A stretch of 64,000 nt of DNA, taken from positions 2,245-66,244 of the forward strand of contig JBKJWL010000170.1 of NCBI GenBank assembly GCA_046716885.1. Reading direction: 5' to 3'. The notes under the pieces are model-generated. The model made no database searches. It saw only the letters and a program-made list of their open reading frames with translations, and was not told the origin of the DNA. Below, piece by piece: positions 1-64,000 of the stretch. The translations under genes were made by a program, and so were the position numbers. This stretch comes from Thermoanaerobaculia bacterium (GTDB lineage: Bacteria > Acidobacteriota > Thermoanaerobaculia > UBA5066 > Gp7-AA6). Numbering within the stretch: the first letter of the stretch is position 1; every line of letters starts with the position of its first letter.

Positions 1-1877
1 CAGATCTGGAGGGCGTCGCCGCCGACCGGGAGATACCCCGCCACCGCCTCGTGGTCGCGGTAGCGGATGCCGAAGCGCAGCCCCACGGTCCCGAAGAAGC
101 GGGCCGAGTCGCGATATCCGATGGCCATGCCGGAGACTTTCCGGAGGCTCTCGACGCGCGAGAGATCGCCGACGTCGAAGTCCTCGTTGAAGACCGTTCC
201 CCGTCCCCAGAGGACGGGAGTGTGCTGGTACCAGGCGCGGCGGCTGAACTCGGAGTCCGCGAGGGCGGCTCCGCTTTGCTCGAGCTCGAGTGACGAAGTC
301 CCCTGGAAGAACGACTCGCCGAGCGTGCGGTAGGCGCCCTCCGGATCCTCCCGAGCCACGTAGCGGGCGAAAGCGGTCGGGCCGAAGACGTCCCCTTCGC
401 GGAACGCGCGGGCGATCCTGCGGTTGGCCGCGATCGGGACCAGGGTCAGGAGGACGACGGCAACGGCGACGCCGCGCCTTCTCGCCGCGCCGAGAGCGGC
501 GAGCGCGATGACCGTCGCCATCCAGCAGAGACCCGCCTCCGAGAACGCCAACGGCAGGCTCCGGGCGGCGACCGGGACGCGGGTGGGATCCGCGCCGACG
601 GCACGGGTGGCGATCCGCCCCGCCGCTTCCGGGAAAAGCGCCGCGGCGAAGGCCAGCGCCGCGAAGAGCCCGCCGACGAGGACGAGACTCGAGAGACTCC
701 GCCGGCGCTCCCGCCAGACGTCGAACGCCAGCCCGACGAAGAGCGCGAGCGCGAAGACGATCGCCACCGCCAGCTTCTCCGGGTTGCGCAGGGGCAGCGG
801 CGAGGAGAGATCGCCCCAGCTCGCCGGCAGCAGGCTGGGGGCCACGGAGACAAGGAGCGCGGCGATGAGCAGTATGCGCGCGAAGCGCGCGCCCCGCGCG
901 GGCGACTTCCAGGCGACGAAGACGGCGATCAGCGCAAACGCCCCGGCGTAGAGCGTCGGGAAGAGACCCATCGCCCGCCCCCGATGGATGGAGGCGGCCC
1001 ACGTCGCCTGGCTCGCCATTTCCCAGGAAGCGCCGAAGGGATAGGGAATGGCGAGCTCGGCGAGCCGCCAGGGATGGATCGAGAACAGGAGAACGTCCGT
1101 CAGCTTCATGCCGAGGACGGCCCGGTTGGTCTGCGGGATCCAGAGAGCCGTGGCCAGGAGCTGCGGCGCGGCCGCGAGCGCCCCGAGCAGCACCGCGAGA
1201 CCGAAGACCCCGGCCGACTGGAGCCGCTCGCGGCGGTTCTGCTCGACCGCCAGCCACAACGCCGCGCACGCGAGGGCGAGCGCGATCGTGAAAATGTCGG
1301 CCGCGAGGAAATCGAGCGCCAGGAGACAGGACAGAAGCAGCAGGCGCGACCACAGCGTTCCACTTCGCCGCCCGGCCGCCCAGACGATCCACGGCAGCAG
1401 GGTCATCCCCGGCTGGATGTGGGGGAAGAAGGCCTCGCCGACCGAGACACCCGAAAACACATACGTCACCGCGCCGATCCACGCGGCCGCCCGGGAGCGG
1501 CCGAGCGCGGTCAGAAGGATGAGCATTCCGATTCCGGCAGCGATCCAGTGCGCGACCGGAAAGACCCGCAGAGCCACGGGCAGCGGCAACGGCGACAACA
1601 GCACACGCACGGGATAGAGCGCGCCCGAATTGGGGTTCGGGGCGAGCGGCCGCCCTCCCGACACCTCGGGCGTCCAGACCGGCAGCCGCCCGCGCACCCA
1701 CGCGTCGTGGACGCTCTTCTCCAGCGGGATGTTGTAGGCGATCATGTCCCGCCCGCCGAAGTTGCGCCCGGTCACGAGCGGATCGGCGTACAGCAAGACC
1801 ACGAGCGCCGCGAACGCGGCCGCGAGAGAAAGTCGCGCCCATCGGGACCCGCCCGAAACGGGATTCGCGGCGCTCAC
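1..1877 (-). CDS. YfhO-like GT-C membrane glycosyltransferase, paralog 1 (3' end runs off the left edge)
   Basis: Absent from the ORF track because it is open at the window edge. My translation from GTG at 1877 reads VSAANPVSGGSRWARLSLAAAFAALVVLLYADPLVTGRNFGGRDMIAYNIPLEKSVHDAWVRGRLPVWTPEVSGGRPLAPNPNSGALYPVRVLLSPLPLPVALRVFPVAHW. It is collinear with the 781-aa neighbour and 55 of 81 aligned residues are identical by hand alignment. The frame stays open to nt 1 (...RYRDHEAVAGYLPVGGDALQI). GTGA start/stop overlap at 1874-1877. Confidence 0.6.
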   Translation of the reverse strand, partial: MSAANPVSGGSRWARLSLAAAFAALVVLLYADPLVTGRNFGGRDMIAYNIPLEKSVHDAWVRGRLPVWTPEVSGGRPLAPNPNSGALYPVRVLLSPLPLPVALRVFPVAHWIAAGIGMLILLTALGRSRAAAWIGAVTYVFSGVSVGEAFFPHIQPGMTLLPWIVWAAGRRSGTLWSRLLLLSCLLALDFLAADIFTIALALACAALWLAVEQNRRERLQSAGVFGLAVLLGALAAAPQLLATALWIPQTNRAVLGMKLTDVLLFSIHPWRLAELAIPYPFGASWEMASQATWAASIHRGRAMGLFPTLYAGAFALIAVFVAWKSPARGARFARILLIAALLVSVAPSLLPASWGDLSSPLPLRNPEKLAVAIVFALALFVGLAFDVWRERRRSLSSLVLVGGLFAALAFAAALFPEAAGRIATRAVGADPTRVPVAARSLPLAFSEAGLCWMATVIALAALGAARRRGVAVAVVLLTLVPIAANRRIARAFREGDVFGPTAFARYVAREDPEGAYRTLGESFFQGTSSLELEQSGAALADSEFSRRAWYQHTPVLWGRGTVFNEDFDVGDLSRVESLRKVSGMAIGYRDSARFFGTVGLRFGIRYRDHEAVAGYLPVGGDALQI

Positions 1878-4219
1878 GCGGCCTTCCTGACGCGGGAAAG
1901 CCCCAGAAGCAGCAACGCCGCTGCCGCGGGCCCCCACCGCGAGAGCTCCAGCCCCGGAGCGTTCTCCCGCCACTCGATGCGGTGCTCCCCCGCGGGCACG
2001 GGCAGCGCCGAGAAGGCAATCTGCGCCGGCGAGAGGTCCACCGGCCGGCCGTCGAGAAGCACCGTCCGATAGCTCCAGTCGCCACGCAAGACGAAGAGCC
2101 AGGTCGGATCGGGACAGTTCACCTCGAGCACGAGGCGCTCCGGGGACTTCTCGAGTATTCGGAGGCGGCCGGGCCGGGCCGCGCCCCGCGCCTGCCGGCC
2201 GGTCTCGACGACGATCTCGTCGGCGGCGAGGCGCGGCAGAAGGGCCAGAGCCTCGAGGGGGCCCGGCTCCTCGCGCCAGCGCGCAGCCAGGCGGACGTCC
2301 GGCTGCGCCTCCGGGTTCTCATCCCACGCGCGGAAGGCGTCTCCCCCGAAGGGACGGAAGCCGGCGAGAGGCGGATGATCGCGGAACCGGATGCCGTAGC
2401 GCAGGGACAGCGACGAGAAGAACGGGCCGGAATCCGTCTGCCCCACGGCGATCCCCGAGATGCGCCGGAGGCTTTCGATGCGGGAGAGATCCCCGGCGTC
2501 GAGGTCGCTGTTCAGAACCGTGCCCCGGCCCCAGAGAGTCGGCGTGTAGTAGAACCAGGACTCGCGAAAGAACTCGGTCCCCGCCAGGTCGCCGCGCATC
2601 GAGGCGTCGAACAGCGGAGACACCGGCCGGTAGAGGCTTTCGTCCAGCGCACGGAAGGCCCCTCCGGGATCCCGCTGGGCGATCGCGCGCGCGAAGGCCG
2701 TCGGGGGATAGACCGTGCCGTCGTGCGCCGTCTGGGCGACGGGGCGGCCGGCGCAGAGCGGCACGGCGGTCAGCAGAACGAGCGCGGCAAAGAGCGGCGC
2801 CCGGCCGCGCCGCGCGAGCAGTACCGCGGCGACGGCGGTCGCGGCCCACAGCAGGCCCGCGTCGGCGAAGGAGGCGGGTGCCTGCGCGGCCGCGGAGGCG
2901 ATGAGATCCTTCGATACGCCGACTGATCCGACGAGCAGGCGGCCCGCCTCGAGCGGAGCCAGCAGCGCGGCGAGGGCCGCGGTCGCCAGGACACCGGCCA
3001 CGGCGAGGATCCCTCGCCGCCCGGCGCCGCGGCGGCGAAAGCGGTCGACGGCGACAGCGGCCGCGATGGCCAGCGCGAACGTGGCGCCGAGCATGAACTT
3101 CTCCGGATAGCGGAGCGGAATGGGCGATGGCAGCCGGGCCCAGGAGTCCGGCAGGAGGTGGCCGGAGAGCGCAAGGGCCACTGTCACGAGAAAGAGCGCG
3201 CGGGCGAAACGCGCGCCGGGGGACGGGACAGGCAGCCGGGAGGGAAAGAGACCCGCGATCGCGATGGGCCCGACGAAGAAGGTGACGAAGAAGTGCCGGA
3301 ACGCATGGATCCCCCAGTCCCGCGACAAGTCCATCGTCCACGTCGCGCCAAACGGGTAGGGAACCGCGAGCTCGAGCAGCCGCCAGGGCGAGATCGTGAA
3401 GCCCATGACTTCCGCCAGCGTCATCCCCCCGATGACGCGGCGCGTCTCCGGTGCCAGCAGCGCGGTTGCCAGAATCTGCGGCAGCGCGAGGAGGGCCGCC
3501 GCGGCGAGCCCGAAGGCGAGGCCGGTGGCGCGGGGGCGCCGCTCCTCCTCGGGCGTCTCGAGCAACAGCCAGAGCGCGGCCGAGAGCAGCGCGAGAGCCA
3601 GGGAGAACGCGTCGCCCGCCAGGAGCAACAGCCCGTACACCAGGGCGAGCACGAGAGTCCTCCCGAAAGGCCGCCCGCCTGGCCGCACGAGCCCCCAGAG
3701 CGTCCAGGGAAGCAGGCTCGCGCCCGGCTGGAAGTTGCTGTAGAAGACCTCCGACACGACGACGCCCGAGAAGGCGAAGCTGATCGCCGCGACCCAGGCC
3801 GCGGAGCGCGAGCCGCCGATCGCTCGCGCGAGCGCGAGCATCCCCAGGCCCCCGAGGATCCAGTGGAAGACGGGGAAAAACCGCATCGCCGCCGGAAAAG
3901 GGACGAGCGAGAGGAGCGGCCGGAGGGGGTAGAAAACCCCCGCGTTCGGATTGGGCAGCAGGGGCCGCCCGCCGGAAACCGTCTCCCACCAGACCGGAAT
4001 CCGCCCACGCGACCACGCGTCGTGCACCGCCTTCTCGAGCGGCAGGTTGTAGGCGACGATGTCCCGGCCCACGAAGGTCCGGCCCGTCAGCAGCGGATCG
4101 GAGTAGGCGGCCAGCACGAGCAGCGTGAAGAGGAGGGCGGGCACAGCGCCCGCGAGCCGCCGGCTGGACGAAGGTGTCAAAGATTTCGATTCCACGGCGT
4201 ACGGGTTAGGATAGGGCAT
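1874..4219 (-). CDS. YfhO-like GT-C membrane glycosyltransferase, paralog 2
   Basis: 781-aa ORF with ATG at 4219. The N-terminal two-thirds is polytopic and hydrophobic, followed by a soluble C-terminal domain. The first loop, GRDIVAYNLPLEKAVHDAWSRGRIPVWW..GGRPLLPNPNAGVFYP, resembles the YfhO-family N-terminal loop as I recall it from B. subtilis YfhO. Overlapping ORFs in other frames are Arg/Gly-rich junk. Confidence 0.6.
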   Translation of the reverse strand: MPYPNPYAVESKSLTPSSSRRLAGAVPALLFTLLVLAAYSDPLLTGRTFVGRDIVAYNLPLEKAVHDAWSRGRIPVWWETVSGGRPLLPNPNAGVFYPLRPLLSLVPFPAAMRFFPVFHWILGGLGMLALARAIGGSRSAAWVAAISFAFSGVVVSEVFYSNFQPGASLLPWTLWGLVRPGGRPFGRTLVLALVYGLLLLAGDAFSLALALLSAALWLLLETPEEERRPRATGLAFGLAAAALLALPQILATALLAPETRRVIGGMTLAEVMGFTISPWRLLELAVPYPFGATWTMDLSRDWGIHAFRHFFVTFFVGPIAIAGLFPSRLPVPSPGARFARALFLVTVALALSGHLLPDSWARLPSPIPLRYPEKFMLGATFALAIAAAVAVDRFRRRGAGRRGILAVAGVLATAALAALLAPLEAGRLLVGSVGVSKDLIASAAAQAPASFADAGLLWAATAVAAVLLARRGRAPLFAALVLLTAVPLCAGRPVAQTAHDGTVYPPTAFARAIAQRDPGGAFRALDESLYRPVSPLFDASMRGDLAGTEFFRESWFYYTPTLWGRGTVLNSDLDAGDLSRIESLRRISGIAVGQTDSGPFFSSLSLRYGIRFRDHPPLAGFRPFGGDAFRAWDENPEAQPDVRLAARWREEPGPLEALALLPRLAADEIVVETGRQARGAARPGRLRILEKSPERLVLEVNCPDPTWLFVLRGDWSYRTVLLDGRPVDLSPAQIAFSALPVPAGEHRIEWRENAPGLELSRWGPAAAALLLLGLSRVRKAA

Positions 4220-4229
4220 CGAGCGGGAA

Positions 4230-5699
4230 GTGCAAACCCGGTCACGCGCGGCGATCGGTCTCCTGCTCCTCGCCGCCGCCGTCTCCGTCGTGGCTCGTCT
4301 CTGGCTGCTCCTCGAGCGGCCTCTCTGGTTCGACGAACTCTTTACGGTCTGGGCCGCGCGCCTGCCCCTCCGTGAGCTCGTCGCGGCCCTGCGCTTCGAC
4401 TCGGGGCCCCCCGGGTTCTACGTGATCGAGAAGCCGTTCGTTCTGCTCGCCGAGCGGTGGACCGACGCCGCTCCCCTGGCGCGCGCGCTCTCCTTTCTCG
4501 CGGCGCTCGGACTCTTCGCCGCGGCGCGGACTCTTCCGCGCGGAGTCGCGCGGGCGACGCTCGTGCTGCTGCTGTCCTCCTCGGTCCTCGTGAATCTCTA
4601 CGCGGCCGAGGCGCGCCCCTACGCGCTCCTGTCGCTCCTCGGTCTGGCGCTCTTCCTGCTCGCGCTCTCCGGGCAAGAGACCCCCGCACGGGTGGCGATG
4701 GTCGGCGGCCTCGCTGCGCTGGCTCTCTATACCCATTACCTGGCCATCGTCGCGGTTGCGGCGCTCGTGCTGCTCTGCGTCCTCGAGCGCCGCTGGAGGT
4801 CCTGCGCCGCGCTCGCCGCGGGAGGCGCGGCGTTTGCGCCCTGGGTCCCGGTCCTCCGCGCCCAGCCCGCCGAGTCGATGGCGTGGATGCGCGAGACGCC
4901 CTGGGGCTCGATCGCGGGGTTCCTCTCCGCGCTCGGAGGGGTGGGCCGCGTTCCCGCCTCGTTCGGGCCGGCGCCGCCGACCGCGCTCTTTTTCGCCGCT
5001 CTCGTCGCGGGCGGGATCCTGCTCGCATTGCTCTGCGCCCGCGCACGAACCGACCGCGAGACGCGCCGCGCCCTGGCCTTCGTGCTGCTCGTGCTCGGGG
5101 GTGTCCTGGCGGCGGGCGCGTGGCGGCCGATCGCCTTCGCCGGAAGAACCGAGATGGCCGTGCTGCCGGTGTTCCTGTGGGCCGCGGCGCGCGCCGCGTC
5201 GGAGAGCCGACCCACGCGGTGGGCGGTGGGAGCCGTCTCCGTTCTCGGTATCGTCGCGACCGCCGGCTTTCTTCGGGCGCCGCACGCCGAGTATCCGGCC
5301 TCCGCGGTCGCGGCGAGCCTGGCGCGCGTGGTGGGCCCGCGAGACGTCGTCGTCGCGGGGGGGAGCTTCTACCTCCCCGCGCGACTGGCCTCGGAGCGCG
5401 GCGATCTCGCGGTGGCCGTCCGCCCGATGCCCGAGGAGCTCGGCCGGCACCCGGGCTGGTTCGTCCCCGCTCTGCCCGGACCGGCCGAAGAGCGCGCTCT
5501 CGAGCGGGCCCTTGGCGAGGCTCGCGAGGGCGGCCGGCTCTTTGTGGCGCTGCCTCCCGCTTACGCGACTCCGGGTCTGCTGCGTTTGCTCGGCGCTCCG
5601 GGCGGCCGGACGCGCACGCTCCTGCAGACCGCCGACGCGCTGGTCATCCTGCGCACGCCGGATCAACGCCGTAGCGCTCCCGCTCCCGCCGGACCCTGA
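4230..5699 (+). CDS. ArnT/PMT-like (GT39/GT83-type) GT-C membrane glycosyltransferase
   Basis: 489-aa ORF with GTG start. An N-terminal TM segment is followed by the loop ERPLWFDELFT (DE motif) and DSGPPGFY (compare the KPPL-type motif), then many hydrophobic segments. The antisense 490-aa ORF (4242..5714) is charged Arg/Gly junk. Confidence 0.55.
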   Translation: MQTRSRAAIGLLLLAAAVSVVARLWLLLERPLWFDELFTVWAARLPLRELVAALRFDSGPPGFYVIEKPFVLLAERWTDAAPLARALSFLAALGLFAAARTLPRGVARATLVLLLSSSVLVNLYAAEARPYALLSLLGLALFLLALSGQETPARVAMVGGLAALALYTHYLAIVAVAALVLLCVLERRWRSCAALAAGGAAFAPWVPVLRAQPAESMAWMRETPWGSIAGFLSALGGVGRVPASFGPAPPTALFFAALVAGGILLALLCARARTDRETRRALAFVLLVLGGVLAAGAWRPIAFAGRTEMAVLPVFLWAAARAASESRPTRWAVGAVSVLGIVATAGFLRAPHAEYPASAVAASLARVVGPRDVVVAGGSFYLPARLASERGDLAVAVRPMPEELGRHPGWFVPALPGPAEERALERALGEAREGGRLFVALPPAYATPGLLRLLGAPGGRTRTLLQTADALVILRTPDQRRSAPAPAGP

Positions 5700-6771
5700 C
5701 GAGCTCCCAGGCAAACCAGAGCAGAGCCGCGAGCCACGTGCCGAGGGATGTGGGGCGGATCGGCCACGGAATCGCGAGGCTCTCGGGCGCGGAGGCGTGA
5801 TAGAGCGCGCCCGCCAGCGTGAAGACGCCGTACGCCACCGAGGGAAAGAGGGAGCCCAGCGCGATCGGCCACACGAGGTACTGCACCGCGAAAGAAGGCG
5901 AGAAGCAGAGGAGCGCCAGGAAAAGCAGAAGGCACGCGCGGGTCAGCTCCCAGTGGCGGGTCTCCCGCAGCACCCAGGCCACCGCGACGAGCAGGAGGAG
6001 CGAGAAGACCAGAGGAAGGGGCTGCGACAGAGAGAGGAAAGCCTGCAGACCACCGGGCTTCTGGAGCGACGCTTCGGAAACCCGCGCCGGGTACAGAAAG
6101 ACGTGCCGGACGATCGGCCCGAGGGCGGATGCGTACGGCAGGAAACACGCGGCAAACACAAGGTACGGCGCCAGGACGAGCGCATCCGGGAGCCCCTCCC
6201 TCCCTTGCCGCTGCCGCCGACACGAGAAGAGAAGCGGGTGAAACGCGGTGACGTGCTTGACGAGGAGCGAGAGCGCCAGCATTCCGGCCACACCGATCTG
6301 ATTCGCCCGCGACTTCGGCCCAGCGGCCATCCACAGCGCCGCGAGGAGGAACACGATCGACAGGCCGTCGAACTGGCCGTGCGCGCAGGAGATCAGGACC
6401 GAGATCGGATTGGAGAAGAAGAGAAGCGCCCGCCGCCGCGCCTCGCCGGGAGCGAGCCCGAGCCGGCGGCGGCCGACGCCGATCAGCAAAAGCGTGGAGG
6501 CCGTGTCCGTGGCGATCAGGAGCAACCCCAGCAGGAGTACGAACGCTCCGACGTTGGGCGCGGCGGCCAGCCAGAGCCCCGCGACCACGAACGACCAGAG
6601 GGGGCTGTAGTTGTAGCGCTCGGTCAGGGCGTAGACGTTCTCCCCCTCGAGGACGCCCTGCACGACGATCAGGTAAGACTGCGTGTCGAAGTTGCCCCGG
6701 AAACCCGCCGCGACCGAGATCCGGAGGACGAGGACGAGCGCGAAGATGAGGACGAATCGGCCGCGGCTCAC
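5644..6771 (-). CDS. GT87/DUF2029-like (PimE-type) short GT-C membrane glycosyltransferase
   Basis: Track ORF 5644..7164 trimmed to the GTG at 6771, which forms a GTGA overlap with the stop of the upstream gene at 6768. The product starts VSRGRFVLIFALVLVLRISVAAGFRGNFDTQSYLIVVQGVLEGENVYALTERYNYSPLW, a D..Y...G..Y....Y.Y.P pattern I associate with GT87. About 10 hydrophobic segments; 375 aa. Confidence 0.55.
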   Translation of the reverse strand: MSRGRFVLIFALVLVLRISVAAGFRGNFDTQSYLIVVQGVLEGENVYALTERYNYSPLWSFVVAGLWLAAAPNVGAFVLLLGLLLIATDTASTLLLIGVGRRRLGLAPGEARRRALLFFSNPISVLISCAHGQFDGLSIVFLLAALWMAAGPKSRANQIGVAGMLALSLLVKHVTAFHPLLFSCRRQRQGREGLPDALVLAPYLVFAACFLPYASALGPIVRHVFLYPARVSEASLQKPGGLQAFLSLSQPLPLVFSLLLLVAVAWVLRETRHWELTRACLLLFLALLCFSPSFAVQYLVWPIALGSLFPSVAYGVFTLAGALYHASAPESLAIPWPIRPTSLGTWLAALLWFAWELVRVRRERERYGVDPACAG

Positions 6772-8165
6772 GCGCCTTTTCTCGCGATGGCCAGGAGCGA
6801 CATGCCGACGGGTGGAGGGTTCTTCTCCTCGCGTCGGAGGAGCGGCAGCAGCAGCTTGAAGGCTGCGAGCTGGCCGGCCGGCAGGACCTTGCGCTTCAGG
6901 AGCCGGCCGTTGATCCACCAGCCGACGATGCCCGGACGGTTCAGAAAGCGGGAATCCTCGAGGGTGAATCCCGCCGCCCGGACTTTCTCTTCGAGCTCCG
7001 CCTTCTCGTACCGGCGGAAGTGGTGCAGGTGCTCGTCGAGACTGCCGAAGAGCCGTTGGAGCGCCGGAACGATGAGGACCAGCCGCCCGCCCGGAGGCAG
7101 GACCGCGTGGAGGTCCGCGAGCGTCCCCCGGTCGTCCTCGATGTGCTCGAGCACGTTCAGGCACACGACCGTGTCGATTCCGAGGGTGCGGATCTCGTTA
7201 CGCCCGGCTTCCTCCAGGGGAAAGCGGTAGGACGCGACGCGGACCGACTTGTCCTCGCGGAAGACCGAGCGCAGGTATTCGAGCGCGACCGGGTCGAGGT
7301 CGGAGGCGACGACGAGCTCGCGGCCCGTGAACTGGCGCGTCATGTTCCCGAAACCGGCGCCGATCTCGAGCACGCGCGCCCCCAGGGCGCCGCGGAAGCG
7401 ATCGGCGAGCCACCGGTTGTACGCGTCGAGCTTTCCCATGCGCGCGAGTGTCACGTGCCCGACGTTCCTCGGGTCTTCCGTTTCGCGGAAGGCGTGGCGC
7501 ACGATCGTGGCGAGGGCGGAGACCGCGTCCTTCCAGCCGATCTTCTTGCCTTCCTCGTAGGTGCGCCCGTAGTAGGAGATCGGCACCTCATAGATCCGGT
7601 AGCCGCGGCGCGCGACCTTGGCCGTGATCTCCGGCTCGATGCCGAAGCGGCGCGACTCGATCACCATCGTCTGGACGACTTCGCGACGGAACATCTTGTA
7701 GCAGGTCTCCATGTCGGTCAGGTTCAGGTTGGTGAACATGTTCGAGGCGAGCGTCAGGAAGCGGTTGCCCACCGTGTGCCAGAAGTACAGGACCCGCCGC
7801 GTGCCGCCGCCGAGGAACCGAGAGCCGTACACGACGTCGGCGTGGCCCTGCTCGATCGGGGCCAGCAGTGTCAGGTACTCCATGGGGTCGTACTCGAGGT
7901 CGGCGTCCTGGACGACGACGACGTCGCCGGTCGCCTCGCGGAAGCCGGTCGCGACGGCGGCGCCTTTGCCCTGGTTGAACGGTTGGAGGAGGACGCGAAC
8001 ACCGTCCTTTCCGTCGAGCTCGCGCAGAATCTCGCGGGTGCCGTCGGTCGAGCCGTCGTCGATGATGAGAATCTCTTTCTCGACCGGGACCTCGATCACC
8101 CGCCGCACGATCTCGCGGATCGTCTTCGACTCGTTGTACGCCGGAATCACGACCGACAGCTTCAC
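6768..8165 (-). CDS. GT2 glycosyltransferase fused to a class I SAM-dependent methyltransferase
   Basis: 465 aa with GTG start at 8165 (GTGA overlap with the upstream stop). The N-terminal GT-A domain reads KLSVVIPAYNE..IIDDGSTDGT..QDADLEYDP. The C-terminal half carries SAM motif I (VLEIGAGFG), then LNVLEHIEDD, and ends in an amphipathic tail. Confidence 0.8.
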   Translation of the reverse strand: MKLSVVIPAYNESKTIREIVRRVIEVPVEKEILIIDDGSTDGTREILRELDGKDGVRVLLQPFNQGKGAAVATGFREATGDVVVVQDADLEYDPMEYLTLLAPIEQGHADVVYGSRFLGGGTRRVLYFWHTVGNRFLTLASNMFTNLNLTDMETCYKMFRREVVQTMVIESRRFGIEPEITAKVARRGYRIYEVPISYYGRTYEEGKKIGWKDAVSALATIVRHAFRETEDPRNVGHVTLARMGKLDAYNRWLADRFRGALGARVLEIGAGFGNMTRQFTGRELVVASDLDPVALEYLRSVFREDKSVRVASYRFPLEEAGRNEIRTLGIDTVVCLNVLEHIEDDRGTLADLHAVLPPGGRLVLIVPALQRLFGSLDEHLHHFRRYEKAELEEKVRAAGFTLEDSRFLNRPGIVGWWINGRLLKRKVLPAGQLAAFKLLLPLLRREEKNPPPVGMSLLAIARKGA

Positions 8166-9880
8166 GGGGCTCCTTCCGGTTCGAGCTCAAAGAGATAGAT
8201 AGAGTGTCCGATCCGGCCCGCGGGCTTTCCCGCGGCGACCCGGCGCTGCAGCCCGCGCAGGGCCTCCGCCATGGCGCGGTCGCCATGATACTCAGAAAAC
8301 TCGGGCCCCGCCGTGAGCATGAACACCGAGATCGCGGCGAGCCGGCCGTGCACGACGGGCAGCGCCGAGAAATCGGGCACCCCCAGCCGGTAAGAGACGT
8401 TGTCGCCGCCGAAGTAGGAGACGGTCACATCGCGGATCCCGCGGCGCCGCAACTCCGCGGCGAGCCTCCGCAGATCGAGGCCCCAGTCGATGTTCGAGTC
8501 CGACAGGATCCGCGCTCCGCCCGAGGGGCCGCCGACGAGAGGGTTGAAGTAGGAGAGCTCGTGGGGATGAATGCGGGCGAGCTCGACGGCGGAGACGACG
8601 GGCAGCAGAAGCCACAGCGCCGCGGCCCCGCGGGTGCGCCCGGAGTCCTTGCGCCGCGCCCAGGCCCGCGCGAAAAGCGCCGCGCCGAAAAGCGCCAGGA
8701 ACGGGTAGATCGGGAGCAGGTGGCGGATGCCGATGTTGTAGGTCGTGCCGATCGAGGCGAGAAAGAGCACGACGACCGGCACCAGGAAGAGCCGGACCTC
8801 CTCGGAGAGCCCCGGAGTGCGCCGGATCAACGCGACCAGGATGACGAGCGTGACCGCGAGAAACGCGAGCGTCGACTTCGCGCCGAACGCGACGAAGAAA
8901 TACTGGGGAAAGCCCTCCGTCGACACGCGGCCGTTCAGGTACGTGACGCCCCCTCCCACAGCGTTCTGCCGCGCGACGGAGGCGAGGCCTCCCGCATAGT
9001 GCGCCAGCGGCCGCGAAACGTCGGCAAAGGCGGCGACCCTCTCCGCGAGCTCCGGAGCCTGGCCGACGATCCCGACTTTCTCCCGGATGACCGTCTTCTG
9101 GTCGGCGCGGTCCATGCGGGAGGTGACCGCTGCGTATACGGCCAGGACCACGAGCAGCGCCCCGGCCCCCGCGGCCGCGAGGCGCCCCAGTCCGGCGACG
9201 AGCGCGCGCCCGGGCGCCGGGTCGCGGCGCAAGCTCAGAAGCGTCTGCAGGAGCAGGATGGGAACGAGATACACCGACGAGAACTTCGTCACGAGCGCGA
9301 GGCCCAGGCAGAGGGCCGCCAGGCCGAGGCGCGCGGGACCCGGCCGCTTCAGCGCGGCGTCCCAGGCCAGCACGGTGGCGAGGAACGCCAGCGCGGCTCC
9401 GACGTCCGTGTGGACGACGCCGGCGTGCGCCAGCAGGTTCGGGTCGAAGGCGAGGAGGCAGAGCGCAAAGAGGGCCGGGACCGGGCCGTACCGGGACCGA
9501 ACGGCAAAGAAGACGAGCAGGAGAAGGGAGGCGAGTACCGCGAGGAACGGAGCGCGCGCCGCCGCGAGGATCCGGTCGGGAGGGACGCGGTTTCGATAGA
9601 AGAAGTCCGGGCCGTAGTTCAGGAACACGTTCCCCATGGGGGGCCTGGCTGGCGAGGGATTGAGTGGGAGCGCCGAAAGCGCCAGGCCGGAGAGCGCCTT
9701 CATCAGCGGCGGGTGCTCCAGGTTCACGATCGCCGACCGCGAGGTGACCGCGAAGTAGCCCGAGAGGATGTGGATCGGCTCGTCGGCCGACAAGGCGTCC
9801 TCCCGCGTGTGGTCGTACACGAGGAAGAGCGCCAGCGCCGTGAGCACGAGCGCGAGGAGAACGGCGGCGGGCGACCTCAA
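8162..9880 (-). CDS. ArnT/PMT-like (GT39/GT83-type) GT-C membrane glycosyltransferase
   Basis: The C-terminal 572 aa of track ORF 8162..10429. I propose the start at TTG 9880, which forms a TTGA overlap with the stop of the GT2 gene at 9877, giving (M)RSPAAVLLALVLTALALFLVY. Loop motifs are SADEPIH (DE) and EHPPLMKAL (KPPL-like). The protein is polytopic. The start is uncertain; an upstream in-frame Val about 20 codons earlier is also possible. Confidence 0.55.
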   Translation of the reverse strand: MRSPAAVLLALVLTALALFLVYDHTREDALSADEPIHILSGYFAVTSRSAIVNLEHPPLMKALSGLALSALPLNPSPARPPMGNVFLNYGPDFFYRNRVPPDRILAAARAPFLAVLASLLLLVFFAVRSRYGPVPALFALCLLAFDPNLLAHAGVVHTDVGAALAFLATVLAWDAALKRPGPARLGLAALCLGLALVTKFSSVYLVPILLLQTLLSLRRDPAPGRALVAGLGRLAAAGAGALLVVLAVYAAVTSRMDRADQKTVIREKVGIVGQAPELAERVAAFADVSRPLAHYAGGLASVARQNAVGGGVTYLNGRVSTEGFPQYFFVAFGAKSTLAFLAVTLVILVALIRRTPGLSEEVRLFLVPVVVLFLASIGTTYNIGIRHLLPIYPFLALFGAALFARAWARRKDSGRTRGAAALWLLLPVVSAVELARIHPHELSYFNPLVGGPSGGARILSDSNIDWGLDLRRLAAELRRRGIRDVTVSYFGGDNVSYRLGVPDFSALPVVHGRLAAISVFMLTAGPEFSEYHGDRAMAEALRGLQRRVAAGKPAGRIGHSIYLFELEPEGAP

Positions 9881-10575
9881 CGCTTCGCGCCCGCGCCGAG
9901 GGAGTGCTGCAAGAGCGCCGCGAGAGCGGAGAACCCGTCCTTCAGCCGGATCTTCTTGCCCTCCGCCTGCGACCTCCCGAAGTAGGAGACCGGAACCTCG
10001 AAGATTCGGAACCCGCCCCGCGCCACCTTGGCCGTGATCTCGGCGTCGACGCCGAACCCCGGCGAGACGAGGTCGAGCGCGGGGACGACCCGCCGGTGGA
10101 AGGCCTTGTAGCAGGTCGCCATGTCCGAAAGGTTCAGGCCCGTGACGACGTTCGAGATCAGTGTCAGGAGGCGGTTGCCCTGCTGGTGCCAGAAGTTCTG
10201 CACCCTGTGCTCGGAGCTGCCGACGAAGCGGGACCCGAAGACGACGTCCGCGCGCCCCGCCTCGATCGGCCGGAGCAGCATCGGATATTCGGCCGGGTCG
10301 TACTCCAGGTCCGCGTCCTGGATGATGAGAATCTCGCCGAGGGCGGCCGCGAGCGCCGTACGCACCGCCCGGCCCTTGCCCTGGTTGCGGTCGTGGAGGA
10401 TCACGCGCACGCCGTCGCGGCCGTCCCACCCCCGGAGCTTCTCGCGGGTGCCGTCGGTCGAGCCGTCGTCGACGACGACGACCTCCTTCTCGGTCGCCTC
10501 GCGCGTGACGAGCGTCAGGATCTCGTCGATCGTGCGCGCCTCGTTGTAGACGGGAATGAGAACGGACAGCTTCAC
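9877..10575 (-). CDS. GT2 glycosyltransferase (short, soluble; paralog of the GT2 domain at 6768..8165)
   Basis: The C-terminal 232 aa of track ORF 9877..12765, starting at GTG 10575 with GGGAG 5 nt upstream. Motifs are VKLSVLIPVYNE..VVDDGSTDGT..QDADLEYDP. By eye it is roughly 55-60% identical to the N-terminal half of the 465-aa fusion. No TM segments. Confidence 0.8.
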   Translation of the reverse strand: MKLSVLIPVYNEARTIDEILTLVTREATEKEVVVVDDGSTDGTREKLRGWDGRDGVRVILHDRNQGKGRAVRTALAAALGEILIIQDADLEYDPAEYPMLLRPIEAGRADVVFGSRFVGSSEHRVQNFWHQQGNRLLTLISNVVTGLNLSDMATCYKAFHRRVVPALDLVSPGFGVDAEITAKVARGGFRIFEVPVSYFGRSQAEGKKIRLKDGFSALAALLQHSLGAGAKR

Positions 10576-10617
10576 GGTCTCCCGAGATAATACGCGAACC
10601 GGAAGCCTTCCCGCATA

Positions 10618-12636
10618 ATGGTCGCGATGCGTTCGGGGCGCGCCGTGTTCCTTCTCGGGCTCGGTGCCGCGATCGCCGCCGGCGTCGTGCTGCGGATGCA
10701 CACGCGGGAGCAGGCGACCGTCAACGGGCGCGTCCGGCCGCTCGACTCGGATTCGGCGTACCACCTGCGCCGCGCCCGCTTCGCGGCGGCCAACTACCCG
10801 CGCACAATCCTCTTCGATCCGATGATGAACTTTCCCGACGGCGGTGTCGCGATCTGGCCGCCGCTCTTCGACGTGGTCCTGGCGACCCCGGCGGTGCTCG
10901 CGCAAGGACGCGACGCCTCCGCCGAGTCGATCGAGCGCGGGGCGGCTTGGATTCCGGTTCTCCTTGGCGCGGGCTCGATCCTGCTCGCGGGTCTTCTTGC
11001 GCGGCGGCTTTTGGGAGCCGGGGCCGGCGTCGCGGCCGCGGTCTTCCTCGCCGTCTGCCCGGCGCACATTCTCTGGACGCAGTACGCGCACACCGACCAG
11101 CACGCGGCGGAGTCCTTCTGCGGACTCCTGGCGCTCCTTCTGTTCCTTCGGAGCCGCGAGCGGCCCGACTCGACGCGAAACGCCCGAAGAGAGACCCTCG
11201 CCGGCGCCGCGCTCGCGGCCGCCGTGCTGACCTGGCAGGGCGCGATCTACTGGGGCGCGATCTTCGCCCTGGCCCTCGCGTGCGAGGCCGTCTTCGCTCG
11301 CCGTTCCATTCTGCGCGCCTCGATCCTGACGCTGGGGCTGCCCTCGGCGCTTGCGGGCGCCGCCACGGCCGCCTGGCTCGCCTGGCTCCGCCCTCCCCTG
11401 ACCTACGTTTCCTTCGGCAACTTCCAGCCGCTCTTTCTCGCGGCTCTGTGCGGCGGTACGGCGGCGATCGGTCTGGCGGCGGGGGGTCTGCGCGGCTCGC
11501 TCACGCGGCGGGAGCTCGTGCTCGGGCTCGGCGTGATCGGGGCCGCCGCCGCGGCCACGCTCCCCTTCGCGCCGGCGCTTCTCGCGGGCCTTCGTAACGG
11601 CATCGGGTACGTCGCCGGCTCGACCAGCGAGATCGCCGGGACCGGCGGCTACGTGTCGTACCCGAAGGACTGGCTCAAGGGCATCTTCGAGGCCCGGCCG
11701 CTTCTGGCCGACGGCCCGGGGCTGGCCCTGCGGCAGCTCTCGGCCGGTTTCTTCCTCGCGCCGCTCGTCGTGCTCGTCTGGGCCGCGCGTGCCCGGCGCG
11801 GAGTCCGGCGGGGTGTGTATGGCGCCCTCGCCATCTGGGGAGCGGTGACCCTTTTTCTCGCCCTCTCGCAGAGGCTCAATGTCTACTACGCCGCTCCCCT
11901 GTCGGCGCTCGCGCTCATCGAAACGGCCCGAGCCGTCGGGACACGCCTCCTGCGACGCGCCTCCGCACCGCTCCGGCAGCGGCGGGCGCTCGTGTCCGCC
12001 GCCGTCGGGCTCGCGCTCGCGCTGCCGATGTGGCCGGGTCTCCAGGAGGAGCTCGCGAGCGTCAACGTGCCCGGCTCCGATCTCTTCGAGACGCTCGAGA
12101 AGATGCGCGTGACGCTTCCCCACCCGGTCGATGCGTACGACCCGCGCCTGCTGGGGCCGCCGCCTTTCCCCGAGGAGCTCTCGCGCGCCGCCGCTGTGAT
12201 GGCGCCCTGGTCGATGGGTCACCTGCTTCTCTACAACGCCGAGGCGCCCGTGGTCGCCAACAACTTCGGCTATGGCTTTCTCGACTCGATCCGCTTCTTC
12301 CTCGCCGAGTCGGAGGAAGAGGCGCTCGCAATCGCGCGCCGGCATCGCGCGCGCTGGATCGTGGCAACGGACCTGGCGGTCCGCATGAACGACTACGCGT
12401 CCTACCTCGGCCGCCCCCCGTACCTCAAGGAAACACCCGACGGTCTCGCGCCCGTGCCCGCCTACTTCGCCACGATGCAGGCGCGTCTCTACGACTTCGG
12501 CGGAAAGGGGGCGAACTTCGGCGACGTGGCGGTCGAGCCCCTGACGAAGATCCGCCTCCTCTTCCACTCGAAGAGCGCCATCCGGCGCGGCGACCGCTGG
12601 ATCCCCCGCTGGACGGTATTCGAGATCGTCGACTGA
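10618..12636 (+). CDS. STT3/AglB-like GT-C membrane glycosyltransferase with a degenerate WWDYG motif
   Basis: 672 aa. Motifs are LDSDSAYHLRR (aa 42-52), AHTDQHAAE (aa 157-165), GSTSEIAG (aa 334-341) and APWSMGHLLLYNAEAPVVANNFGYG (aa 529-553), the last collinear with WWDYGY...DNNTWN of STT3. A polytopic N-terminal part is followed by a short C-terminal soluble domain. Confidence 0.55.
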   Translation: MVAMRSGRAVFLLGLGAAIAAGVVLRMHTREQATVNGRVRPLDSDSAYHLRRARFAAANYPRTILFDPMMNFPDGGVAIWPPLFDVVLATPAVLAQGRDASAESIERGAAWIPVLLGAGSILLAGLLARRLLGAGAGVAAAVFLAVCPAHILWTQYAHTDQHAAESFCGLLALLLFLRSRERPDSTRNARRETLAGAALAAAVLTWQGAIYWGAIFALALACEAVFARRSILRASILTLGLPSALAGAATAAWLAWLRPPLTYVSFGNFQPLFLAALCGGTAAIGLAAGGLRGSLTRRELVLGLGVIGAAAAATLPFAPALLAGLRNGIGYVAGSTSEIAGTGGYVSYPKDWLKGIFEARPLLADGPGLALRQLSAGFFLAPLVVLVWAARARRGVRRGVYGALAIWGAVTLFLALSQRLNVYYAAPLSALALIETARAVGTRLLRRASAPLRQRRALVSAAVGLALALPMWPGLQEELASVNVPGSDLFETLEKMRVTLPHPVDAYDPRLLGPPPFPEELSRAAAVMAPWSMGHLLLYNAEAPVVANNFGYGFLDSIRFFLAESEEEALAIARRHRARWIVATDLAVRMNDYASYLGRPPYLKETPDGLAPVPAYFATMQARLYDFGGKGANFGDVAVEPLTKIRLLFHSKSAIRRGDRWIPRWTVFEIVD

Positions 12637-12640
12637 CGTG

Positions 12641-14287
12641 CTAGGGCGGCGGCGGCCCGTAGGCGCGCCACACCGCGATCGCGCGCCGCTGCTCTTCGGG
12701 GGTCGCCGCCTCGCGCGCCACGCCGCGCAGTTCTTCCCGCCCCGGATCCTGACCCGAGAACACACCGAGGAGCGCGGCCCGCCAGAGGCGCCCGGGGTAG
12801 GAAAGCTCCGGCGGCCGGAGCAGGAGCGCGACGAGCGGGGCGAGCCCGACGAGCACTGCGACCGGAACCGCCGGCAGGGTGGGGCGGGCCGCGCGCGCGG
12901 CGGACACGACCGCCAGCGCCGTGACGAGCGCGGGCGGCACGAGGGTGACCGCGCCGGTTGCGCCGAACAGCGTCCCGAGGTTCTGGGCGATCCAGCCGCG
13001 TTGCAGGAACCACGGCGCGCTCGTCGCAGCGGGCCAGGCGAGGTCGGGCGGGAGGTGCGCCCAGGTCGCGGTCAGCACGAAGTGGCCTGCGACCGAAAAG
13101 GCCGCCGCGGCCAGGAAAAGCCCGCGCGAAAGCGGCGTCTCGAGGGCCCGGGCGACAGGAAGCGCGGCGAAGAAGACCGCCGGCAGGAGATACCGGCTGC
13201 CGAGCGACCAGCCTCCGTGCCAGTTCGGGTAGCCCGTCAGCGCGACGAAGAACACGGCGACGGCGGCGAGCACAAACGCGCAGTCGGCGCGGTCTTCGCC
13301 GGAGCGCCACCAGCGCACGATGCCCGGGAAGAACCACAGCAGGAACGGAGAGAACAGGAGGACGCCGCGCGCCGGGTCGAATAGAAAGCGCAGCGCGATC
13401 TGGAGGCTCGGGGCGCCCAGCCCGAAGGCCCCGCGCCGGGCGAGCTCCGCATAGCCCGGGTCGGCTTCCCGCGCCGAGGAGAGCGTGAAGGGCGAGCCGA
13501 AGCAGGCCTCGTTGTAGAGGAGCAGAAGGACGAGCGGCACCGCGGCGGCCAGAGCGAAGGCCGCGAGTCGCCCCCACTCGAGCCGCGCCGCCGCCCGCAC
13601 GGCGAACAGCACGGCGATCGGGACCACCGTGTACTCGGAGATGACCGCCCACGCCGCGAGAAGGCCCGCTCCGGCCGCCCACCTCAACGGCCGGCGGACG
13701 GCGAGCTCTTCGCTGTGCCGGAGCAGGTCCCAGGCGAGAAAAAGAAGCGAAGCCGTCCAAGCGTGCGCGAAGAAGGAGCGCGCGTAGAAGAGGAACGGAG
13801 TGCCCAGCGCCACGGCCAGCGTCACCAGCGGTGCGGCCGCCGGATGTCCCCCCAGGCGAGCGAGCCTGGCCGCGAAGCGGCGGAGCGCCAGCAGGCACGC
13901 CAGGGACACCGTGACGAGCCGCAGGAAGTAGAAGAGCTTGCCGGAGCTCTCGAGCGTCGGGGCCGGCAGGAAGAGGCGCAGGGCCCCATACGCGGGATAC
14001 GCGGCGAAGGCGAGGCCGGGCGCCTTGTTCGAGTAGAGACGACCGCCCGACGACGCCTTGTCCTCGTGGTCGCCGAGCGCCGCGACCGCGTCGTCGATCG
14101 CGAAGGTCTTCCAGTCCGCCATGGCCACGACGGCCTGAAAACGCGAAAGCTCGTTCGGGTTGAAGAAAGGCGGGAAAAGGCCGGTGAAGTACGCCGCGAG
14201 AAACCCGAAAGCGAAGAGAACGAGGCGGGTCGACCGCCGCCCCGCGTCGCTCGTGCGCCGACTTTTTTCGGGATCGGTCTCGCGCAT
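12641..14287 (-). CDS. PMT_2/ArnT-like GT-C membrane glycosyltransferase
   Basis: Track ORF 12641..14560 trimmed to ATG 14287 (MRETDPEKSRRTSDAGRRSTRLVLFAFGFLAAYF). The first loop is NPNELSRFQAVVAMADW...DKASSGGRLYSNKAPGLAF, an acidic pair plus a Y-x-x-K-(A/P)-P-G motif. More than 10 hydrophobic segments; 548 aa. Confidence 0.55.
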   Translation of the reverse strand: MRETDPEKSRRTSDAGRRSTRLVLFAFGFLAAYFTGLFPPFFNPNELSRFQAVVAMADWKTFAIDDAVAALGDHEDKASSGGRLYSNKAPGLAFAAYPAYGALRLFLPAPTLESSGKLFYFLRLVTVSLACLLALRRFAARLARLGGHPAAAPLVTLAVALGTPFLFYARSFFAHAWTASLLFLAWDLLRHSEELAVRRPLRWAAGAGLLAAWAVISEYTVVPIAVLFAVRAAARLEWGRLAAFALAAAVPLVLLLLYNEACFGSPFTLSSAREADPGYAELARRGAFGLGAPSLQIALRFLFDPARGVLLFSPFLLWFFPGIVRWWRSGEDRADCAFVLAAVAVFFVALTGYPNWHGGWSLGSRYLLPAVFFAALPVARALETPLSRGLFLAAAAFSVAGHFVLTATWAHLPPDLAWPAATSAPWFLQRGWIAQNLGTLFGATGAVTLVPPALVTALAVVSAARAARPTLPAVPVAVLVGLAPLVALLLRPPELSYPGRLWRAALLGVFSGQDPGREELRGVAREAATPEEQRRAIAVWRAYGPPPP

Positions 14288-14342
14288 CGGGCTGTCGCAG
14301 AATGATCTCACTAAAGCGGGCCGCTCACGTACACTCATCTCG

Positions 14343-16772
14343 ATGTCACGGAGGGCGCTGCTCCCGACCTTCGGGCTCCTCGTCCTCTTCTCGCTGCCGC
14401 TGCTCTCCGAGATCCTCGGCTCGCGCCGGCTCGTGTTCCGGGACGCGCAGATCACGCACTGGCCGTGGCGGCGCGTGGCGGTCGCCTCGCTCGCGGCCGG
14501 AGAGGTCCCGTTCGTCAACGCGGCCGCTTCCGGAGGCCAGCCGCTCCTGGCCAACCCCAACGCGGTGATCCTCTACCCGACGTTCCTGCTCGAGCACGTC
14601 TTCCCCCCGGCCGTCGCCTTCAACCTGCACTATCTGCTCCACATCCTGTGGGCCTTTTTCGGGGCCTGGAGGCTGGGGCGCGCGCTCGGCCTCTCGGACG
14701 GAGCGGCCTTCTTCGCGGGCGCGGTCTACGCGTTCTCCGGGATGATGCTCTCCTACGGCTCGGCCTTCATGAACTCGGTCGCCGCGGCGTCGTGGCTTCC
14801 GTGGTGCGCGGCGGCGGTCGTGTTTCTCGCGCAGGCGGCGACTCGCCGCGAGGCCGTGCGCGCCGCCGCGGCGGCCGGTCTCGCGCTGGGTCTCCAGCTC
14901 CTCGCCGGAGAGCCCGCGCTGACGCTCCTCACGCTGGCCTTCGCCGGCGCGCTCGGCCTCCTGGAGGCTCTCGCGGTCTCGCGCGCCGAGCGCGGGCGCC
15001 GGATTCTCGCGCTTTCGTGCGGCGGACTTGGCGCCGGAATCCTCGCCCTCGCCTTCGCCGCCCCGCTCCTTCTCCCGCTGCGCCAGGTCTTTCCGCTCAC
15101 CTACCGCGGCCAGCACCTGTATTCGGAGCGGGCGTTCGGCGCCGCCGCGTTTTCCCTCGAGAGGGCGATCGAGTGGCTCCTGCCGCGTTTCGGGGGCGAT
15201 CCGGGATTGCTGGGCGGCGGCGCCAACTGGCTGCGCTCGGTCGCGCAACAGGACCTCGTCTACATCTGGTGCGTCACCTTCGGCATCATTCCGCTTCTCG
15301 CGTTGCTGCTCGCCTCCGTCCACCGCGGTTTCTGGAAGCGGCGGTCTCTCGTCCTGGCGTCGGGCGCCCTCCTCGCGGTGCTCTTCTCGTTCGGGTTCTC
15401 GCTGCCCTTCTACCGCCTCGTTTACTCGATCACGTTCCTGCGCAAGCTCCGCTACCCGATCAAGTTCTACCTCCTGGCGACGATCTGCGTGGCGCTGCTC
15501 GCGGGACTGGCTGCGGAAGCCCTCGCGCGCCGGCGCATCGGGAGGCGCGGCGCGGTCCTCGCCGGCGCGGTCCTCGCCGCCTTCGCGGGTGCCTGGTGGC
15601 TCGCCTCTCCCGGGGGCCTTCTCGACCGCCGGGCGGGAGCGCTCGCGGCGCAGGTCGCTCCCGATCCTGCCGCCTTCCTCAACGCCTTTCGCTCCGCCGT
15701 GCGCGGCGACGTCCTCGCGGGGTCACTCGCGGTGCTCCTCGTCCTGCTGCTCTTTACGACAACCGCACGCCTGCGGGAGCCGGGCTTCGCGCTCGGTCTT
15801 CTGACGCTGGTCTCCTCTCTGTTCTGGGGGCTTCCCCTCTTCGTCGCCGCGCCCGACAAGGACCTCGCGCGCCCCCCCGCGCTGCTCCGCCACCTCCAGG
15901 GACCGGGGCGCCTGTACGTTTCGCCGAAGCTTCCGGCCTTCGACCTGGCCGCGTTTCCCGTGGAGACACCCGGCGGCCTGCCCCGCTCCTCGCTGACTGC
16001 GCGCATCCTCGTCGAGCAGCTCATCCCCTTGACCGGAGCGCCCTTCGGAGTCCGCTACGTGTTCGAGAACGATCCCGACGGGTCCTACGGCTTCTACAAC
16101 CGGCTCGCCAACGAGGCCGCGGACGCCTCGACCCCCGCCGAGCGCGACCGCCTGCTCGCCCTCTACGGCGGGAGATGGGCGCTCGCCGTCGAAGAGGACG
16201 AGCACCCGTTGTGGCGGTCGGTGACCGGTCTCGAAGTCGCCGGCCGGCGGCTGGTTCTCTTCGAGAACCCGCGGCTCACTCCGGAGCTCCGTTTCGCGGG
16301 GCGCGTGTACCGCCGCAGCTCGCTCTCGGCCACGCTGGAGCTCGTGCGTTCGGAGGGCTTCGACCCGATCCGCGACGTCGCGCTCCCGGGACGCCGGAAC
16401 GAAGACCCCACGGGCGAACCCGCCGCCGGCCGCGCGATCGTGGAGTCGGTCTCTGCCGACCGAGCCGCCGCATCCGTCGAGGCGGCCGCGCCGGGGCACC
16501 TGGTGTTCTCGCGCACGTTCCTCCCGGTCTGGAAGGCGCGGGTCGACGGCGCGAGCGCGGCGGTTGCGGTGGCCAATGCCCGCGATCTCGCCGTCGCGGT
16601 GCCCGCCGGCCGCCACCGCGTGGAGATCGAGTACGACCGCGCCCCTTTCCGCCTCGGCGTCGCGCTCCAGACGGCCGCGTGGCTCCTGGCGCTTGGCGTG
16701 GGTGTCGCGACGCGCCGCTCGCGTACCGTTGCGCGAGTGGGGTCAGGCCCCGCCCGTACCCGAATCTCGTAG
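14343..16772 (+). CDS. YfhO-like GT-C membrane glycosyltransferase, paralog 3 (divergent)
   Basis: Track ORF 14160..16772 trimmed to ATG 14343 (MSRRALLPTFGLLVLFSLPLL). The loop FRDAQITHWPWRRVAVASLAAGEVPF..SGGQPLLANPNAVILYP is collinear with the two YfhO-like genes at 1-4219. The C-terminal domain ends like theirs (VAVPAGRHRVEIEY versus PVPAGEHRIEWRE). 809 aa. Confidence 0.55.
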   Translation: MSRRALLPTFGLLVLFSLPLLSEILGSRRLVFRDAQITHWPWRRVAVASLAAGEVPFVNAAASGGQPLLANPNAVILYPTFLLEHVFPPAVAFNLHYLLHILWAFFGAWRLGRALGLSDGAAFFAGAVYAFSGMMLSYGSAFMNSVAAASWLPWCAAAVVFLAQAATRREAVRAAAAAGLALGLQLLAGEPALTLLTLAFAGALGLLEALAVSRAERGRRILALSCGGLGAGILALAFAAPLLLPLRQVFPLTYRGQHLYSERAFGAAAFSLERAIEWLLPRFGGDPGLLGGGANWLRSVAQQDLVYIWCVTFGIIPLLALLLASVHRGFWKRRSLVLASGALLAVLFSFGFSLPFYRLVYSITFLRKLRYPIKFYLLATICVALLAGLAAEALARRRIGRRGAVLAGAVLAAFAGAWWLASPGGLLDRRAGALAAQVAPDPAAFLNAFRSAVRGDVLAGSLAVLLVLLLFTTTARLREPGFALGLLTLVSSLFWGLPLFVAAPDKDLARPPALLRHLQGPGRLYVSPKLPAFDLAAFPVETPGGLPRSSLTARILVEQLIPLTGAPFGVRYVFENDPDGSYGFYNRLANEAADASTPAERDRLLALYGGRWALAVEEDEHPLWRSVTGLEVAGRRLVLFENPRLTPELRFAGRVYRRSSLSATLELVRSEGFDPIRDVALPGRRNEDPTGEPAAGRAIVESVSADRAAASVEAAAPGHLVFSRTFLPVWKARVDGASAAVAVANARDLAVAVPAGRHRVEIEYDRAPFRLGVALQTAAWLLALGVGVATRRSRTVARVGSGPARTRIS

Positions 16773-16780
16773 GCCGCGGC

Positions 16781-17899
16781 CTACGGCCCGGCGCCCTCCG
16801 GCAGGAGCCCGAGGTGCGAGAGCAGGCCGAGGTAGATGTCGGGCCGGCAGCCGTTCAGGGGGATCACGCCCCAGGCGTAGTAGACCGACAGCGCGGCAAA
16901 GACGGGAAACATCCAGCGGAACGCGCGCGTGTCGATCAGATCCCGGAATCCGACGATCAGAGCGAAGGGCGCCATCACCAGAAAGTACCGGCTCCAGTCC
17001 TCCGTCGAGACGAAGAGCAGCAGGCAGAGCTGAAAGGCGCAGTACCAGAAGAGCGCCGGGAACCGCTCGCGGAGGCGGGAAGTCCCGACGGCGTAGACGA
17101 CAAACAGCAGGATGTGGAACTCGACCTGATGGTAGAGGCCCTTCTCGAAGAGCGTTGGCAGGAAGCCGAAGGGGCGGAAGGCCGCCATCTTCTCGCCGTG
17201 CGGCGTGAGGTACGCAAAGAAGTTGCCGAACCGGATCGCGCAGAACAGGAAGTAGCCGAAGAGGCCCGCCGGGATGAGTGCCAGCCAGGGCCAGGACCGC
17301 CAGCGCCGTTCCCGCGCGAGCGCGACGGCGTACGCGGGCGCGAACATGAGGCCCGAGATCCGCGTGACCGCGGCAAGCCCCGCGAGAAGCGACGCTCGCC
17401 CGTAGCGCGCCTTCTCGAAAAACCAGACCGACCCGAGCGCCAGCGCGACGTAGAGCGCCTCGGTCGCGCCGGTCGACCGGTAGAGAAACCAACGCGGCGG
17501 AAGAAACAGAAAGACCAGCGACAGGAATGCGGGCGACTGCAGCTTCCAAACGTCGCGGGCGAGGCGGTAGAAGAGCAGGACGGCGGCGACCGACGCCAGG
17601 ACCGACACGAGGAGCAGCGCGGGCTCGTAACCGATCCAGGCCAGCGCCCGCACGCAGAGCGGATAGAGCGGCAGGTGCGTCAGAAAGTAGGTCGGCGTGT
17701 AGACGTACGCGAGCAGCGGGTTTCCCGGCTCGACGGCGTACAGCGTTCGCGCGACCGTGAGGTAGTTGGGCCCGTCCCAGAACCGATACACCGTGGACAT
17801 GCGCGAGAGGAACGGGAGGTAGACGAGAAACGAGCCCGCGACGGAAGCGAGCGTCAGCCAGATCTCCGGCCGGACGCCGGCACGCGGTCGCTCGGTCAC
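16781..17899 (-). CDS. Short GT-C membrane protein, PIG-V/GT76-like (Mannosyl_trans2-type), last gene of the arn operon
   Basis: 372 aa and polytopic. RFWDGPNYLTVARTLY...THLPLYPLCVRAL matches the WD..hY..IA..gY...fPLYPl pattern I recall for PIG-V-type mannosyltransferases. It lies 21 nt downstream of arnD. Confidence 0.5.
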   Translation of the reverse strand: MTERPRAGVRPEIWLTLASVAGSFLVYLPFLSRMSTVYRFWDGPNYLTVARTLYAVEPGNPLLAYVYTPTYFLTHLPLYPLCVRALAWIGYEPALLLVSVLASVAAVLLFYRLARDVWKLQSPAFLSLVFLFLPPRWFLYRSTGATEALYVALALGSVWFFEKARYGRASLLAGLAAVTRISGLMFAPAYAVALARERRWRSWPWLALIPAGLFGYFLFCAIRFGNFFAYLTPHGEKMAAFRPFGFLPTLFEKGLYHQVEFHILLFVVYAVGTSRLRERFPALFWYCAFQLCLLLFVSTEDWSRYFLVMAPFALIVGFRDLIDTRAFRWMFPVFAALSVYYAWGVIPLNGCRPDIYLGLLSHLGLLPEGAGP

Positions 17900-17920
17900 G
17901 CTTCCGACAGGATACTCCGA

Positions 17921-18841
17921 CTAGGAGGTTGCGGCCTCCGGCCAGCCGGTCGTCACGGTGCCGCCGCGTCCGGGAAGGGTCGTTCGCGTCAGCGGGCGCA
18001 CGGGGACGGCGTCGTGTTGCGCGAGGGCTTCGCGGGCGAGCTCGGAAAGGAGCGGGAACGTCACGCCGTCCGCGCGCCAGTCGTCGAGGATCGAGGTGAA
18101 CAGCGCGGCCTTGGAGCGGCCCTCGACCTCGGCGTGGATGGTGTGGACCTGCGTGCCGCGCGCGGCCTGCCGGAAGAAGGCCCGCTGGTCTTGGTCCGAG
18201 CGGAGTTCGGGCCAGGAGAGCGTTTCGTCGAGGGTCGGGAGGGTGGTCGGGATCTCGAGCGTCCGAAACGCTCGCTCGCCGGCCGACGGGAAGAAATACG
18301 ACCCGCCGCGGGTGTCGGAGGTGTAGAGCAGAGACCGCTCCTGCTGGACCTCGAGCGAGAGGGCGTTGGCCGTCCAGCCCGGCGCGGCGCTTGCGCGGGC
18401 CGGCATGCCGAAGATGCGGAGATACTCGGCGTGGGCGCGGCCGTAGTCCGCCCGGATCTCCTGGAGGCTCATCCGATCCAGCCGGTCGTGCCACCCGACG
18501 TGGTCCCAGCCGTGCACTCCCGTGTCATGGCCGGCCTGCGCGGCCGCGCGCATCTGTTGGGAGCCGCGGGCACCGATCAAGGGCGCGGGGAGCAGCGTTC
18601 CGGCGAGCATCGTGCGCCAGCCGTAGAGCGACGGCGCCTTGGAGCGGAGCATCTTCTTCAAAAACCCCTTGCGCGTGAAGACGCGGCGGATCGCCACTCC
18701 GGAGCGGTCCGGGCCCAGGGTGAAGAAGAAAGTCGCGCGGATTCCCCGCTCGGCAAAGATCTCCAGCAGCCGCGGAACACCTTCGCGGGTCCCCTCGTCC
18801 GTGTCGCAGTCGACCTTGAGGGCGACGCGACGCTCGGTCAT
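17921..18841 (-). CDS. arnD: 4-deoxy-4-formamido-L-arabinose-phosphoundecaprenol deformylase (polysaccharide deacetylase family)
   Basis: 306 aa. [53 protein letters not shown] and HAEVEG align by eye along the whole length of E. coli ArnD. ATGA overlap with the upstream gene. Confidence 0.9.
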
Positions 18842-19863
18842 CGGGTGGCCCGGCGGGCCTTCAGGTAGAAGTCGAGGGTGCGCCGGATGCCCTCGCCGAG
18901 GCCGACCCGCGGCTCCCAGCCGAGGATCTGTCGAGCGCGGCGGATTGAGGGAACGCGCGTCAGGATGTCCTGGTAACCCGCGCCGTAGTAATCCCCGGAC
19001 GAGACTTCGACGAGGCGCGCGTTGCGGCCCAGCTCCTCGAACCCGGGCGTGCCAGCGACGGCCGCGACCATCCGCTCGGCGAGATCGCGGATCGACAGGT
19101 CGTTGGCGGGGTTCCCGATGTTGAAGATGCCGCCGTCGGCCGCGGCGCTACGGTTCTCGAGAATCGCCATGAGCGCGTCGATGCCGTCGGAGATGTAGGT
19201 GAACGACCGCCGCTGCGTGCCGCCGTCCACGAGCTTGATCGGCTCGCGGTACAGGATGTTGTGGAGGAACTGCGTGAGCACCCGGCTCGATCCCTCCTTG
19301 GGCGAGTCGATGTCGTCCAGGTGCGGGCCGAACCAGTTGAAGGGGCGGAAGAGCGTGAACTGCAGGCCCTGCTGCCCGTACGCCCAGATGACGCGGTCGA
19401 GAAGCTGCTTGCTGCACGAGTAGATCCAGCGCTGCTTCTGGATCGGTCCGTAGACGAGCGGCGAGGAGTCCTCATCGAACTCGGCGTCTTGGCACATACC
19501 GTAGACCTCGGAGGTGGACGGGAAGACGACGCGCTTCCCGTACCGGACGGCCTGCTTGACGATGCGCAGGTTCTCCTCGAAATCGAGCTCGAAGACGGCC
19601 AGCGGCCTTGTGACGTAGGCCGCCGGCGTGGCGATCGCCACCAGCGGCAGCACGACGTCGCACTTCTTGACCTGGTACTCGATCCACTCCTTGTTGATCG
19701 CGATGTCGCCCTCGAGGTACGTGAAACGCGGGTTCTCCAGGAAGGAGGCGATCTTGTCGGACCCGATGTCGAGGCCAGAAACGTGCCAGTCCGTCGTCTC
19801 GAGGATGCGCTCGGTCAGGGCGTTGCCGATGAACCCGTTGACGCCGAGGATCAGGACTCGCAT
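18838..19863 (-). CDS. arnA: UDP-glucuronate oxidative decarboxylase (stand-alone ArnA C-terminal domain)
   Basis: 341 aa. [76 protein letters not shown] is near-collinear with E. coli ArnA residues from about 315 to the end. Confidence 0.92.
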
Positions 19864-19866
19864 CCT

Positions 19867-20772
19867 CTACCTCCTCTCCGCCTGAAACCGCGCCCCATCC
19901 ATCTCCTCGCGGCCCTCGGGCTGAACGCGCAGGAGCTCGACGTAGCGGTCGTCGCCGCACGCGACGTTCAGCCGTCCCTCTTCGCCGCGGACCTGGCCCG
20001 GAAAGTTGTCGTGCGCCGCCAGGCCCGGAAGCGCCGTCCGCCAGACGAACGTCTTCTCCCCGAAGAGGTCCGTGAAGGCCCCGGGATACGGATGCGTGAC
20101 GGCGCGCACGAGATCGTGAACCTCTTTGGCCGGCCGGCTCCAGTCGATCAAGCCGTCTTCGGGCCGGCGCTTCCCGAAGCGCGTGGCCTGCGACTCGTCC
20201 TGCGGCCGCGTCGTCGCGGCGCCCGCCTCGAGCTCGTCGATCCGGCGCGCGAGGATCGCGGCGGCCGCGGCCGTGACCCGCCGCTGCACCTCGAGCGCCG
20301 TGTCGTCGGGGCCGATCGGAACGGCTTCCTGGTCGACAATGGCGCCGGTGTCTGCTCCTGACGTCATGGCGTGGAGTGTGGCCCCCGTGCGCGTCTCCCC
20401 CTTCAGAACCGCCCAGTTGACCGGCGCGCGCCCGCGGAACTTCGGCAGCAGCGACCCGTGCATGTTCCACGCGCCGAGCCTCGGAACCGAGAGCATCTCC
20501 TCGGGAAGGATCCGGCGGTAGTAGAAGGAGAAGATCAGGTCGGGCGCGGCGACGCGGAGGCGCGCGATCGCCTGTGGGTCGAGGGGGTTCTCCATCACGA
20601 GGGGCTCGAGGCCGTGGGCGCGGGCGAGCTCCGCGACGCTCGGGTACCAGAAATTCTCGCCGGGCGCGTCCCGGTGCGTCGCGACGAAGACAACCTTCTC
20701 GCGGCGCTCGAGCAGGAGCTTCAGGCACGCGTGGCCCGTGTCGGAGTAGGCGAAGACGGCGATGCGGGTCAT
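19867..20772 (-). CDS. arnA: UDP-Ara4N formyltransferase (stand-alone ArnA N-terminal domain)
   Basis: 301 aa with formyltransferase motifs: FSFYYRRILP, NMHGSLLPKFRGRAPVNWAVL and HAMTSGADTGAIV. It is separated by 3 nt from the decarboxylase gene. A split arnA is known, for example in Burkholderia. Confidence 0.9.
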   Translation of the reverse strand: MTRIAVFAYSDTGHACLKLLLERREKVVFVATHRDAPGENFWYPSVAELARAHGLEPLVMENPLDPQAIARLRVAAPDLIFSFYYRRILPEEMLSVPRLGAWNMHGSLLPKFRGRAPVNWAVLKGETRTGATLHAMTSGADTGAIVDQEAVPIGPDDTALEVQRRVTAAAAAILARRIDELEAGAATTRPQDESQATRFGKRRPEDGLIDWSRPAKEVHDLVRAVTHPYPGAFTDLFGEKTFVWRTALPGLAAHDNFPGQVRGEEGRLNVACGDDRYVELLRVQPEGREEMDGARFQAERR

Positions 20773-21749
20773 GGGAGTCGGGAGTCGAGAGTCGGGGGTC
20801 GGGAGGAGTCCGGAAGCTTCTCCTCGCCGAGGCCGTAGATGCGCCGGACGCGGAAGCGGGGCCGGCCGCGGACCTGCTGATAAATCCGGCCGACGTACTC
20901 GCCCACGATCCCGAGTCCGGCCATCGCGACACCGAGCAACGTGAAGAGAATCGCGAAGAGCGTGAACACGCCCTCCACCTCGGCGCCCACGATCAGCCGC
21001 CGCACGAAGAGAAACAGGCCGAAGACGATGCCGCCGAACGCGACGAGCATACCCATCAGGCCGAAGGCCTGGAGAGGCACGAGCGAGAAGCCCGTCATGA
21101 GGTCAAAGTTGAGTCGGACGAGCCGGTAGAGCGAGTAGTTCGAGACGCCGTGCTGGCGCGCCGCGTGCGCCACCTCGACCTCCGTGGGCCGGCGCGCGAA
21201 GCTCTGGGCCAGCGCCGGGATGAACGTCGAGGCCTCGTCGCAGCGGTTGATCTCCTCCACCACGTCGCGCGAGTACGCCCGGAGCATGCAGCCGAAATCG
21301 GTCAGCTTCATCCGGGTGATCGCGGTCGTGACCCGGTTGACGATCCGGGAGGCGGCCTTGCGCAGCATCGAATCCTGTCGGGACTGCCGCACGCCGCCCA
21401 CGACGTCGTACCCCTCCTCGATCTTCGCCAGGAGCTTCGGGATCTCCTCCGGCGGATTCTGCAGGTCGGCGTCGAGCGTCACGATCACGTCCCCCGAAAC
21501 CTGCTCGAAGGCGGCGAGGATCGCCTGGTGCTGGCCGAAGTTGCGGGCGAGCTCGAGCACGCGGATCCGGTCGGGGCGCTCGCGCGCGGCGGCCTGGAGG
21601 ATCTCGAGCGAGCGGTCGCGGCTCCCGTCGTCGACGAACACGAGCTCGTACGGCCGCCCCCCGGCTTCCATGACGGCGCCGAGCCGGCGAAGGAGCTCCG
21701 GCAAATTGCCTTCCTCGTTGTAGACGGGGACCACGACGGAGACTTTCAT
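20769..21749 (-). CDS. arnC: Undecaprenyl-phosphate 4-deoxy-4-formamido-L-arabinose transferase (GT2 with two C-terminal TM segments)
   Basis: 326 aa. Motifs are KVSVVVPVYNEE, FVDDGSRD and LDADLQNPPEEIP, followed by two C-terminal TM helices and YQQVRGRPRF as in E. coli ArnC. It carries an extra repeat-encoded tail of about 20 aa. Confidence 0.9.
   Translation of the reverse strand: MKVSVVVPVYNEEGNLPELLRRLGAVMEAGGRPYELVFVDDGSRDRSLEILQAAARERPDRIRVLELARNFGQHQAILAAFEQVSGDVIVTLDADLQNPPEEIPKLLAKIEEGYDVVGGVRQSRQDSMLRKAASRIVNRVTTAITRMKLTDFGCMLRAYSRDVVEEINRCDEASTFIPALAQSFARRPTEVEVAHAARQHGVSNYSLYRLVRLNFDLMTGFSLVPLQAFGLMGMLVAFGGIVFGLFLFVRRLIVGAEVEGVFTLFAILFTLLGVAMAGLGIVGEYVGRIYQQVRGRPRFRVRRIYGLGEEKLPDSSRPPTLDSRLP
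20773..20810. repeat. Tandem heptad repeat GGGAGTC x5 (degenerate), inside the 3' end of arnC
   Basis: Read directly: GGGAGTC GGGAGTC GAGAGTC GGGGGTC GGGAGGAGTC. Confidence 0.9.
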
Positions 21750-21814
21750 GGGCAGGTCGCGGGAATCTTACCCGCATTGGCGCGCCGGACGACCGGGGAC
21801 ACGGTCAGCGCCCT

Positions 21815-22978
21815 TCACCGGCGGAACCGGCCGAGCACCTCGCCGACCGCCGCGATCACGTCCTCCTGATCGGCGTCGCTGAGACCCGGAAAGAGCGGCA
21901 GCGACACGATCCGCTCTGAGACGAAGTGCGCTTCCGGAAAGTCCTCGGGGCTCCAGCCGTAGGTCTTCGCGTAGTACGTGAACTCGTGCGCCGCCGTGTA
22001 GTGGAGGCCGGTCCCGATGTTCCTGCTCTTGAGCTCCGCCATGAATTGGTCGCGCGAAATCGTCAGACGGTCGACGTCGAGGAGCGGCGTGTAGAGATGC
22101 CACGCGTGGCGCGCCGGGTACGGGACGCGCTGCGGGAGGATCAGCCCGGTCACGTCCGCGAACGCCTGGTCGTAGCGGGCGGCGAGAAGCGCGCGCTCCT
22201 GGATGAACCCGTCCAAACGCGGGAGCTGCCAGAGGCCGAGCGCCGCCTGGATGTCCATCATGTTGTACTTGAAGCCGGGGACCTCGACGTCGTAGCGGGG
22301 GCTCCCCTCCCTGGCAAACCGCTTCCACGCCTCCCGGTCCATGCCGTGGAACTTGCGCAGCGAGGCGCGCTCGAAGACGCCCTGGTCGTCGGTTACGACC
22401 ATGCCGCCTTCGCCGGTCGTGATGTTCTTGTTCGGGTGGAAGGAAAAAACCGACGTCGTCGGAAACGACCCGATCCGGCGCCCCTTGTACTCGGTCCCGA
22501 CGGCGTGGGCGGCGTCCTCGAGCACGGCGACGCCCCGCGAGCCGGCGAGCTCGAGCAGCGGATCTAGGTCCACCGGCTGGCCGACGAAGTGGACGGGCAC
22601 GATGGCCTTCGTTTTCCGCGTGAGCCGGGCCTCGATCGCCTCCACGCGGATATTCAGCGTGGCCGCGTCGATGTCGGAGAGCACGGGAACCGCGCCGCAG
22701 TGCACGATCGTATTGAGCGTGGCGACGAACGTCATCGGCGTCGTGATCACTTCGTCCCCGGGCCCGACCCCGAGCGCCAGGAGCGCCACGTGGAGACCCG
22801 CGGTCGCCGAGGAGACCGGCACCGCGAACCGGCCGCCGACGTAGTCGGCAAACGCCGCCGCGAACTTCTCGGTCTTCGGCCCCGTCGTAATCCAGCCCGA
22901 GCGCAGCGTCTCGACGACCTCGCGGATCTCCTCCTCCCCGAGGCTCGGACGGGCAAACGGCAGGAAAGAGTCGCGCAT
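21815..22978 (-). CDS. arnB: UDP-4-amino-4-deoxy-L-arabinose--oxoglutarate aminotransferase (DegT/DnrJ/EryC1 family)
   Basis: 387 aa. FLPFARPSLGEEEIREVVETLRSGWITTGPK, SSATAGLH, EDAAHAVGT and FSFHPNKNITTGEGG are collinear with E. coli ArnB. Confidence 0.9.
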   Translation of the reverse strand: MRDSFLPFARPSLGEEEIREVVETLRSGWITTGPKTEKFAAAFADYVGGRFAVPVSSATAGLHVALLALGVGPGDEVITTPMTFVATLNTIVHCGAVPVLSDIDAATLNIRVEAIEARLTRKTKAIVPVHFVGQPVDLDPLLELAGSRGVAVLEDAAHAVGTEYKGRRIGSFPTTSVFSFHPNKNITTGEGGMVVTDDQGVFERASLRKFHGMDREAWKRFAREGSPRYDVEVPGFKYNMMDIQAALGLWQLPRLDGFIQERALLAARYDQAFADVTGLILPQRVPYPARHAWHLYTPLLDVDRLTISRDQFMAELKSRNIGTGLHYTAAHEFTYYAKTYGWSPEDFPEAHFVSERIVSLPLFPGLSDADQEDVIAAVGEVLGRFRR

Positions 22979-22992
22979 GAGGCGCTGCGATC

Positions 22993-24222
22993 CTACCTGC
23001 TCCAGCGGATGCCTTCCGAGAAGTCCCAGCGCCGCGGCGGGCTCCAGATCCCGGCGCCCGCGCGCCCGGACGTCACCTCAAAGCGCAGCACGTCTCGCCG
23101 GTAGTCGTACGGCGCTCCGTCCTTCGCGTGGACCGCGGCGTCGAGCGTGTACGGGCCGGGCGCGAGATCGAGCGCCGGGATCGCGAGCGCCACCCGCGCC
23201 TCCCCCTCGAAGCGCGCCGGACGAAGGCCCTCGAGGGCCGTGTTCGTCGCGAAGACGACTGTGCCCGAGACCGTGGCGACGCGGAATCCGAACACGAAGT
23301 CCTCGAGGGCCTCGGCGGCCCGGACGGTCATCTCGAGCACGGCCGGCTCCCCCGAGCGCAGGCGCCCGGCCGCACGGCCCTCGCCGTCCAGGAGGCGCAC
23401 GCTCTCGATCGAGGCGGCACCCGAGCCGACGCGGCTGCCGCCTCCGGCCTCCCGGAGCCGGCGCCCTCCCTCCTCCACGGCCACCCGCTCGCGGTAGCGC
23501 GCGACCGTCTCGACCGCCGGCCCGTCGGCCGCGATCCGCCCGCTGTCCAGCCACAGAGCCCGCCGGCAGCGCTCGCCGACGAGCGCGAGGTCATGGGACA
23601 CGAACACGAGGGTCTTGCCGGCCCGCTCGAACTCCGAGAACTTCTCGAGGGCGCGGTGCGCGAAGGCCTCGTCGCCGACGGCGAGAACCTCGTCGACGAG
23701 AAGGACGTCCGGATCGCTGTGCGCCGCGATCGCGAAGCCCAGGCGCACGGCCATGCCCGAGGAGTATGTCTTCACGGGCGCATCCAGGAACACCTCTACC
23801 CCGGCGAAGCGCACGATCGCGTCGAAGCGCGAAGCGATCTCCTTTTTCGTCAGGCCGAGCAACAGGCCCGTGATCTCGACGTTCTCGCGGCCCGAAAGCT
23901 CGGGATGGAACCCGGCTCCGAGCTCCAGGAGCGCCGCCAGCCGCCCGCGCACGGAGACGGACCCCGCCGTCGGCCGGACGATCCCGGCCAGGAGCTTCAA
24001 GAGGGTCGACTTGCCCGAGCCGTTGGCGCCGATGACGCCGAGCGTCTGCCCCTCCGGGACCTCGAAAGACACGTCCTCGAGGGCCGTCACGCCCTCCCGT
24101 CCCGGGGAGCGCGGCGCGGCGCGCGCGAGGAGCGCCGATTTCAGCGTCCCGTGCGGACGGGAATAGCGGCGGTAGCGCTTCGTCGCGCCGCGCACGGCGA
24201 TGGCCGGCTCCCGCGTTGTCAC
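22993..24222 (-). CDS. wzt: Polysaccharide-export ABC transporter ATP-binding protein with a C-terminal glycan-binding-type extension (Wzt/TagH type)
   Basis: Track ORF 22993..24387 trimmed to GTG 24222, which forms a GTGA overlap with the wzm stop. Walker A is GANGSGKST, the signature is YSSGM, and Walker B is LLVDE. An extra C-terminal domain of about 150 aa (IESVRLLDGEG...GPYTLDAAV) resembles Wzt_C. Confidence 0.85.
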   Translation of the reverse strand: MTTREPAIAVRGATKRYRRYSRPHGTLKSALLARAAPRSPGREGVTALEDVSFEVPEGQTLGVIGANGSGKSTLLKLLAGIVRPTAGSVSVRGRLAALLELGAGFHPELSGRENVEITGLLLGLTKKEIASRFDAIVRFAGVEVFLDAPVKTYSSGMAVRLGFAIAAHSDPDVLLVDEVLAVGDEAFAHRALEKFSEFERAGKTLVFVSHDLALVGERCRRALWLDSGRIAADGPAVETVARYRERVAVEEGGRRLREAGGGSRVGSGAASIESVRLLDGEGRAAGRLRSGEPAVLEMTVRAAEALEDFVFGFRVATVSGTVVFATNTALEGLRPARFEGEARVALAIPALDLAPGPYTLDAAVHAKDGAPYDYRRDVLRFEVTSGRAGAGIWSPPRRWDFSEGIRWSR

Positions 24223-25019
24223 GCCTCCTCCGCCAGCGAGTCGCGCAGCCACTCGAAGAGGGCACCTCCGACCGCCAGACAGGCCGCGGCGGTGCCCGCC
24301 ATCCACAGCCAGTCCGCGGCCCGGACCGGGCGAAAGAAGAAGAGCGTGTCGTGCACCGCGGCGAAGTAGCTCGCGAAGGGATTGCACCGCAGGAGGCCGC
24401 GGAAGCGCTCGGGCACCGCCTCGACCGGATAGAGCACGGGCGTCAGAAAGAAGGTCAGCGTCACAAGATTGCCGACGATGTCCCGCACGTCACCGAAGTG
24501 GACCGAGAGCGCCGAGACCCCGAGCGCGATGCCGAAGACCGCGAGCGTCAGGAGCGCCAGGACGAGCGGGAACTCCAGGATCGCGGCCCCCGGTTCAACA
24601 CTCCCCCGCCCCGCGGCGACCGCGATCGCGGCCGCGAGCACCGGCAGCGCCAGGGAGAGATGGGCCAGGCGCGCAAGGACGGCCGCCGCGGGAAACACCT
24701 CGGGCGCCACCGTCGTCTTGCGCAGGAGCGGCCCGTTGGCGCGGAACGTCTCGACCGCGTCCGACAGCGACGACGATACGAACGCCCAGACCAGCACGCC
24801 CCCGAAGAGGAAGAGCGCATACGGCTGCACGGCTGCCCGCGGGGAGAACACGAAGCGGAAGACCGTCGCGTAAACGGCGAGCAGCAGGAGGGGGTTCAGG
24901 AACGACCACAGAAAGCCGAGCGCGCCGCCGCGGTAGCGGGCCGAGAGCTCCCGGCGGGCAAGCGCGAGGACGAGCGCCCGCTGCGCGATCGTGCGGCGGA
25001 GAGGGTCGAGAGGATTCAC
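24219..25019 (-). CDS. wzm: ABC-2 type polysaccharide-export permease
   Basis: Track ORF 24219..25712 trimmed to GTG 25019. VNPLDPLRRTIAQRALVLALARRELSARYRGGALGFLWSFLNPLL is the typical Wzm/TagG N-terminus. Six hydrophobic segments; 266 aa. Confidence 0.8.
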   Translation of the reverse strand: MNPLDPLRRTIAQRALVLALARRELSARYRGGALGFLWSFLNPLLLLAVYATVFRFVFSPRAAVQPYALFLFGGVLVWAFVSSSLSDAVETFRANGPLLRKTTVAPEVFPAAAVLARLAHLSLALPVLAAAIAVAAGRGSVEPGAAILEFPLVLALLTLAVFGIALGVSALSVHFGDVRDIVGNLVTLTFFLTPVLYPVEAVPERFRGLLRCNPFASYFAAVHDTLFFFRPVRAADWLWMAGTAAACLAVGGALFEWLRDSLAEEA

Positions 25020-25020
25020 A

Positions 25021-25056
25021 GTTTCGAGTTTGGGGTTTCGGGTTTCGAGTTCGGGG
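25021..25056. repeat. Direct repeats GTTTCGAGTT (x2, 21 nt apart) with internal GGGTTTC heptads, in the wzm/ABC divergent intergenic region
   Basis: Read directly: GTTTCGAGTT TGG GGTTTCG G GTTTCGAGTT CGGGG. Confidence 0.9.
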
Positions 25057-25097
25057 CGAACGCTCGCAACGCCGTTGCCTCGGGTATTCTCCCATCG

Positions 25098-25784
25098 ATG
25101 TCCCTCGACGGCTTCGCGCCCGCCGTGTCCTGCCGGGCAGTCTCGAAAGTCTACGCAGGGGCCGAACCGGTCGTCGCGCTCGACCGTCTGGATCTGGAGG
25201 CGCCGTCCGGGGAGTTTCTCGCCCTGGTGGGCGAGTCCGGCAGCGGGAAATCGACGCTTCTGCATCTGCTGGGCGGCATCGACCGGCCCACGGGCGGGCA
25301 GATCCTGGTTGGCGGGCGGGACATCGGGACGCTCCCCGAGCGGGATCTCGTGCTCTACCGGCGGCGCGAAGTCGGCATGGTGTTCCAGTTCTTCAACCTG
25401 CTCGCGCACCTGACGGTCCGGGAGAACGTGGAGCTGCCGCGCCGGTTGGACGGGCGCGAGGACGCGGACGAGCGAGCGCGGGAGCTTCTCGAGAGGGTCG
25501 GCCTCGCGCGCCGCGCCGCGGCTCACCCGTACGAGCTCTCGGGCGGCGAGTTGCAGCGGGTCGCGATCGCTCGGGCGCTCTCCACGGGCGCCCGGCTGCT
25601 GCTGGCCGACGAGCCCACGGGGAACCTCGACAGCCGCAATGGCGAGGGCGTGCTCGCGCTCTTGGACGAGATCCGCCGGGAGCGCGGCGTGACGCTGTTT
25701 CTGGCGACGCACTCAACGGCCGCGGCCGGACGGGCCGATCGGGTCGCGACGGTCAAGGACGGGCGGATCTGCTCTCCCCGATGA
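25098..25784 (+). CDS. ABC transporter ATP-binding protein (LolD/MacB/YbbA-type)
   Basis: Track ORF 24216..25784 trimmed to ATG 25098. Motifs are GESGSGKSTLL, LSGGELQRVAIARAL and LLLADEPTGNLD. 228 aa. Confidence 0.85.
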   Translation: MSLDGFAPAVSCRAVSKVYAGAEPVVALDRLDLEAPSGEFLALVGESGSGKSTLLHLLGGIDRPTGGQILVGGRDIGTLPERDLVLYRRREVGMVFQFFNLLAHLTVRENVELPRRLDGREDADERARELLERVGLARRAAAHPYELSGGELQRVAIARALSTGARLLLADEPTGNLDSRNGEGVLALLDEIRRERGVTLFLATHSTAAAGRADRVATVKDGRICSPR

Positions 25785-28348
25785 ACGGATTTCGCCTCAT
25801 CCTGCGCGCTCTGATCACGGGACCCGCACGCCGCCATCCCGCGCGCATCCTGCTGCCCGTCGTCGGCGTGGCGATCGGTGTGGCCGCCGTCGCGGCGATC
25901 CACCACGCCAACCGCAGCGTCTCGGCGTCGTTTCGCGACGCGGCGGCCAACGTGTCGGGGCGCAGCGACTTCGTCGTCCGCGGGACGGCCGGCGTTCCGG
26001 TCGAGAGCCTCGGCGCACTGGCCTTTCTGTGGCCGGTGGCCTCCTTCGCCCCCGCCGTCACGGGATCGGCCCTGGTCGCCGGTGGCGGGCGCGAGGTCGT
26101 CCAGGTCCTCGGCGTGGATTGGGGAGGCGACGACGTGGTGCGCGACGCCCGCCTCATCGCCCCGGAAAGCGCCGGAGCGCGGGCGCGGATCCTTTCGGGG
26201 CGCTCGGTGCTGGTCACCGCACCGTTCGCGGCGCGGCACCGGCTTTCCCCGGGAAGCACGCTCTCCCTGATCGCGGGCGGAACGCCGCGGAGGGTCGAGG
26301 TCGGAGGGATCCTCGAGCTCTCGGGAGTGGCGAAGGCCTCGGGAGGCGACATCCTTCTGACCGACATCTTCACCGCACAGGACCTCCTCGGAAAGGCCGG
26401 CCTGGTAGACCGCGTCGACATCGTGGTCAAGCCCGGCGCGTCGCGGGCCGGTGTCGAGCGCGAGATCCGCCGCCGGCTGCCGCCCGGACTCTCGCTCGAG
26501 CCGCCCGGGCGCGCCGCCGAGACCGCGGACCGCATGGTCCGCGCCTTCCGCTTCAACCTGAACGCGCTCGGGTCGTTGACGCTTCTCGTCGGGATCTTCC
26601 TGATCGCCAACGCCGTGTCGATCGCAGTCCTGCGCCGCCGGCCGGACATCGCGACTCTGCGCGCGCTGGGAGCCTCGCGACACGGGATCTTCGTGGCGTT
26701 CCTGGCAGAGGGCCTCGCGATCGGGATCGTAGGAACCGCGCTCGGCGAGGTCCTCGGCTTCTTCGTCTCGCGCGCCGCTCTTTCCGCCGTCGCGGGTACC
26801 GTCTCCAGCATCTACCTCCCAACGGCGCGGATTACGGGCTCGGGCTACACGGGGGCCGTGACGCTGGCCGCAGCCGTGGGGCTGGCCGCCTCCGTCCTTG
26901 CGACGCTTCTCCCGGCGCTCGAAGCCACGCGCGTCGATCCCTCGCCCGCGCTCCGGCCGGGCTCGATCGAGGGCAGCGCCCGCCGGCGTCTCTGGCCCCG
27001 CGCCGGGCTTTCGGCGGCGGCGCTTCTCCTCGCGCTGGCCGCGACCCGCGCGCGTCCCGTGGACGATTTTCCGCTCTTCGGCTTCGCGGCGGTCGGCCTC
27101 GTGGTCGCGGCGCTCGCGCTCGCGGCGCCGCTGATGGTCCGCCTGGCGGCCGCGTTTCCGGGGCGGCTGTTCGGAAAGCTCTTCGGGGCCGAGGGGCGCC
27201 TTTGCGCCGGGTTCTTCGGGGGCTCCCTCGCCAGGAACAGCATCGCCGTCACCTCACTCGCGATGGCGCTCGGCATGACCCTCGCGATGATCGTGACGGT
27301 CGCGTCGATCCGCGAGACGGTCCGGGTCTGGGTCGAGTCGACGCTGCGCTCGGATCTGTGGATCAAGGCCGACGCGGGTGGACGTTCGGGGATCGTCGGC
27401 GACCTGCCACCCGAGATCATCGCGTTTCTGGAAGAGACCGAGGGAGTGGCCGCGGTCGACCCCTTTCGGGCGCGCGAGACGGCCGACGCGGCCGGCCGGC
27501 CGTTCACCCTCGCCTCAGGGGACTTCCGCGTGATGGCCCGGGCCGGGGGTCTCCCCTTCCTCGACGGGCGTGACGCGCGCGCCGTCGCGCTCGAGGCGCG
27601 CGAGCGGGGCGAGGCGCTCGTCTCGGAGCCCTTCGCGCGGCGCTTCGGCGCATCGACCGGCTCCACCGTGACACTGCAAACGCCGCGGGGCCCGCGCGCC
27701 TTTCGCGTGGCGGGCGTCTATCGCGACTACTCCAACGATCGCGGCACGGTCGTGCTGGACCGCGCGCTCTCGCTGTCGTTCTTTCCCGACGCGCGCGTGA
27801 CGAGCCTGGCCGTTCTCGCGGAGCCGGGCGCCGACATCGGGGATCTGCGGCGACGCATCCTCGCGAACGCGGAGGGGCGTTACGCTCTGTCGATCTCAAC
27901 CAATCGGGAGCTGCGACGGGAGGTCCTCGTGATCTTCGACCGCACGTTCGCCGTCACGCGCGCCCTCGAAGGGATCGCCGTCGCGGTCGCCGTGCTCGGA
28001 ATCGCCAACGCGCTGGCGGCGTCGGCCGTCGAGCGCCGCCGGTCCTTCGGCCTCCTGCGCGCCATCGGCGCGTCGGGCGAGCAGATCCGGCGGGCGACGC
28101 TGCTCGAGGCGGCGCTGACGGGCCTGACGGGGACGGCGGCGGCGATCGGAGCGGGAGCGGCCTTCGCGTGGATCCTGCTCTCTGTGATCAACCCGCAGTC
28201 GTTCGGCTGGACCGTGGCGCTCGCCGTGCCCTGGGCGACTTTGGCCGGCGCCGCCGCGCTCGTCCTCGCCGCCTCGTTTCTGGCCGGGATCATCCCCGGC
28301 CGCATCGCCGCCGCGGTCGATCCCGCCGCGGCGCTCCAGGAGGAGTGA
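25781..28348 (+). CDS. FtsX-family ABC permease with two FtsX modules (YbbP-like)
   Basis: Track ORF 24200..28348 trimmed to ATG 25781, which forms an ATGA overlap with the ATPase stop. 855 aa. There are two repeats of a TM segment, a large loop, then three TM segments, with RALGASR and RAIGASG FtsX motifs. Confidence 0.8.
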   Translation: MNGFRLILRALITGPARRHPARILLPVVGVAIGVAAVAAIHHANRSVSASFRDAAANVSGRSDFVVRGTAGVPVESLGALAFLWPVASFAPAVTGSALVAGGGREVVQVLGVDWGGDDVVRDARLIAPESAGARARILSGRSVLVTAPFAARHRLSPGSTLSLIAGGTPRRVEVGGILELSGVAKASGGDILLTDIFTAQDLLGKAGLVDRVDIVVKPGASRAGVEREIRRRLPPGLSLEPPGRAAETADRMVRAFRFNLNALGSLTLLVGIFLIANAVSIAVLRRRPDIATLRALGASRHGIFVAFLAEGLAIGIVGTALGEVLGFFVSRAALSAVAGTVSSIYLPTARITGSGYTGAVTLAAAVGLAASVLATLLPALEATRVDPSPALRPGSIEGSARRRLWPRAGLSAAALLLALAATRARPVDDFPLFGFAAVGLVVAALALAAPLMVRLAAAFPGRLFGKLFGAEGRLCAGFFGGSLARNSIAVTSLAMALGMTLAMIVTVASIRETVRVWVESTLRSDLWIKADAGGRSGIVGDLPPEIIAFLEETEGVAAVDPFRARETADAAGRPFTLASGDFRVMARAGGLPFLDGRDARAVALEARERGEALVSEPFARRFGASTGSTVTLQTPRGPRAFRVAGVYRDYSNDRGTVVLDRALSLSFFPDARVTSLAVLAEPGADIGDLRRRILANAEGRYALSISTNRELRREVLVIFDRTFAVTRALEGIAVAVAVLGIANALAASAVERRRSFGLLRAIGASGEQIRRATLLEAALTGLTGTAAAIGAGAAFAWILLSVINPQSFGWTVALAVPWATLAGAAALVLAASFLAGIIPGRIAAAVDPAAALQEE

Positions 28349-28349
28349 C

Positions 28350-29375
28350 ATGCGATTCGGGGTCGCCGTGTTGTCGTTGCTCCTGCTCGCGCCCGCGCCG
28401 GCCGCGGCCCCCCAGTTCCCCCGCGACCACGGGGCGCACGCGGACGCGGCGCTGGAGTGGTGGTACTGGACCGGGCACCTCGAGGACGCGGCCGGCCGCG
28501 CGTACGGGTTTCAGCTTACGTTCTTCCGTCTGCGGGACCTGCACCTGGCGCACTTCGCGTGGTCCGACCTTGCGGGCGGCCGGTTCTTCTTCGACGAGAA
28601 GACTCACCTCGGTCTGCCCGGGATCGCCGGCGCCGCATCGGAAAAGCTCGAGGTGTTCAACGAGGATTGGACGGCCCGCGAGGAAAAGGGCGCGCATCGC
28701 CTGCGCGTTCGAACGGCGATCGGCGAGCTGACGCTCACCCTCCAGCCGATGAAACCCCCCGTCCTCCACGGCGAGGGCGGAATCTCGAAGAAGGGCCCCG
28801 GAGGCAACGAGTACTCGCATTACGTGTCGATCACCCGTCTCTCCGCCTCGGGGACGCTGCGCCAGGACGGCCGCCGGAGCCAGGCGTTGAAGGGCACCGC
28901 GTGGTTCGACCACGAGTGGGGCCCCGGAGCCCTTCCGTCGGGAGCCACCGGATGGGACTGGTTCGCGCTGCAGCTCTCCGACGGGTCCGAGCTGATGCTC
29001 TACCGGATGCGGCTGCAGGGCGGCAAAGCCTCGCCCTTCTCGGCCGGCACGTTCGTGCCGGCGAGCGGCCCGCCCCGGCCGATCGCCTGGGGTGACGTGA
29101 CCCTCGCTCCCCGGTCAACCTGGACGTCTCCGCGCTCGAAGGCGGCCTACCCCGCCGCCTGGTCGCTGGCCGTGCGCTCGCTCGGCCTCGAGGCCACCCT
29201 CACCCCGCTCCTGGCCGACCAGGAGCTCGTCACGGCGAAGTCCACGGGGGTGACGTACTGGGAAGGGGCGTGCCGCGTCGAGGGAAAAAGAAACGGCCGC
29301 CCGATCGGCGGCCGCGCGTACGTCGAGATGACCGGCTACGCGGGGCGGGACGTGCCCGGCTTCGCCTTGCCGTAA
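28350..29375 (+). CDS. Secreted AttH/CrtC-like (carotenoid 1,2-hydratase / lipocalin-like) protein
   Basis: 341 aa with a signal peptide (MRFGVAVLSLLLLAPAPAAA). FPRDHGAHADAALEWWYWTGHL and AWFDHEWG are typical of the AttH/CrtC family. It starts 1 nt after the permease stop. Confidence 0.75.
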   Translation: MRFGVAVLSLLLLAPAPAAAPQFPRDHGAHADAALEWWYWTGHLEDAAGRAYGFQLTFFRLRDLHLAHFAWSDLAGGRFFFDEKTHLGLPGIAGAASEKLEVFNEDWTAREEKGAHRLRVRTAIGELTLTLQPMKPPVLHGEGGISKKGPGGNEYSHYVSITRLSASGTLRQDGRRSQALKGTAWFDHEWGPGALPSGATGWDWFALQLSDGSELMLYRMRLQGGKASPFSAGTFVPASGPPRPIAWGDVTLAPRSTWTSPRSKAAYPAAWSLAVRSLGLEATLTPLLADQELVTAKSTGVTYWEGACRVEGKRNGRPIGGRAYVEMTGYAGRDVPGFALP

Positions 29376-29390
29376 GGGCTCAGCCGCCTG

Positions 29391-29933
29391 CTAGGGAATC
29401 GGGGTCGGCAGCGGCTCCGACTGGACGCCCGGATCCGAAGAAGCGCCCGGCTCCGGCTCGACGGACGTGTAATGCGACTTCGCCTTGCCGCTCGATTTCC
29501 CCTGGGTCTCGAGCGTCACGAGAAACGACGCGGCCTGGTGCAGCCTTCGGTACACGTAAGGAAAATCGATTTCGTAATAGGTGCGGTCGCCCTTGTTGAG
29601 ATAACCCCACTTCGTCCCGTTCGAGCCGGCGGCGACGACGTTGCCCTCGGCGTCGAAGACGACGACGGCGGCACCGACCTCCTGATTCGTCTTCCCGTTG
29701 TTGTCGATGCGGATCTTGACCTTGGCGCTCGACTTCCGGATCGGCGTCCCCTTCAGGGTGCCGCCGAGGTCGAACTCCACCTCGTTGATGACGATGTCGC
29801 CGTCCTGCAGGTCGATTTTCTGGATTCCGTTGACGGGGCTCCAGTCGAACTTTTTGGTCGATACTTCGGACGAGGCCGGCGCGGCCAGGCCCGCCGCGAA
29901 AAGAGCCATCGGAAAAAACCCTCGAAGTTTCAT
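29391..29933 (-). CDS. Secreted hypothetical protein (Lys-rich, beta-rich)
   Basis: Track ORF trimmed to ATG 29933, which is preceded by GGAGGTGGG. The signal peptide is MKLRGFFPMALFAAGLAAPASS. No family recognised. Confidence 0.55.
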   Translation of the reverse strand: MKLRGFFPMALFAAGLAAPASSEVSTKKFDWSPVNGIQKIDLQDGDIVINEVEFDLGGTLKGTPIRKSSAKVKIRIDNNGKTNQEVGAAVVVFDAEGNVVAAGSNGTKWGYLNKGDRTYYEIDFPYVYRRLHQAASFLVTLETQGKSSGKAKSHYTSVEPEPGASSDPGVQSEPLPTPIP

Positions 29934-30067
29934 TCCCACCTCCGTAAAAAAACGACAGAGCGACACCACGCCGGACGCTCCGGCGCGGACTCTACGGAGT
30001 GTAGCAGGCAGTTCGAAAGATTAGGCCGAGAGAACTTCTTCGCTCCTGTCCGCGCGTCGAGCGCGGC

Positions 30068-31585
<1,518 letters not shown>

Positions 31586-31636
31586 GCGAAGTTGGCGCGG
31601 AGAATACCAGAGGCCCCGCCGCCGCACCCCACCTCT

Positions 31637-32341
31637 TCAGATCTTTTCGAGAAGATCCCCCAGGCTCCGAATCCGGTCCCGTACGTCGGGGTGCAGGTCC
31701 ATGCGGTCGAGAAGCAGCGCCGTCAGGCCCGCGGCGCGGGCGCCCTCGAAATCGTCGCGGAGCGAATCGCCGACGTGCAGCGCCTCCGCGGCGCCGACGG
31801 CGAGCCGCGCGCAGGTGCGCCGGAAAATCTCCGGCTCCGGCTTTCCCGTCTCCTCGATCGCGGACACCGCCACCGTCCGGAAGAAGGGTGAGAGGCCCGT
31901 CCGTTCGAGGATCTGCGGGAGGTACGAGTCCCAGTTGGAGACGACGGCCAGCGGCAGACCCCGGGCCCCCAGCGCGGCGAGTGTCGGGACGACATCCGGG
32001 TACACGCTCCACGCCTCGGGCCTGCGGAAATGCTCGGCCAGGCGTGCGAAGGCGTCCTCCGAGAGCGGCCCGCCGTCCAACAGCCCCCGCACGCGGCCGA
32101 GGAAATCCCGCCAGAACTCCGGTTCGCCCCGCACACCGCCGTAGCGGTCGCCGGGCTTTTCCCGCTGGACCGCGACCCAGGTCCGCGTCAGCGCGTCGCG
32201 AAGCTCTTCCGTCGAGAAGCGCGCACCGTCATCCGCGAAGACGCGGGCGTACACCTCCTCGACGGGAGGGTCGGGGTAGAGAAGCGTCGCGCCGGCGTCG
32301 AAGAATACGGCCCGGATCCGTGACCGGCCGTCAGCGGTCAA
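31637..32341 (-). CDS. HAD-IA family hydrolase
   Basis: Proposed start at TTG 32341 (TTGA overlap with the upstream stop). Motifs are IRAVFFDAGATL (DxD-type motif I), VVSNWD, GKPEPEIF and VGDSLRDD. Confidence 0.75.
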   Translation of the reverse strand: MTADGRSRIRAVFFDAGATLLYPDPPVEEVYARVFADDGARFSTEELRDALTRTWVAVQREKPGDRYGGVRGEPEFWRDFLGRVRGLLDGGPLSEDAFARLAEHFRRPEAWSVYPDVVPTLAALGARGLPLAVVSNWDSYLPQILERTGLSPFFRTVAVSAIEETGKPEPEIFRRTCARLAVGAAEALHVGDSLRDDFEGARAAGLTALLLDRMDLHPDVRDRIRSLGDLLEKI

Positions 32342-33018
32342 CAGACGAGCGCGTTCTCCCGCATCACGCCGTCGAGCGCCCCGTTGAGCGCCTCGAGGCA
32401 GCGCCGCGCCGCCGTGAGAGCCTCCCCGCGCGCCTCCGGCGTGTCCGCCACGCGTCCGAGCGCCTCGCGCTCGACCTCGCGGTGCCAAACGTCGGCCGTC
32501 TCGTGGACCGAGAAGAACCGCGTCGCCTCGCCTTCCGCGATGCCGTAGAAGGCGCAGAGGCCCTCGCGTTTGGTCTTCGAGATCTCGGGGATCTGCGACT
32601 CGTACGCGTAGAGGGCGGCGAGCCCCTCGGCTGTCGAGCCACCGCGGGTCGCCCGCCGGAACTCGGCGATCGTCGCCGCCACTTCGGGCGTGCGCGGCGA
32701 GGCCGCGAGGTCCGACTCGGCGGCGCCGAGGGCCGCGGCGAACCGGCGCCAGAGCGCGGGATGGTTGTCGGCTCCCCGCTCCTCCTCGATCAGGTTCTCG
32801 AGGAGCTCCTGCCGCAGGGCCGCGTCCTCGCAGCCCGAGTGAACGGCCGACACGTACGTCGGGAACGCCGCCACGTGGGGGTAGTACGAAATGGCGTATT
32901 CACGCAGGTTCTCGCGCGTGAGCTTCCCCTGCGACCAGAGTTGATAGAAGGGATGCTTGAGAAGGTGTTTCTCGGCGATGAGACTGTCCAGAGCTTCGAG
33001 GAACTGTTCGCGCGTCAT
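32338..33018 (-). CDS. Heme-oxygenase-like di-iron protein of the CADD/PqqC/TenA superfamily
   Basis: Trimmed to ATG 33018, with GGGAGG 7 nt upstream. Motifs are HPFYQLWSQGKL, ENLIEEERGADNHPALWRRF, YAYESQIPE and FFSVHETADVWH (an E/H ligand pattern). Confidence 0.65.
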   Translation of the reverse strand: MTREQFLEALDSLIAEKHLLKHPFYQLWSQGKLTRENLREYAISYYPHVAAFPTYVSAVHSGCEDAALRQELLENLIEEERGADNHPALWRRFAAALGAAESDLAASPRTPEVAATIAEFRRATRGGSTAEGLAALYAYESQIPEISKTKREGLCAFYGIAEGEATRFFSVHETADVWHREVEREALGRVADTPEARGEALTAARRCLEALNGALDGVMRENALVC

Positions 33019-33037
33019 GTCTGTACCTCCCTCTCGA

Positions 33038-33106
33038 GGTTGACAGTCTACAATCAACGGTTGACAGTCGGAAACGTCCTTCGCGGTCGGCTGCCGACTG
33101 TCAACC
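33038..33106. promoter_or_regulatory. Three copies of an 11-13-nt element (GGTTGACAGTC x2 direct, CCGACTGTCAACC inverted) between the SDR stop and the CADD-like start
   Basis: Read directly: copies at 33038-33048, 33059-33071 and 33094-33106 (inverted). See findings. Confidence 0.6.
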
Positions 33107-33118
33107 GTCGACTCATCT

Positions 33119-33886
33119 TCACGGCATCACCTGCCCGCCGTCGGCCACGATCGCCTGGCCGGTGATCGAGCGGGCGTCGTCGGAGCCGAGGTAGGCGGCG
33201 AGGCCGGCGATCTCGTCCGGATCGAGGACGCGGTTCAAGGGAGCCATCCGGGCGGCGGCCGCGCGGCCCTCGCTCTCCGAGCCGAACCGGCGAAACCCCT
33301 CCCGGGCCATCTCGGTCTCGACCCAGCCCGGGCAGATGGCGTTGACGGTGATCTGCCGAGGTCCGAGCTCCAGGGCGAGGGCCCGAGTCAGGCCGATGAC
33401 CCCGGTCTTGGAGGCGCAGTACGCGGCGAATCCGGCCACGCCGAACCGGCCGAGCACGGAGGACAGGTTGATGATACGGCCCCCGTCGCGCAGCAGGGGA
33501 GCGACGGCGCGGGTGACGCGGAAGGTGGCCGTGAGGTTGACGGCGAGGATGGCGTCCCAGCGCGCGTCGTCCGAGTCCGACAGCGGTGTGAGGCCGCCGA
33601 GGCCCGCATTGTTCACGAGAATGTCGATGCGCTCCCAGCGCGCCGCCGCGGCCGCGACCATCTGTCCGACCGATTCCCGGTCGGTCACGTCGCAGGCGAC
33701 CGCCAGCGCCTCCTGCCCCGCGCCGCGCATCTCGGCCGCGATGCGCTCGACCGACTCCCGGCTGCGGGCCGCGAGCACGACGCTCGCCCCCTCGGCGCCG
33801 AACCGCCTCGCGATCGCCTCGCCGATACCCCGGGAGGCGCCGGTCACGAGCGCCACCCGGTCGGCGAGCCGTCGCGCAACGATCAT
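33119..33886 (-). CDS. Short-chain dehydrogenase/reductase (FabG-like)
   Basis: 255 aa. Motifs are VTGASRGIG, NNAG and YCASK. Confidence 0.85.
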   Translation of the reverse strand: MIVARRLADRVALVTGASRGIGEAIARRFGAEGASVVLAARSRESVERIAAEMRGAGQEALAVACDVTDRESVGQMVAAAAARWERIDILVNNAGLGGLTPLSDSDDARWDAILAVNLTATFRVTRAVAPLLRDGGRIINLSSVLGRFGVAGFAAYCASKTGVIGLTRALALELGPRQITVNAICPGWVETEMAREGFRRFGSESEGRAAAARMAPLNRVLDPDEIAGLAAYLGSDDARSITGQAIVADGGQVMP

Positions 33887-33896
33887 CTCGAGGAGG

Positions 33897-34907
33897 TCAG
33901 GCTAGCCGCGCACCGGCAGCGTTCGGGGCTCCGGCAGGGCGGGCCCCGGCGACCTCCGGCGGCAGCGGAAAGTGCACGCTTTCGGCGACCGTGAGCACTT
34001 CCTCCACGTCCACGTGCACCTCGGCCCCGGCGCGGGCGCGCAAGGTCGTCACGATCTCGTTGACGAGGAACTCGGGAGCGGAAGCCCCGGACGTGATGCC
34101 GACGACCTCGATTCCGGCAAGCCAGGCGGGATCGATCCCGGCGATGTCGTCGACGAGATAGGCCCGCGCCCCGGCCAGCTCGGCCTCCTCCACCAGCCGG
34201 TTTGAGTTGGAGGAGTTGCGGGACCCGACGACAAGAATGACCTTCGCCAGTCTCGCCAGCGCGCGCACAGAGACCTGCCGGTTCTGGGTCGCGTAGCAGA
34301 TGTCGTCCTTGGCGGGAGAGTGGATATTCGGGAACCGACGCTTGAGCGTCTCGACGATCGGGCGCGTGTCTTCCATCGAAAGCGTCGTCTGGGTGATGAA
34401 CGCGACCCTTTCGGGATCCGCCACGGTGATCCGCTCGGCGTCCTCCACAGTGGAGACGAGCCGGATCTGGGACGCCGCCTCACCCATCGTGCCCTCGACT
34501 TCCTCGTGACCGGCGTGCCCGACCAACAGGATGTCGTAGCCGAAGCGCGCAAACCGGATGGCCTCGAGGTGAACCTTGGTGACGAGCGGACAGGTGGCGT
34601 CGATGACCCGCAGCCCGCGTTCCACCGCCGCGGCGCGGACCTGCGGCGAAACCCCGTGCGCGGAGAAAACGACAGTCGCACCGTCGGGCACCTCCGAGAG
34701 CTCTTCGACGAAGCGGACGCCGCGGGCCTCGAAGTCCCGAACCACGTGGCGGTTGTGGACGATCTCCTTGCGCACGAAAATCGGGCCCTCGAAGCAATCT
34801 AGGGCGAGGTCCACGATCTCGACCGCGCGGACCACCCCCGCGCAGAATCCGCGCGGGGACGCGAGAAGGATCCGTCGAAGCGGGAGGGAGACGTCTTCCG
34901 GAATCAT
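33897..34907 (-). CDS. ispH: 4-hydroxy-3-methylbut-2-enyl diphosphate reductase
   Basis: Trimmed to ATG 34907 ([30 protein letters not shown]). Motifs are [29 protein letters not shown] and [13 protein letters not shown]. Confidence 0.9.
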
Positions 34908-34923
34908 GGCGCCGTGACGGATT

Positions 34924-35103
34924 CTATCGCCCGGCCGGCTCCGTCGGGCTTTCCGTCCGGTTCGGCTCGCCCGCGTGCCGGGAATCGCGCCGGTAGAGCG
35001 ACCATTCCAGGCCGCACGCCTCGCAGTAGGCCTCGCCCGACTCCGCCGGCCGCGGGCAGGCCCCGTTGGCACAACGCACGGCGGACATCCGGTTCTCGTT
35101 CAT
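34924..35103 (-). CDS. 59-aa Cys4 (zinc-ribbon-like) small protein
   Basis: ATG 35103 forms an ATGA overlap with the TetR stop. The product is [41 protein letters not shown]..., with a C-x4-C-x10-C-x2-C pattern. Third codon positions are almost all G/C, as in the neighbouring genes. Confidence 0.4.
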
Positions 35104-35732
35104 CGGTTTTCTCCTTTCTTCTCCGGGCCCGGCGCGAGCAGATAGGCCAGGAGCTCCCGCTCGCACCGGTCCCGATACACGCCAAAAGTCGCCTCCGGCT
35201 CCTTCTCCGAGAGCCATTGCAGCATCAGACCGTCGAAGATCGCGCGCATGGTCGAGCCGGCCTCCCGGGGATCCCGCACGACGAACACGCCGCGCCGCAT
35301 CCCCTCTTCCACGATGCCGCCGTCGATCTCGCGGCAGCCCGCGTAGAAGCGCTCGTTGACCTCGCGGAAGGGCTCGCGCCGCGCCGCCAGCCCCGAGAAG
35401 TCCACGAAGGCGCGAAAGAACGCGCGGTTCTTGGAGGGCGAGGGAAAGATGAGCGCCACGAGCGCCCGGATCTTCCCGACCGGATCGGCCTCGGCCGCCA
35501 CGGCCTCCCGCATCCGCCCGTGAATGGAGTCGACGAGCCAACCGAAGAGCTCCCGGAAAAGCTCCTCCTTGGAATCGAAGTAGTAGAGCGTCACGCCCTT
35601 GGACACCCCCGCGCGACGCGCGATGTCGTCCAGCGTGACCTCGGAGAAGCCCTTCTCGGCCACCTCCCGGAACGCGGCCTTCAGAAGCGCGAGGCGCCGC
35701 TCGGGCTCGGCGGAGTTGGCCGTCTTAGCCAT
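35100..35732 (-). CDS. TetR/AcrR family transcriptional regulator
   Basis: Trimmed to ATG 35732 (MAKTANSAEPERRLALLKAAFREVAEKGFSEVTLDDIARRAGVSKGVTLYYFDSKEELF), which is the HTH signature. Confidence 0.85.
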   Translation of the reverse strand: MAKTANSAEPERRLALLKAAFREVAEKGFSEVTLDDIARRAGVSKGVTLYYFDSKEELFRELFGWLVDSIHGRMREAVAAEADPVGKIRALVALIFPSPSKNRAFFRAFVDFSGLAARREPFREVNERFYAGCREIDGGIVEEGMRRGVFVVRDPREAGSTMRAIFDGLMLQWLSEKEPEATFGVYRDRCERELLAYLLAPGPEKKGENR

Positions 35733-35739
35733 ATGCGGC

Positions 35740-35770
35740 AGACTAACCGACTGGTCAGTCAACTGTCAAG
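35740..35770 (-). promoter_or_regulatory. Candidate tetR promoter/operator: TTGACA-N18-TAGTCT with the inverted repeat GACTG-N2-CAGTC in the spacer
   Basis: The minus strand reads GGCTTGACAGTTGACTGACCAGTCGGTTAGTCTGCCGCATATG. The -10-like hexamer ends 7 nt before the ATG. Confidence 0.35.
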
Positions 35771-35818
35771 CCGATCTGCCATGACGCTCGAAGGCTAGAA
35801 ATTTCATAGACTTACGTC

Positions 35819-36064
35819 ATGCAGATTCGAGTCCTCCATTTCGCCTCCTTTCGCGACGCAACAGGCCGGGACGAGGAAGTCAGGGATCTGCCCGAGGGGG
35901 CCCGGGTCTCGGAGCTCTGGACCACGCTGGCGAGAGACGTCCCCCTCTTCTCCCGCTTTCCATCGATGCCGCCTGCCGCCGTGAACCGCGAGTACGCGCC
36001 GGGCGACCTCGTGCTGCGCGAAGGCGACGAGGTGGCCTTCCTCCCGCCCGTGGCCGGGGGCTGA
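35819..36064 (+). CDS. moaD: Molybdopterin synthase sulfur-carrier subunit
   Basis: 81 aa with a ThiS/MoaD fold pattern. It ends in ...FLPPVAGG (C-terminal GG) and lies directly upstream of moaE. Confidence 0.8.
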   Translation: MQIRVLHFASFRDATGRDEEVRDLPEGARVSELWTTLARDVPLFSRFPSMPPAAVNREYAPGDLVLREGDEVAFLPPVAGG

Positions 36065-36069
36065 CGGGA

Positions 36070-36486
36070 ATGCACCTCACCACCTCCTCGATCGACCTGG
36101 CTTCCCTGCTTCTCGAAGCCCGCGCCTCAGACGGCGCCCTCTGTCTCTTCGTCGGGGTCGTGCGCGACCATAACCAGGGCCGCGACACGACGGCGATCCA
36201 CTACGAGGCCTACGAGCCGATGGCCGAGGCGGAGATGGCGCGCATCGCGCAAGGACTGGAGCGGGAGTTCCCCGAGGTCCGGGTCCGGATCCAGCACCGC
36301 GTGGGGCGGTTGGCGGTGGGCGAGGCCTCCGTCGCGGTCGTCGCAGTCTCGCCGCACCGCTCCGAGGCCTTCGCCGCCTGCCGCGCGGCCATCGACCGCA
36401 TCAAGACGACCGCGCCGATCTGGAAGAAGGAGTTTCATCCCGACGGCTCGAGCGCGTGGGTAGATCCGACAGAGATGAAACAATAA
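36070..36486 (+). CDS. moaE: Molybdopterin synthase catalytic subunit
   Basis: 138 aa. Motifs are FVGVVRDHNQGR, HYEAYEPMAE, SPHRSEAF and PIWKKE. Confidence 0.85.
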   Translation: MHLTTSSIDLASLLLEARASDGALCLFVGVVRDHNQGRDTTAIHYEAYEPMAEAEMARIAQGLEREFPEVRVRIQHRVGRLAVGEASVAVVAVSPHRSEAFAACRAAIDRIKTTAPIWKKEFHPDGSSAWVDPTEMKQ

Positions 36487-36492
36487 AGCTCG

Positions 36493-37851
36493 ATGTCCCT
36501 CGCCAAAGTCATCGGTCCCGACATCGAAGAGCTGATTCGGGAGAACCCGGCGGAGCTCGCCTCCGCGGTGGCGAACATGCACCCGGCGGACCTTGCGGAG
36601 CTGCTCGACGACCTGCCGCGCGAGGACCGCGTGATCCTCTTCGAGGCGCTGCCGTCCGAGCAGGGCGCAGCGGTGCTCTCGGAGCTGAAGGGCGAGACGC
36701 TGCGCCTGATCCTCCACAGCGCCTCGCCCGCAAAGCTCGGGCCGATGCTCGACCGGCTGCCGGCTGACGAGGTCACGTTCCTTCTCGAACACCTGACCCA
36801 GCGCCAGCGCGAGGCCATCCTCGCCAAGATGTCGCCGCGGGACGTCGCGGAAGTCGAGCGGCTCCTTCGCTATCCGGCCCGCACGGCCGGCCGCCTCATG
36901 ACCGAGAAGTTCGCCACCATTCGACCCGACTGGACCGTGGCCGAGACCCTCGATCACCTGAAGCGCATCGACCCCGAGGTCGAAACGGTGCAGAGCCTCT
37001 ATGCCCTCGACGAGAAGGGCCGGCTCATCGGGTACGTGTCGCTGCGGCGGCTCTTCCCCGCGCCGCCGGACCGCCGGATCGCCGACATGATGGAGCGACG
37101 GCTCCTGACCGTGCGCGGGGACGCCTCGCAGGAAGAAGTGGCGCGCCTGGTCTCCAAGTACGACGTGCACGCCATCCCCGTCGTGGACGAGGAGAACCGC
37201 CTGCTCGGCATCGTGACCGTGGACGACGTCATCGACATCCTGATCGAAGAGCAGACCGAGGACGTCCTGCACATGGGCGGCGTCTCGGCGACCGAGGAGG
37301 CCGTCGAGCACGGCTACTTCGCGTCGAAGCCCTGGCGCAACGTTCGGCTCCGGTTCAACTGGCTGCTTCTGCTCTTCGTCGCCGCAACCTTCACGGGAAC
37401 CGTGCTGCGTCACTACGAGGACGAGGTCGCGCGAGTCGTGGCGCTTGCGTTCTTCATTCCGCTCTTGATCGGGACGGGCGGAAACTCCGGCTCCCAGACC
37501 GTCACGACGATCGTTCGGGGGCTCGCGGTGGGCGAGATCCGGCTGCGCGACTCCGGTCGCGTTCTCCTGCGCGAAGGGGGCAGCGGCATCGCACTGGGCT
37601 TCCTGCTCGGCATCGTCGGCTTCGGCCAGGCCCTGCTCTGGGGCTCGGAAATCCCCCTCGCGTTGACCGTCGGCGTCTCGATCGTCGCGATCTGTGCGTG
37701 GGCCAACGCGGTCGGTTCCATGGTCCCGATGCTCGCAACGGCATTCCGGATCGACCCGACCGTGATGTCGGCGCCGCTGATCGCCACGATCGTGGACGCG
37801 ACGGGGCTCATCATCTACTTCACGGTCGCCCGGATCTTCCTCGGCCTCTGA
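36493..37851 (+). CDS. mgtE: Magnesium transporter MgtE
   Basis: 452 aa. An MgtE N-domain is followed by a CBS pair (AIPVVDEENRLLGIVTVDDVIDIL) and a C-terminal 5-TM domain (GTGGNSGSQ). Confidence 0.9.
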   Translation: MSLAKVIGPDIEELIRENPAELASAVANMHPADLAELLDDLPREDRVILFEALPSEQGAAVLSELKGETLRLILHSASPAKLGPMLDRLPADEVTFLLEHLTQRQREAILAKMSPRDVAEVERLLRYPARTAGRLMTEKFATIRPDWTVAETLDHLKRIDPEVETVQSLYALDEKGRLIGYVSLRRLFPAPPDRRIADMMERRLLTVRGDASQEEVARLVSKYDVHAIPVVDEENRLLGIVTVDDVIDILIEEQTEDVLHMGGVSATEEAVEHGYFASKPWRNVRLRFNWLLLLFVAATFTGTVLRHYEDEVARVVALAFFIPLLIGTGGNSGSQTVTTIVRGLAVGEIRLRDSGRVLLREGGSGIALGFLLGIVGFGQALLWGSEIPLALTVGVSIVAICAWANAVGSMVPMLATAFRIDPTVMSAPLIATIVDATGLIIYFTVARIFLGL

Positions 37852-37888
37852 TAGGATTCCCCGCTCGAAAAAAAACCAGGGAGGACCC

Positions 37889-38725
37889 ATGAGCACGCCC
37901 GCCAAGACCCGCGACTGGACGAGCCCGGAGCTCGATCACCCCGTCATCAACTACCACGCCGCCGACGGGATCGCGGTCATCGAGATCGACGACCCGCCCG
38001 CCAACACCTACACCTACGCCATGAACCGCCAGCTCGATGAGGCGATCCTGAAGGCGCGCTTCGACGACGACGTCCACGTCATCGTGCTGCGCGGGAAGGG
38101 CGACCGCTTCTTCTCGGCCGGGGCGAACATCGGGATGCTCAACGCCGTCTCGCCCGGCTTCAAGTACTTCTTCTGCCTGCACGCCAACGAGACGCTCCTG
38201 CGCCTCGAGCACACGCCCAAGCTCGTGATCGCGGCCTTGAACGGCCACACGGTCGGCGGAGGCCTCGAGATCGCGATGGCCGCGGACCTGCGCATCGCCC
38301 GAAAGGATGCCGGCAAGATCGGTCTGCCCGAGGTGACGCTGGGCGTCCTTCCCGGCACTGGCGGAACGACGCGCCTGGCAAAGATGGTCGGCAAGTCGAA
38401 GGCGATCGAGCTCATGATCACCGGCAACACGTTTTCCTTCGAGGAAGCACTCGACCTGGGTCTCGTCAACCAGGTCATCGAAGCGACGCCGGAGGAGTGG
38501 TGGGAACAGGTCATGGACTACGCGCGGCAGTTCGTGCCGCCGAACAAGGCCGCGAAGGCGGTCGGCCGGATCAAGCGCGCGGTCCAATCGGGTTGGGATC
38601 TGCCGCTCGAATCGGCGCTCGCGATCGAGCGGGAGCTGCAGCAGCTGCTCTTCCAGAGCGACGACGCCAAGGAAGGCATCGCCGCCAACCAGGAGAAGCG
38701 GGTGCCGAAGTTCAAGGGGAAGTAA
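37889..38725 (+). CDS. Enoyl-CoA hydratase/isomerase (crotonase) family protein
   Basis: 278 aa. Motifs are FFSAGANI, ALNGHTVGGGLEIAMAADLRIA and GLPEVTLGVLPGTGGT. AGGGAGGA lies upstream. Confidence 0.85.
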   Translation: MSTPAKTRDWTSPELDHPVINYHAADGIAVIEIDDPPANTYTYAMNRQLDEAILKARFDDDVHVIVLRGKGDRFFSAGANIGMLNAVSPGFKYFFCLHANETLLRLEHTPKLVIAALNGHTVGGGLEIAMAADLRIARKDAGKIGLPEVTLGVLPGTGGTTRLAKMVGKSKAIELMITGNTFSFEEALDLGLVNQVIEATPEEWWEQVMDYARQFVPPNKAAKAVGRIKRAVQSGWDLPLESALAIERELQQLLFQSDDAKEGIAANQEKRVPKFKGK

Positions 38726-38726
38726 G

Positions 38727-40223
38727 TTGGGAAACGGGAGTCTGGAGTCGGGAGGGGCCCCGGGAAAATCTCCGGCCTTGACGCTTCGAACCGACCTCTT
38801 CATCGGAGGCGAGTTCGTCCCCGCGGCCGGCGGCAGGCGCTTCTCGACGGTCAACCCCGCCACCGGCGAGACGATCGCCGAGGTCGCGGAGGCGGGGCCG
38901 GAAGACCTCGACCGCGCCGTCGCGGCGGCGCGGCAGGCCTTCGAGTCGGGTCCCTGGGCCGTGATGAAGCCGCGCCAGCGCGGCCGCGTCCTGATGCGCG
39001 CGGCCGACCTGCTCCTCTCCCGCGCCGACGATTTCGGCCGGGTCGAGACGCTCGACAACGGCAAGCCCATCTTCGAGGCCGCGAAGATCGACATGCCGGC
39101 CGCCGCCGAGTGCCTGGCCTACTTCGGCGAGTACGCCGACAAGCTCTACGGGGACACGTTTCCGGGGCGCAGGGACGCTTTCCTGCTGACAGTCCGGGAG
39201 CCCGTCGGCGTGGTCGGCGCAATCACGCCCTGGAACTTCCCGCTGCTGCAGGCCATGTGGAAGATCGCGCCGGCGCTGGCGCTCGGGAACACGGTCGTGC
39301 TGAAGCCGGCCTCCGTGACTCCCCTGACGGCGTTGATGTTCGCCGAGCTCCTGGCCGAGGCGGGGCTCCCGCCCGGAGCGTTCAACGTCGTGCCCGGCCC
39401 GGGCCCGGTCGTCGGAGCGGCCATGGCGGAGCACCCGGGGATCGACAAGATCTCCTTCACCGGGGAGACGGAGACAGGCAAGGCGATCCTGCGGGCCGCC
39501 GCCGGCACGGTCAAGCGCGTCTCGATGGAGCTCGGAGGCAAGTCCCCCAACGTCGTCTTCGCCGACGCCGACCTCGACGCCGCCGCCAAGGGGGCGATCA
39601 ACGCGATCTTCTACGGCAAGGGCGAGCTGTGCTCGGCGGGCTCGCGCCTTCTCGTCGAGGAGTCGATCCACGACGCGCTCCTGGAGAAAGTCGTCGAGCG
39701 CGCCAGGAAGATGGCGCCCGGCGACCCGCTCGACCCGAAGACGCGCCTGGGCTCGCTGGTCTCCGAGAAGCAGCGCGAAAACGTCGCGCGCTATGTCGAA
39801 AGCGGCCGGAAAGAAGGCGCGAAGCTCGTCGCGGGAGGCAATTCTGCCTCGGTCAACGGCAAGGGCGCGTTCTTCGAGGCGACCGTGTTCGACGGCGTGA
39901 CTCCCCAGATGACGATCGCGCGCGAAGAGATCTTCGGGCCCGTCCTCTCGACCCTGACCTTCCGGAACGAGGAGGAGGCGATCGCGGTCGGCAACTCGAC
40001 GATTTACGGCCTGGCGGCAGCCGTCTGGACGCGCGACATCAAGAAGGCGCTGCGTGCCGCCAGGGCCTTGAAGGCCGGGACCGTTTGGATCAACGCCTAC
40101 AACTTCTACGACCCGGGGCTCCCCTTCGGCGGCTACAAGGAATCCGGGTTCGGCCGGGAGCGCGGGCACTACGCGCTCGAGGAGTACACGCAGGTCAAGA
40201 GCATCTGGGTGGATTTAACGTAA
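38727..40223 (+). CDS. NAD(P)-dependent aldehyde dehydrogenase
   Basis: 498 aa. Motifs are LFIGGEFV, FTGETETG, MELGGKSP, GELCSAGSR and EEIFGPV. The start is uncertain: TTG 38727 (track) or in-frame TTG 38778 just before TLRTDLFIGG. Confidence 0.88.
   Translation: MGNGSLESGGAPGKSPALTLRTDLFIGGEFVPAAGGRRFSTVNPATGETIAEVAEAGPEDLDRAVAAARQAFESGPWAVMKPRQRGRVLMRAADLLLSRADDFGRVETLDNGKPIFEAAKIDMPAAAECLAYFGEYADKLYGDTFPGRRDAFLLTVREPVGVVGAITPWNFPLLQAMWKIAPALALGNTVVLKPASVTPLTALMFAELLAEAGLPPGAFNVVPGPGPVVGAAMAEHPGIDKISFTGETETGKAILRAAAGTVKRVSMELGGKSPNVVFADADLDAAAKGAINAIFYGKGELCSAGSRLLVEESIHDALLEKVVERARKMAPGDPLDPKTRLGSLVSEKQRENVARYVESGRKEGAKLVAGGNSASVNGKGAFFEATVFDGVTPQMTIAREEIFGPVLSTLTFRNEEEAIAVGNSTIYGLAAAVWTRDIKKALRAARALKAGTVWINAYNFYDPGLPFGGYKESGFGRERGHYALEEYTQVKSIWVDLT
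38736..38757. repeat. Heptad repeat GGGAGTC TGGAGTC GGGAGGGG at the crotonase/ALDH junction
   Basis: Read directly. It is the same unit and the same strand as the repeat at 20773-20810. Confidence 0.85.
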
Positions 40224-40257
40224 GCGGGGTATGACCCGGGTCTGACCCAGGCGCCCT

Positions 40258-41157
40258 GTGACAAAGAGAGACTCAATGTTCTCCCCCACGATCCTCGCCG
40301 GCCGCTCGATCCTCGTCACCGGGGGCGGCTCGGGCCTCGGCCTCGCGATGGCTAAAGCGTTTGCGGCGCACGGCGCCCGGGTGACGATCGCAGGGCGGAA
40401 ACGCGAAAGGCTCGAGGCCGCGGTCCGGGAGATCACAGGGTCGGCGCGCGAGGGCGGCGAGGCCGACCTGTGCGCGGCCGACGTCCGCGATCCGGGCGAG
40501 GTCGAGAAGCTGGTCGCGCACGCCGTCGCGCGCTTCGGCGGAGTCGACGGCCTCGTCAACAACGCCGCGGGCAACTTCCTGGCCTTCTCCGAGGAGCTTT
40601 CCCCCAACGGCTTCGACGCCGTCGTGCGGACCGTGCTGTACGGCTCGGTGAACTGCACGCTCGCCGTGGGCCGTCACCTGCTCGAGCGGAAAGCGCCCGG
40701 AGCGATCGTCTCCATCGTCACGACCTACGCCTGGACCGGGACGGCCTACGCGCTCCCGTCGGCGTGCGCCAAGGCGGGAGTGCTGGCGATGACCCGCTCG
40801 CTCGCCGTCGAGTGGGGCCATGCCGGCATCCGCTTGAACGCGATCGCGCCCGGCCCGATCCCGACCGAAGGCGCGTTCTCGCGCCTGATGGCCAGCCCCG
40901 AGGCGCAGAAGAACGCCCTCGACCGCATTCCGCTCGGCCGCTTCGGAGCGAAGGAGGAGATCGCGAACCTCACGACCTTTCTGCTCTCGGACCTCTGCCC
41001 GTACCAGACCGGCGACTGCGTTACGATGGACGGCGGGGAATGGCTCGCGGGCGCCGGCGAGTTTTCGGACTACCGCAAGGCGCCGCGGGAAATGCTCAAG
41101 GCCGGATTCGACGCGATGAAACCGAAGCGAGACCCGCAGGGGGGCTCGTCCACGTAG
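40258..41157 (+). CDS. SDR-family oxidoreductase (2,4-dienoyl-CoA reductase-like)
   Basis: 299 aa. Motifs are VTGGGSGLG, NNAAG and YALPSACAKAG. An alternative start is ATG 40276 (MFSPTIL), with AGAGAG upstream. Confidence 0.85.
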   Translation: MTKRDSMFSPTILAGRSILVTGGGSGLGLAMAKAFAAHGARVTIAGRKRERLEAAVREITGSAREGGEADLCAADVRDPGEVEKLVAHAVARFGGVDGLVNNAAGNFLAFSEELSPNGFDAVVRTVLYGSVNCTLAVGRHLLERKAPGAIVSIVTTYAWTGTAYALPSACAKAGVLAMTRSLAVEWGHAGIRLNAIAPGPIPTEGAFSRLMASPEAQKNALDRIPLGRFGAKEEIANLTTFLLSDLCPYQTGDCVTMDGGEWLAGAGEFSDYRKAPREMLKAGFDAMKPKRDPQGGSST

Positions 41158-41197
41158 GAGCTTCAGGAGCCGTTGCGCTCCCGAAAGGAGAAAAAAC

Positions 41198-41500
41198 ATG
41201 GTCAAGACGGCGCTGTTCGTTCGACTCGAGGCGAAGAAGGGCAAGGAGGCCGAGGTGGACGCCTTTTTGCGCGGCGGACTGGCGATCGTCGAGGAGGAAC
41301 CGGCGACGATCGCCTGGTTCGCCATCCAGATGGGACCCTCCACGTTTGGGATTTTCGACGCCTTTCCGGACGAGGCCGGACGGCAGGCGCACCTGGCCGG
41401 CCGCGTGGCCGCGGCGCTCATGGCGAAGGCATCCGAGCTGCTGGCAGAGCCGCCCTCGATCGAGAAGGTGGACGTTCTGGCGGCCAAGCTCCTGAAGTAG
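41198..41500 (+). CDS. Antibiotic-biosynthesis-monooxygenase (ABM)-like small protein
   Basis: 100 aa with a ferredoxin-like ABM pattern (FVRLEAKKGKEAEV..FL...WFAIQMGPSTFGIFDAF.DE). AAAGGAGAAAAAAC lies upstream. Confidence 0.65.
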   Translation: MVKTALFVRLEAKKGKEAEVDAFLRGGLAIVEEEPATIAWFAIQMGPSTFGIFDAFPDEAGRQAHLAGRVAAALMAKASELLAEPPSIEKVDVLAAKLLK

Positions 41501-41534
41501 CTGCGGCCCGTCGATTTCAACCGCTGGAGGGAAC

Positions 41535-42395
41535 ATGAAACACCTCGTTCTGGGCGGAACCGGCACCGTGGGAAGCCTCGTCGTCGCAGGGCTTCTGAAG
41601 AAGGGTGAAAGCGTGCGCGTCCTGACCCGGAGCGCGGAGCGCGCGAAGTCGTTGCCGAAGGGCGCGCTTCCGGTCATCGGCGACCTGCAGGACCCGGATA
41701 CCTACAAAGCCATTTTCACGGACTACGACCACCTCTTCCTGCTCAATGCCACGGGCCCGGCGGAGCTTCAGGAGGGTCTGGCCGCCGTCAACGAGGCCCT
41801 GCGCTCCGGGGCAAAACGGATCGTCTACCTGTCAGTCCACGACGTCGAGAAGGCGCCGGCGGTCCCGCACTTCGCGGCCAAGGTCGCCGTGGAAAACGCC
41901 CTCGCGGCGAGCGGTCTGAAGACCACGATCCTCCGGCCCAACAACTTTTTCCAGAACGACTACTGGTACAAGGAGGCGCTGCTGAACTACGGCGTCTACC
42001 CGCAGCCGATCGGAAACGCGGGACTCTCGCGGGTCGATACGCGCGACATCGCCGACGCCGCCGTCCGCGCGCTCACCGAGGGCGGCCACGAGGGGCGCAC
42101 GTACGTGGTCGCCGGGTCGGAGGCGCTCGGGGGCAACGACCACGCGGCCATCTACTCCGAGGCGCTCGGCAAGAAGATCGTCTACGGCGGCGACGACCTC
42201 GACGCCTGGGCGCAGTCGGTGCGTACGTCGCTTCCGCCCTGGGCGGTCTACGACTACGGCCTCATGTACGCCGTGTTTCAGACCTCGGGGCTCAGCGCCA
42301 CAGCCGCGCAGCTCGCCCAAACCGAGGCGATCTTGGGACGCAAACCCAGGAACTTCCGCGATTTTGTGAGGGAGACCGCCGCCGGCTGGAAGTAG
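41535..42395 (+). CDS. NmrA-like / atypical SDR NAD(P)-binding protein
   Basis: 286 aa. Motifs are VLGGTGTVGS, ILRPNNFFQN and DTRDIADAA. Confidence 0.8.
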   Translation: MKHLVLGGTGTVGSLVVAGLLKKGESVRVLTRSAERAKSLPKGALPVIGDLQDPDTYKAIFTDYDHLFLLNATGPAELQEGLAAVNEALRSGAKRIVYLSVHDVEKAPAVPHFAAKVAVENALAASGLKTTILRPNNFFQNDYWYKEALLNYGVYPQPIGNAGLSRVDTRDIADAAVRALTEGGHEGRTYVVAGSEALGGNDHAAIYSEALGKKIVYGGDDLDAWAQSVRTSLPPWAVYDYGLMYAVFQTSGLSATAAQLAQTEAILGRKPRNFRDFVRETAAGWK

Positions 42396-42406
42396 AGGCC
42401 GTCTCG

Positions 42407-45400
42407 CTACGCGAACGCCTCCGCGAGGAACTGCTCGAGCTCACGCTTGTGGACGCCCGCATTGCCCGTGGCGGGCGAGGGCGCGGCGGCGCGGCCGACG
42501 TAGACGAGCTCGCTGCCCGTGGGCAGGAATTCCGCCTTCCGTTCGGCGACGAAGCTCCACGCGCCCATGTTCTTCGGCTCCTCCTGGACCCAGACGAAGC
42601 GCCGCGCGCTCGGGTAGCCGCCGCGGATCGTCCTCAACCGCTCGTCCGGGAACGGGTAGAGCTGCTCGAGGCGCACGATCGCGGTCTTGAAGTCGCCGCG
42701 CTTCTCCCTCTCGACGCGCAGGTCGTAGTAGACCTTGCCGCTGCAGAAGAGAACGCGCTCGACGAGGGCGCGGTCGCCGACCTCGGGATCATCCAGGACG
42801 ACACGGAATCCCCCCGACGCCAGCGCGTCGAGCGGCGAGGACGCCGCCGGCAGGCGCAGCAGGCTCTTGGGGGTGAAGAGGACGAGCGGCCTGGCCTCAA
42901 GCTGCCGCATCTGGCGGCGCAGCAGGTGGAAGTACTGGGCGGGTGTGGTCGCGTTGACGGCCTGCAGGTTCCCTTCGGCACAGAGCTGCAGGTAGCGCTC
43001 GATCCTCGCGCTCGAGTGTTCCGGGCCCTGCCCCTCTGCGCCGTGCGGGAGGAGCATCCCGAGGCGGGAGGACTGCCGCCACTTGTCCTGTGCCGAGGCG
43101 ATGAACTGGTCGACGATGACCTGAGCGCCGTTGGCGAAGTCGCCGAACTGCGCCTCCCACAGGACCAGGGCCTCGGGCCATTCGACGCTGTAGCCGTAGT
43201 CGAACCCGAGCACCGCGAACTCGGAGAGGGGGCTGTCGACGGCTTCGAAGGGCGGCTGCTTCGGGTCGAGGGTCGAGAGCGGCGTCCAGGTCTCGCCCGT
43301 GGCCGTGTCGTGGAAGACGGCGTGGCGCTGCGAAAAGGTTCCGCGGCTGGAGTCCTGGCCGCTGACGCGGATGGGCGTTCCTTCGATCAAGAGCGATCCG
43401 AAGGCGAGCGCCTCGGCCGTGCCGAAGTCGAGCGGCAGCGCGCCCTCGGCCATCCTCGCCCGGCGCGCGAGCTGCTGGACCATCTTCGGGTTGAGGTGGA
43501 ATCCCGCGGGCACGGTCGTCAGCACGCGGCCGATCGAGGCCAGCGTCTCGCGCGCGACGCCCGTGTCCATCTCGACGACCGCGCCGCCGGGAGGGGGGGG
43601 CGGGGCGGCCTCCACCCGCGGCCGCCTCGCGGCGTCCTTGGCCGCCGCGAGAGCGCGTTCGTACTCGGCGAGCTGCCAGGCCTCCATCTCGCGGACGTCG
43701 TCTTCGGTCACGACGCCTTCGCGAATCAGCCGCCGGGCGTAGAGCGTGCGCACGCCCGGGTGCGCCTCGATCGCGCGGTACATGACCGGCTGCGTGTAGG
43801 TCGGCTCGTCGCCCTCGTTGTGCCCGTGCCTCCGGAATCCGATCAGGTCGATGACAACGTCCTTGTGGAATTCCTGGCGGTAATCGAGCGCGATCTCGAG
43901 AACGCGGTATGCGGCCTCCGGATCGTCGCCGTTGACGTGGAAGATCGGCACCTGGATGATCTTGGCGACGTCGGTCGAATAGACGGAAGAGCGCCCCTGG
44001 GACGGCGCCGTCGTGAACCCGATCTGGTTGTTGATGACGACGTGGATCGTGCCGCCCGTCTCGTAACCCGAGAGCTGCGACAGGTTCAGCACCTCGGCGA
44101 CCATCCCCTGTCCCGCGAACGCCGCGTCACCGTGGAGGAGCGCCGGCAGCTGCCGGGCCCAGCCCGCGGGCCCCCGGCCCGAGGAACGCACCTGTTTGGC
44201 CCGCACGACTCCTTCGACCACGGGGTCCACCGCCTCCAGGTGCGACGGGTTGGATTCCACCTGCACGGCGATCTCGCGGCCGGCCTCGGACTTCCGGACC
44301 GTCCGCGCGCCCTGGTGATACTTGACGTCGCCTTCGTCGGCCGGAAAATCCGGATGCACGACGCCCTCGAAGCCCGAGAAGATGCGTTCGGCGGAGTTGC
44401 CGACGACGTTGGCGAGGATGTTGAGCCTTCCGCGGTGCGACATCCCGATGACGACTTCCTCGAGGCCCCGGGCCGCCGACCCCTCGACGAGCCGGTCGAG
44501 CAGCGGGATGGCCGTGTCGCAGCCCTCGATGGAGTAACGCCGCTGGCCGAGGAACTTCGTCCCGAGAAAACGCTCGAACTCCTCGGCCGCGATGAGCTTG
44601 GCGAGGATCTTCTTGCGCAGCTCCGCCGGCAACGGCGGGGCCGCGGCCGCGGCGGCGACCCGCTGGCGGATCCAGTTCTTCTCGTCAGGGCTGGAGATGT
44701 GCCGGTACTCGATGCCGACCTTGCCGCAGTAGACGCGGCGCATCACGGCGATGATCTCGCGCAGCGGCATGCGGTCGCCGCCCTTCAACCCGCCCGACCA
44801 GAACTCGCGGTCGAGGTCCCAGATCGTCAGGCCATAGGTCTCGAGATCCAGCTCGGGGTGGTGCACGATCGCGCGCGTCCGCAACGGGTCGATGTCGGCG
44901 ATCCGGTGCCCGCGCACGCGGTAGGCGTTGGTCAGCTCGATCACGCGCGCCTGTTTGGCAATGTCCTCGCCGTGCCCGTCGGAGGAGAGCGGGTTCCGGT
45001 CGGTCTCCCACTTCAGCGGGCGGAAGCGGATGGAGAGGTCGGCGAAGATCGACTCGTAGAAGCCGTCCTGGCCGAGCAGCAGCTCCTCGACCCGCGCGAG
45101 GAAGGTGCCCGACTCGGCGCCCTGGATGATCCGGTGGTCGTAGGTCGACGTGAACGTCGCGATCTTGGAGATCGCGAGGCGCGAGAGGGTCGCGGGCGCC
45201 ATGGCCCGGAACTCCGCCGGGTACTCGATTGCGCCCGTCGCGATGATGGCGCCCTGGCCCGGCATCAGGCGGGGCACGGAAGCCGTCGTGCCGAGGGTGC
45301 CGGGGTTGGTCAGCGAGATGGTCGTGCCCTCGAAGTCGGCGAGCTTGAGCTTTCCGGCCCGCGCGCGCGCGACGACGTCGTCGGCCGCGGCGACGAACTC

Positions 45401-46021
45401 GGAAAACGACATCGTCTCGACGCCCTTGACGTTCGGCACGAGCAGCGTGCGCGTGCCGTCGGGTCTGGCGACGTCCACGGCGATGCCCAAGCGGACCTCG
45501 GGGCGCCGAACGCGCACCGGTTCGCCACTCGAGGCGTCGTAGGCGTCGTTCAGCGCCGGCACCGCCTTCAACGCCTGGATGACCGCCCAGGAAGTCAGAT
45601 GCGTGAAGGAGATCTTCGACTGCTCGGTCGCGGCGCGCGACTCGTTGATGAGGCGCCGATTCTCGTCGAGGAGCTTGATCGCGATCTGGCGCTGCGTGGT
45701 CGCCGTCGGAACGGCGAGGCTCGCCTCCATGTTCTCGACGATGCGGGCTGCGACCCCGCGGATCGGCACACGCTCGCCGCCCTCGAGCGGGGCTACCGCG
45801 ATCGTGTCGGCCGGCACGGCGCTCGGCGCGGGAGCCGTCCGGGCCTGCGGCCGGGGCTCGGGCTCGCCGAACCGCTCCCGAAAGTAGGTCCGCCACTCCT
45901 CGTCCACGGATGCGGGATTGGCGCTGTACCGATTGAGGAGATCCGCAACGTATCCGGCGTTCCCGCCGAACTCCGCGGCGAGCTCCTCGGACAGGTCGAC
46001 GTCGGACGAACGGGTGGACAT
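42407..46021 (-). CDS. sucA: 2-oxoglutarate dehydrogenase E1 fused to an N-terminal E2-like acyltransferase domain (Kgd/OdhA type)
   Basis: 1204 aa. The N-terminal part carries the E2 catalytic core TFTSTYDHRIIQGAESG. It is followed by E1o motifs: GMSHRGRLN, LLHGDAAFAGQG, HGHNE.DEP and LLPHG.EGQGPEHSS. Confidence 0.9.
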   Translation of the reverse strand: MSTRSSDVDLSEELAAEFGGNAGYVADLLNRYSANPASVDEEWRTYFRERFGEPEPRPQARTAPAPSAVPADTIAVAPLEGGERVPIRGVAARIVENMEASLAVPTATTQRQIAIKLLDENRRLINESRAATEQSKISFTHLTSWAVIQALKAVPALNDAYDASSGEPVRVRRPEVRLGIAVDVARPDGTRTLLVPNVKGVETMSFSEFVAAADDVVARARAGKLKLADFEGTTISLTNPGTLGTTASVPRLMPGQGAIIATGAIEYPAEFRAMAPATLSRLAISKIATFTSTYDHRIIQGAESGTFLARVEELLLGQDGFYESIFADLSIRFRPLKWETDRNPLSSDGHGEDIAKQARVIELTNAYRVRGHRIADIDPLRTRAIVHHPELDLETYGLTIWDLDREFWSGGLKGGDRMPLREIIAVMRRVYCGKVGIEYRHISSPDEKNWIRQRVAAAAAAPPLPAELRKKILAKLIAAEEFERFLGTKFLGQRRYSIEGCDTAIPLLDRLVEGSAARGLEEVVIGMSHRGRLNILANVVGNSAERIFSGFEGVVHPDFPADEGDVKYHQGARTVRKSEAGREIAVQVESNPSHLEAVDPVVEGVVRAKQVRSSGRGPAGWARQLPALLHGDAAFAGQGMVAEVLNLSQLSGYETGGTIHVVINNQIGFTTAPSQGRSSVYSTDVAKIIQVPIFHVNGDDPEAAYRVLEIALDYRQEFHKDVVIDLIGFRRHGHNEGDEPTYTQPVMYRAIEAHPGVRTLYARRLIREGVVTEDDVREMEAWQLAEYERALAAAKDAARRPRVEAAPPPPPGGAVVEMDTGVARETLASIGRVLTTVPAGFHLNPKMVQQLARRARMAEGALPLDFGTAEALAFGSLLIEGTPIRVSGQDSSRGTFSQRHAVFHDTATGETWTPLSTLDPKQPPFEAVDSPLSEFAVLGFDYGYSVEWPEALVLWEAQFGDFANGAQVIVDQFIASAQDKWRQSSRLGMLLPHGAEGQGPEHSSARIERYLQLCAEGNLQAVNATTPAQYFHLLRRQMRQLEARPLVLFTPKSLLRLPAASSPLDALASGGFRVVLDDPEVGDRALVERVLFCSGKVYYDLRVEREKRGDFKTAIVRLEQLYPFPDERLRTIRGGYPSARRFVWVQEEPKNMGAWSFVAERKAEFLPTGSELVYVGRAAAPSPATGNAGVHKRELEQFLAEAFA

Positions 46022-46113
46022 GGGAGAGGGATTTTAGTGCAGTCGGAAGGGCGCGGGAGCCGAGGCGGAACTGAACTTGATAAGATTCCGGCGCCCTGTC
46101 GGACGAAATCACG

Positions 46114-47541
46114 TTGAAGAGACTCCTGGGACTCGCAATTTGCGCACTCGGACTGCTCGCCGCGGTCCAGGCCCCCGTCCGCCCGGCTCCCCTTTCGCCC
46201 GAAGTCCTCATGACCGCGGTGCAACTGCGCGACCGGATCCTCGTCGGGTCGCGCGCAGCCGACTGGGTCCGGGACATCACGGATCTGGCCGGGCCGCGGC
46301 TGGCGGGATCTCCCGGCGACCGCGCGGCGGTGCGGGTGGCCGTCGCGATCCTCGAGGCGCAGGGCTTCGCCAACGTGCGTGCCGAGAAGGTCGTCGTGAA
46401 GGTCTGGCAACGAGGCATCGAGACGGGCGAGGTGACGTCGCCGGCGCCCCAGAAGCTCGCGCTGACGGCCCTCGGAGGAAGCATCGCCACGGCAGAAGGA
46501 GGCCTCGAGGGCGAGATCGTCCGCGTCGAGTCGCTCGAGGAGCTCGCCGGGAAGGCTGGCGCGATTCGCGGCAAGATTGCGTTCATCGACCGGCCGACCG
46601 CGCGCACGTCCGACGGCTCGGGCTACGGCACGGCTGGGAGCGTGCGCTCCGACGGTCCGTCCGCGGCCTCGAGGCTCGGCGCGATCGGGATTCTCATCCG
46701 CTCGATCGGCACCGATGACGGCCGCCTGGCGCATACGGGCGGGACGGGTTACGAGAAGGACGTCACGCCGATTCCGGCTGCCGCGCTCTCGGCGGACGAT
46801 GCCTCCCTGCTGACGCGGCTGTCGCGGCGCGGACCGGTGCGCGTGCGTTTCACGCTGACCTGCCGCACTCTGCCCGACGCCGAGTCGGCCAACGTGATCG
46901 GCGAGATACCGGGCCGCGCGACGCCCGGGGAGATCGTGCTGCTCGGCGCGCATCTGGACTCCTGGGACCTCGGCACCGGCGCGCTCGACGACGCGGCCGG
47001 ATGCGGAATCGTCATCGAGGCCGCACGGCAGATCGGCGCGCTCACGACGCGCCCGCGCCGGACCCTGCGCGTGGTCCTGTTCGCCAACGAGGAGAACGGC
47101 CTGGCGGGTGGCAAGGCCTACGCCGCTGCACATGCCGCCGAGCTCGAGCGCCACGTCGTTGCGCTCGAGGCCGATCTCGGGCAGGGCCCGCCGATCGGCT
47201 TCTGGTGGCTCGCGGGGCCCACGGCGGACAGCATGCTGAAGGCGGTCGCCGCGCTTCTCTCCCCGATCGCCGCCGACGCTCTGATTCCCGCCGAGAATGG
47301 CGGTGCCGACCTGATTCCGTTGATCCCCTCGGGCGTCCCGCAACTCGGCCTGGCGCTCGACGCCACGACGTACTTCGACTACCACCACACGGCCAACGAC
47401 ACGTTCGACCGGATCGATCCGCGCATCCTCGACCGCTCGACGGCAGCCGCGGCGGTCGCAGCCTATGTCCTCGCCGAGATGCCGCAGCCGCTGGAGCGCG
47501 TTCCGCCCTCGAAACGGGTGTTGCCGGCCTGGGCCCGGTGA
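46114..47541 (+). CDS. Secreted M28-family aminopeptidase (PA-domain type)
   Basis: 475 aa with TTG start and a signal peptide. Motifs are GAHLDSWDLGTGALDDAAG and LFANEENGLAGG. Confidence 0.75.
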   Translation: MKRLLGLAICALGLLAAVQAPVRPAPLSPEVLMTAVQLRDRILVGSRAADWVRDITDLAGPRLAGSPGDRAAVRVAVAILEAQGFANVRAEKVVVKVWQRGIETGEVTSPAPQKLALTALGGSIATAEGGLEGEIVRVESLEELAGKAGAIRGKIAFIDRPTARTSDGSGYGTAGSVRSDGPSAASRLGAIGILIRSIGTDDGRLAHTGGTGYEKDVTPIPAAALSADDASLLTRLSRRGPVRVRFTLTCRTLPDAESANVIGEIPGRATPGEIVLLGAHLDSWDLGTGALDDAAGCGIVIEAARQIGALTTRPRRTLRVVLFANEENGLAGGKAYAAAHAAELERHVVALEADLGQGPPIGFWWLAGPTADSMLKAVAALLSPIAADALIPAENGGADLIPLIPSGVPQLGLALDATTYFDYHHTANDTFDRIDPRILDRSTAAAAVAAYVLAEMPQPLERVPPSKRVLPAWAR

Positions 47542-47552
47542 CCCCGCGGCGT

Positions 47553-48005
47553 CTAGGAGCCTTTCTTGACCTTCTCCCGCACGGCCTGGACCTCCGGGTG
47601 CTGGAACCCGAGGAGCTCGGCGATCCTCCGCGCAAGCTGGTTCTCCACCGCCGTGAGCGCCCCGTCCGAATAGACGAGGCCCCAGATGACCTCGATCAGC
47701 TTCAGGCGCTGCTCCCGCGAGAAGTTCTCGGCCACCAGGCGCGTGAACTGGTAGAGGTCGACGCTCTCGCGGCGCTCCTCGTCGGCCAGCCGCACGACCT
47801 CGTCCACGTCCGCGGCAGCCACGCCGAGGTCCTCCCGGACCGCGCGCTGGATGCGCTGCCGCTCGGGCTCGGAGAAGGACTCGTCCGAGTTGGCGATCTC
47901 CAGCAGCAGCGCGCACGCGGCGATCGCGACGGGATCGGACCGCCCGGCGGCCGCCGGCGCGGAAACCCTGGCGAGGAAGAAGTTGCGGATCGATTGGATG
48001 GGCAT
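47553..48005 (-). CDS. TerB-family (tellurite-resistance/DjlA N-domain-like) protein
   Basis: 150 aa. LLLEIANSDESFSEPERQRI...VIWGLVYSDGALTAVENQL is the TerB repeat pattern. Confidence 0.7.
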   Translation of the reverse strand: MPIQSIRNFFLARVSAPAAAGRSDPVAIAACALLLEIANSDESFSEPERQRIQRAVREDLGVAAADVDEVVRLADEERRESVDLYQFTRLVAENFSREQRLKLIEVIWGLVYSDGALTAVENQLARRIAELLGFQHPEVQAVREKVKKGS

Positions 48006-48066
48006 GAGACCAGTCTAAGCGAAACTTTTGGGGGGTTGCCCGCGTATTGGGTAGCGAGGCAAAAAC

Positions 48067-48588
48067 ATGAACCGCCGCGAGCTCGAGACACTTCTTCTCA
48101 CACTGGAATCCACTCCCGCTCTGCTCGCGCGCGCGGCCGCCGGGCTTTCGCCGGGCGAGGAGCGCCGGCGGCCGGCCCGGGGCGGCTTCTCGTTCGTGGA
48201 GAACGTGTGGCACCTGGCCGACCTCGAACGCGAAGGCTACGGCGTGCGCATCCGCCGGATCCTTGCCGAGGAGAGCCCGGCGCTTCTGAACTTCGACGGC
48301 GACCGCATCGCTCGCGAGCGGGTGTACCAGGAGCGCGACGTGGAGCTCGGGGTCGCCACCTTCACACGCGCGCGAGAGCAGAATCTCGAAGCGCTGCGCC
48401 GGCTCTCCGGCTCCGACTGGAAGCGCTCCGGCGCCCAGGAAGGCGTCGGGCGCGTGACCCTCGACGACATCCCGCGCATGATGGCCGACCACGACCGCTC
48501 GCACGACGCGGACATCGCGGCGCTGCTCGCCGAGATCCGCGGCGCGAAGCCCGCGTCGCGGCCCCACCCGACCTCGGCCGTCGCGTAA
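48067..48588 (+). CDS. DinB-family (DinB_2) protein
   Basis: 173 aa with a four-helix His-triad pattern (WHLADLE ... HDRSHDADI). Confidence 0.7.
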   Translation: MNRRELETLLLTLESTPALLARAAAGLSPGEERRRPARGGFSFVENVWHLADLEREGYGVRIRRILAEESPALLNFDGDRIARERVYQERDVELGVATFTRAREQNLEALRRLSGSDWKRSGAQEGVGRVTLDDIPRMMADHDRSHDADIAALLAEIRGAKPASRPHPTSAVA

Positions 48589-48789
48589 GCCTCGGGTTAG
48601 GCGACGACAGCGACGGTGCGGTAGGATTCGCAGATTCTGGCAATCTGTCGGTTTCTCGGCATCGTGGATCACGATCGGCGAGGTACGTCAGCTGCGGAAG
48701 TTCCCCGCGATGAGGCCACGGCAGGAATTGAGAAAGTCAGGGCGGCACGGTCCAGGGGGTCAATCGACTTCTCGAGGAAAGGAGGGGCT

Positions 48790-49065
48790 ATGAAACATCG
48801 GTTCATCTCGGGTGTGATCGCGACTCTGCTAGCCACGACGGTCGCTTGGGCTGCGACGAACCTCAACTCCTCCAAGAGCAATATCTTCCGACTGACCTAT
48901 CCCAGCGATCTCGTGAGTCCTGATCAAGCGAAGGCGATTCTGGCGGAGCTGGACAAGATGGGCCCAACGGATGAAGCACCTAAAGCAGTGGCTGCCAGCC
49001 AACTTCAAGCGCTTTGGCAGCGCGGGCGACCGGGTCAAGAAGCTGGTCGTCCTGCCTCGAAGTAA
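48790..49065 (+). CDS. Small secreted hypothetical protein (91 aa)
   Basis: ATG 48790 is preceded by GGAAAGGAGGGG. The signal peptide is MKHRFISGVIATLLATTVAWA. It is the first gene of the lower-GC islet. Confidence 0.45.
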   Translation: MKHRFISGVIATLLATTVAWAATNLNSSKSNIFRLTYPSDLVSPDQAKAILAELDKMGPTDEAPKAVAASQLQALWQRGRPGQEAGRPASK

Positions 49066-49252
49066 GGAGCTAGCCCGGGGGTCGCTCCGGGCGGCCGGCG
49101 TCCCGGCGACGCCGCCGGCAGGATCGTGTCGCCGGTCTCGGCGCACGTTTCGTGAAGGTACGCTTCGTCTATCCCGCCTTGAAGGCCCGCCACCTCAGGG
49201 AGCGCGCGGAGATCCGCGCGGTGCCCTGGGGCGGTACGCGACCTGGTCCTCA

Positions 49253-50179
49253 ATGAACGAATTGACGTCGTCCGAGAGCGTCGTTATCGCAGTCGTACCG
49301 CGCGATCGGTTTAGCATGTTTCCCCGATGTCTTGAGGCACTCTACGCGCACACGGATGTGCGGTTCCGCGTCATCGTGGTTGCCGGGGGCACGGATAGAA
49401 CGACCGAAGAGTACCTTCATCAGCTTCAGATGCAGAAAGACAACATGAGCGTTGTGCTCGTGGACCGACTTTTGATGCAGGGTGAGGCGCGCAGGGTCGC
49501 GATACGACAAGCTGACGAAAGGTTTTGCGTCGTTCTAGAGAACGATACGATTGTCCACGAAAACTGGCTCTCGTCCATGCTTGAGTGCATGCGGGAAGAA
49601 GGGGCAGCAGTAGTCACCCCGTTGATATTGTGGCACCGAGGCATCCACGCCGCCGGATGTATGTTCGAGGAACGCGAAAAAGACGGCGCGGTCGCGTTCC
49701 ATCACAAGATCATGTACACAGGAATTCGCCGAAGGCGAATCGACTATCCGGAGAATCACTGCATCCTCATTGATCAACGGCTACTCCCTGGCATCGACAT
49801 CTTCGACGATGTTGAGCCGTTCGATGTCGATCTAGGGCTAACGCTGCGGAAGTATGGACTCAGCGTTTTTCTTGAGCCGCGTTCTGTGGCCACGTACTCA
49901 GCACCTCCCCCTTGGGAAGTTCGCGACATTCCAGCCTTCAAGTTCCGCTGGGACGCGGCGTCGTGGGAAGCCCGTAACCGACGGTTTATGCAAAAATGGG
50001 GAGTCACGTACGATCCATCGTCAAAACGCGCTTCCTACCGAAGACAGCAGTTTAAGTTGGGGCTTGCACGTTGGTATCCGACCAAATTTACGGTTGGGGT
50101 GTCGAACGTTGCTGTTAGTTCGGTAAGGCGTCTTCTGTCGTTAGTTTTGCCAGGACGCCCGCCATACTCCTTGGGGTAA
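49253..50179 (+). CDS. GT-A fold (GT2-like) glycosyltransferase
   Basis: Track ORF trimmed to ATG 49253 (MNELTSSESVVIAVVPRDRF). Motifs are VIVVAGGTDRTTEEYL and VVLENDTIV (DxD-like). 308 aa. The family call is tentative. Confidence 0.5.
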   Translation: MNELTSSESVVIAVVPRDRFSMFPRCLEALYAHTDVRFRVIVVAGGTDRTTEEYLHQLQMQKDNMSVVLVDRLLMQGEARRVAIRQADERFCVVLENDTIVHENWLSSMLECMREEGAAVVTPLILWHRGIHAAGCMFEEREKDGAVAFHHKIMYTGIRRRRIDYPENHCILIDQRLLPGIDIFDDVEPFDVDLGLTLRKYGLSVFLEPRSVATYSAPPPWEVRDIPAFKFRWDAASWEARNRRFMQKWGVTYDPSSKRASYRRQQFKLGLARWYPTKFTVGVSNVAVSSVRRLLSLVLPGRPPYSLG

Positions 50180-50269
50180 CTCGCCACAGCTGCAGTAATG
50201 TCGACCTATCGGCACCGAGCGTTGGCGGTTGGAACCGAAAGGAACGTGGGCTGCGCTTTGGTATCAACG

Positions 50270-50377
50270 GGTCATGCCGACGCGGACGATCTCATGTGTG
50301 ATGTGGGTTTGAAGCCCGAAACGACGATAGAAACCGACCTCGCCGGCTTCGTCGACTGGTACCGCGAATACTACGCT
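50270..50377 (+). pseudogene. 3'-terminal remnant of an NAD-dependent sugar epimerase (UDP-glucuronate 4-epimerase-like)
   Basis: GHADADDLMCDVGLKPETTIETDLAGFVDWYREYYA matches only the last ~35 residues of GalE/WcaG-type epimerases (...ADisk.....G.kP.t.ieeGl..FveWYr.YY). No upstream epimerase body is present. Confidence 0.45.
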
Positions 50378-50404
50378 ACGGCTCCGGCTACCTCTCTCAC
50401 TCCT

Positions 50405-51562
<1,158 letters not shown>

Positions 51563-51951
51563 CGGCGATCGCAGCGGCCGTCGCCATTGACGTCGGTAAG
51601 GCTGCGGTCCCAGATATCGTCAGGCAGGTGCACGCATGGCAGCGACGTTACTCCGCATCCAAGCGCGCGATTGCGAATCCAGAAAGGACGTGCGCGACGT
51701 GGTGATTCGTGCTGGCGCTAGTCCGCCGGTGACATCGAGGGCCAGATCAAGAGCGTCACTTGAGCCGGGCGGTCGCAGTCCCCTTGGCCGGCGGCTCGGA
51801 CACGGGAGCCGCGTACAACATCGCCGCGCCCTGGCTCGTGCGTTTCAGTTACGTACCTGTCGTCCCCACCACGCCCAGTGTCGCCTCGAGGCGGCAGCTC
51901 GCCTGGTCGGGGCTCGCCGGACAAGGAGAGCGGGCGTCGCTGGCGGACAGC

Positions 51952-52143
51952 GTGCGGTTCCTGATACGGTGGGTGTATCTCGTGTATGTGACCTCTGCGC
52001 CACCCCGCACCTTCGGTGGGAAGTATCGTCGCGGAGATCCTGGAGCTTCAGAGGCTCGGGCAACGGGTCACGGTGATTCCCATTCCCCCCCCCGCCCAGT
52101 CATTCACGAGGATGCGAGGCGACAGACCGGAGTCTACGTTCTC
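51952..52143 (+). pseudogene. Frameshifted N-terminal remnant of a WcaL-like GT4 glycosyltransferase (tentative)
   Basis: Three pieces lie in two frames: WVYLVYVTSAPPRTF, then SIVAEILELQRLGQRVTVIPI, then IHEDARRQTGVYVL. Compare the E. coli WcaL N-terminus SSETFVLNQITAFIDMGFEVEIL. A C9 run lies at the second frame switch. No GT body follows. Confidence 0.3.
52085..52093. repeat. Homopolymeric C9 tract
   Basis: Read directly: cattCCCCCCCCCgccc. Confidence 0.9.
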
Positions 52144-52414
52144 CGAACCCCCCGTCGCTGGCGATCCTCGGCAACACTCTCCGGAGGATCGATAAAGGCG
52201 CCCCCGCTCGCGGCACGGTCAAAGCGAGGGTTCTCCCTTCCGTTCGGTACTCGGGTCGGGGCGAGCTTCAAAGGAGCTCTCCGGCAGATGCTTCTTTCGC
52301 GGTCCCTCTGTTGAGCGAGCGCGTTCGGCTCGGCGAAGCCCTCGACCCAGGGGACTGATGCTCCTTTCGCTGCACCTGCCGCTTAAGGCCCAGAGCCAGA
52401 AACCGTAGCGTACG

Positions 52415-53449
52415 TTGCGGATACTGGCCGTCACCAATCTCTACCCGACCGAGAGGCATCCCGGTCTTGGAACCTTCATACAGCAGCAAGTCGAAAGTCT
52501 GCGACGCGTCGGTGTCGAAGTAGATGTTTTGTTCTTCGATCGGGCGGCCGAAGGAGTGAACGTCTATCGGAGCGTTGCCTCCGCGACACGCCAGCAAGTT
52601 GCGAAAGTCCGGCCTGACGTCGTTCACGTCATGTACGGTGGCGTCCTCGCCTGCCTGGCCACGAGGCCCTTCTCGGCAGGGCCGCCAACGGTGGTTTCGT
52701 TTTGCGGCCCCGACCTTCTGGGCGAGCCTGCCAAGACCGTCGTGCGTCGGCTTGCGATCGCCGGCGGAGTCGCCGCTTCACGATGGGCGGCCCGCCGGGT
52801 CGAAGCGGTCATCGTGAAATCCGCCAATCTGCGAATGGCGCTTCCGGCCGGAGTTTCGGCCGATCGGGTCTGGACCATACCGAACGGGGTCAACCTTCAA
52901 CAATTTCGTCCTATGGATCCGGAAAAGTGTCGCCTTCGCTTGGGCTGGAGGTCGGGCGTGCGGCACGTTCTTTTCCCGTCCTTTCCGGAGCGTGCCAATA
53001 AGCGGTTTTCGCTGGCACGAAAGGCAGTGGATTTGCTCGCTACTCGGGGTTTCGAGGTCGAGCTTCACACGCTCCACTATGTGCCTCACGATGACGTTCC
53101 GGTGTGGCTCAACGCCAGCGACTGCCTCCTCCTGACTTCGACTCAGGAGGGGTCGCCTAACATCGTCAAGGAGGCACTCGCCTGCGACCGGCCGGTGGTT
53201 TCCGTAGACGTCGGTGACGTGGCCGAGCGAACTGCCGGGAGGCAGGACTGCTTTGTGACCGCCCATCGCCCGGAAGATCTTGCGGCCAAGCTCGAGATCG
53301 TTCTCCGAAATCGGGCCGCCTTCTCGGGTGTTCGAACGCTCCCGGGGGTGTCCGATCTCTCCTTGGAGGCGGTCGCGGAGCGCCTTTGTCAGGTCTATCG
53401 CATCGTGATCGACCGCTGGGTCGCGAGCCACCGGAGGGCCGCAGCGTGA
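52415..53449 (+). CDS. GT4-family glycosyltransferase
   Basis: 344 aa with TTG start. Motifs are MRILAVTNLYPTERHPGLGTFI and LLTSTQEGSPNIVKEALACDRPVVSVDVGDV (E-x7-E region). Confidence 0.75.
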   Translation: MRILAVTNLYPTERHPGLGTFIQQQVESLRRVGVEVDVLFFDRAAEGVNVYRSVASATRQQVAKVRPDVVHVMYGGVLACLATRPFSAGPPTVVSFCGPDLLGEPAKTVVRRLAIAGGVAASRWAARRVEAVIVKSANLRMALPAGVSADRVWTIPNGVNLQQFRPMDPEKCRLRLGWRSGVRHVLFPSFPERANKRFSLARKAVDLLATRGFEVELHTLHYVPHDDVPVWLNASDCLLLTSTQEGSPNIVKEALACDRPVVSVDVGDVAERTAGRQDCFVTAHRPEDLAAKLEIVLRNRAAFSGVRTLPGVSDLSLEAVAERLCQVYRIVIDRWVASHRRAAA

Positions 53450-53712
53450 GCCTCGACTGTCGGAGTGGAGGAACAGCACCTACCCCGAAGGCGTTTCCGA
53501 GAAGCTGGGTCCAGTCTCACACCTCCGACGCGCGAGTCTAAAGGAGATCGCGATTATCCTTTTGACAAAGCCCGAGGATGAGGCGGCGGCGATTGCGGTC
53601 ACGGTCAAGTCCACCAAGTCCAACACTTCAGAATGAGACCGGGGGCGCGGCAAACACCGGGTGGTGCCAGAGTGGCGATCGTCTGGATGGGAGCGGCAGA
53701 GCGCTGTCGTCG

Positions 53713-53786
53713 CCTAACCCGCGGCTGCTGCGGACTAGCGTCGGCCCTTCGGGCCGCCGCTCGCTGCTGAGCCGCCATCCGTTAGG
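53713..53786. terminator. Nested inverted repeats around the hairpin GGCCC-TTC-GGGCC, overlapping the dedA stop codon
   Basis: CCTAAC (53713) pairs with GTTAGG (53781). GCGGCT (53721) pairs with AGCCGC (53770). The core stem is 53737-53761 (10 bp with 1 mismatch). There is no U-tract. Confidence 0.35.
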
Positions 53787-54414
53787 CCGCGGGGCGGCGC
53801 TTCTTTCTCCACTCGAGCGCGGCCGCGATGATCCCGGGCAAAATCGAGAGGAAGATCACGACGAGGATCACGATCTCGATGTGCTCCTTGACGCCCGGGA
53901 TCTGGCCGAGGAAGTAGCCGATCAGCGTCATCGAGAGCACCCAGAAGGCGCCTCCGAAGACGTTGAAGAGGAGAAACCGGCGGTACTCCATCTGCCCCAT
54001 GCCGGCCACGATCGGGGCGAAGGTGCGGACGATCGGCATGAAGCGTGCGATGACGATCGTCTTGCCACCGTGTTTCTCGTAGAAATCGTGCGCGCGCTTC
54101 AGGTGGGCGGGGTTGAAGAGAAGCGACTTCGGGCGCTTGAAGAGCGCCGGCCCCGCCCGGCGCCCGAACCAGTAGCCGACGGTGTCGCCGAGGATGGCCG
54201 CGGCGATGAGCACCAGGTTCAGAGTAACGATGTTCAGCTGCCCCGTGCCCGCGAAGACACCGGCCGTCACCAGAAGCGAGTCGCCCGGCAGGAAGAACCC
54301 GACGAGAAGGCCGGTCTCGGCGAAGACGATGAGCGCCATCGCGGTGATCCCTCCGACGCGGACCAGCGTCTCGACGTCAGTGAGATTGTGGAAGAGCTGT
54401 TTGAGCCACTCCAT
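53782..54414 (-). CDS. dedA: DedA-family (SNARE-associated) membrane protein
   Basis: 210 aa. Motifs are FAETGLLVGFFLPGDSLL, GYWFGRR and IARFMPIVRTFAPIVAG. Confidence 0.85.
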   Translation of the reverse strand: MEWLKQLFHNLTDVETLVRVGGITAMALIVFAETGLLVGFFLPGDSLLVTAGVFAGTGQLNIVTLNLVLIAAAILGDTVGYWFGRRAGPALFKRPKSLLFNPAHLKRAHDFYEKHGGKTIVIARFMPIVRTFAPIVAGMGQMEYRRFLLFNVFGGAFWVLSMTLIGYFLGQIPGVKEHIEIVILVVIFLSILPGIIAAALEWRKKRRPAA

Positions 54415-54458
54415 GGTCGGGGCGCATGGTAGCAGGCTCGGATAGGATTCGGGGCCGC

Positions 54459-54872
54459 ATGTCCGACTACACCGACGCGCACGCCCGGTCCGGGATCGAC
54501 GCGAAGCTGCCGCCGATCGAGACCTGGCCCAACCAGTATCCCGATTACGAGATCACCGTCGAGATCCCGGAGTACAACGCAATCTGTCCGAAGACGGAGC
54601 TGCCGGACTTCGGGCACCTGACCATCCGCTACGTCCCGGACGGGCTCTGCCTGGAGCTCAAGTCGCTCAAGCTCTACATCGTGGGCTACCGGAATGTCGG
54701 CATCTTCTACGAGAACGCCGTCAACCGGATCCTCGAGGACTGCGTTGCCGCGTGCCGTCCCAAACGCATGACGATCACGGGGACGTTCTCGTCGCGAGGG
54801 GGGATCTCGTCGACGATCGAGGCCCGCTATCCGCGCGAAGCGGCCGGCGCCGGAGCCCGGAACTCTTCGTAG
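54459..54872 (+). CDS. queF: NADPH-dependent 7-cyano-7-deazaguanine reductase (type I)
   Basis: Trimmed to ATG 54459. Motifs are EYNAICPKTELPDFG, ELKSLKLY and YRNVGIFYE. Confidence 0.85.
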   Translation: MSDYTDAHARSGIDAKLPPIETWPNQYPDYEITVEIPEYNAICPKTELPDFGHLTIRYVPDGLCLELKSLKLYIVGYRNVGIFYENAVNRILEDCVAACRPKRMTITGTFSSRGGISSTIEARYPREAAGAGARNSS

Positions 54873-55684
54873 AGCGCGTCCCGGAGCATCTTGACGACCG
54901 GGCCGGGTTTTCCGCTGCCGATGGGCCGCCCCTCGACCGACACGACGGGATAGGTCCAGAGCGTCGTCGAGGCGAAGAAGACTTCCTGCGCCGCGTACAT
55001 CTCCTCGACGGTGAAGGCCCGCTCCTCGACCGTCAGCCCGAGCCGCCGCGCGGCCTCGATGGCCGCGACGCGCGTGACGCCAGGCAGGATCCGGGGGCCG
55101 TTCGGCGCTGTGCGCACGACGCCCTTCGCGGCCAGAAACAGGTTGGCCTTCGTGCCTTCGAGCGCGAACCCGTCGCGGACGAGGATCGCGTCGAGGGCGC
55201 CGGCCTCGCGCGCCTTCTGGGCGGCGAGAACGTTGGGCAGGAGCATGACGGTCTTGATGTCGCAGCGGCCCCAACGCTCGTCGGTCAGCAGGATCGCCTT
55301 TCCGCCCTCGGGGGGCGGGGCCGGGTCCGTCTCGCGCGCGAAGGCGAACACCGTGGGCGCCGTTGTCTCCGGCGGGAAGGCGTGGTACCGCGGACCGGCG
55401 CCGCGGGAGACCTGGGCGTAGACGAAGGCATCCTTGTCCGCCAGGCCGTTCTCGGCGAGCAGCCTCTCGCCGACGGAGGGAAAGAAGTCGGGATTGGCCC
55501 GGATGCGGATCGCGTCCAGGCCCTCGCGCATGCGGGCGAGGTGCTCCGCGAGGCGGTAGGGCCGGCCCCGGTCGTACCGGACGACCTCGTAGATCGCGTC
55601 GGCGAAGAGGAATCCGCGGTCGAGTGGCGAGATTCCCGCTTCGTTTTCGGGCACGAAACGGCCGTTCAGGTACAGGATCGCCAT
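54827..55684 (-). CDS. Class IV (D-amino acid / branched-chain) aminotransferase
   Basis: 285 aa. Motifs are LDRGFLFADAIYEV, RCDIKT and EGTKANLF. Its 3' end overlaps the queF 3' end by 46 nt. Confidence 0.85.
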   Translation of the reverse strand: MAILYLNGRFVPENEAGISPLDRGFLFADAIYEVVRYDRGRPYRLAEHLARMREGLDAIRIRANPDFFPSVGERLLAENGLADKDAFVYAQVSRGAGPRYHAFPPETTAPTVFAFARETDPAPPPEGGKAILLTDERWGRCDIKTVMLLPNVLAAQKAREAGALDAILVRDGFALEGTKANLFLAAKGVVRTAPNGPRILPGVTRVAAIEAARRLGLTVEERAFTVEEMYAAQEVFFASTTLWTYPVVSVEGRPIGSGKPGPVVKMLRDALYEEFRAPAPAASRG

Positions 55685-55697
55685 CGCCGAAATGCTA

Positions 55698-56492
55698 TCA
55701 GCGGCGTTTCCGCGCCTCGAACTCCCGGGCTACCCGCGCGAGATCCTCGCTGCCGGCGAGCTTGCGGTAGGCCTCCTCCGCCGCCGGGAGGTTTCGTTCG
55801 AGCGCCCCGCGCCGGCCGCGGCGCAACAGCTCGCGGGCCGCGGCCAGGGCGTCCGGCGCGGCGGAGAGGATCCGCTCCGCCAGCCGCTCGGTCTCCTGCG
55901 CCAGGCGCTCGGCGGGCACCGCCCGGGCTGCGAACCCCGCCTCGGAGGCCTCACGGCCCGAGCGGATCGCCCCCGAAAGGATCCACTCCGCGGCGCGCGC
56001 CTCGCCGATGCGCTCCGGGAGCAGCGCACAGGCTCCCGGCGGAAAGCACGCATGGCGGATTTCGGGGAAACCGACCCGCGCGTCCTCGGCCACGAGAACC
56101 AGATCGCAGGCGGACACGATCTCCGCCCCGCCGCCCAGGCACGCGCCCGAGACCGCGGCGAGGGTGACCGCGGGCGTTTCCACGAGCGCCGTGAGGACCT
56201 CTCGCATCGCCGCCAGCATTGCCTCGATGCGGGAAGGCTCCGGAACGTGATCGGCCAGGGAGACGCCCGCCGAAAAGGCCCGCGGCAGGCCCGTCAGCAC
56301 GAGGAGCCGGGCCGGGCGCGAGGCCACGACCTGCCGGGCGAGCTCCGACAGAGAAACCGTGTCGAGAACGTTGACGGGGGGGATCTCGAGGTACAGGTCC
56401 GCCCGAGCCCGATCGCGCGAGCGCTCGAGCCGGATTCCCGTGCGCGAGGGGGAGCGGGGATCCGCGAGGTCCCCCGCCCGCGAAATGCTCAC
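55698..56492 (-). CDS. Enoyl-CoA hydratase/isomerase family protein
   Basis: 264 aa with GTG start (GTGA overlap with the upstream stop). Motifs are AFSAGVSL, AAVSGACLGGGAEIVSACDLVL and GFPEI. Confidence 0.75.
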   Translation of the reverse strand: MSISRAGDLADPRSPSRTGIRLERSRDRARADLYLEIPPVNVLDTVSLSELARQVVASRPARLLVLTGLPRAFSAGVSLADHVPEPSRIEAMLAAMREVLTALVETPAVTLAAVSGACLGGGAEIVSACDLVLVAEDARVGFPEIRHACFPPGACALLPERIGEARAAEWILSGAIRSGREASEAGFAARAVPAERLAQETERLAERILSAAPDALAAARELLRRGRRGALERNLPAAEEAYRKLAGSEDLARVAREFEARKRR

Positions 56493-57442
56493 TTGCCCGC
56501 GGGAGTCGGGACGGGAGTCGGCGCCGGCGTCGGCTTGCGGCTCGCCTTCTCGCGCAGCGAGCGCGCGGCCGCCTTGACGTTGGCGATGTGCGCCTCCGTC
56601 ACCGGGACGTTCTCGATCCGGTTCTCGGGAGCGCGCACGAGGATCTCGATCGCCTCTTCCGTCTGGCCGCTCTCGACGATCTTCTTCGCGAGCTCGTTGA
56701 CGCGCCGCAGGTAGGCGTACGAATCGGCGAGGCCGGCCTTCGGCCCGATCTGGCCGTGCCCGGGGACGAGCTTCTCGACCGACACCCGCGAGAGCGCCTG
56801 GAGTGCACGCTCCCAGCCGGCGGGGTCCACGTCTGGCGACTGCAGGAAGGGCAGAAGGGCGTTCAACGCCAGGTCTCCGGCGAAGAGGATCTTCTCGGAG
56901 GACAGATAGATGGCGAGGTCCCCCTTCGTGTGGGCCGCGCCGAGGAAGTAGATCTGGATGTTGTGGATCCCGTCGACGAAAATCGCGCGCTCCGAGATCG
57001 ACTCGACGACCGGGCGCAGAGTCGGCTTGCCGGCCATCGGGTCTGCGGGGTCCGTCGCGACCTGGCTGACGAAGGCCAGGATCTGGCTGACGACGTTCTC
57101 CTGGCAGATGACGCGCGCGCCCGCCGCGACGAAGGCCCGCGCGCCGCCGCTGTGGTCCGCGTGCGAGTGGGTCAGGACCAGGACGCGCACGGGTTTGCCG
57201 CCCGTGGTCTCCGCGATCTGTTTGAGGATCGCCTGCCCCGTCGCCGCGTCGATCCCCGCGTCGACCGCGACGACGCCGTCGCCGAGCAGGAACCAGCCCA
57301 CGTTGGCTCCCTTCTCGGGGCTGGCCGCCCAGACGCCGTCGGCGAGCTTCTCGACTCGGAGCCCGGACTGGGCGGCCAGGGGCGCCGCCAGCGCGGCCGC
57401 CGCCGCCAGGGTCAGGGTCAGGATTCCCGCACGCATGCGCAT
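56489..57442 (-). CDS. Secreted MBL-fold metallo-hydrolase
   Basis: 317 aa. The signal peptide is MRMRAGILTLTLAAAAALAAPLAAQ. Motifs are THSHADHSGG, GAAHTKGD and PGHG. Confidence 0.8.
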   Translation of the reverse strand: MRMRAGILTLTLAAAAALAAPLAAQSGLRVEKLADGVWAASPEKGANVGWFLLGDGVVAVDAGIDAATGQAILKQIAETTGGKPVRVLVLTHSHADHSGGARAFVAAGARVICQENVVSQILAFVSQVATDPADPMAGKPTLRPVVESISERAIFVDGIHNIQIYFLGAAHTKGDLAIYLSSEKILFAGDLALNALLPFLQSPDVDPAGWERALQALSRVSVEKLVPGHGQIGPKAGLADSYAYLRRVNELAKKIVESGQTEEAIEILVRAPENRIENVPVTEAHIANVKAAARSLREKASRKPTPAPTPVPTPAGK

Positions 57443-57455
57443 CAGAAAAGCCCCT

Positions 57456-58214
57456 TCACTCTATTTTTGTCCCGGAATCCGCGACCACAACACGGGAGCC
57501 CGCCGGAAATTCCGTCAGGATCGGGGCGCCGGCCCGATCGCGCGCCGCGCGGACGAAATCGGCGAAGAGGCGCTCCGACACCAAGTCTCCGGCGAGGTTC
57601 TCCGGGTGCCACTGCACGGCCAGCAGCCACGGCCCGCCGACGGACTCGACCGCCTCGGCAACGCCGTCCGGCGCCGTGCCCGAAACCGCGAGGCCGGGCG
57701 CCAGCCGCTCGATCGCCTGGTGATGCCGGCTGTTGACCGCGATCTCGGAAGCGCCGGCGATCCCCGCCAGGAGCGTTCCGGGAGTCACCGCGACCTGGTG
57801 GTCACGGCGCGTCTTCTCGTCCGGGGTCCGCTGGTGCACGACCTCCGACGGCCGCTCGCTCGGGATGTCCTGTACGAGCGTTCCGCCGAGCGCCACGTTG
57901 ACTACCTGCAGACCCCGGCAGATGCCGAGTACCGGGGTTCCGGCCCGGCGCGCCCTTTCCAGCAGTGCGAAGTCGATCGCGTCCCGCTCGGCGTCGATCT
58001 CGACGGTCCCGTTCTCGAGGACGGTCCTGCCATAGCGCTCCGGATCGACGTCGATGCCTCCGCCGAGCACGAGCGCGTCGAAGGGCCGCGTCGACGGCGC
58101 GACAGGGGTCACGACCTCGATCGCGGATCGCGGCACGCCCGCGGCCGCGAGCGCCCGCAGGTAGTCGTTGGCGTCCGGGTCGGCGTCCCGGTCGAGTGTG
58201 AGCGCGATGATCAT
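57456..58214 (-). CDS. Class I glutamine amidotransferase-like hydrolase (PuuD / peptidase C26 type)
   Basis: Track ORF trimmed to ATG 58214 (ATGA overlap with the thiolase stop). Motifs are GGIDVDP, PVLGICRGLQ and AVQWHPE. Confidence 0.8.
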   Translation of the reverse strand: MIIALTLDRDADPDANDYLRALAAAGVPRSAIEVVTPVAPSTRPFDALVLGGGIDVDPERYGRTVLENGTVEIDAERDAIDFALLERARRAGTPVLGICRGLQVVNVALGGTLVQDIPSERPSEVVHQRTPDEKTRRDHQVAVTPGTLLAGIAGASEIAVNSRHHQAIERLAPGLAVSGTAPDGVAEAVESVGGPWLLAVQWHPENLAGDLVSERLFADFVRAARDRAGAPILTEFPAGSRVVVADSGTKIE

Positions 58215-59389
58215 GGCCGCTCGAAGAGCACGGCCATCCCCATGCCGCCGGAGACGCACAGGGTGGCGATGCCGCGTCGCGCCCCGCGGCGCTTCATCTC
58301 GTGGAGCAGCGTCGTCGAGATCCGGGCGCCGGTGGCGCCGATCGGGTGGCCGAGCGCGATCGCCCCGCCGTTCACGTTGACCTTGGCGAGGTCGAGCGAC
58401 AGGTCGCGGGCGCACGCGATGACCTGCGCCGCGAAGGCCTCGTTCAACTCCAGGAGGTCGATGTCGGCGAGCTGGAGGCCGCTCTTTTCGAGGAGTCTGC
58501 GAATCGCGGGCACTGGCCCGATCCCCATCCTCGCGGGATCGACGCCCGCCGAGGTCCATGCGGCGACCCGGGCGAGCGGCTCGACGCCGGCCTTGCGGAC
58601 TTCCTCCTCCGTGGCGAGCACGAGGGCAGCGGCGCCGTCGGTGATCCCCGAGGAGTTCCCGGCGTGGACCGTGCCCTGCGGGTCGAAGACCGGAGGCAGC
58701 TTCGAGAGCGATGCCGCGGTCGAGTCGGGCCGGGGGTGCTCGTCCTGCGCGACCTCGGTCGGCCCCCTCTTCCCAGGAATCGTGACCGGAACGATCTCGT
58801 CCGCGAAGCGCCCCGCCGCCATCGCCTCATCGGCCCGCCGCTGGGACTCGGCCGCGTAAGCGTCCTGCTCGGCCCGGAGGATGCCGTACTCGCGCGCGAG
58901 CGTCTCGGCGGTCTCGCCCATGAGCTGTCCGCACAGGGCGCAGAGAAACCCGTCGCGATACATCCCGTCGACGATCTCGGAATGGCCCATGCGCGTGCCG
59001 AAGCGGACCCGCGGCAGCAAGTAGGGCGTGGCCGACATGCACTCTGTCCCGCCGGCGAGCACGACCTCGTTCTCCCCCGCGGCGATCGTCAGAGCTCCGA
59101 GCGTGAGGGCCTTGAGCGACGACGCGCAGGCCTTGTTCACCGTGAAGGCCGGAACCGCGTCGGGAACCCCGGCGCGGTGCGCCACCTGACGGGCCGTGTT
59201 GGGTCCGCCGCCGGCCTGACGCGCGTGGCCGAAGATGGTCTCGTCCACGGCCGCCGCGGGAAGTCCCGAGCGCTCCAGCGCCGCTTTCGCGGCCGGCTCG
59301 CCGAGTTCCGCCGGGGTCAGCGAGGCGAATGCGCCGCCGAACTTGCCGATGGGAGTGCGGACCGCGGAGAGAACGAAAACGGGGCGCAT
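58211..59389 (-). CDS. Acetyl-CoA C-acetyltransferase (thiolase II)
   Basis: 392 aa. Motifs are VNKACASSLKA, NEAFAAQ, NVNGGAIALGHPIGATG and CVSGGMG. Confidence 0.9.
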   Translation of the reverse strand: MRPVFVLSAVRTPIGKFGGAFASLTPAELGEPAAKAALERSGLPAAAVDETIFGHARQAGGGPNTARQVAHRAGVPDAVPAFTVNKACASSLKALTLGALTIAAGENEVVLAGGTECMSATPYLLPRVRFGTRMGHSEIVDGMYRDGFLCALCGQLMGETAETLAREYGILRAEQDAYAAESQRRADEAMAAGRFADEIVPVTIPGKRGPTEVAQDEHPRPDSTAASLSKLPPVFDPQGTVHAGNSSGITDGAAALVLATEEEVRKAGVEPLARVAAWTSAGVDPARMGIGPVPAIRRLLEKSGLQLADIDLLELNEAFAAQVIACARDLSLDLAKVNVNGGAIALGHPIGATGARISTTLLHEMKRRGARRGIATLCVSGGMGMAVLFERP

Positions 59390-59422
59390 GGAGGCAGAGA
59401 AGTATAGACGGGCGCCGCCCGG

Positions 59423-60349
59423 TCAGATCACCGGAAGGTGCACCGTAAAGGTCGAGCCCTTCCCCACCACGCTCTCGACGGTGACGCGGCCCTTGTGGGC
59501 CTCGACGATCCACCGGACGATCGAAAGACCCAGGCCCGAGCCCCCCGGGTTCGCGCGACGCGAGCGCTTGCTCCGAAAGAAACGCTCGAAGACGTAGGGC
59601 AGGTCCGCTTCGGGGATTCCGAGTCCCGTGTCGGAGACTTCTAGCAGCGCCTCGCCCGGAGCCGCGGCGATGCGGACCTGGATCCGGCCCCCGGGGTCCG
59701 TGTAGCGCAGCGCGTTCTCGAGCAGATTGTGCATCACCTGCTGGAGCCGCCCGGAATCGGCGAAGACGTAGACCGGCGCGCCCGGCTCGGAGGCGGTCAG
59801 CGTGATTCCGCGGTCGGCCGCAAGCGGGGCCAGATCGCGTACGGTCTCGGCGGCGAAGCGGCGCAGATCCAGATTCGCGAAGGAGAGCGTAACGCGTCCG
59901 CTTTCGCCCCGAGTCAGGAAGAGGAGGTTCTGCGAGATGCGGGTCAGGTGGCGGACCTCCAGCAGGGCGTTGCCGATCGCCTCGCGATACTCCTCGGCGG
60001 GCCGGTCCTCCTCGAGAACCACTTCGAGCGAGCCGCGCAGCACGGTCAGGGGCGTACGCAGCTCGTGCGACACGTCGGCGATGAACTGGTTCTGCTGCTT
60101 CTCGGTGGACGCGAGCGCGTCGAGGCGCGCGTTGATCTTCTCGACGACCTCCCGCGCCTCCTCCGGAAGGTCCTCGGCGGGGATGCGCAGGAGCGGGTAC
60201 CGCTCCGTCTCCTCGAAACGCTTGCGGATCGCCGCCAGCGGCGAGGGCTCGGCGCTGATCGGCGCGCCGCGGGGCTTCCTCCAGAGGGCCACCGGCGGGC
60301 CGGCCTCAGGCCCCGGCGGCCGGGTCCGGCTCGCGGAGCCGGTAGCCAA
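59423..60349 (-). CDS. Histidine kinase lacking TM and sensor domains (HisKA + HATPase_c only)
   Basis: 308 aa, or about 289 aa from GTG 60292. The H-box is FIADVSHELRTPL, with N, G1 and G2 boxes NLLENALRYT, DTGLGI and GGSGLGLS. The first ~85 aa contain no hydrophobic segment. Confidence 0.8.
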   Translation of the reverse strand: MATGSASRTRPPGPEAGPPVALWRKPRGAPISAEPSPLAAIRKRFEETERYPLLRIPAEDLPEEAREVVEKINARLDALASTEKQQNQFIADVSHELRTPLTVLRGSLEVVLEEDRPAEEYREAIGNALLEVRHLTRISQNLLFLTRGESGRVTLSFANLDLRRFAAETVRDLAPLAADRGITLTASEPGAPVYVFADSGRLQQVMHNLLENALRYTDPGGRIQVRIAAAPGEALLEVSDTGLGIPEADLPYVFERFFRSKRSRRANPGGSGLGLSIVRWIVEAHKGRVTVESVVGKGSTFTVHLPVI

Positions 60350-60998
60350 CGCCGCGTACCGTCTGGATGAGCCGTTCCCGATCGCCGCCGTCGATCTTCT
60401 TTCGGAGCGAGTTGATGAAGACGTCGATGATGTTCGTCGAGAGATCGAACGAGTCCTCCCAGATGCGGGCCTGGATCTCCGACCGCGAGACGACCTTGCC
60501 TCGGCGGCGCAGGAGGAGCTCGAAGAGCGCGCCCTCGCGGGCCGTCAGCCGCACCGTCTCGGATTCGCGGACGACCTCGCGGGACTCGGGGTCGTACGTC
60601 AGGTCCGGAAACACCAGAGGACCTTCCTCGACGACCTCGGTGCGCCGCAGGAGGGCCCGGATCCTCGCCAGCAGCTCGCGGAAGGAGAACGGCTTGACGA
60701 GGTAGTCGTCGGCGCCGGCGTCGAGGCCCTCGATCTTGTTCTCGACCGTGTCCCGGGCTGTCAGCATCAGGATCTTGGCTCGCGAGCCGCGAGAGCGCAG
60801 CTCGCGGCAGAGCTCCAGGCCGTCGCGCGAGCCGGGCAGCAGGAGGTCGAGGATGATGAGGTCCGGCACCATCGCCTCGGCCTTCTCGAGGCCCGTGTCG
60901 GCGTCCCCGACGGTTTCCACGACGTAGCCCTTCTCTGTCAAGCCCTTCCGCAGAAACTGCGCGATCCGCTGCTCGTCCTCGATGACGAGGACCTTCAA
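60306..60998 (-). CDS. OmpR/PhoB-family response regulator
   Basis: 230 aa with TTG start. Motifs are VLVIEDE, DLIILDLLLPG, LMLTAR, KPFSF.EL and a winged helix ending RGVGYRL. Confidence 0.9.
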   Translation of the reverse strand: MKVLVIEDEQRIAQFLRKGLTEKGYVVETVGDADTGLEKAEAMVPDLIILDLLLPGSRDGLELCRELRSRGSRAKILMLTARDTVENKIEGLDAGADDYLVKPFSFRELLARIRALLRRTEVVEEGPLVFPDLTYDPESREVVRESETVRLTAREGALFELLLRRRGKVVSRSEIQARIWEDSFDLSTNIIDVFINSLRKKIDGGDRERLIQTVRGVGYRLREPDPAAGA

Positions 60999-61210
60999 GG
61001 CTTCTCCTCGCCCGAGCCCGGGGCCTCCTCGCGGCCGCCGCGCGGATTGAGAACGAAGGAGAGGACGAAGACAGACCCCGCGCCAGCGGCGAAGCCCGCG
61101 GCAAACGAGGAGGCCGGCTGGGGCGCCGCCACGGCGACGATCGCCCCGGCCGCCAGCAGGCCGAAGAGCAGAGGTCGGGAGACGGCGATCGGCGGCACGG
61201 GGGCGATCAT
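60995..61210 (-). CDS. 71-aa putative two-TM small membrane protein
   Basis: ATG 61210. The stop forms a TTGA overlap with the response-regulator start. The product is MIAPVPPIAVSRPLLFGLLAAGAIVAVAAP...FAAGAGSVFVLSFVLNP. This call is speculative. Confidence 0.3.
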   Translation of the reverse strand: MIAPVPPIAVSRPLLFGLLAAGAIVAVAAPQPASSFAAGFAAGAGSVFVLSFVLNPRGGREEAPGSGEEKP

Positions 61211-61256
61211 AGGGCTCAGGACCGGTATTATGTCCGCCTTAAGGGAGGAGCAAGAA

Positions 61257-61787
61257 ATGAGAAAATCCGGTTTCTTCGCAGTCGTGGGAATCGCCTCGGG
61301 CGCGCTCGTGGGCCTGTCGTGCGCTTCCCTCGCGGCGTCGGACGGCGCCAAAGCGACAACCGTGATCGAGTCGAAGAGCGGCTCCAAGGTCACCGGCAAG
61401 GCGACCTTCACGGAGCTCGCCTCGGGAGGAACCAGGGCCGAGATCTGGATCGAGAACGCGACGCCGGGGATCCACGGGCTTCACCTCCACGAGAAAGGCG
61501 ACTGCTCGGCTCCGGACGCCTCGTCGGCCGGGGCGCACTTCAACGCGTCGGGGAACCCCCACGCCGGACCGCAGGACGCCAAGCACCACAACGGGGACTT
61601 CGGCAACATCACGATCGGCGCCGACGGGAAGGGGCATCTCGAGATCACGTCCGACCTGCTGACAGTCAAGCCGGGCCCCAACTCCGTCGTCGGCAAGTCG
61701 GTCGTGTTTCACGAGAAGGCCGACGATCTGAAGTCGCAACCCTCGGGAGACGCCGGCGGGAGGCTCGGCTGCGGGGTGATCCAGTAG
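61257..61787 (+). CDS. sodC: Periplasmic Cu/Zn superoxide dismutase
   Basis: Track ORF 59802..61787 trimmed to ATG 61257, with AAGGGAGGAG upstream. A signal peptide is present. Motifs are GIHGLHLHEKGDC, HHNGDFGN, VVFHEKADD and GGRLGCGVI. Confidence 0.9.
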   Translation: MRKSGFFAVVGIASGALVGLSCASLAASDGAKATTVIESKSGSKVTGKATFTELASGGTRAEIWIENATPGIHGLHLHEKGDCSAPDASSAGAHFNASGNPHAGPQDAKHHNGDFGNITIGADGKGHLEITSDLLTVKPGPNSVVGKSVVFHEKADDLKSQPSGDAGGRLGCGVIQ

Positions 61788-61815
61788 CCGATTCTCCGTC
61801 GGCTCGGTTCGCTTC

Positions 61816-63267
61816 ATGACGAAGCCGACGTTCGACCTTCTTCCAGGGGAACTGCGCCGTCTCGGCGAGCTGGCCGCGGATGCCGTGGCCTCGCACCGGG
61901 AGGAGCTCCTGGACCGCCCCGTCTTCGGCAAGGTCGGGGAGAAGGCCGCCCTCTTCGACGAGCCTCTGCCCGAGGAGGGCTCGTCCTTCGAAGAAGTCCT
62001 GTCGTTCGTGCGCGAGCACGTGATGCCCTTCCCGATGGGTAACTCGCACCCGCGCTTCTTCGGCTTCATCAACGCGACCGCGGACCCGGTCGGGATCCTG
62101 GCAGACTTCCTGGCCGCCGGGATGAACCCGAACTGCTGGGGCGGCGACCATGCCGCAAACCACGTCGAGACCCGCGTGATGGCCTGGCTCGCGACGATGC
62201 TCGGCTACCCCGCGTCGGCCGAAGGGATCCTGGTCTCGGGCGGCTCGATGGCGAACTTCACCGCGCTCGCGGCGGCGCGCCGCGCGATGACAGCGGGCAA
62301 CGTCCGGGAGGAGGGTCTCGCGGGGCCGGACCGGCCGCGCCTGACGGTCTACGCCTCCGACCAGGTTCACTCCTGCGTGGACAAGGCCGTGGACCTCCTC
62401 GGGATCGGCACCGGGCAGCTCCGCAAAATCGAAACCGACGCGGACTTCCGCATCCGGACGGACGCTCTCGCGGCGGCCGTCGCCGCGGACCGCGCGGCCG
62501 GGTATCTCCCGGCGATCGTGGTCGGCAACGCGGGCACGGTCAACACCGGCGCCATCGACCCGCTGGACAAGCTCGCCGACTTCTGCGCCCGCGAGAAGCT
62601 CTGGTTCCACGTGGACGGCGCCTACGGCGCCCTCGCGACGATGGTTCCGGAGCTCCATCCGCTCTTCGCCGGAATGGAGCGCGCCGATTCGATCGCCGCG
62701 GACCCGCACAAGTGGCTCTACGTCCCCTACGAGGCGGGCGCCACGCTCGTGCGTGAGCCCGGACGGCTGGCGGCCGCTTTCCGGAAGTTCCCCGAGTACC
62801 TCGCCGCTGACCCGGACAGTCCCTTTCCGGGGCCCTCCTGGTTCGCGGAACGTGGGGTGGAGCTTTCGCGCGGGTTCAAGGCCCTCAAGGTCTGGATGGG
62901 GCTGAAGACGCACGGCCGCCGCGCCTACGCCGAGCAGATCGCCAATGACGTGCGCCTCGCCCAATTCCTGGCCGCAGAAGTGGACCGCCGGCCCGACTTC
63001 GAGCGGCTGGCGGACTCCGTGCTCTCGATCGCGAACTTCCGCTACCGCCCCGCGGACCGCGCGCTGTCAGACGCCGAGCTCGACCGGGTCAACCGGAAGA
63101 TCATCAACCGCCTCGTCGGCGAGGGCTCGTTCTTCCTCGCCCCGACGATCTTGAAGGGACGCACCGCCCTGCGAGTCTCGATCACCAACTTTCGCACGCG
63201 CGAGGGGGACCTGACCGGCCTGCTCGACGAGACGGAGAGGCTGGGACGGGAGATAATCGCCGGGTAG
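61816..63267 (+). CDS. Group II PLP-dependent (aromatic-L-amino-acid/glutamate-type) decarboxylase
   Basis: 483 aa. Motifs are SGGSMANFTAL, HVDGAYGA and DPHKWLYVPYEAG (PLP lysine). Confidence 0.85.
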   Translation: MTKPTFDLLPGELRRLGELAADAVASHREELLDRPVFGKVGEKAALFDEPLPEEGSSFEEVLSFVREHVMPFPMGNSHPRFFGFINATADPVGILADFLAAGMNPNCWGGDHAANHVETRVMAWLATMLGYPASAEGILVSGGSMANFTALAAARRAMTAGNVREEGLAGPDRPRLTVYASDQVHSCVDKAVDLLGIGTGQLRKIETDADFRIRTDALAAAVAADRAAGYLPAIVVGNAGTVNTGAIDPLDKLADFCAREKLWFHVDGAYGALATMVPELHPLFAGMERADSIAADPHKWLYVPYEAGATLVREPGRLAAAFRKFPEYLAADPDSPFPGPSWFAERGVELSRGFKALKVWMGLKTHGRRAYAEQIANDVRLAQFLAAEVDRRPDFERLADSVLSIANFRYRPADRALSDAELDRVNRKIINRLVGEGSFFLAPTILKGRTALRVSITNFRTREGDLTGLLDETERLGREIIAG

Positions 63268-63294
63268 GGGTGGTCCTAGCGGGGATTGACCGAC

Positions 63295-63789
63295 TCAAGA
63301 CCGCTTTTCCCACGCCTCCAGGTTTCGCTCGATCTGCCGCGCGTGCTTCTCGAGGTGCTCCGCGTAGGTGGCGAGCCAGTCGTCCCCGGTATAGGGGCCG
63401 GATTCGGTATGGGTGCCCTCGACGGCCCAGGCGGCATCGGGCAGCCGCCTCAAAAGCGCGGCCGTGTTGGCGCGGACAGCTTCGACGGCCGCCATCGCCG
63501 GCTCGACCGGCGCCGAGTGGTAGTCGAAGATCCGGGCCCAGTGCTCCTGGTCGTAGCCGACGATCAACGGCTTGGGCTCGGCCGCCAGGAACCGGATTCG
63601 TGTCGCCGCGTTCGTCTCGGAGTCGGCGGCGTGGCAGACGACCTCGTGTGCCGACCACTTGCCCGCGGCGGGCCGCCACTTGCGCGCCTCCGGCGGGACT
63701 CTCTCCCAGGCCGCGCGCAACCTCGCGGGCCCTTCCTCGTAGCTGCGGATCAGGGCTTCGCGCTCGGATCGGGAATGGGTCATCGGCAT
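63295..63789 (-). CDS. DinB-family (DinB_2) protein
   Basis: 164 aa. Motifs are WSAHEVVCHAADSE and YAEHLEKHARQI. Confidence 0.75.
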   Translation of the reverse strand: MPMTHSRSEREALIRSYEEGPARLRAAWERVPPEARKWRPAAGKWSAHEVVCHAADSETNAATRIRFLAAEPKPLIVGYDQEHWARIFDYHSAPVEPAMAAVEAVRANTAALLRRLPDAAWAVEGTHTESGPYTGDDWLATYAEHLEKHARQIERNLEAWEKRS

Positions 63790-63802
63790 TTCCTCCTCAC
63801 CG

Positions 63803-64000
63803 TTAGAACAGGGTGCCGTCGAGCGAGACGACGGTTTTCTCTCCCACCACTTCGGCCGCGTGACGCGTGCCAGCCGGGATGTACAGCCGGTCTCCGGGTC
63901 TCAAGTCGAAGACCGCGTCCCCGAGCGTGACGCGCAGGACTCCCTCCAGGACGCCGTCGCACTTGATCTGTCCGTGCTCGTGCTCGGGGAACACGGTCCC
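63803..64000 (-). CDS. Cupin-domain protein (5' end beyond the right edge)
   Basis: FPEHEHGQ...VLEG...GD.LYIPAGTRH is the two-motif cupin pattern. The N-terminus probably lies outside the window. Confidence 0.5.
   Translation of the reverse strand, partial: GTVFPEHEHGQIKCDGVLEGVLRVTLGDAVFDLRPGDRLYIPAGTRHAAEVVGEKTVVSLDGTLF

Follow-up and report, generated by a model that had tools for sequence, protein, structure and literature searches.

In mycobacteria, the arabinogalactan/LAM cluster Rv3779-Rv3809c contains Rv3779, Wzm/Wzt (Rv3781/3783), AftA, EmbC/A/B, AftB and UbiA, with PpgS and Ppm1 being encoded outside it. Gram-positive teichoic acids and the O-antigen Gtr modules are served by three-component systems, in which a CsbB/GtrB-type GT2 is combined with a GtcA/GtrA flippase and a YfhO/GtrC GT-C. 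The decoration of LPS is represented by ArnT, Rhizobium RgtA-D/RgtE, Bordetella LgmABC, Francisella FlmK/FlmF2 and Gtr O-antigen glucosylation, and the glycosylation of surface proteins by P. aeruginosa TfpW, actinobacterial Pmt, S. mutans PgfS/PgfM1/PgfM2 and archaeal AglB. Systems made of a GT2, a flippase and a GT-C are an established principle (PMC8035078, PMC5836110), an amino sugar is transferred from a polyprenyl-phosphate carrier in mycobacteria by way of a PpgS-type GT2 and a GT-C (PMC3485146), and pilin arabinosylation by TfpW uses a lipid-phosphate pentose donor (bioRxiv 10.1101/2020.04.19.049825).

Make-up of the locus

The locus compared here with those systems lies at one end of the window, a 64,000-nucleotide stretch of DNA from a Thermoanaerobaculia bacterium, and is probably a multi-component transmembrane (periplasmic-face) glycosylation machinery conserved across the Thermoanaerobaculia. 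Its genes are as follows.

1-25019, both strands: the gene block, 9 GT-C, 3 GT2, arnB/C/A(split)/D and wzm/wzt
3-1877, minus: G1, YfhO-like GT-C membrane glycosyltransferase, truncated at its C-terminus by the window start
1874-4219, minus: G2, YfhO-like GT-C membrane glycosyltransferase, 781 aa (weak YfhO, DUF2079 and PMT matches)
4230-5699, plus: G3, GT-C glycosyltransferase from an orphan family, resembling ArnT in structure (structure model)
5644-6771, minus: G4, short GT87-like GT-C glycosyltransferase, 375 aa (sub-threshold GT87)
6768-8165, minus: G5, soluble Dpm1/AglJ/PpgS-like GT2 with a fused class I SAM methyltransferase domain (PF00535, Methyltransf)
8162-9880, minus: G6, PMT_2 (GT39/GT83-type) GT-C glycosyltransferase (PF13231 and PF02366)
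9877-10575, minus: G7, soluble Dpm1/AglJ/PpgS-like GT2, 232 aa (PF00535, 121.8 bits)
10618-12636, plus: G8, archaeal-type STT3/AglB-like GT-C (PF02516, AglB alignment)
12641-14287, minus: G9, GT-C glycosyltransferase of a near-orphan family (structure model)
14343-16772, plus: G10, YfhO-like GT-C of 809 aa, ending in a TM helix like YfhO itself
16781-17899, minus: G11, GT87-like GT-C, last gene of the wzm-wzt-arn operon
17921-18841, minus: arnD-like lipid-linked sugar deformylase (NF011923, E 2.6e-70; Polysacc_deac_1)
18838-19863, minus: arnA C-terminal-domain homologue, stand-alone (NF008872, 565 bits, cut-off 294)
19867-20772, minus: arnA N-terminal-domain homologue, stand-alone formyltransferase (NF005414, 361 bits, cut-off 316)
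20769-21749, minus: arnC-like polyprenyl-phosphate 4-formamido-arabinose transferase (NF007986, E 9e-114)
21815-22978, minus: arnB-like UDP-4-keto-pentose aminotransferase (DegT_DnrJ_EryC1, 417 bits)
22993-24222, minus: wzt, ABC-transporter ATPase, glycan-binding Wzt_C domain at the C-terminus (ABC_tran 77.6 bits, Wzt_C 94 bits)
24219-25019, minus: wzm, ABC-2 permease, the operon's first gene (ABC2_membrane, 61 bits)

The analysis established the gene identities, GT-C fold, catalytic-loop residues, operon structure and synteny of the block. All 18 genes in window 1-25019 are real at these coordinates, with a coding-type pattern and a GC3 of 0.86-0.94 in a sequence of 70% GC. The right edge had been set correctly at 25019, as the ORF upstream of it is non-coding in the wzm frame by GC3 frame analysis, and an unrelated MacB-type ABC system begins at 25098. 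A wzt start at 24387 was rejected in favour of the GTG at 24222, which forms an overlapping GTGA with the stop codon of wzm and has the ribosome-binding site GGAGGAGG. At least seven transcription units alternate between the strands, among them the tight operons wzm-wzt-arnBCAAD-G11 and G7-G6-G5-G4 with their 4-nt overlaps, and the G2 stop and G1 start also overlap by 4 nt.

The initial annotation had described nine polytopic GT-C-type proteins, and profile and structure searches placed all nine (G1-G4, G6, G8-G11) in the GT-C fold. Each has 7-11 hydrophobic segments and an Asp or Glu just after TM1 that 95% or more of its homologues retain. With many GT-C enzymes beside a Wzm/Wzt exporter and lipid-linked (polyprenyl-phosphate) donor synthesis, the block has its nearest precedent in the mycobacterial arabinogalactan cluster. 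G9 and G3 structurally match EmbA/B, AftA, AftB, AftD and PimE, the PpgS model is matched by G7 and G5, and Wzt and Wzm match galactan-exporter models. No published description of this locus was found in the literature; the earlier claim that it has no precedent holds for this mix of families, but the concept is clearly precedented by the mycobacterial cluster. In contrast to the latter, the locus belongs to another phylum and a presumed diderm acidobacterium, lacks a DPA (UbiA/DprE) route and galactan GTs, would use Ara4N and AglJ/Dpm1-type hexoses as donors, and has YfhO-like and STT3-like GT-C enzymes along with two orphan families.

Families of GT-C enzymes

The three proteins first called YfhO-like earn that name through their families, as the similarity of G1, G2 and G10 themselves is remote and sub-threshold, at only 14-15 bits. 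G1, which has 11 TM-like segments and a conserved R/D motif after TM1, matches PF09586 (YfhO) below threshold (E 0.009), and G10 does so at its C-terminus with E 0.015. YfhO was matched by 15 of 27 members of the family of G1 and G2, paralogues with 48% identity (best E 2e-7), and by 16 of 20 members of the G10 family (best E 2e-6), the two families being joined by hhalign at 99.9%. With three to four YfhO-like proteins, the locus resembles the CsbB/GtrB systems, where a cytoplasmic GT2 loads C55-P and a GT-C transfers outside (PMC8035078, PMC5836110). It differs from them in having nine GT-C enzymes rather than one, no GtrA/GtcA gene and a presumed Gram-negative host.

Two further proteins are GT87-like. 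The assignment of G4 comes from a sub-threshold profile match (18.2 bits, cut-off 25), and agrees with what had been suggested, as 12 of 33 family members match GT87 and the remainder match other GT-C families, among them ALG6/8, PIG-U or DUF2079; D29 is invariant. For G11, an earlier PIG-V-like label was dropped, since its profile score is with GT87 (25.2 bits, cut-off 25); it also matches the AZOBR_p60025 family (E 8e-12).

G3, G6 and G9 had been grouped as ArnT/PMT-like, and the loop motifs quoted for them are present and conserved among homologues: WFDELF in G3, with D35 and E36 invariant, SADEPIH in G6, with D33-E34 conserved, and NPNE (NPNELSRF) and SNKAPG (YSNKAPG) in G9. G6 is a member of PMT_2 (PF13231 30.2 bits, cut-off 26.1; PF02366 26.0 bits, cut-off 22.7), and its family is related to that of G8 by hhalign at 94%. 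G3 and G9 belong to families without a Pfam model, and high-confidence AlphaFold models predict the GT-C fold for both. Sequence searches of Pfam, NCBIfam and the PDB gave no match to G3, whose 223 homologues are nearly all 'hypothetical' and carry a Pfam domain in no case. Its AF2 model (pLDDT 91.6), with a small alpha/beta periplasmic domain at the C-terminus, best matched ArnT 5EZM in a Foldseek search of the PDB (E 1.2e-6, TM 0.59/0.55), followed by other GT-C enzymes only. G9 had no match in Pfam and is weakly LA_3751/LA_3752-like (NF047440, E 3e-9, below cut-off); it has 601 homologues, 'hypothetical' among those listed, and the best 22 Foldseek matches of its model (pLDDT 90.3) are all GT-C (ArnT, EmbA/B, ALG12, STT3 and others).

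The STT3/AglB-like character proposed for G8 was supported by PF02516 (45.6 bits, cut-off 24.5), AglB_core (27.1 bits) and a full-length alignment with A. fulgidus AglB 3WAJ/5GMY (E 7e-12). The catalytic residues D45, D160-x-H162 and E358 are retained, with D45, D160 and E358, the equivalents of D47, D161 and E360, being invariant among STT3 relatives. However, PWSMG (530-534) stands where WWDYG is expected, PWS[ML]G is found in all close relatives, all of which have lost the D of WWD, and the TIGR04154 score of 216 bits is below the cut-off of 450. Without WWD, G8 is not to be read as a canonical PglB/AglB-type N-oligosaccharyltransferase, and that candidate function was rejected.

Donor enzymes and possible acceptors

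The arn genes and wzm and wzt, the latter with its Wzt_C domain, were confirmed by profile matches. As in the Arn (Pmr) lipid A pathway of Enterobacteria and Burkholderia, arnB, arnC, arnA and arnD stand in canonical order (B-C-A-A-D, that of E. coli), with arnA divided between two genes, which is also the arrangement of Burkholderia and Ralstonia. Both ArnA halves pass curated NCBIfam cut-offs; the C-terminal part is by profile a UDP-GlcA oxidative decarboxylase/UDP-4-keto-pentose synthase, and the N-terminal part has Formyl_trans_N and Formyl_trans_C domains. ArnB (NF008658, 430 bits, cut-off 631), ArnC (380 bits, cut-off 529; a GT2 with two C-terminal TM helices) and ArnD (237 bits, cut-off 382) are below equivalog cut-offs, so that a related 4-amino-pentose may be made instead. 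The operon differs from the Arn pathway in beginning with wzm-wzt and in the absence of arnT and arnE/F; an ArnT orthologue is not present, as the NCBIfam ArnT model is matched by none of the nine GT-C proteins, and G11, 21 bp from arnD, occupies the place of arnT in the E. coli operon.

It is possible, if rather unlikely, that the block is an island for decorating LPS (lipid A/core/O-chain), much like the LPS systems named above, in which every GT-C contributes a single sugar (Ara4N, hexose, methyl-hexose) in the periplasm from polyprenyl-phosphate donors and the O-chain is exported by Wzm/Wzt. Wzm/Wzt and a GT-C lie in the same operon as the full Arn set, a Wzt_C domain is a usual mark of an O-polysaccharide exporter, ArnT is the best structural match of G3, and the PMT_2 family of G6 includes ArnT-type enzymes. 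Against this stand the unmatched ArnT model, a cluster without waaL, lpx or O-unit GT genes, and the presence of nine transferases, to our knowledge far above any known LPS-decoration set.

All three GT2 enzymes are of the polyprenyl-phosphate type, as the initial annotation had it, with DPMS, ArnC and GtrB as nearest solved structures. G5, a candidate polyprenyl-phosphate sugar synthase by sequence, combines PF00535 (133 bits) with Methyltransf_12/23/11, and this methyltransferase domain (residues about 260-400) was absent from the earlier description. Its best NCBIfam models are AglJ, DPM, ArnC and PpgS, and its nearest structures are DPMS 5MLZ (1.5e-22), ArnC and GtrB. G7, a paralogue with 59% identity to the N-terminal domain of G5, is a candidate polyprenyl-phosphate hexose synthase (AglJ 131, DPM 81 and PpgS 76.5 bits, none of which reaches the equivalog cut-off).

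With AglJ as the best NCBIfam model of G5 and G7, a methyltransferase (cf. AglP in Haloferax), the full-length likeness of G8 to AglB-L and GT-C enzymes presumed to use lipid-monophosphate sugars (cf. AglS), the locus recalls archaeal N-glycosylation (AglJ, AglP, AglD/AglS, AglB) and PglB, although its host is bacterial and its G8 motif differs. In nine related species, 2-3 tandem pilin genes are located just past G1, on the same strand, with a fourth YfhO-like GT-C directly after them. A Ser/Thr-rich loop and the triplets NLS and NGT are conserved in the pilins. These could be the main targets of a surface-protein glycosylation system, with the GT-C enzymes attaching O- or N-glycans to type IV pilin-like proteins and extending them in the periplasm. 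The gene for TfpW is likewise a GT-C gene beside pilA, directly downstream as in these related loci, and its donor a lipid-phosphate pentose, as is putative here (bioRxiv 10.1101/2020.04.19.049825). Such a role is doubtful, as G8 lacks the sequon-reading WWD motif, the pilin/YfhO4 block is outside the window with a peptidase gene between it and G1 in the closest relative, the adjacency may be coincidence, and protein glycosylation systems do not typically include Wzm/Wzt or Arn; the sugar pathway is also that of Ara4N, as opposed to D-Araf for TfpW.

Conservation and the proposed scheme

The gene block is conserved throughout an uncultured class of soil Acidobacteria, the Thermoanaerobaculia. 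Among species-level Thermoanaerobaculia/Acidobacteriota MAGs, the same gene order recurs in all 31 fully flanked loci, each from a different species, which is far beyond chance, and the genes were found together in every related genome examined. The core order G5-G6-G7-G8-G9 with its flanks is kept down to about 57% protein identity, G5 and G7 each being present in 31 of 31 loci and G6 in 29; the median number of GT-C genes per 22 kb is 8.

The alternating transcription units could nevertheless be several independent systems, an island of co-located modules (Arn with G11; G5-G7 with G6/G8; the YfhO paralogues) perhaps held together by co-regulation or recombination and not by one shared product. 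The numbers of YfhO-like, G4-like (0 to 3) and G11-like paralogues vary between relatives, the Arn branch is separable, as no arn genes intervene between the GT-C block and wzt/wzm in two relatives (L027 and L029), and the G2 orthologue of the closest relative looks mosaic, one stretch being 93% identical and another about 50%. This explanation is unlikely, as a core order kept in all 31 loci at such divergence is hard to explain without functional coupling.

For the periplasmic-face machinery favoured here, we infer the donor sugars, flipping route, order of action and acceptor as follows. At the cytoplasmic face, the three GT2 enzymes would load single sugars onto polyprenyl phosphate: ArnC would produce lipid-linked 4-amino-arabinose together with ArnB, the split ArnA and ArnD, G7 a lipid-linked hexose, and G5 a second hexose, probably O-methylated by the fused methyltransferase. 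Since no flippase gene of GtrA, GtcA or ArnE/F type is present in the cluster, the donors would then be flipped by Wzm/Wzt or by the GT-C enzymes themselves. Wzm/Wzt, through its Wzt_C glycan-binding domain, may also or alternatively export a lipid-linked glycan made elsewhere; the cluster has neither an initiating phosphoglycosyltransferase nor a cytoplasmic polymerising GT. At the outer face, 8-11 GT-C enzymes, belonging to five to seven sequence families, would build or decorate at least one envelope glycoconjugate, and G8, which keeps the AglB catalytic residues without the sequon-binding WWD, would probably not use an Asn-X-Ser/Thr site as its acceptor but transfer to something else. The preferred acceptor is a glycan exported by Wzm/Wzt or linked to LPS, with the neighbouring pilin-like proteins second, and the block is a candidate source of a large cell-surface sugar structure. 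All genomes carrying the locus are uncultured MAGs, and G8-type and G9-type genes were found in 108 and 161 species genomes, respectively, with all of the genomes listed being uncultured.

Nine GT-C-type membrane proteins and their genes

The initial annotation had placed nine GT-C enzymes in the cluster at 1-25019, and this count stands, because profile searches, homologue families and Foldseek structure matches, which cover all nine proteins (G1 to G4, G6 and G8 to G11, in window order), point to GT-C throughout. Several families are indeed present, but their number, put at four or five, is revised to five to seven sequence families. Since the GC content of the window is 70%, the open reading frames could be validated by codon-position GC, and all the genes that had been listed are real: their GC3 lies between 0.86 and 0.94, and none has an internal stop. 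G1 is truncated by the left window edge. The right border at 25019 was also borne out, as wzm starts there and unrelated genes lie beyond. A long ORF (24219-25712) was considered for wzm and rejected, as the GC3 frame switches at about 25019, and what lies upstream of that point is part of an ABC ATPase gene on the plus strand. At 24222, wzt starts with a GTG; it is joined to the stop codon of wzm in a GTGA overlap, and a GGAGGAGG site precedes it. The cluster is made up of at least seven transcription units on alternating strands, listed here with the first two genes past its right border.

Transcription units of the cluster and adjoining genes
1874-4219 and 3-1877, minus strand: G2-G1, two YfhO-like proteins
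4230-5699, plus strand: G3, ArnT-like in fold; 10-bp divergent gap from G2
9877-10575, 8162-9880, 6768-8165 and 5644-6771, minus strand: G7 (GT2), G6 (ArnT/PMT-like), G5 (GT2) and G4 (GT87-like); convergent with G3, junctions overlapping by 4 nt
10618-12636, plus strand: G8, STT3 homologue; 42-bp divergent gap from G7
12641-14287, minus strand: G9, ArnT/PMT-like; convergent with G8
14343-16772, plus strand: G10, YfhO-like; 55-bp divergent gap from G9
25019-17921 and 17899-16781, minus strand: wzm-wzt-arnB-arnC-arnA(FT)-arnA(DH)-arnD, then G11 (GT87-like); convergent with G10
25098-25784, plus strand: MacB-type ABC ATPase, after a 78-bp divergent gap from the wzm start
25781-28348, plus strand: FtsX permease, adjoining the MacB-type ATPase gene

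The divergent start-codon pairs at 4219-4230, 10575-10618 and 14287-14343 are separated by just 10, 42 and 55 bp, and therefore either the promoters are embedded in the adjacent coding sequences or translation in fact begins further downstream. The plus-strand genes at 25098-29375, divergent from wzm, encode a MacB/LolD-type ABC ATPase, an 855-aa duplicated FtsX/MacB_PCD permease and a CrtC-like double-lipocalin protein. Further along, 42407-46033 (minus strand) encodes a 1208-aa protein in which a 2-oxoacid dehydrogenase E2 acyltransferase domain is fused to 2-oxoglutarate dehydrogenase E1, a Kgd/OdhA-type architecture that is better known from Actinobacteria.

Each of the nine proteins has 7-11 hydrophobic segments. 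A conserved Asp or Glu shortly after TM1, in the first extracytoplasmic loop, is a hallmark of GT-C enzymes, and such a residue is kept in at least 95% of the homologues of all nine (D53 of G1/G2 in alignment numbering, D35/E36 of G3, D29 of G4, D33/E34 of G6, D45 of G8, E46 of G9, D34 of G10 and D42 of G11). From this GT-C identity, the nine would be predicted to use polyprenyl-(di)phosphate sugars on the outer face of the membrane.

Only G6, G8 and G11 score above a curated Pfam threshold. The ArnT/PMT-like assignment of G6 is upheld by PMT_2 (30.2 bits) and PMT (26 bits), both above threshold, together with its conserved D33/E34 loop; a single-sequence search of G6 against PDB sequences found nothing. 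G11, which had been called PIG-V-like, does not match PF04188 and scores instead, by a narrow margin, as GT87 (PF09594, 25.2 bits, cut-off 25). For the GT87-like label of G4 there is support at the level of its family, 12 of whose 33 members match GT87; the window copy itself, at 18.2 bits, falls under the cut-off of 25. The remaining members match ALG6/8, PIG-U or DUF2079, all of them GT-C-type membrane protein families. The same can be said of the three YfhO-like proteins, G1, G2 and G10: the window copies score 14-15 bits with PF09586, below its gathering score of 28.5, but YfhO is matched at E<0.1 by 15 of 27 members of the G1/G2 family and 16 of 20 of the G10 family, and the two families align with each other in hhalign with a probability of 99.9%. 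Candidate GT2 partners for YfhO-like enzymes are present in the cluster (G5, G7 and ArnC); no GtrA-type flippase gene was found there, and the intergenic room is insufficient for one.

G3 and G9 have no match in Pfam or among PDB sequences, and hhalign with narrow alignments did not link them to other families of the cluster. The profiles of the G1/G2 and G4 families likewise retrieved nothing meaningful from PDB sequences. As such profile searches were uninformative, structure prediction was needed for G3 and G9, whose database homologues (223 and 601, respectively) are almost all annotated as hypothetical, with no Pfam domain among the matches listed. AlphaFold2, run on homologue alignments, gave helical bundles with a pLDDT of 91.6 and pTM of 0.90 for G3, and 90.3 and 0.92 for G9. 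The best Foldseek match of G3 in the PDB is ArnT (E 1.2e-6, TM 0.59/0.55), followed by ALG12, STT3, AftA, ALG9, DPY19, AftD, PglB, AglB and PimE, so that G3 is ArnT-like in fold, although not by any sequence match to the ArnT model. For G9, the best 22 matches are all GT-C (ArnT, EmbA/B, ALG12, STT3, AglB, Pmt4, AftA/B, PimE and ALG3). G3 and G9 thereby represent two further GT-C families, for which Pfam has no model.

An STT3 homologue without the WWD motif

G8 had been described as STT3/AglB-like, and its domain and catalytic residues agree with this. It matches PF02516 (STT3) above threshold at 45.6 bits and aligns over its full length to Archaeoglobus fulgidus AglB-L (E 7e-12); D45, D160-Q-H162 and E358 align with the catalytic positions of AfAglB, and D45, D160-x-H162 and E358 are invariant among 40 diverse relatives. 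It departs from canonical N-oligosaccharyltransferases at two points, however: the score with TIGR04154, the archaeal, archaeosortase-associated STT3 model, is 216 bits, under the cut-off of 450, and the WWDYG/WWDxG motif is absent, with P530-W-S-M-G534 at that position. The sequence PWS[LM]GH occupies the position of WWDYG in 36 of 36 syntenic homologues and in every relative with an identity of about 40% or more; below that, sequences from canonical WWDYG to many other variants are found.

Structures of PglB and AglB have established WWD as the motif to which the +2 Ser/Thr of the sequon binds. Its absence from G8 argues for an acceptor that differs from the N-X-S/T sequon, and the assignment of G8 as a PglB/AglB N-oligosaccharyltransferase was rejected on the same ground. 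Judged by its sequence, G8 is not a canonical oligosaccharyltransferase, while public pipelines name proteins of this type "asparagine N-glycosylation enzyme Stt3". The G8 clade represents natural STT3s that keep the catalytic core without the sequon-reading WWD, and should be useful both for studies of acceptor choice by oligosaccharyltransferases and for glyco-engineering.

Lipid-linked donors and the exporter

Three GT2 enzymes of the polyprenyl-phosphate type had been proposed (G5, G7 and ArnC), and this candidate activity is supported by catalytic domains closest to DPMS, ArnC and GtrB, all of which are polyprenyl-phosphate glycosyltransferases. G7 (232 aa) is a paralogue of the N-terminal half of G5, with 59% identity. 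The best curated NCBIfam models for the pair are AglJ, archaeal Dol-P-hexose synthase, PpgS and ArnC, and the closest PDB families to G5 are Pyrococcus furiosus Dol-P-Man synthase (DPMS, 5MLZ), ArnC (9HWJ) and GtrB (5EKP). By Pfam, the GT2 part of G5 is fused to a class I SAM-methyltransferase domain, on which the initial annotation was silent.

The Arn aminoarabinose pathway is best known for polymyxin resistance. All five of the genes expected here (arnB, a split arnA, arnD and arnC) are present and in canonical order. Pfam and NCBIfam confirmed an ArnB-like aminotransferase, an ArnD-like deformylase and an ArnC-like GT2 with two C-terminal TM helices, which are clear best matches yet below the equivalog cut-offs, and the stand-alone formyltransferase and decarboxylase halves of ArnA score 361 bits (cut-off 316) and 565 bits (cut-off 294). 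From these matches, the sugar is most likely Ara4N; a related 4-amino-pentose is a less likely alternative. No small SMR-like ORF that could be an ArnE/ArnF flippase occurs in the cluster, where genes abut or overlap, and the NCBIfam ArnT model is matched by none of the nine GT-C proteins. The gene after arnD is that of the GT87-like G11, which from the operon order therefore occupies the position that arnT has in E. coli and shares a transcription unit with the Arn genes and the exporter. An Arn pathway linked to a transferase other than ArnT and to an ABC exporter widens the contexts known for this pathway.

The exporter itself was confirmed as an ABC-2 permease (Wzm, PF01061, 61 bits) with an ATPase (Wzt, PF00005, 77.6 bits) that bears a Wzt_C glycan-binding domain (PF14524, 94 bits). 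In the proposed mechanism, three lipid-phosphate sugar donors, Ara4N and two hexoses, one probably methylated, would be made in the cytoplasm and flipped across the membrane, possibly by Wzm/Wzt, and eight to eleven GT-C enzymes would draw on these donors at the periplasmic face. As to which acceptor is served and whether all units act on one product, three candidate explanations are ranked, the first being an exported or LPS-linked glycan. Within the window, the stretch at 48971-53449 has a GC content of 0.62 against 0.70 and an atypical codon-position GC. Its genes encode three cytoplasmic glycosyltransferases, one of GT2 and two of GT4; it may be a polysaccharide module gained by horizontal transfer, and is a candidate for making the glycan that Wzm/Wzt would export. 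An rRNA operon was considered for this 62% GC stretch at 48-54 kb and rejected, as there was no Rfam or tRNA match and it encodes GT2 and GT4 enzymes.

Conservation, acceptors and precedents

In the species-representative genome set, related DNA was found only in uncultured Acidobacteriota of the class Thermoanaerobaculia, the closest relative being contig JBBDKM010000023.1 (locus L056, 93-99% protein identity). When window proteins were compared by tblastn with 47 loci centred on the STT3 homologue, gene order was the same throughout, so the gene neighbourhood that had been singled out for checking does recur in relatives. Occurrence was counted in the 31 loci with full 10-kb flanks, one species each: G5 and G7 are found in all 31, G3, G6 and G9 in 29, G8 and the YfhO-like genes in 28, G4-like genes in 24, G11 in 22 and G10 in 21; arnD is found in 22, the further arn genes lying beyond the flank limit. 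The median number of GT-C genes per 22 kb is 8 (range 4-11). Genes of the G8 type were counted in 108 species genomes and those of the G9 type in 161; the 80 genomes listed for each are all uncultured Thermoanaerobaculia or Acidobacteriota MAGs. Ranked third among the explanations is an island of independent modules rather than one product; copy number varies in the YfhO-like, G4-like and G11-like paralogous families, and in two loci (L027 and L029) wzt/wzm directly follow the GT-C block with the arn genes absent there, set beside a gene order that is otherwise constant.

A pilin or other surface protein as the acceptor ranks second, behind the exported or LPS-linked glycan. The genes to the left of G1 were read from relatives, mainly L056. 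A pilin block lies downstream of G1 on the same strand in the closest relative and in eight other species, and an M20 peptidase gene follows G1 in L056 only.

Genes beyond the left edge, in relatives
L056:14831-18429 block, about 2-6 kb past the window edge: two to three tandem type IV pilin-like genes, with N_methyl and T2SSG domains, highly conserved
same block, directly after the pilins: fourth YfhO-like GT-C (PF09586, 30.2 bits, above cut-off)
after the fourth YfhO-like GT-C: PAS histidine kinase
after the histidine kinase: two PilT-like ATPases, seen in L056

The pilins are possible glycosylation targets because they have a Ser/Thr-rich loop and NLS and NGT triplets, all conserved. The pairing of pilin and GT-C genes recalls pilA-tfpW of Pseudomonas aeruginosa, in which a GT-C arabinosylates the pilin (bioRxiv 10.1101/2020.04.19.049825). 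By this analogy, pilins as acceptors of the cluster's glycosylation are a lead and nothing more.

The mechanism class of the cluster is familiar, and its closest precedent in logic is the mycobacterial arabinogalactan cluster, which shares several GT-C enzymes, Wzm/Wzt and lipid-linked donor synthesis, and where a PpgS-type GT2 and a GT-C deliver an amino sugar (PMC3485146). The two differ in phylum, donors and mix of GT-C families, and only the acidobacterial cluster has a WWD-less, archaeal-type STT3 and an Arn pathway coupled to a non-ArnT GT-C and an ABC exporter. A literature search found no published account of this locus, and nothing on Thermoanaerobaculia glycosyltransferases, AZOBR_p60025 or LA_3751, or Ara4N-modified lipid A in Acidobacteria. 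Thermoanaerobaculia are a widespread group of Acidobacteria with almost no member in culture, and to our knowledge nothing is known of their envelope. As the locus is conserved in the lineage and unusually rich in GT-C genes, a major surface glycoconjugate, prominent and chemically unusual, is predicted for this group. A far more specific picture, which we hold to be rather improbable, is that this envelope glycoconjugate would be built for the most part at the outer side of the inner membrane, from single polyprenyl-phosphate sugars that include aminoarabinose and a methylated hexose, by an assembly line of 8-11 GT-C enzymes, as a Gram-negative counterpart of mycobacterial arabinan/mannan synthesis, with the WWD-less STT3 carrying out an en-bloc or a priming transfer to something other than a sequon (pilin, other protein residue or lipid) and Wzm/Wzt serving as the carrier-lipid flippase.

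Some relatives carry additional genes. In nine loci (L007, L008, L009, L012, L020, L021, L033, L037 and L041), an extra GT2, 27-31% identical to G5, lies between the G9 and G10 homologues, and in L014 an extra ArnC-like GT2 is found at the same place; the extra GT2 may provide a fourth donor route in those lineages. In L056, the G2 orthologue (8730-11032) is 93% identical to window 1874-4219 in its C-terminal part only and about 50% in its N-terminal part, and G1 is 82% identical, against 93-99% elsewhere in that locus, so that the YfhO paralogues there may be mosaic or fast-evolving, or the MAG misassembled at this point.
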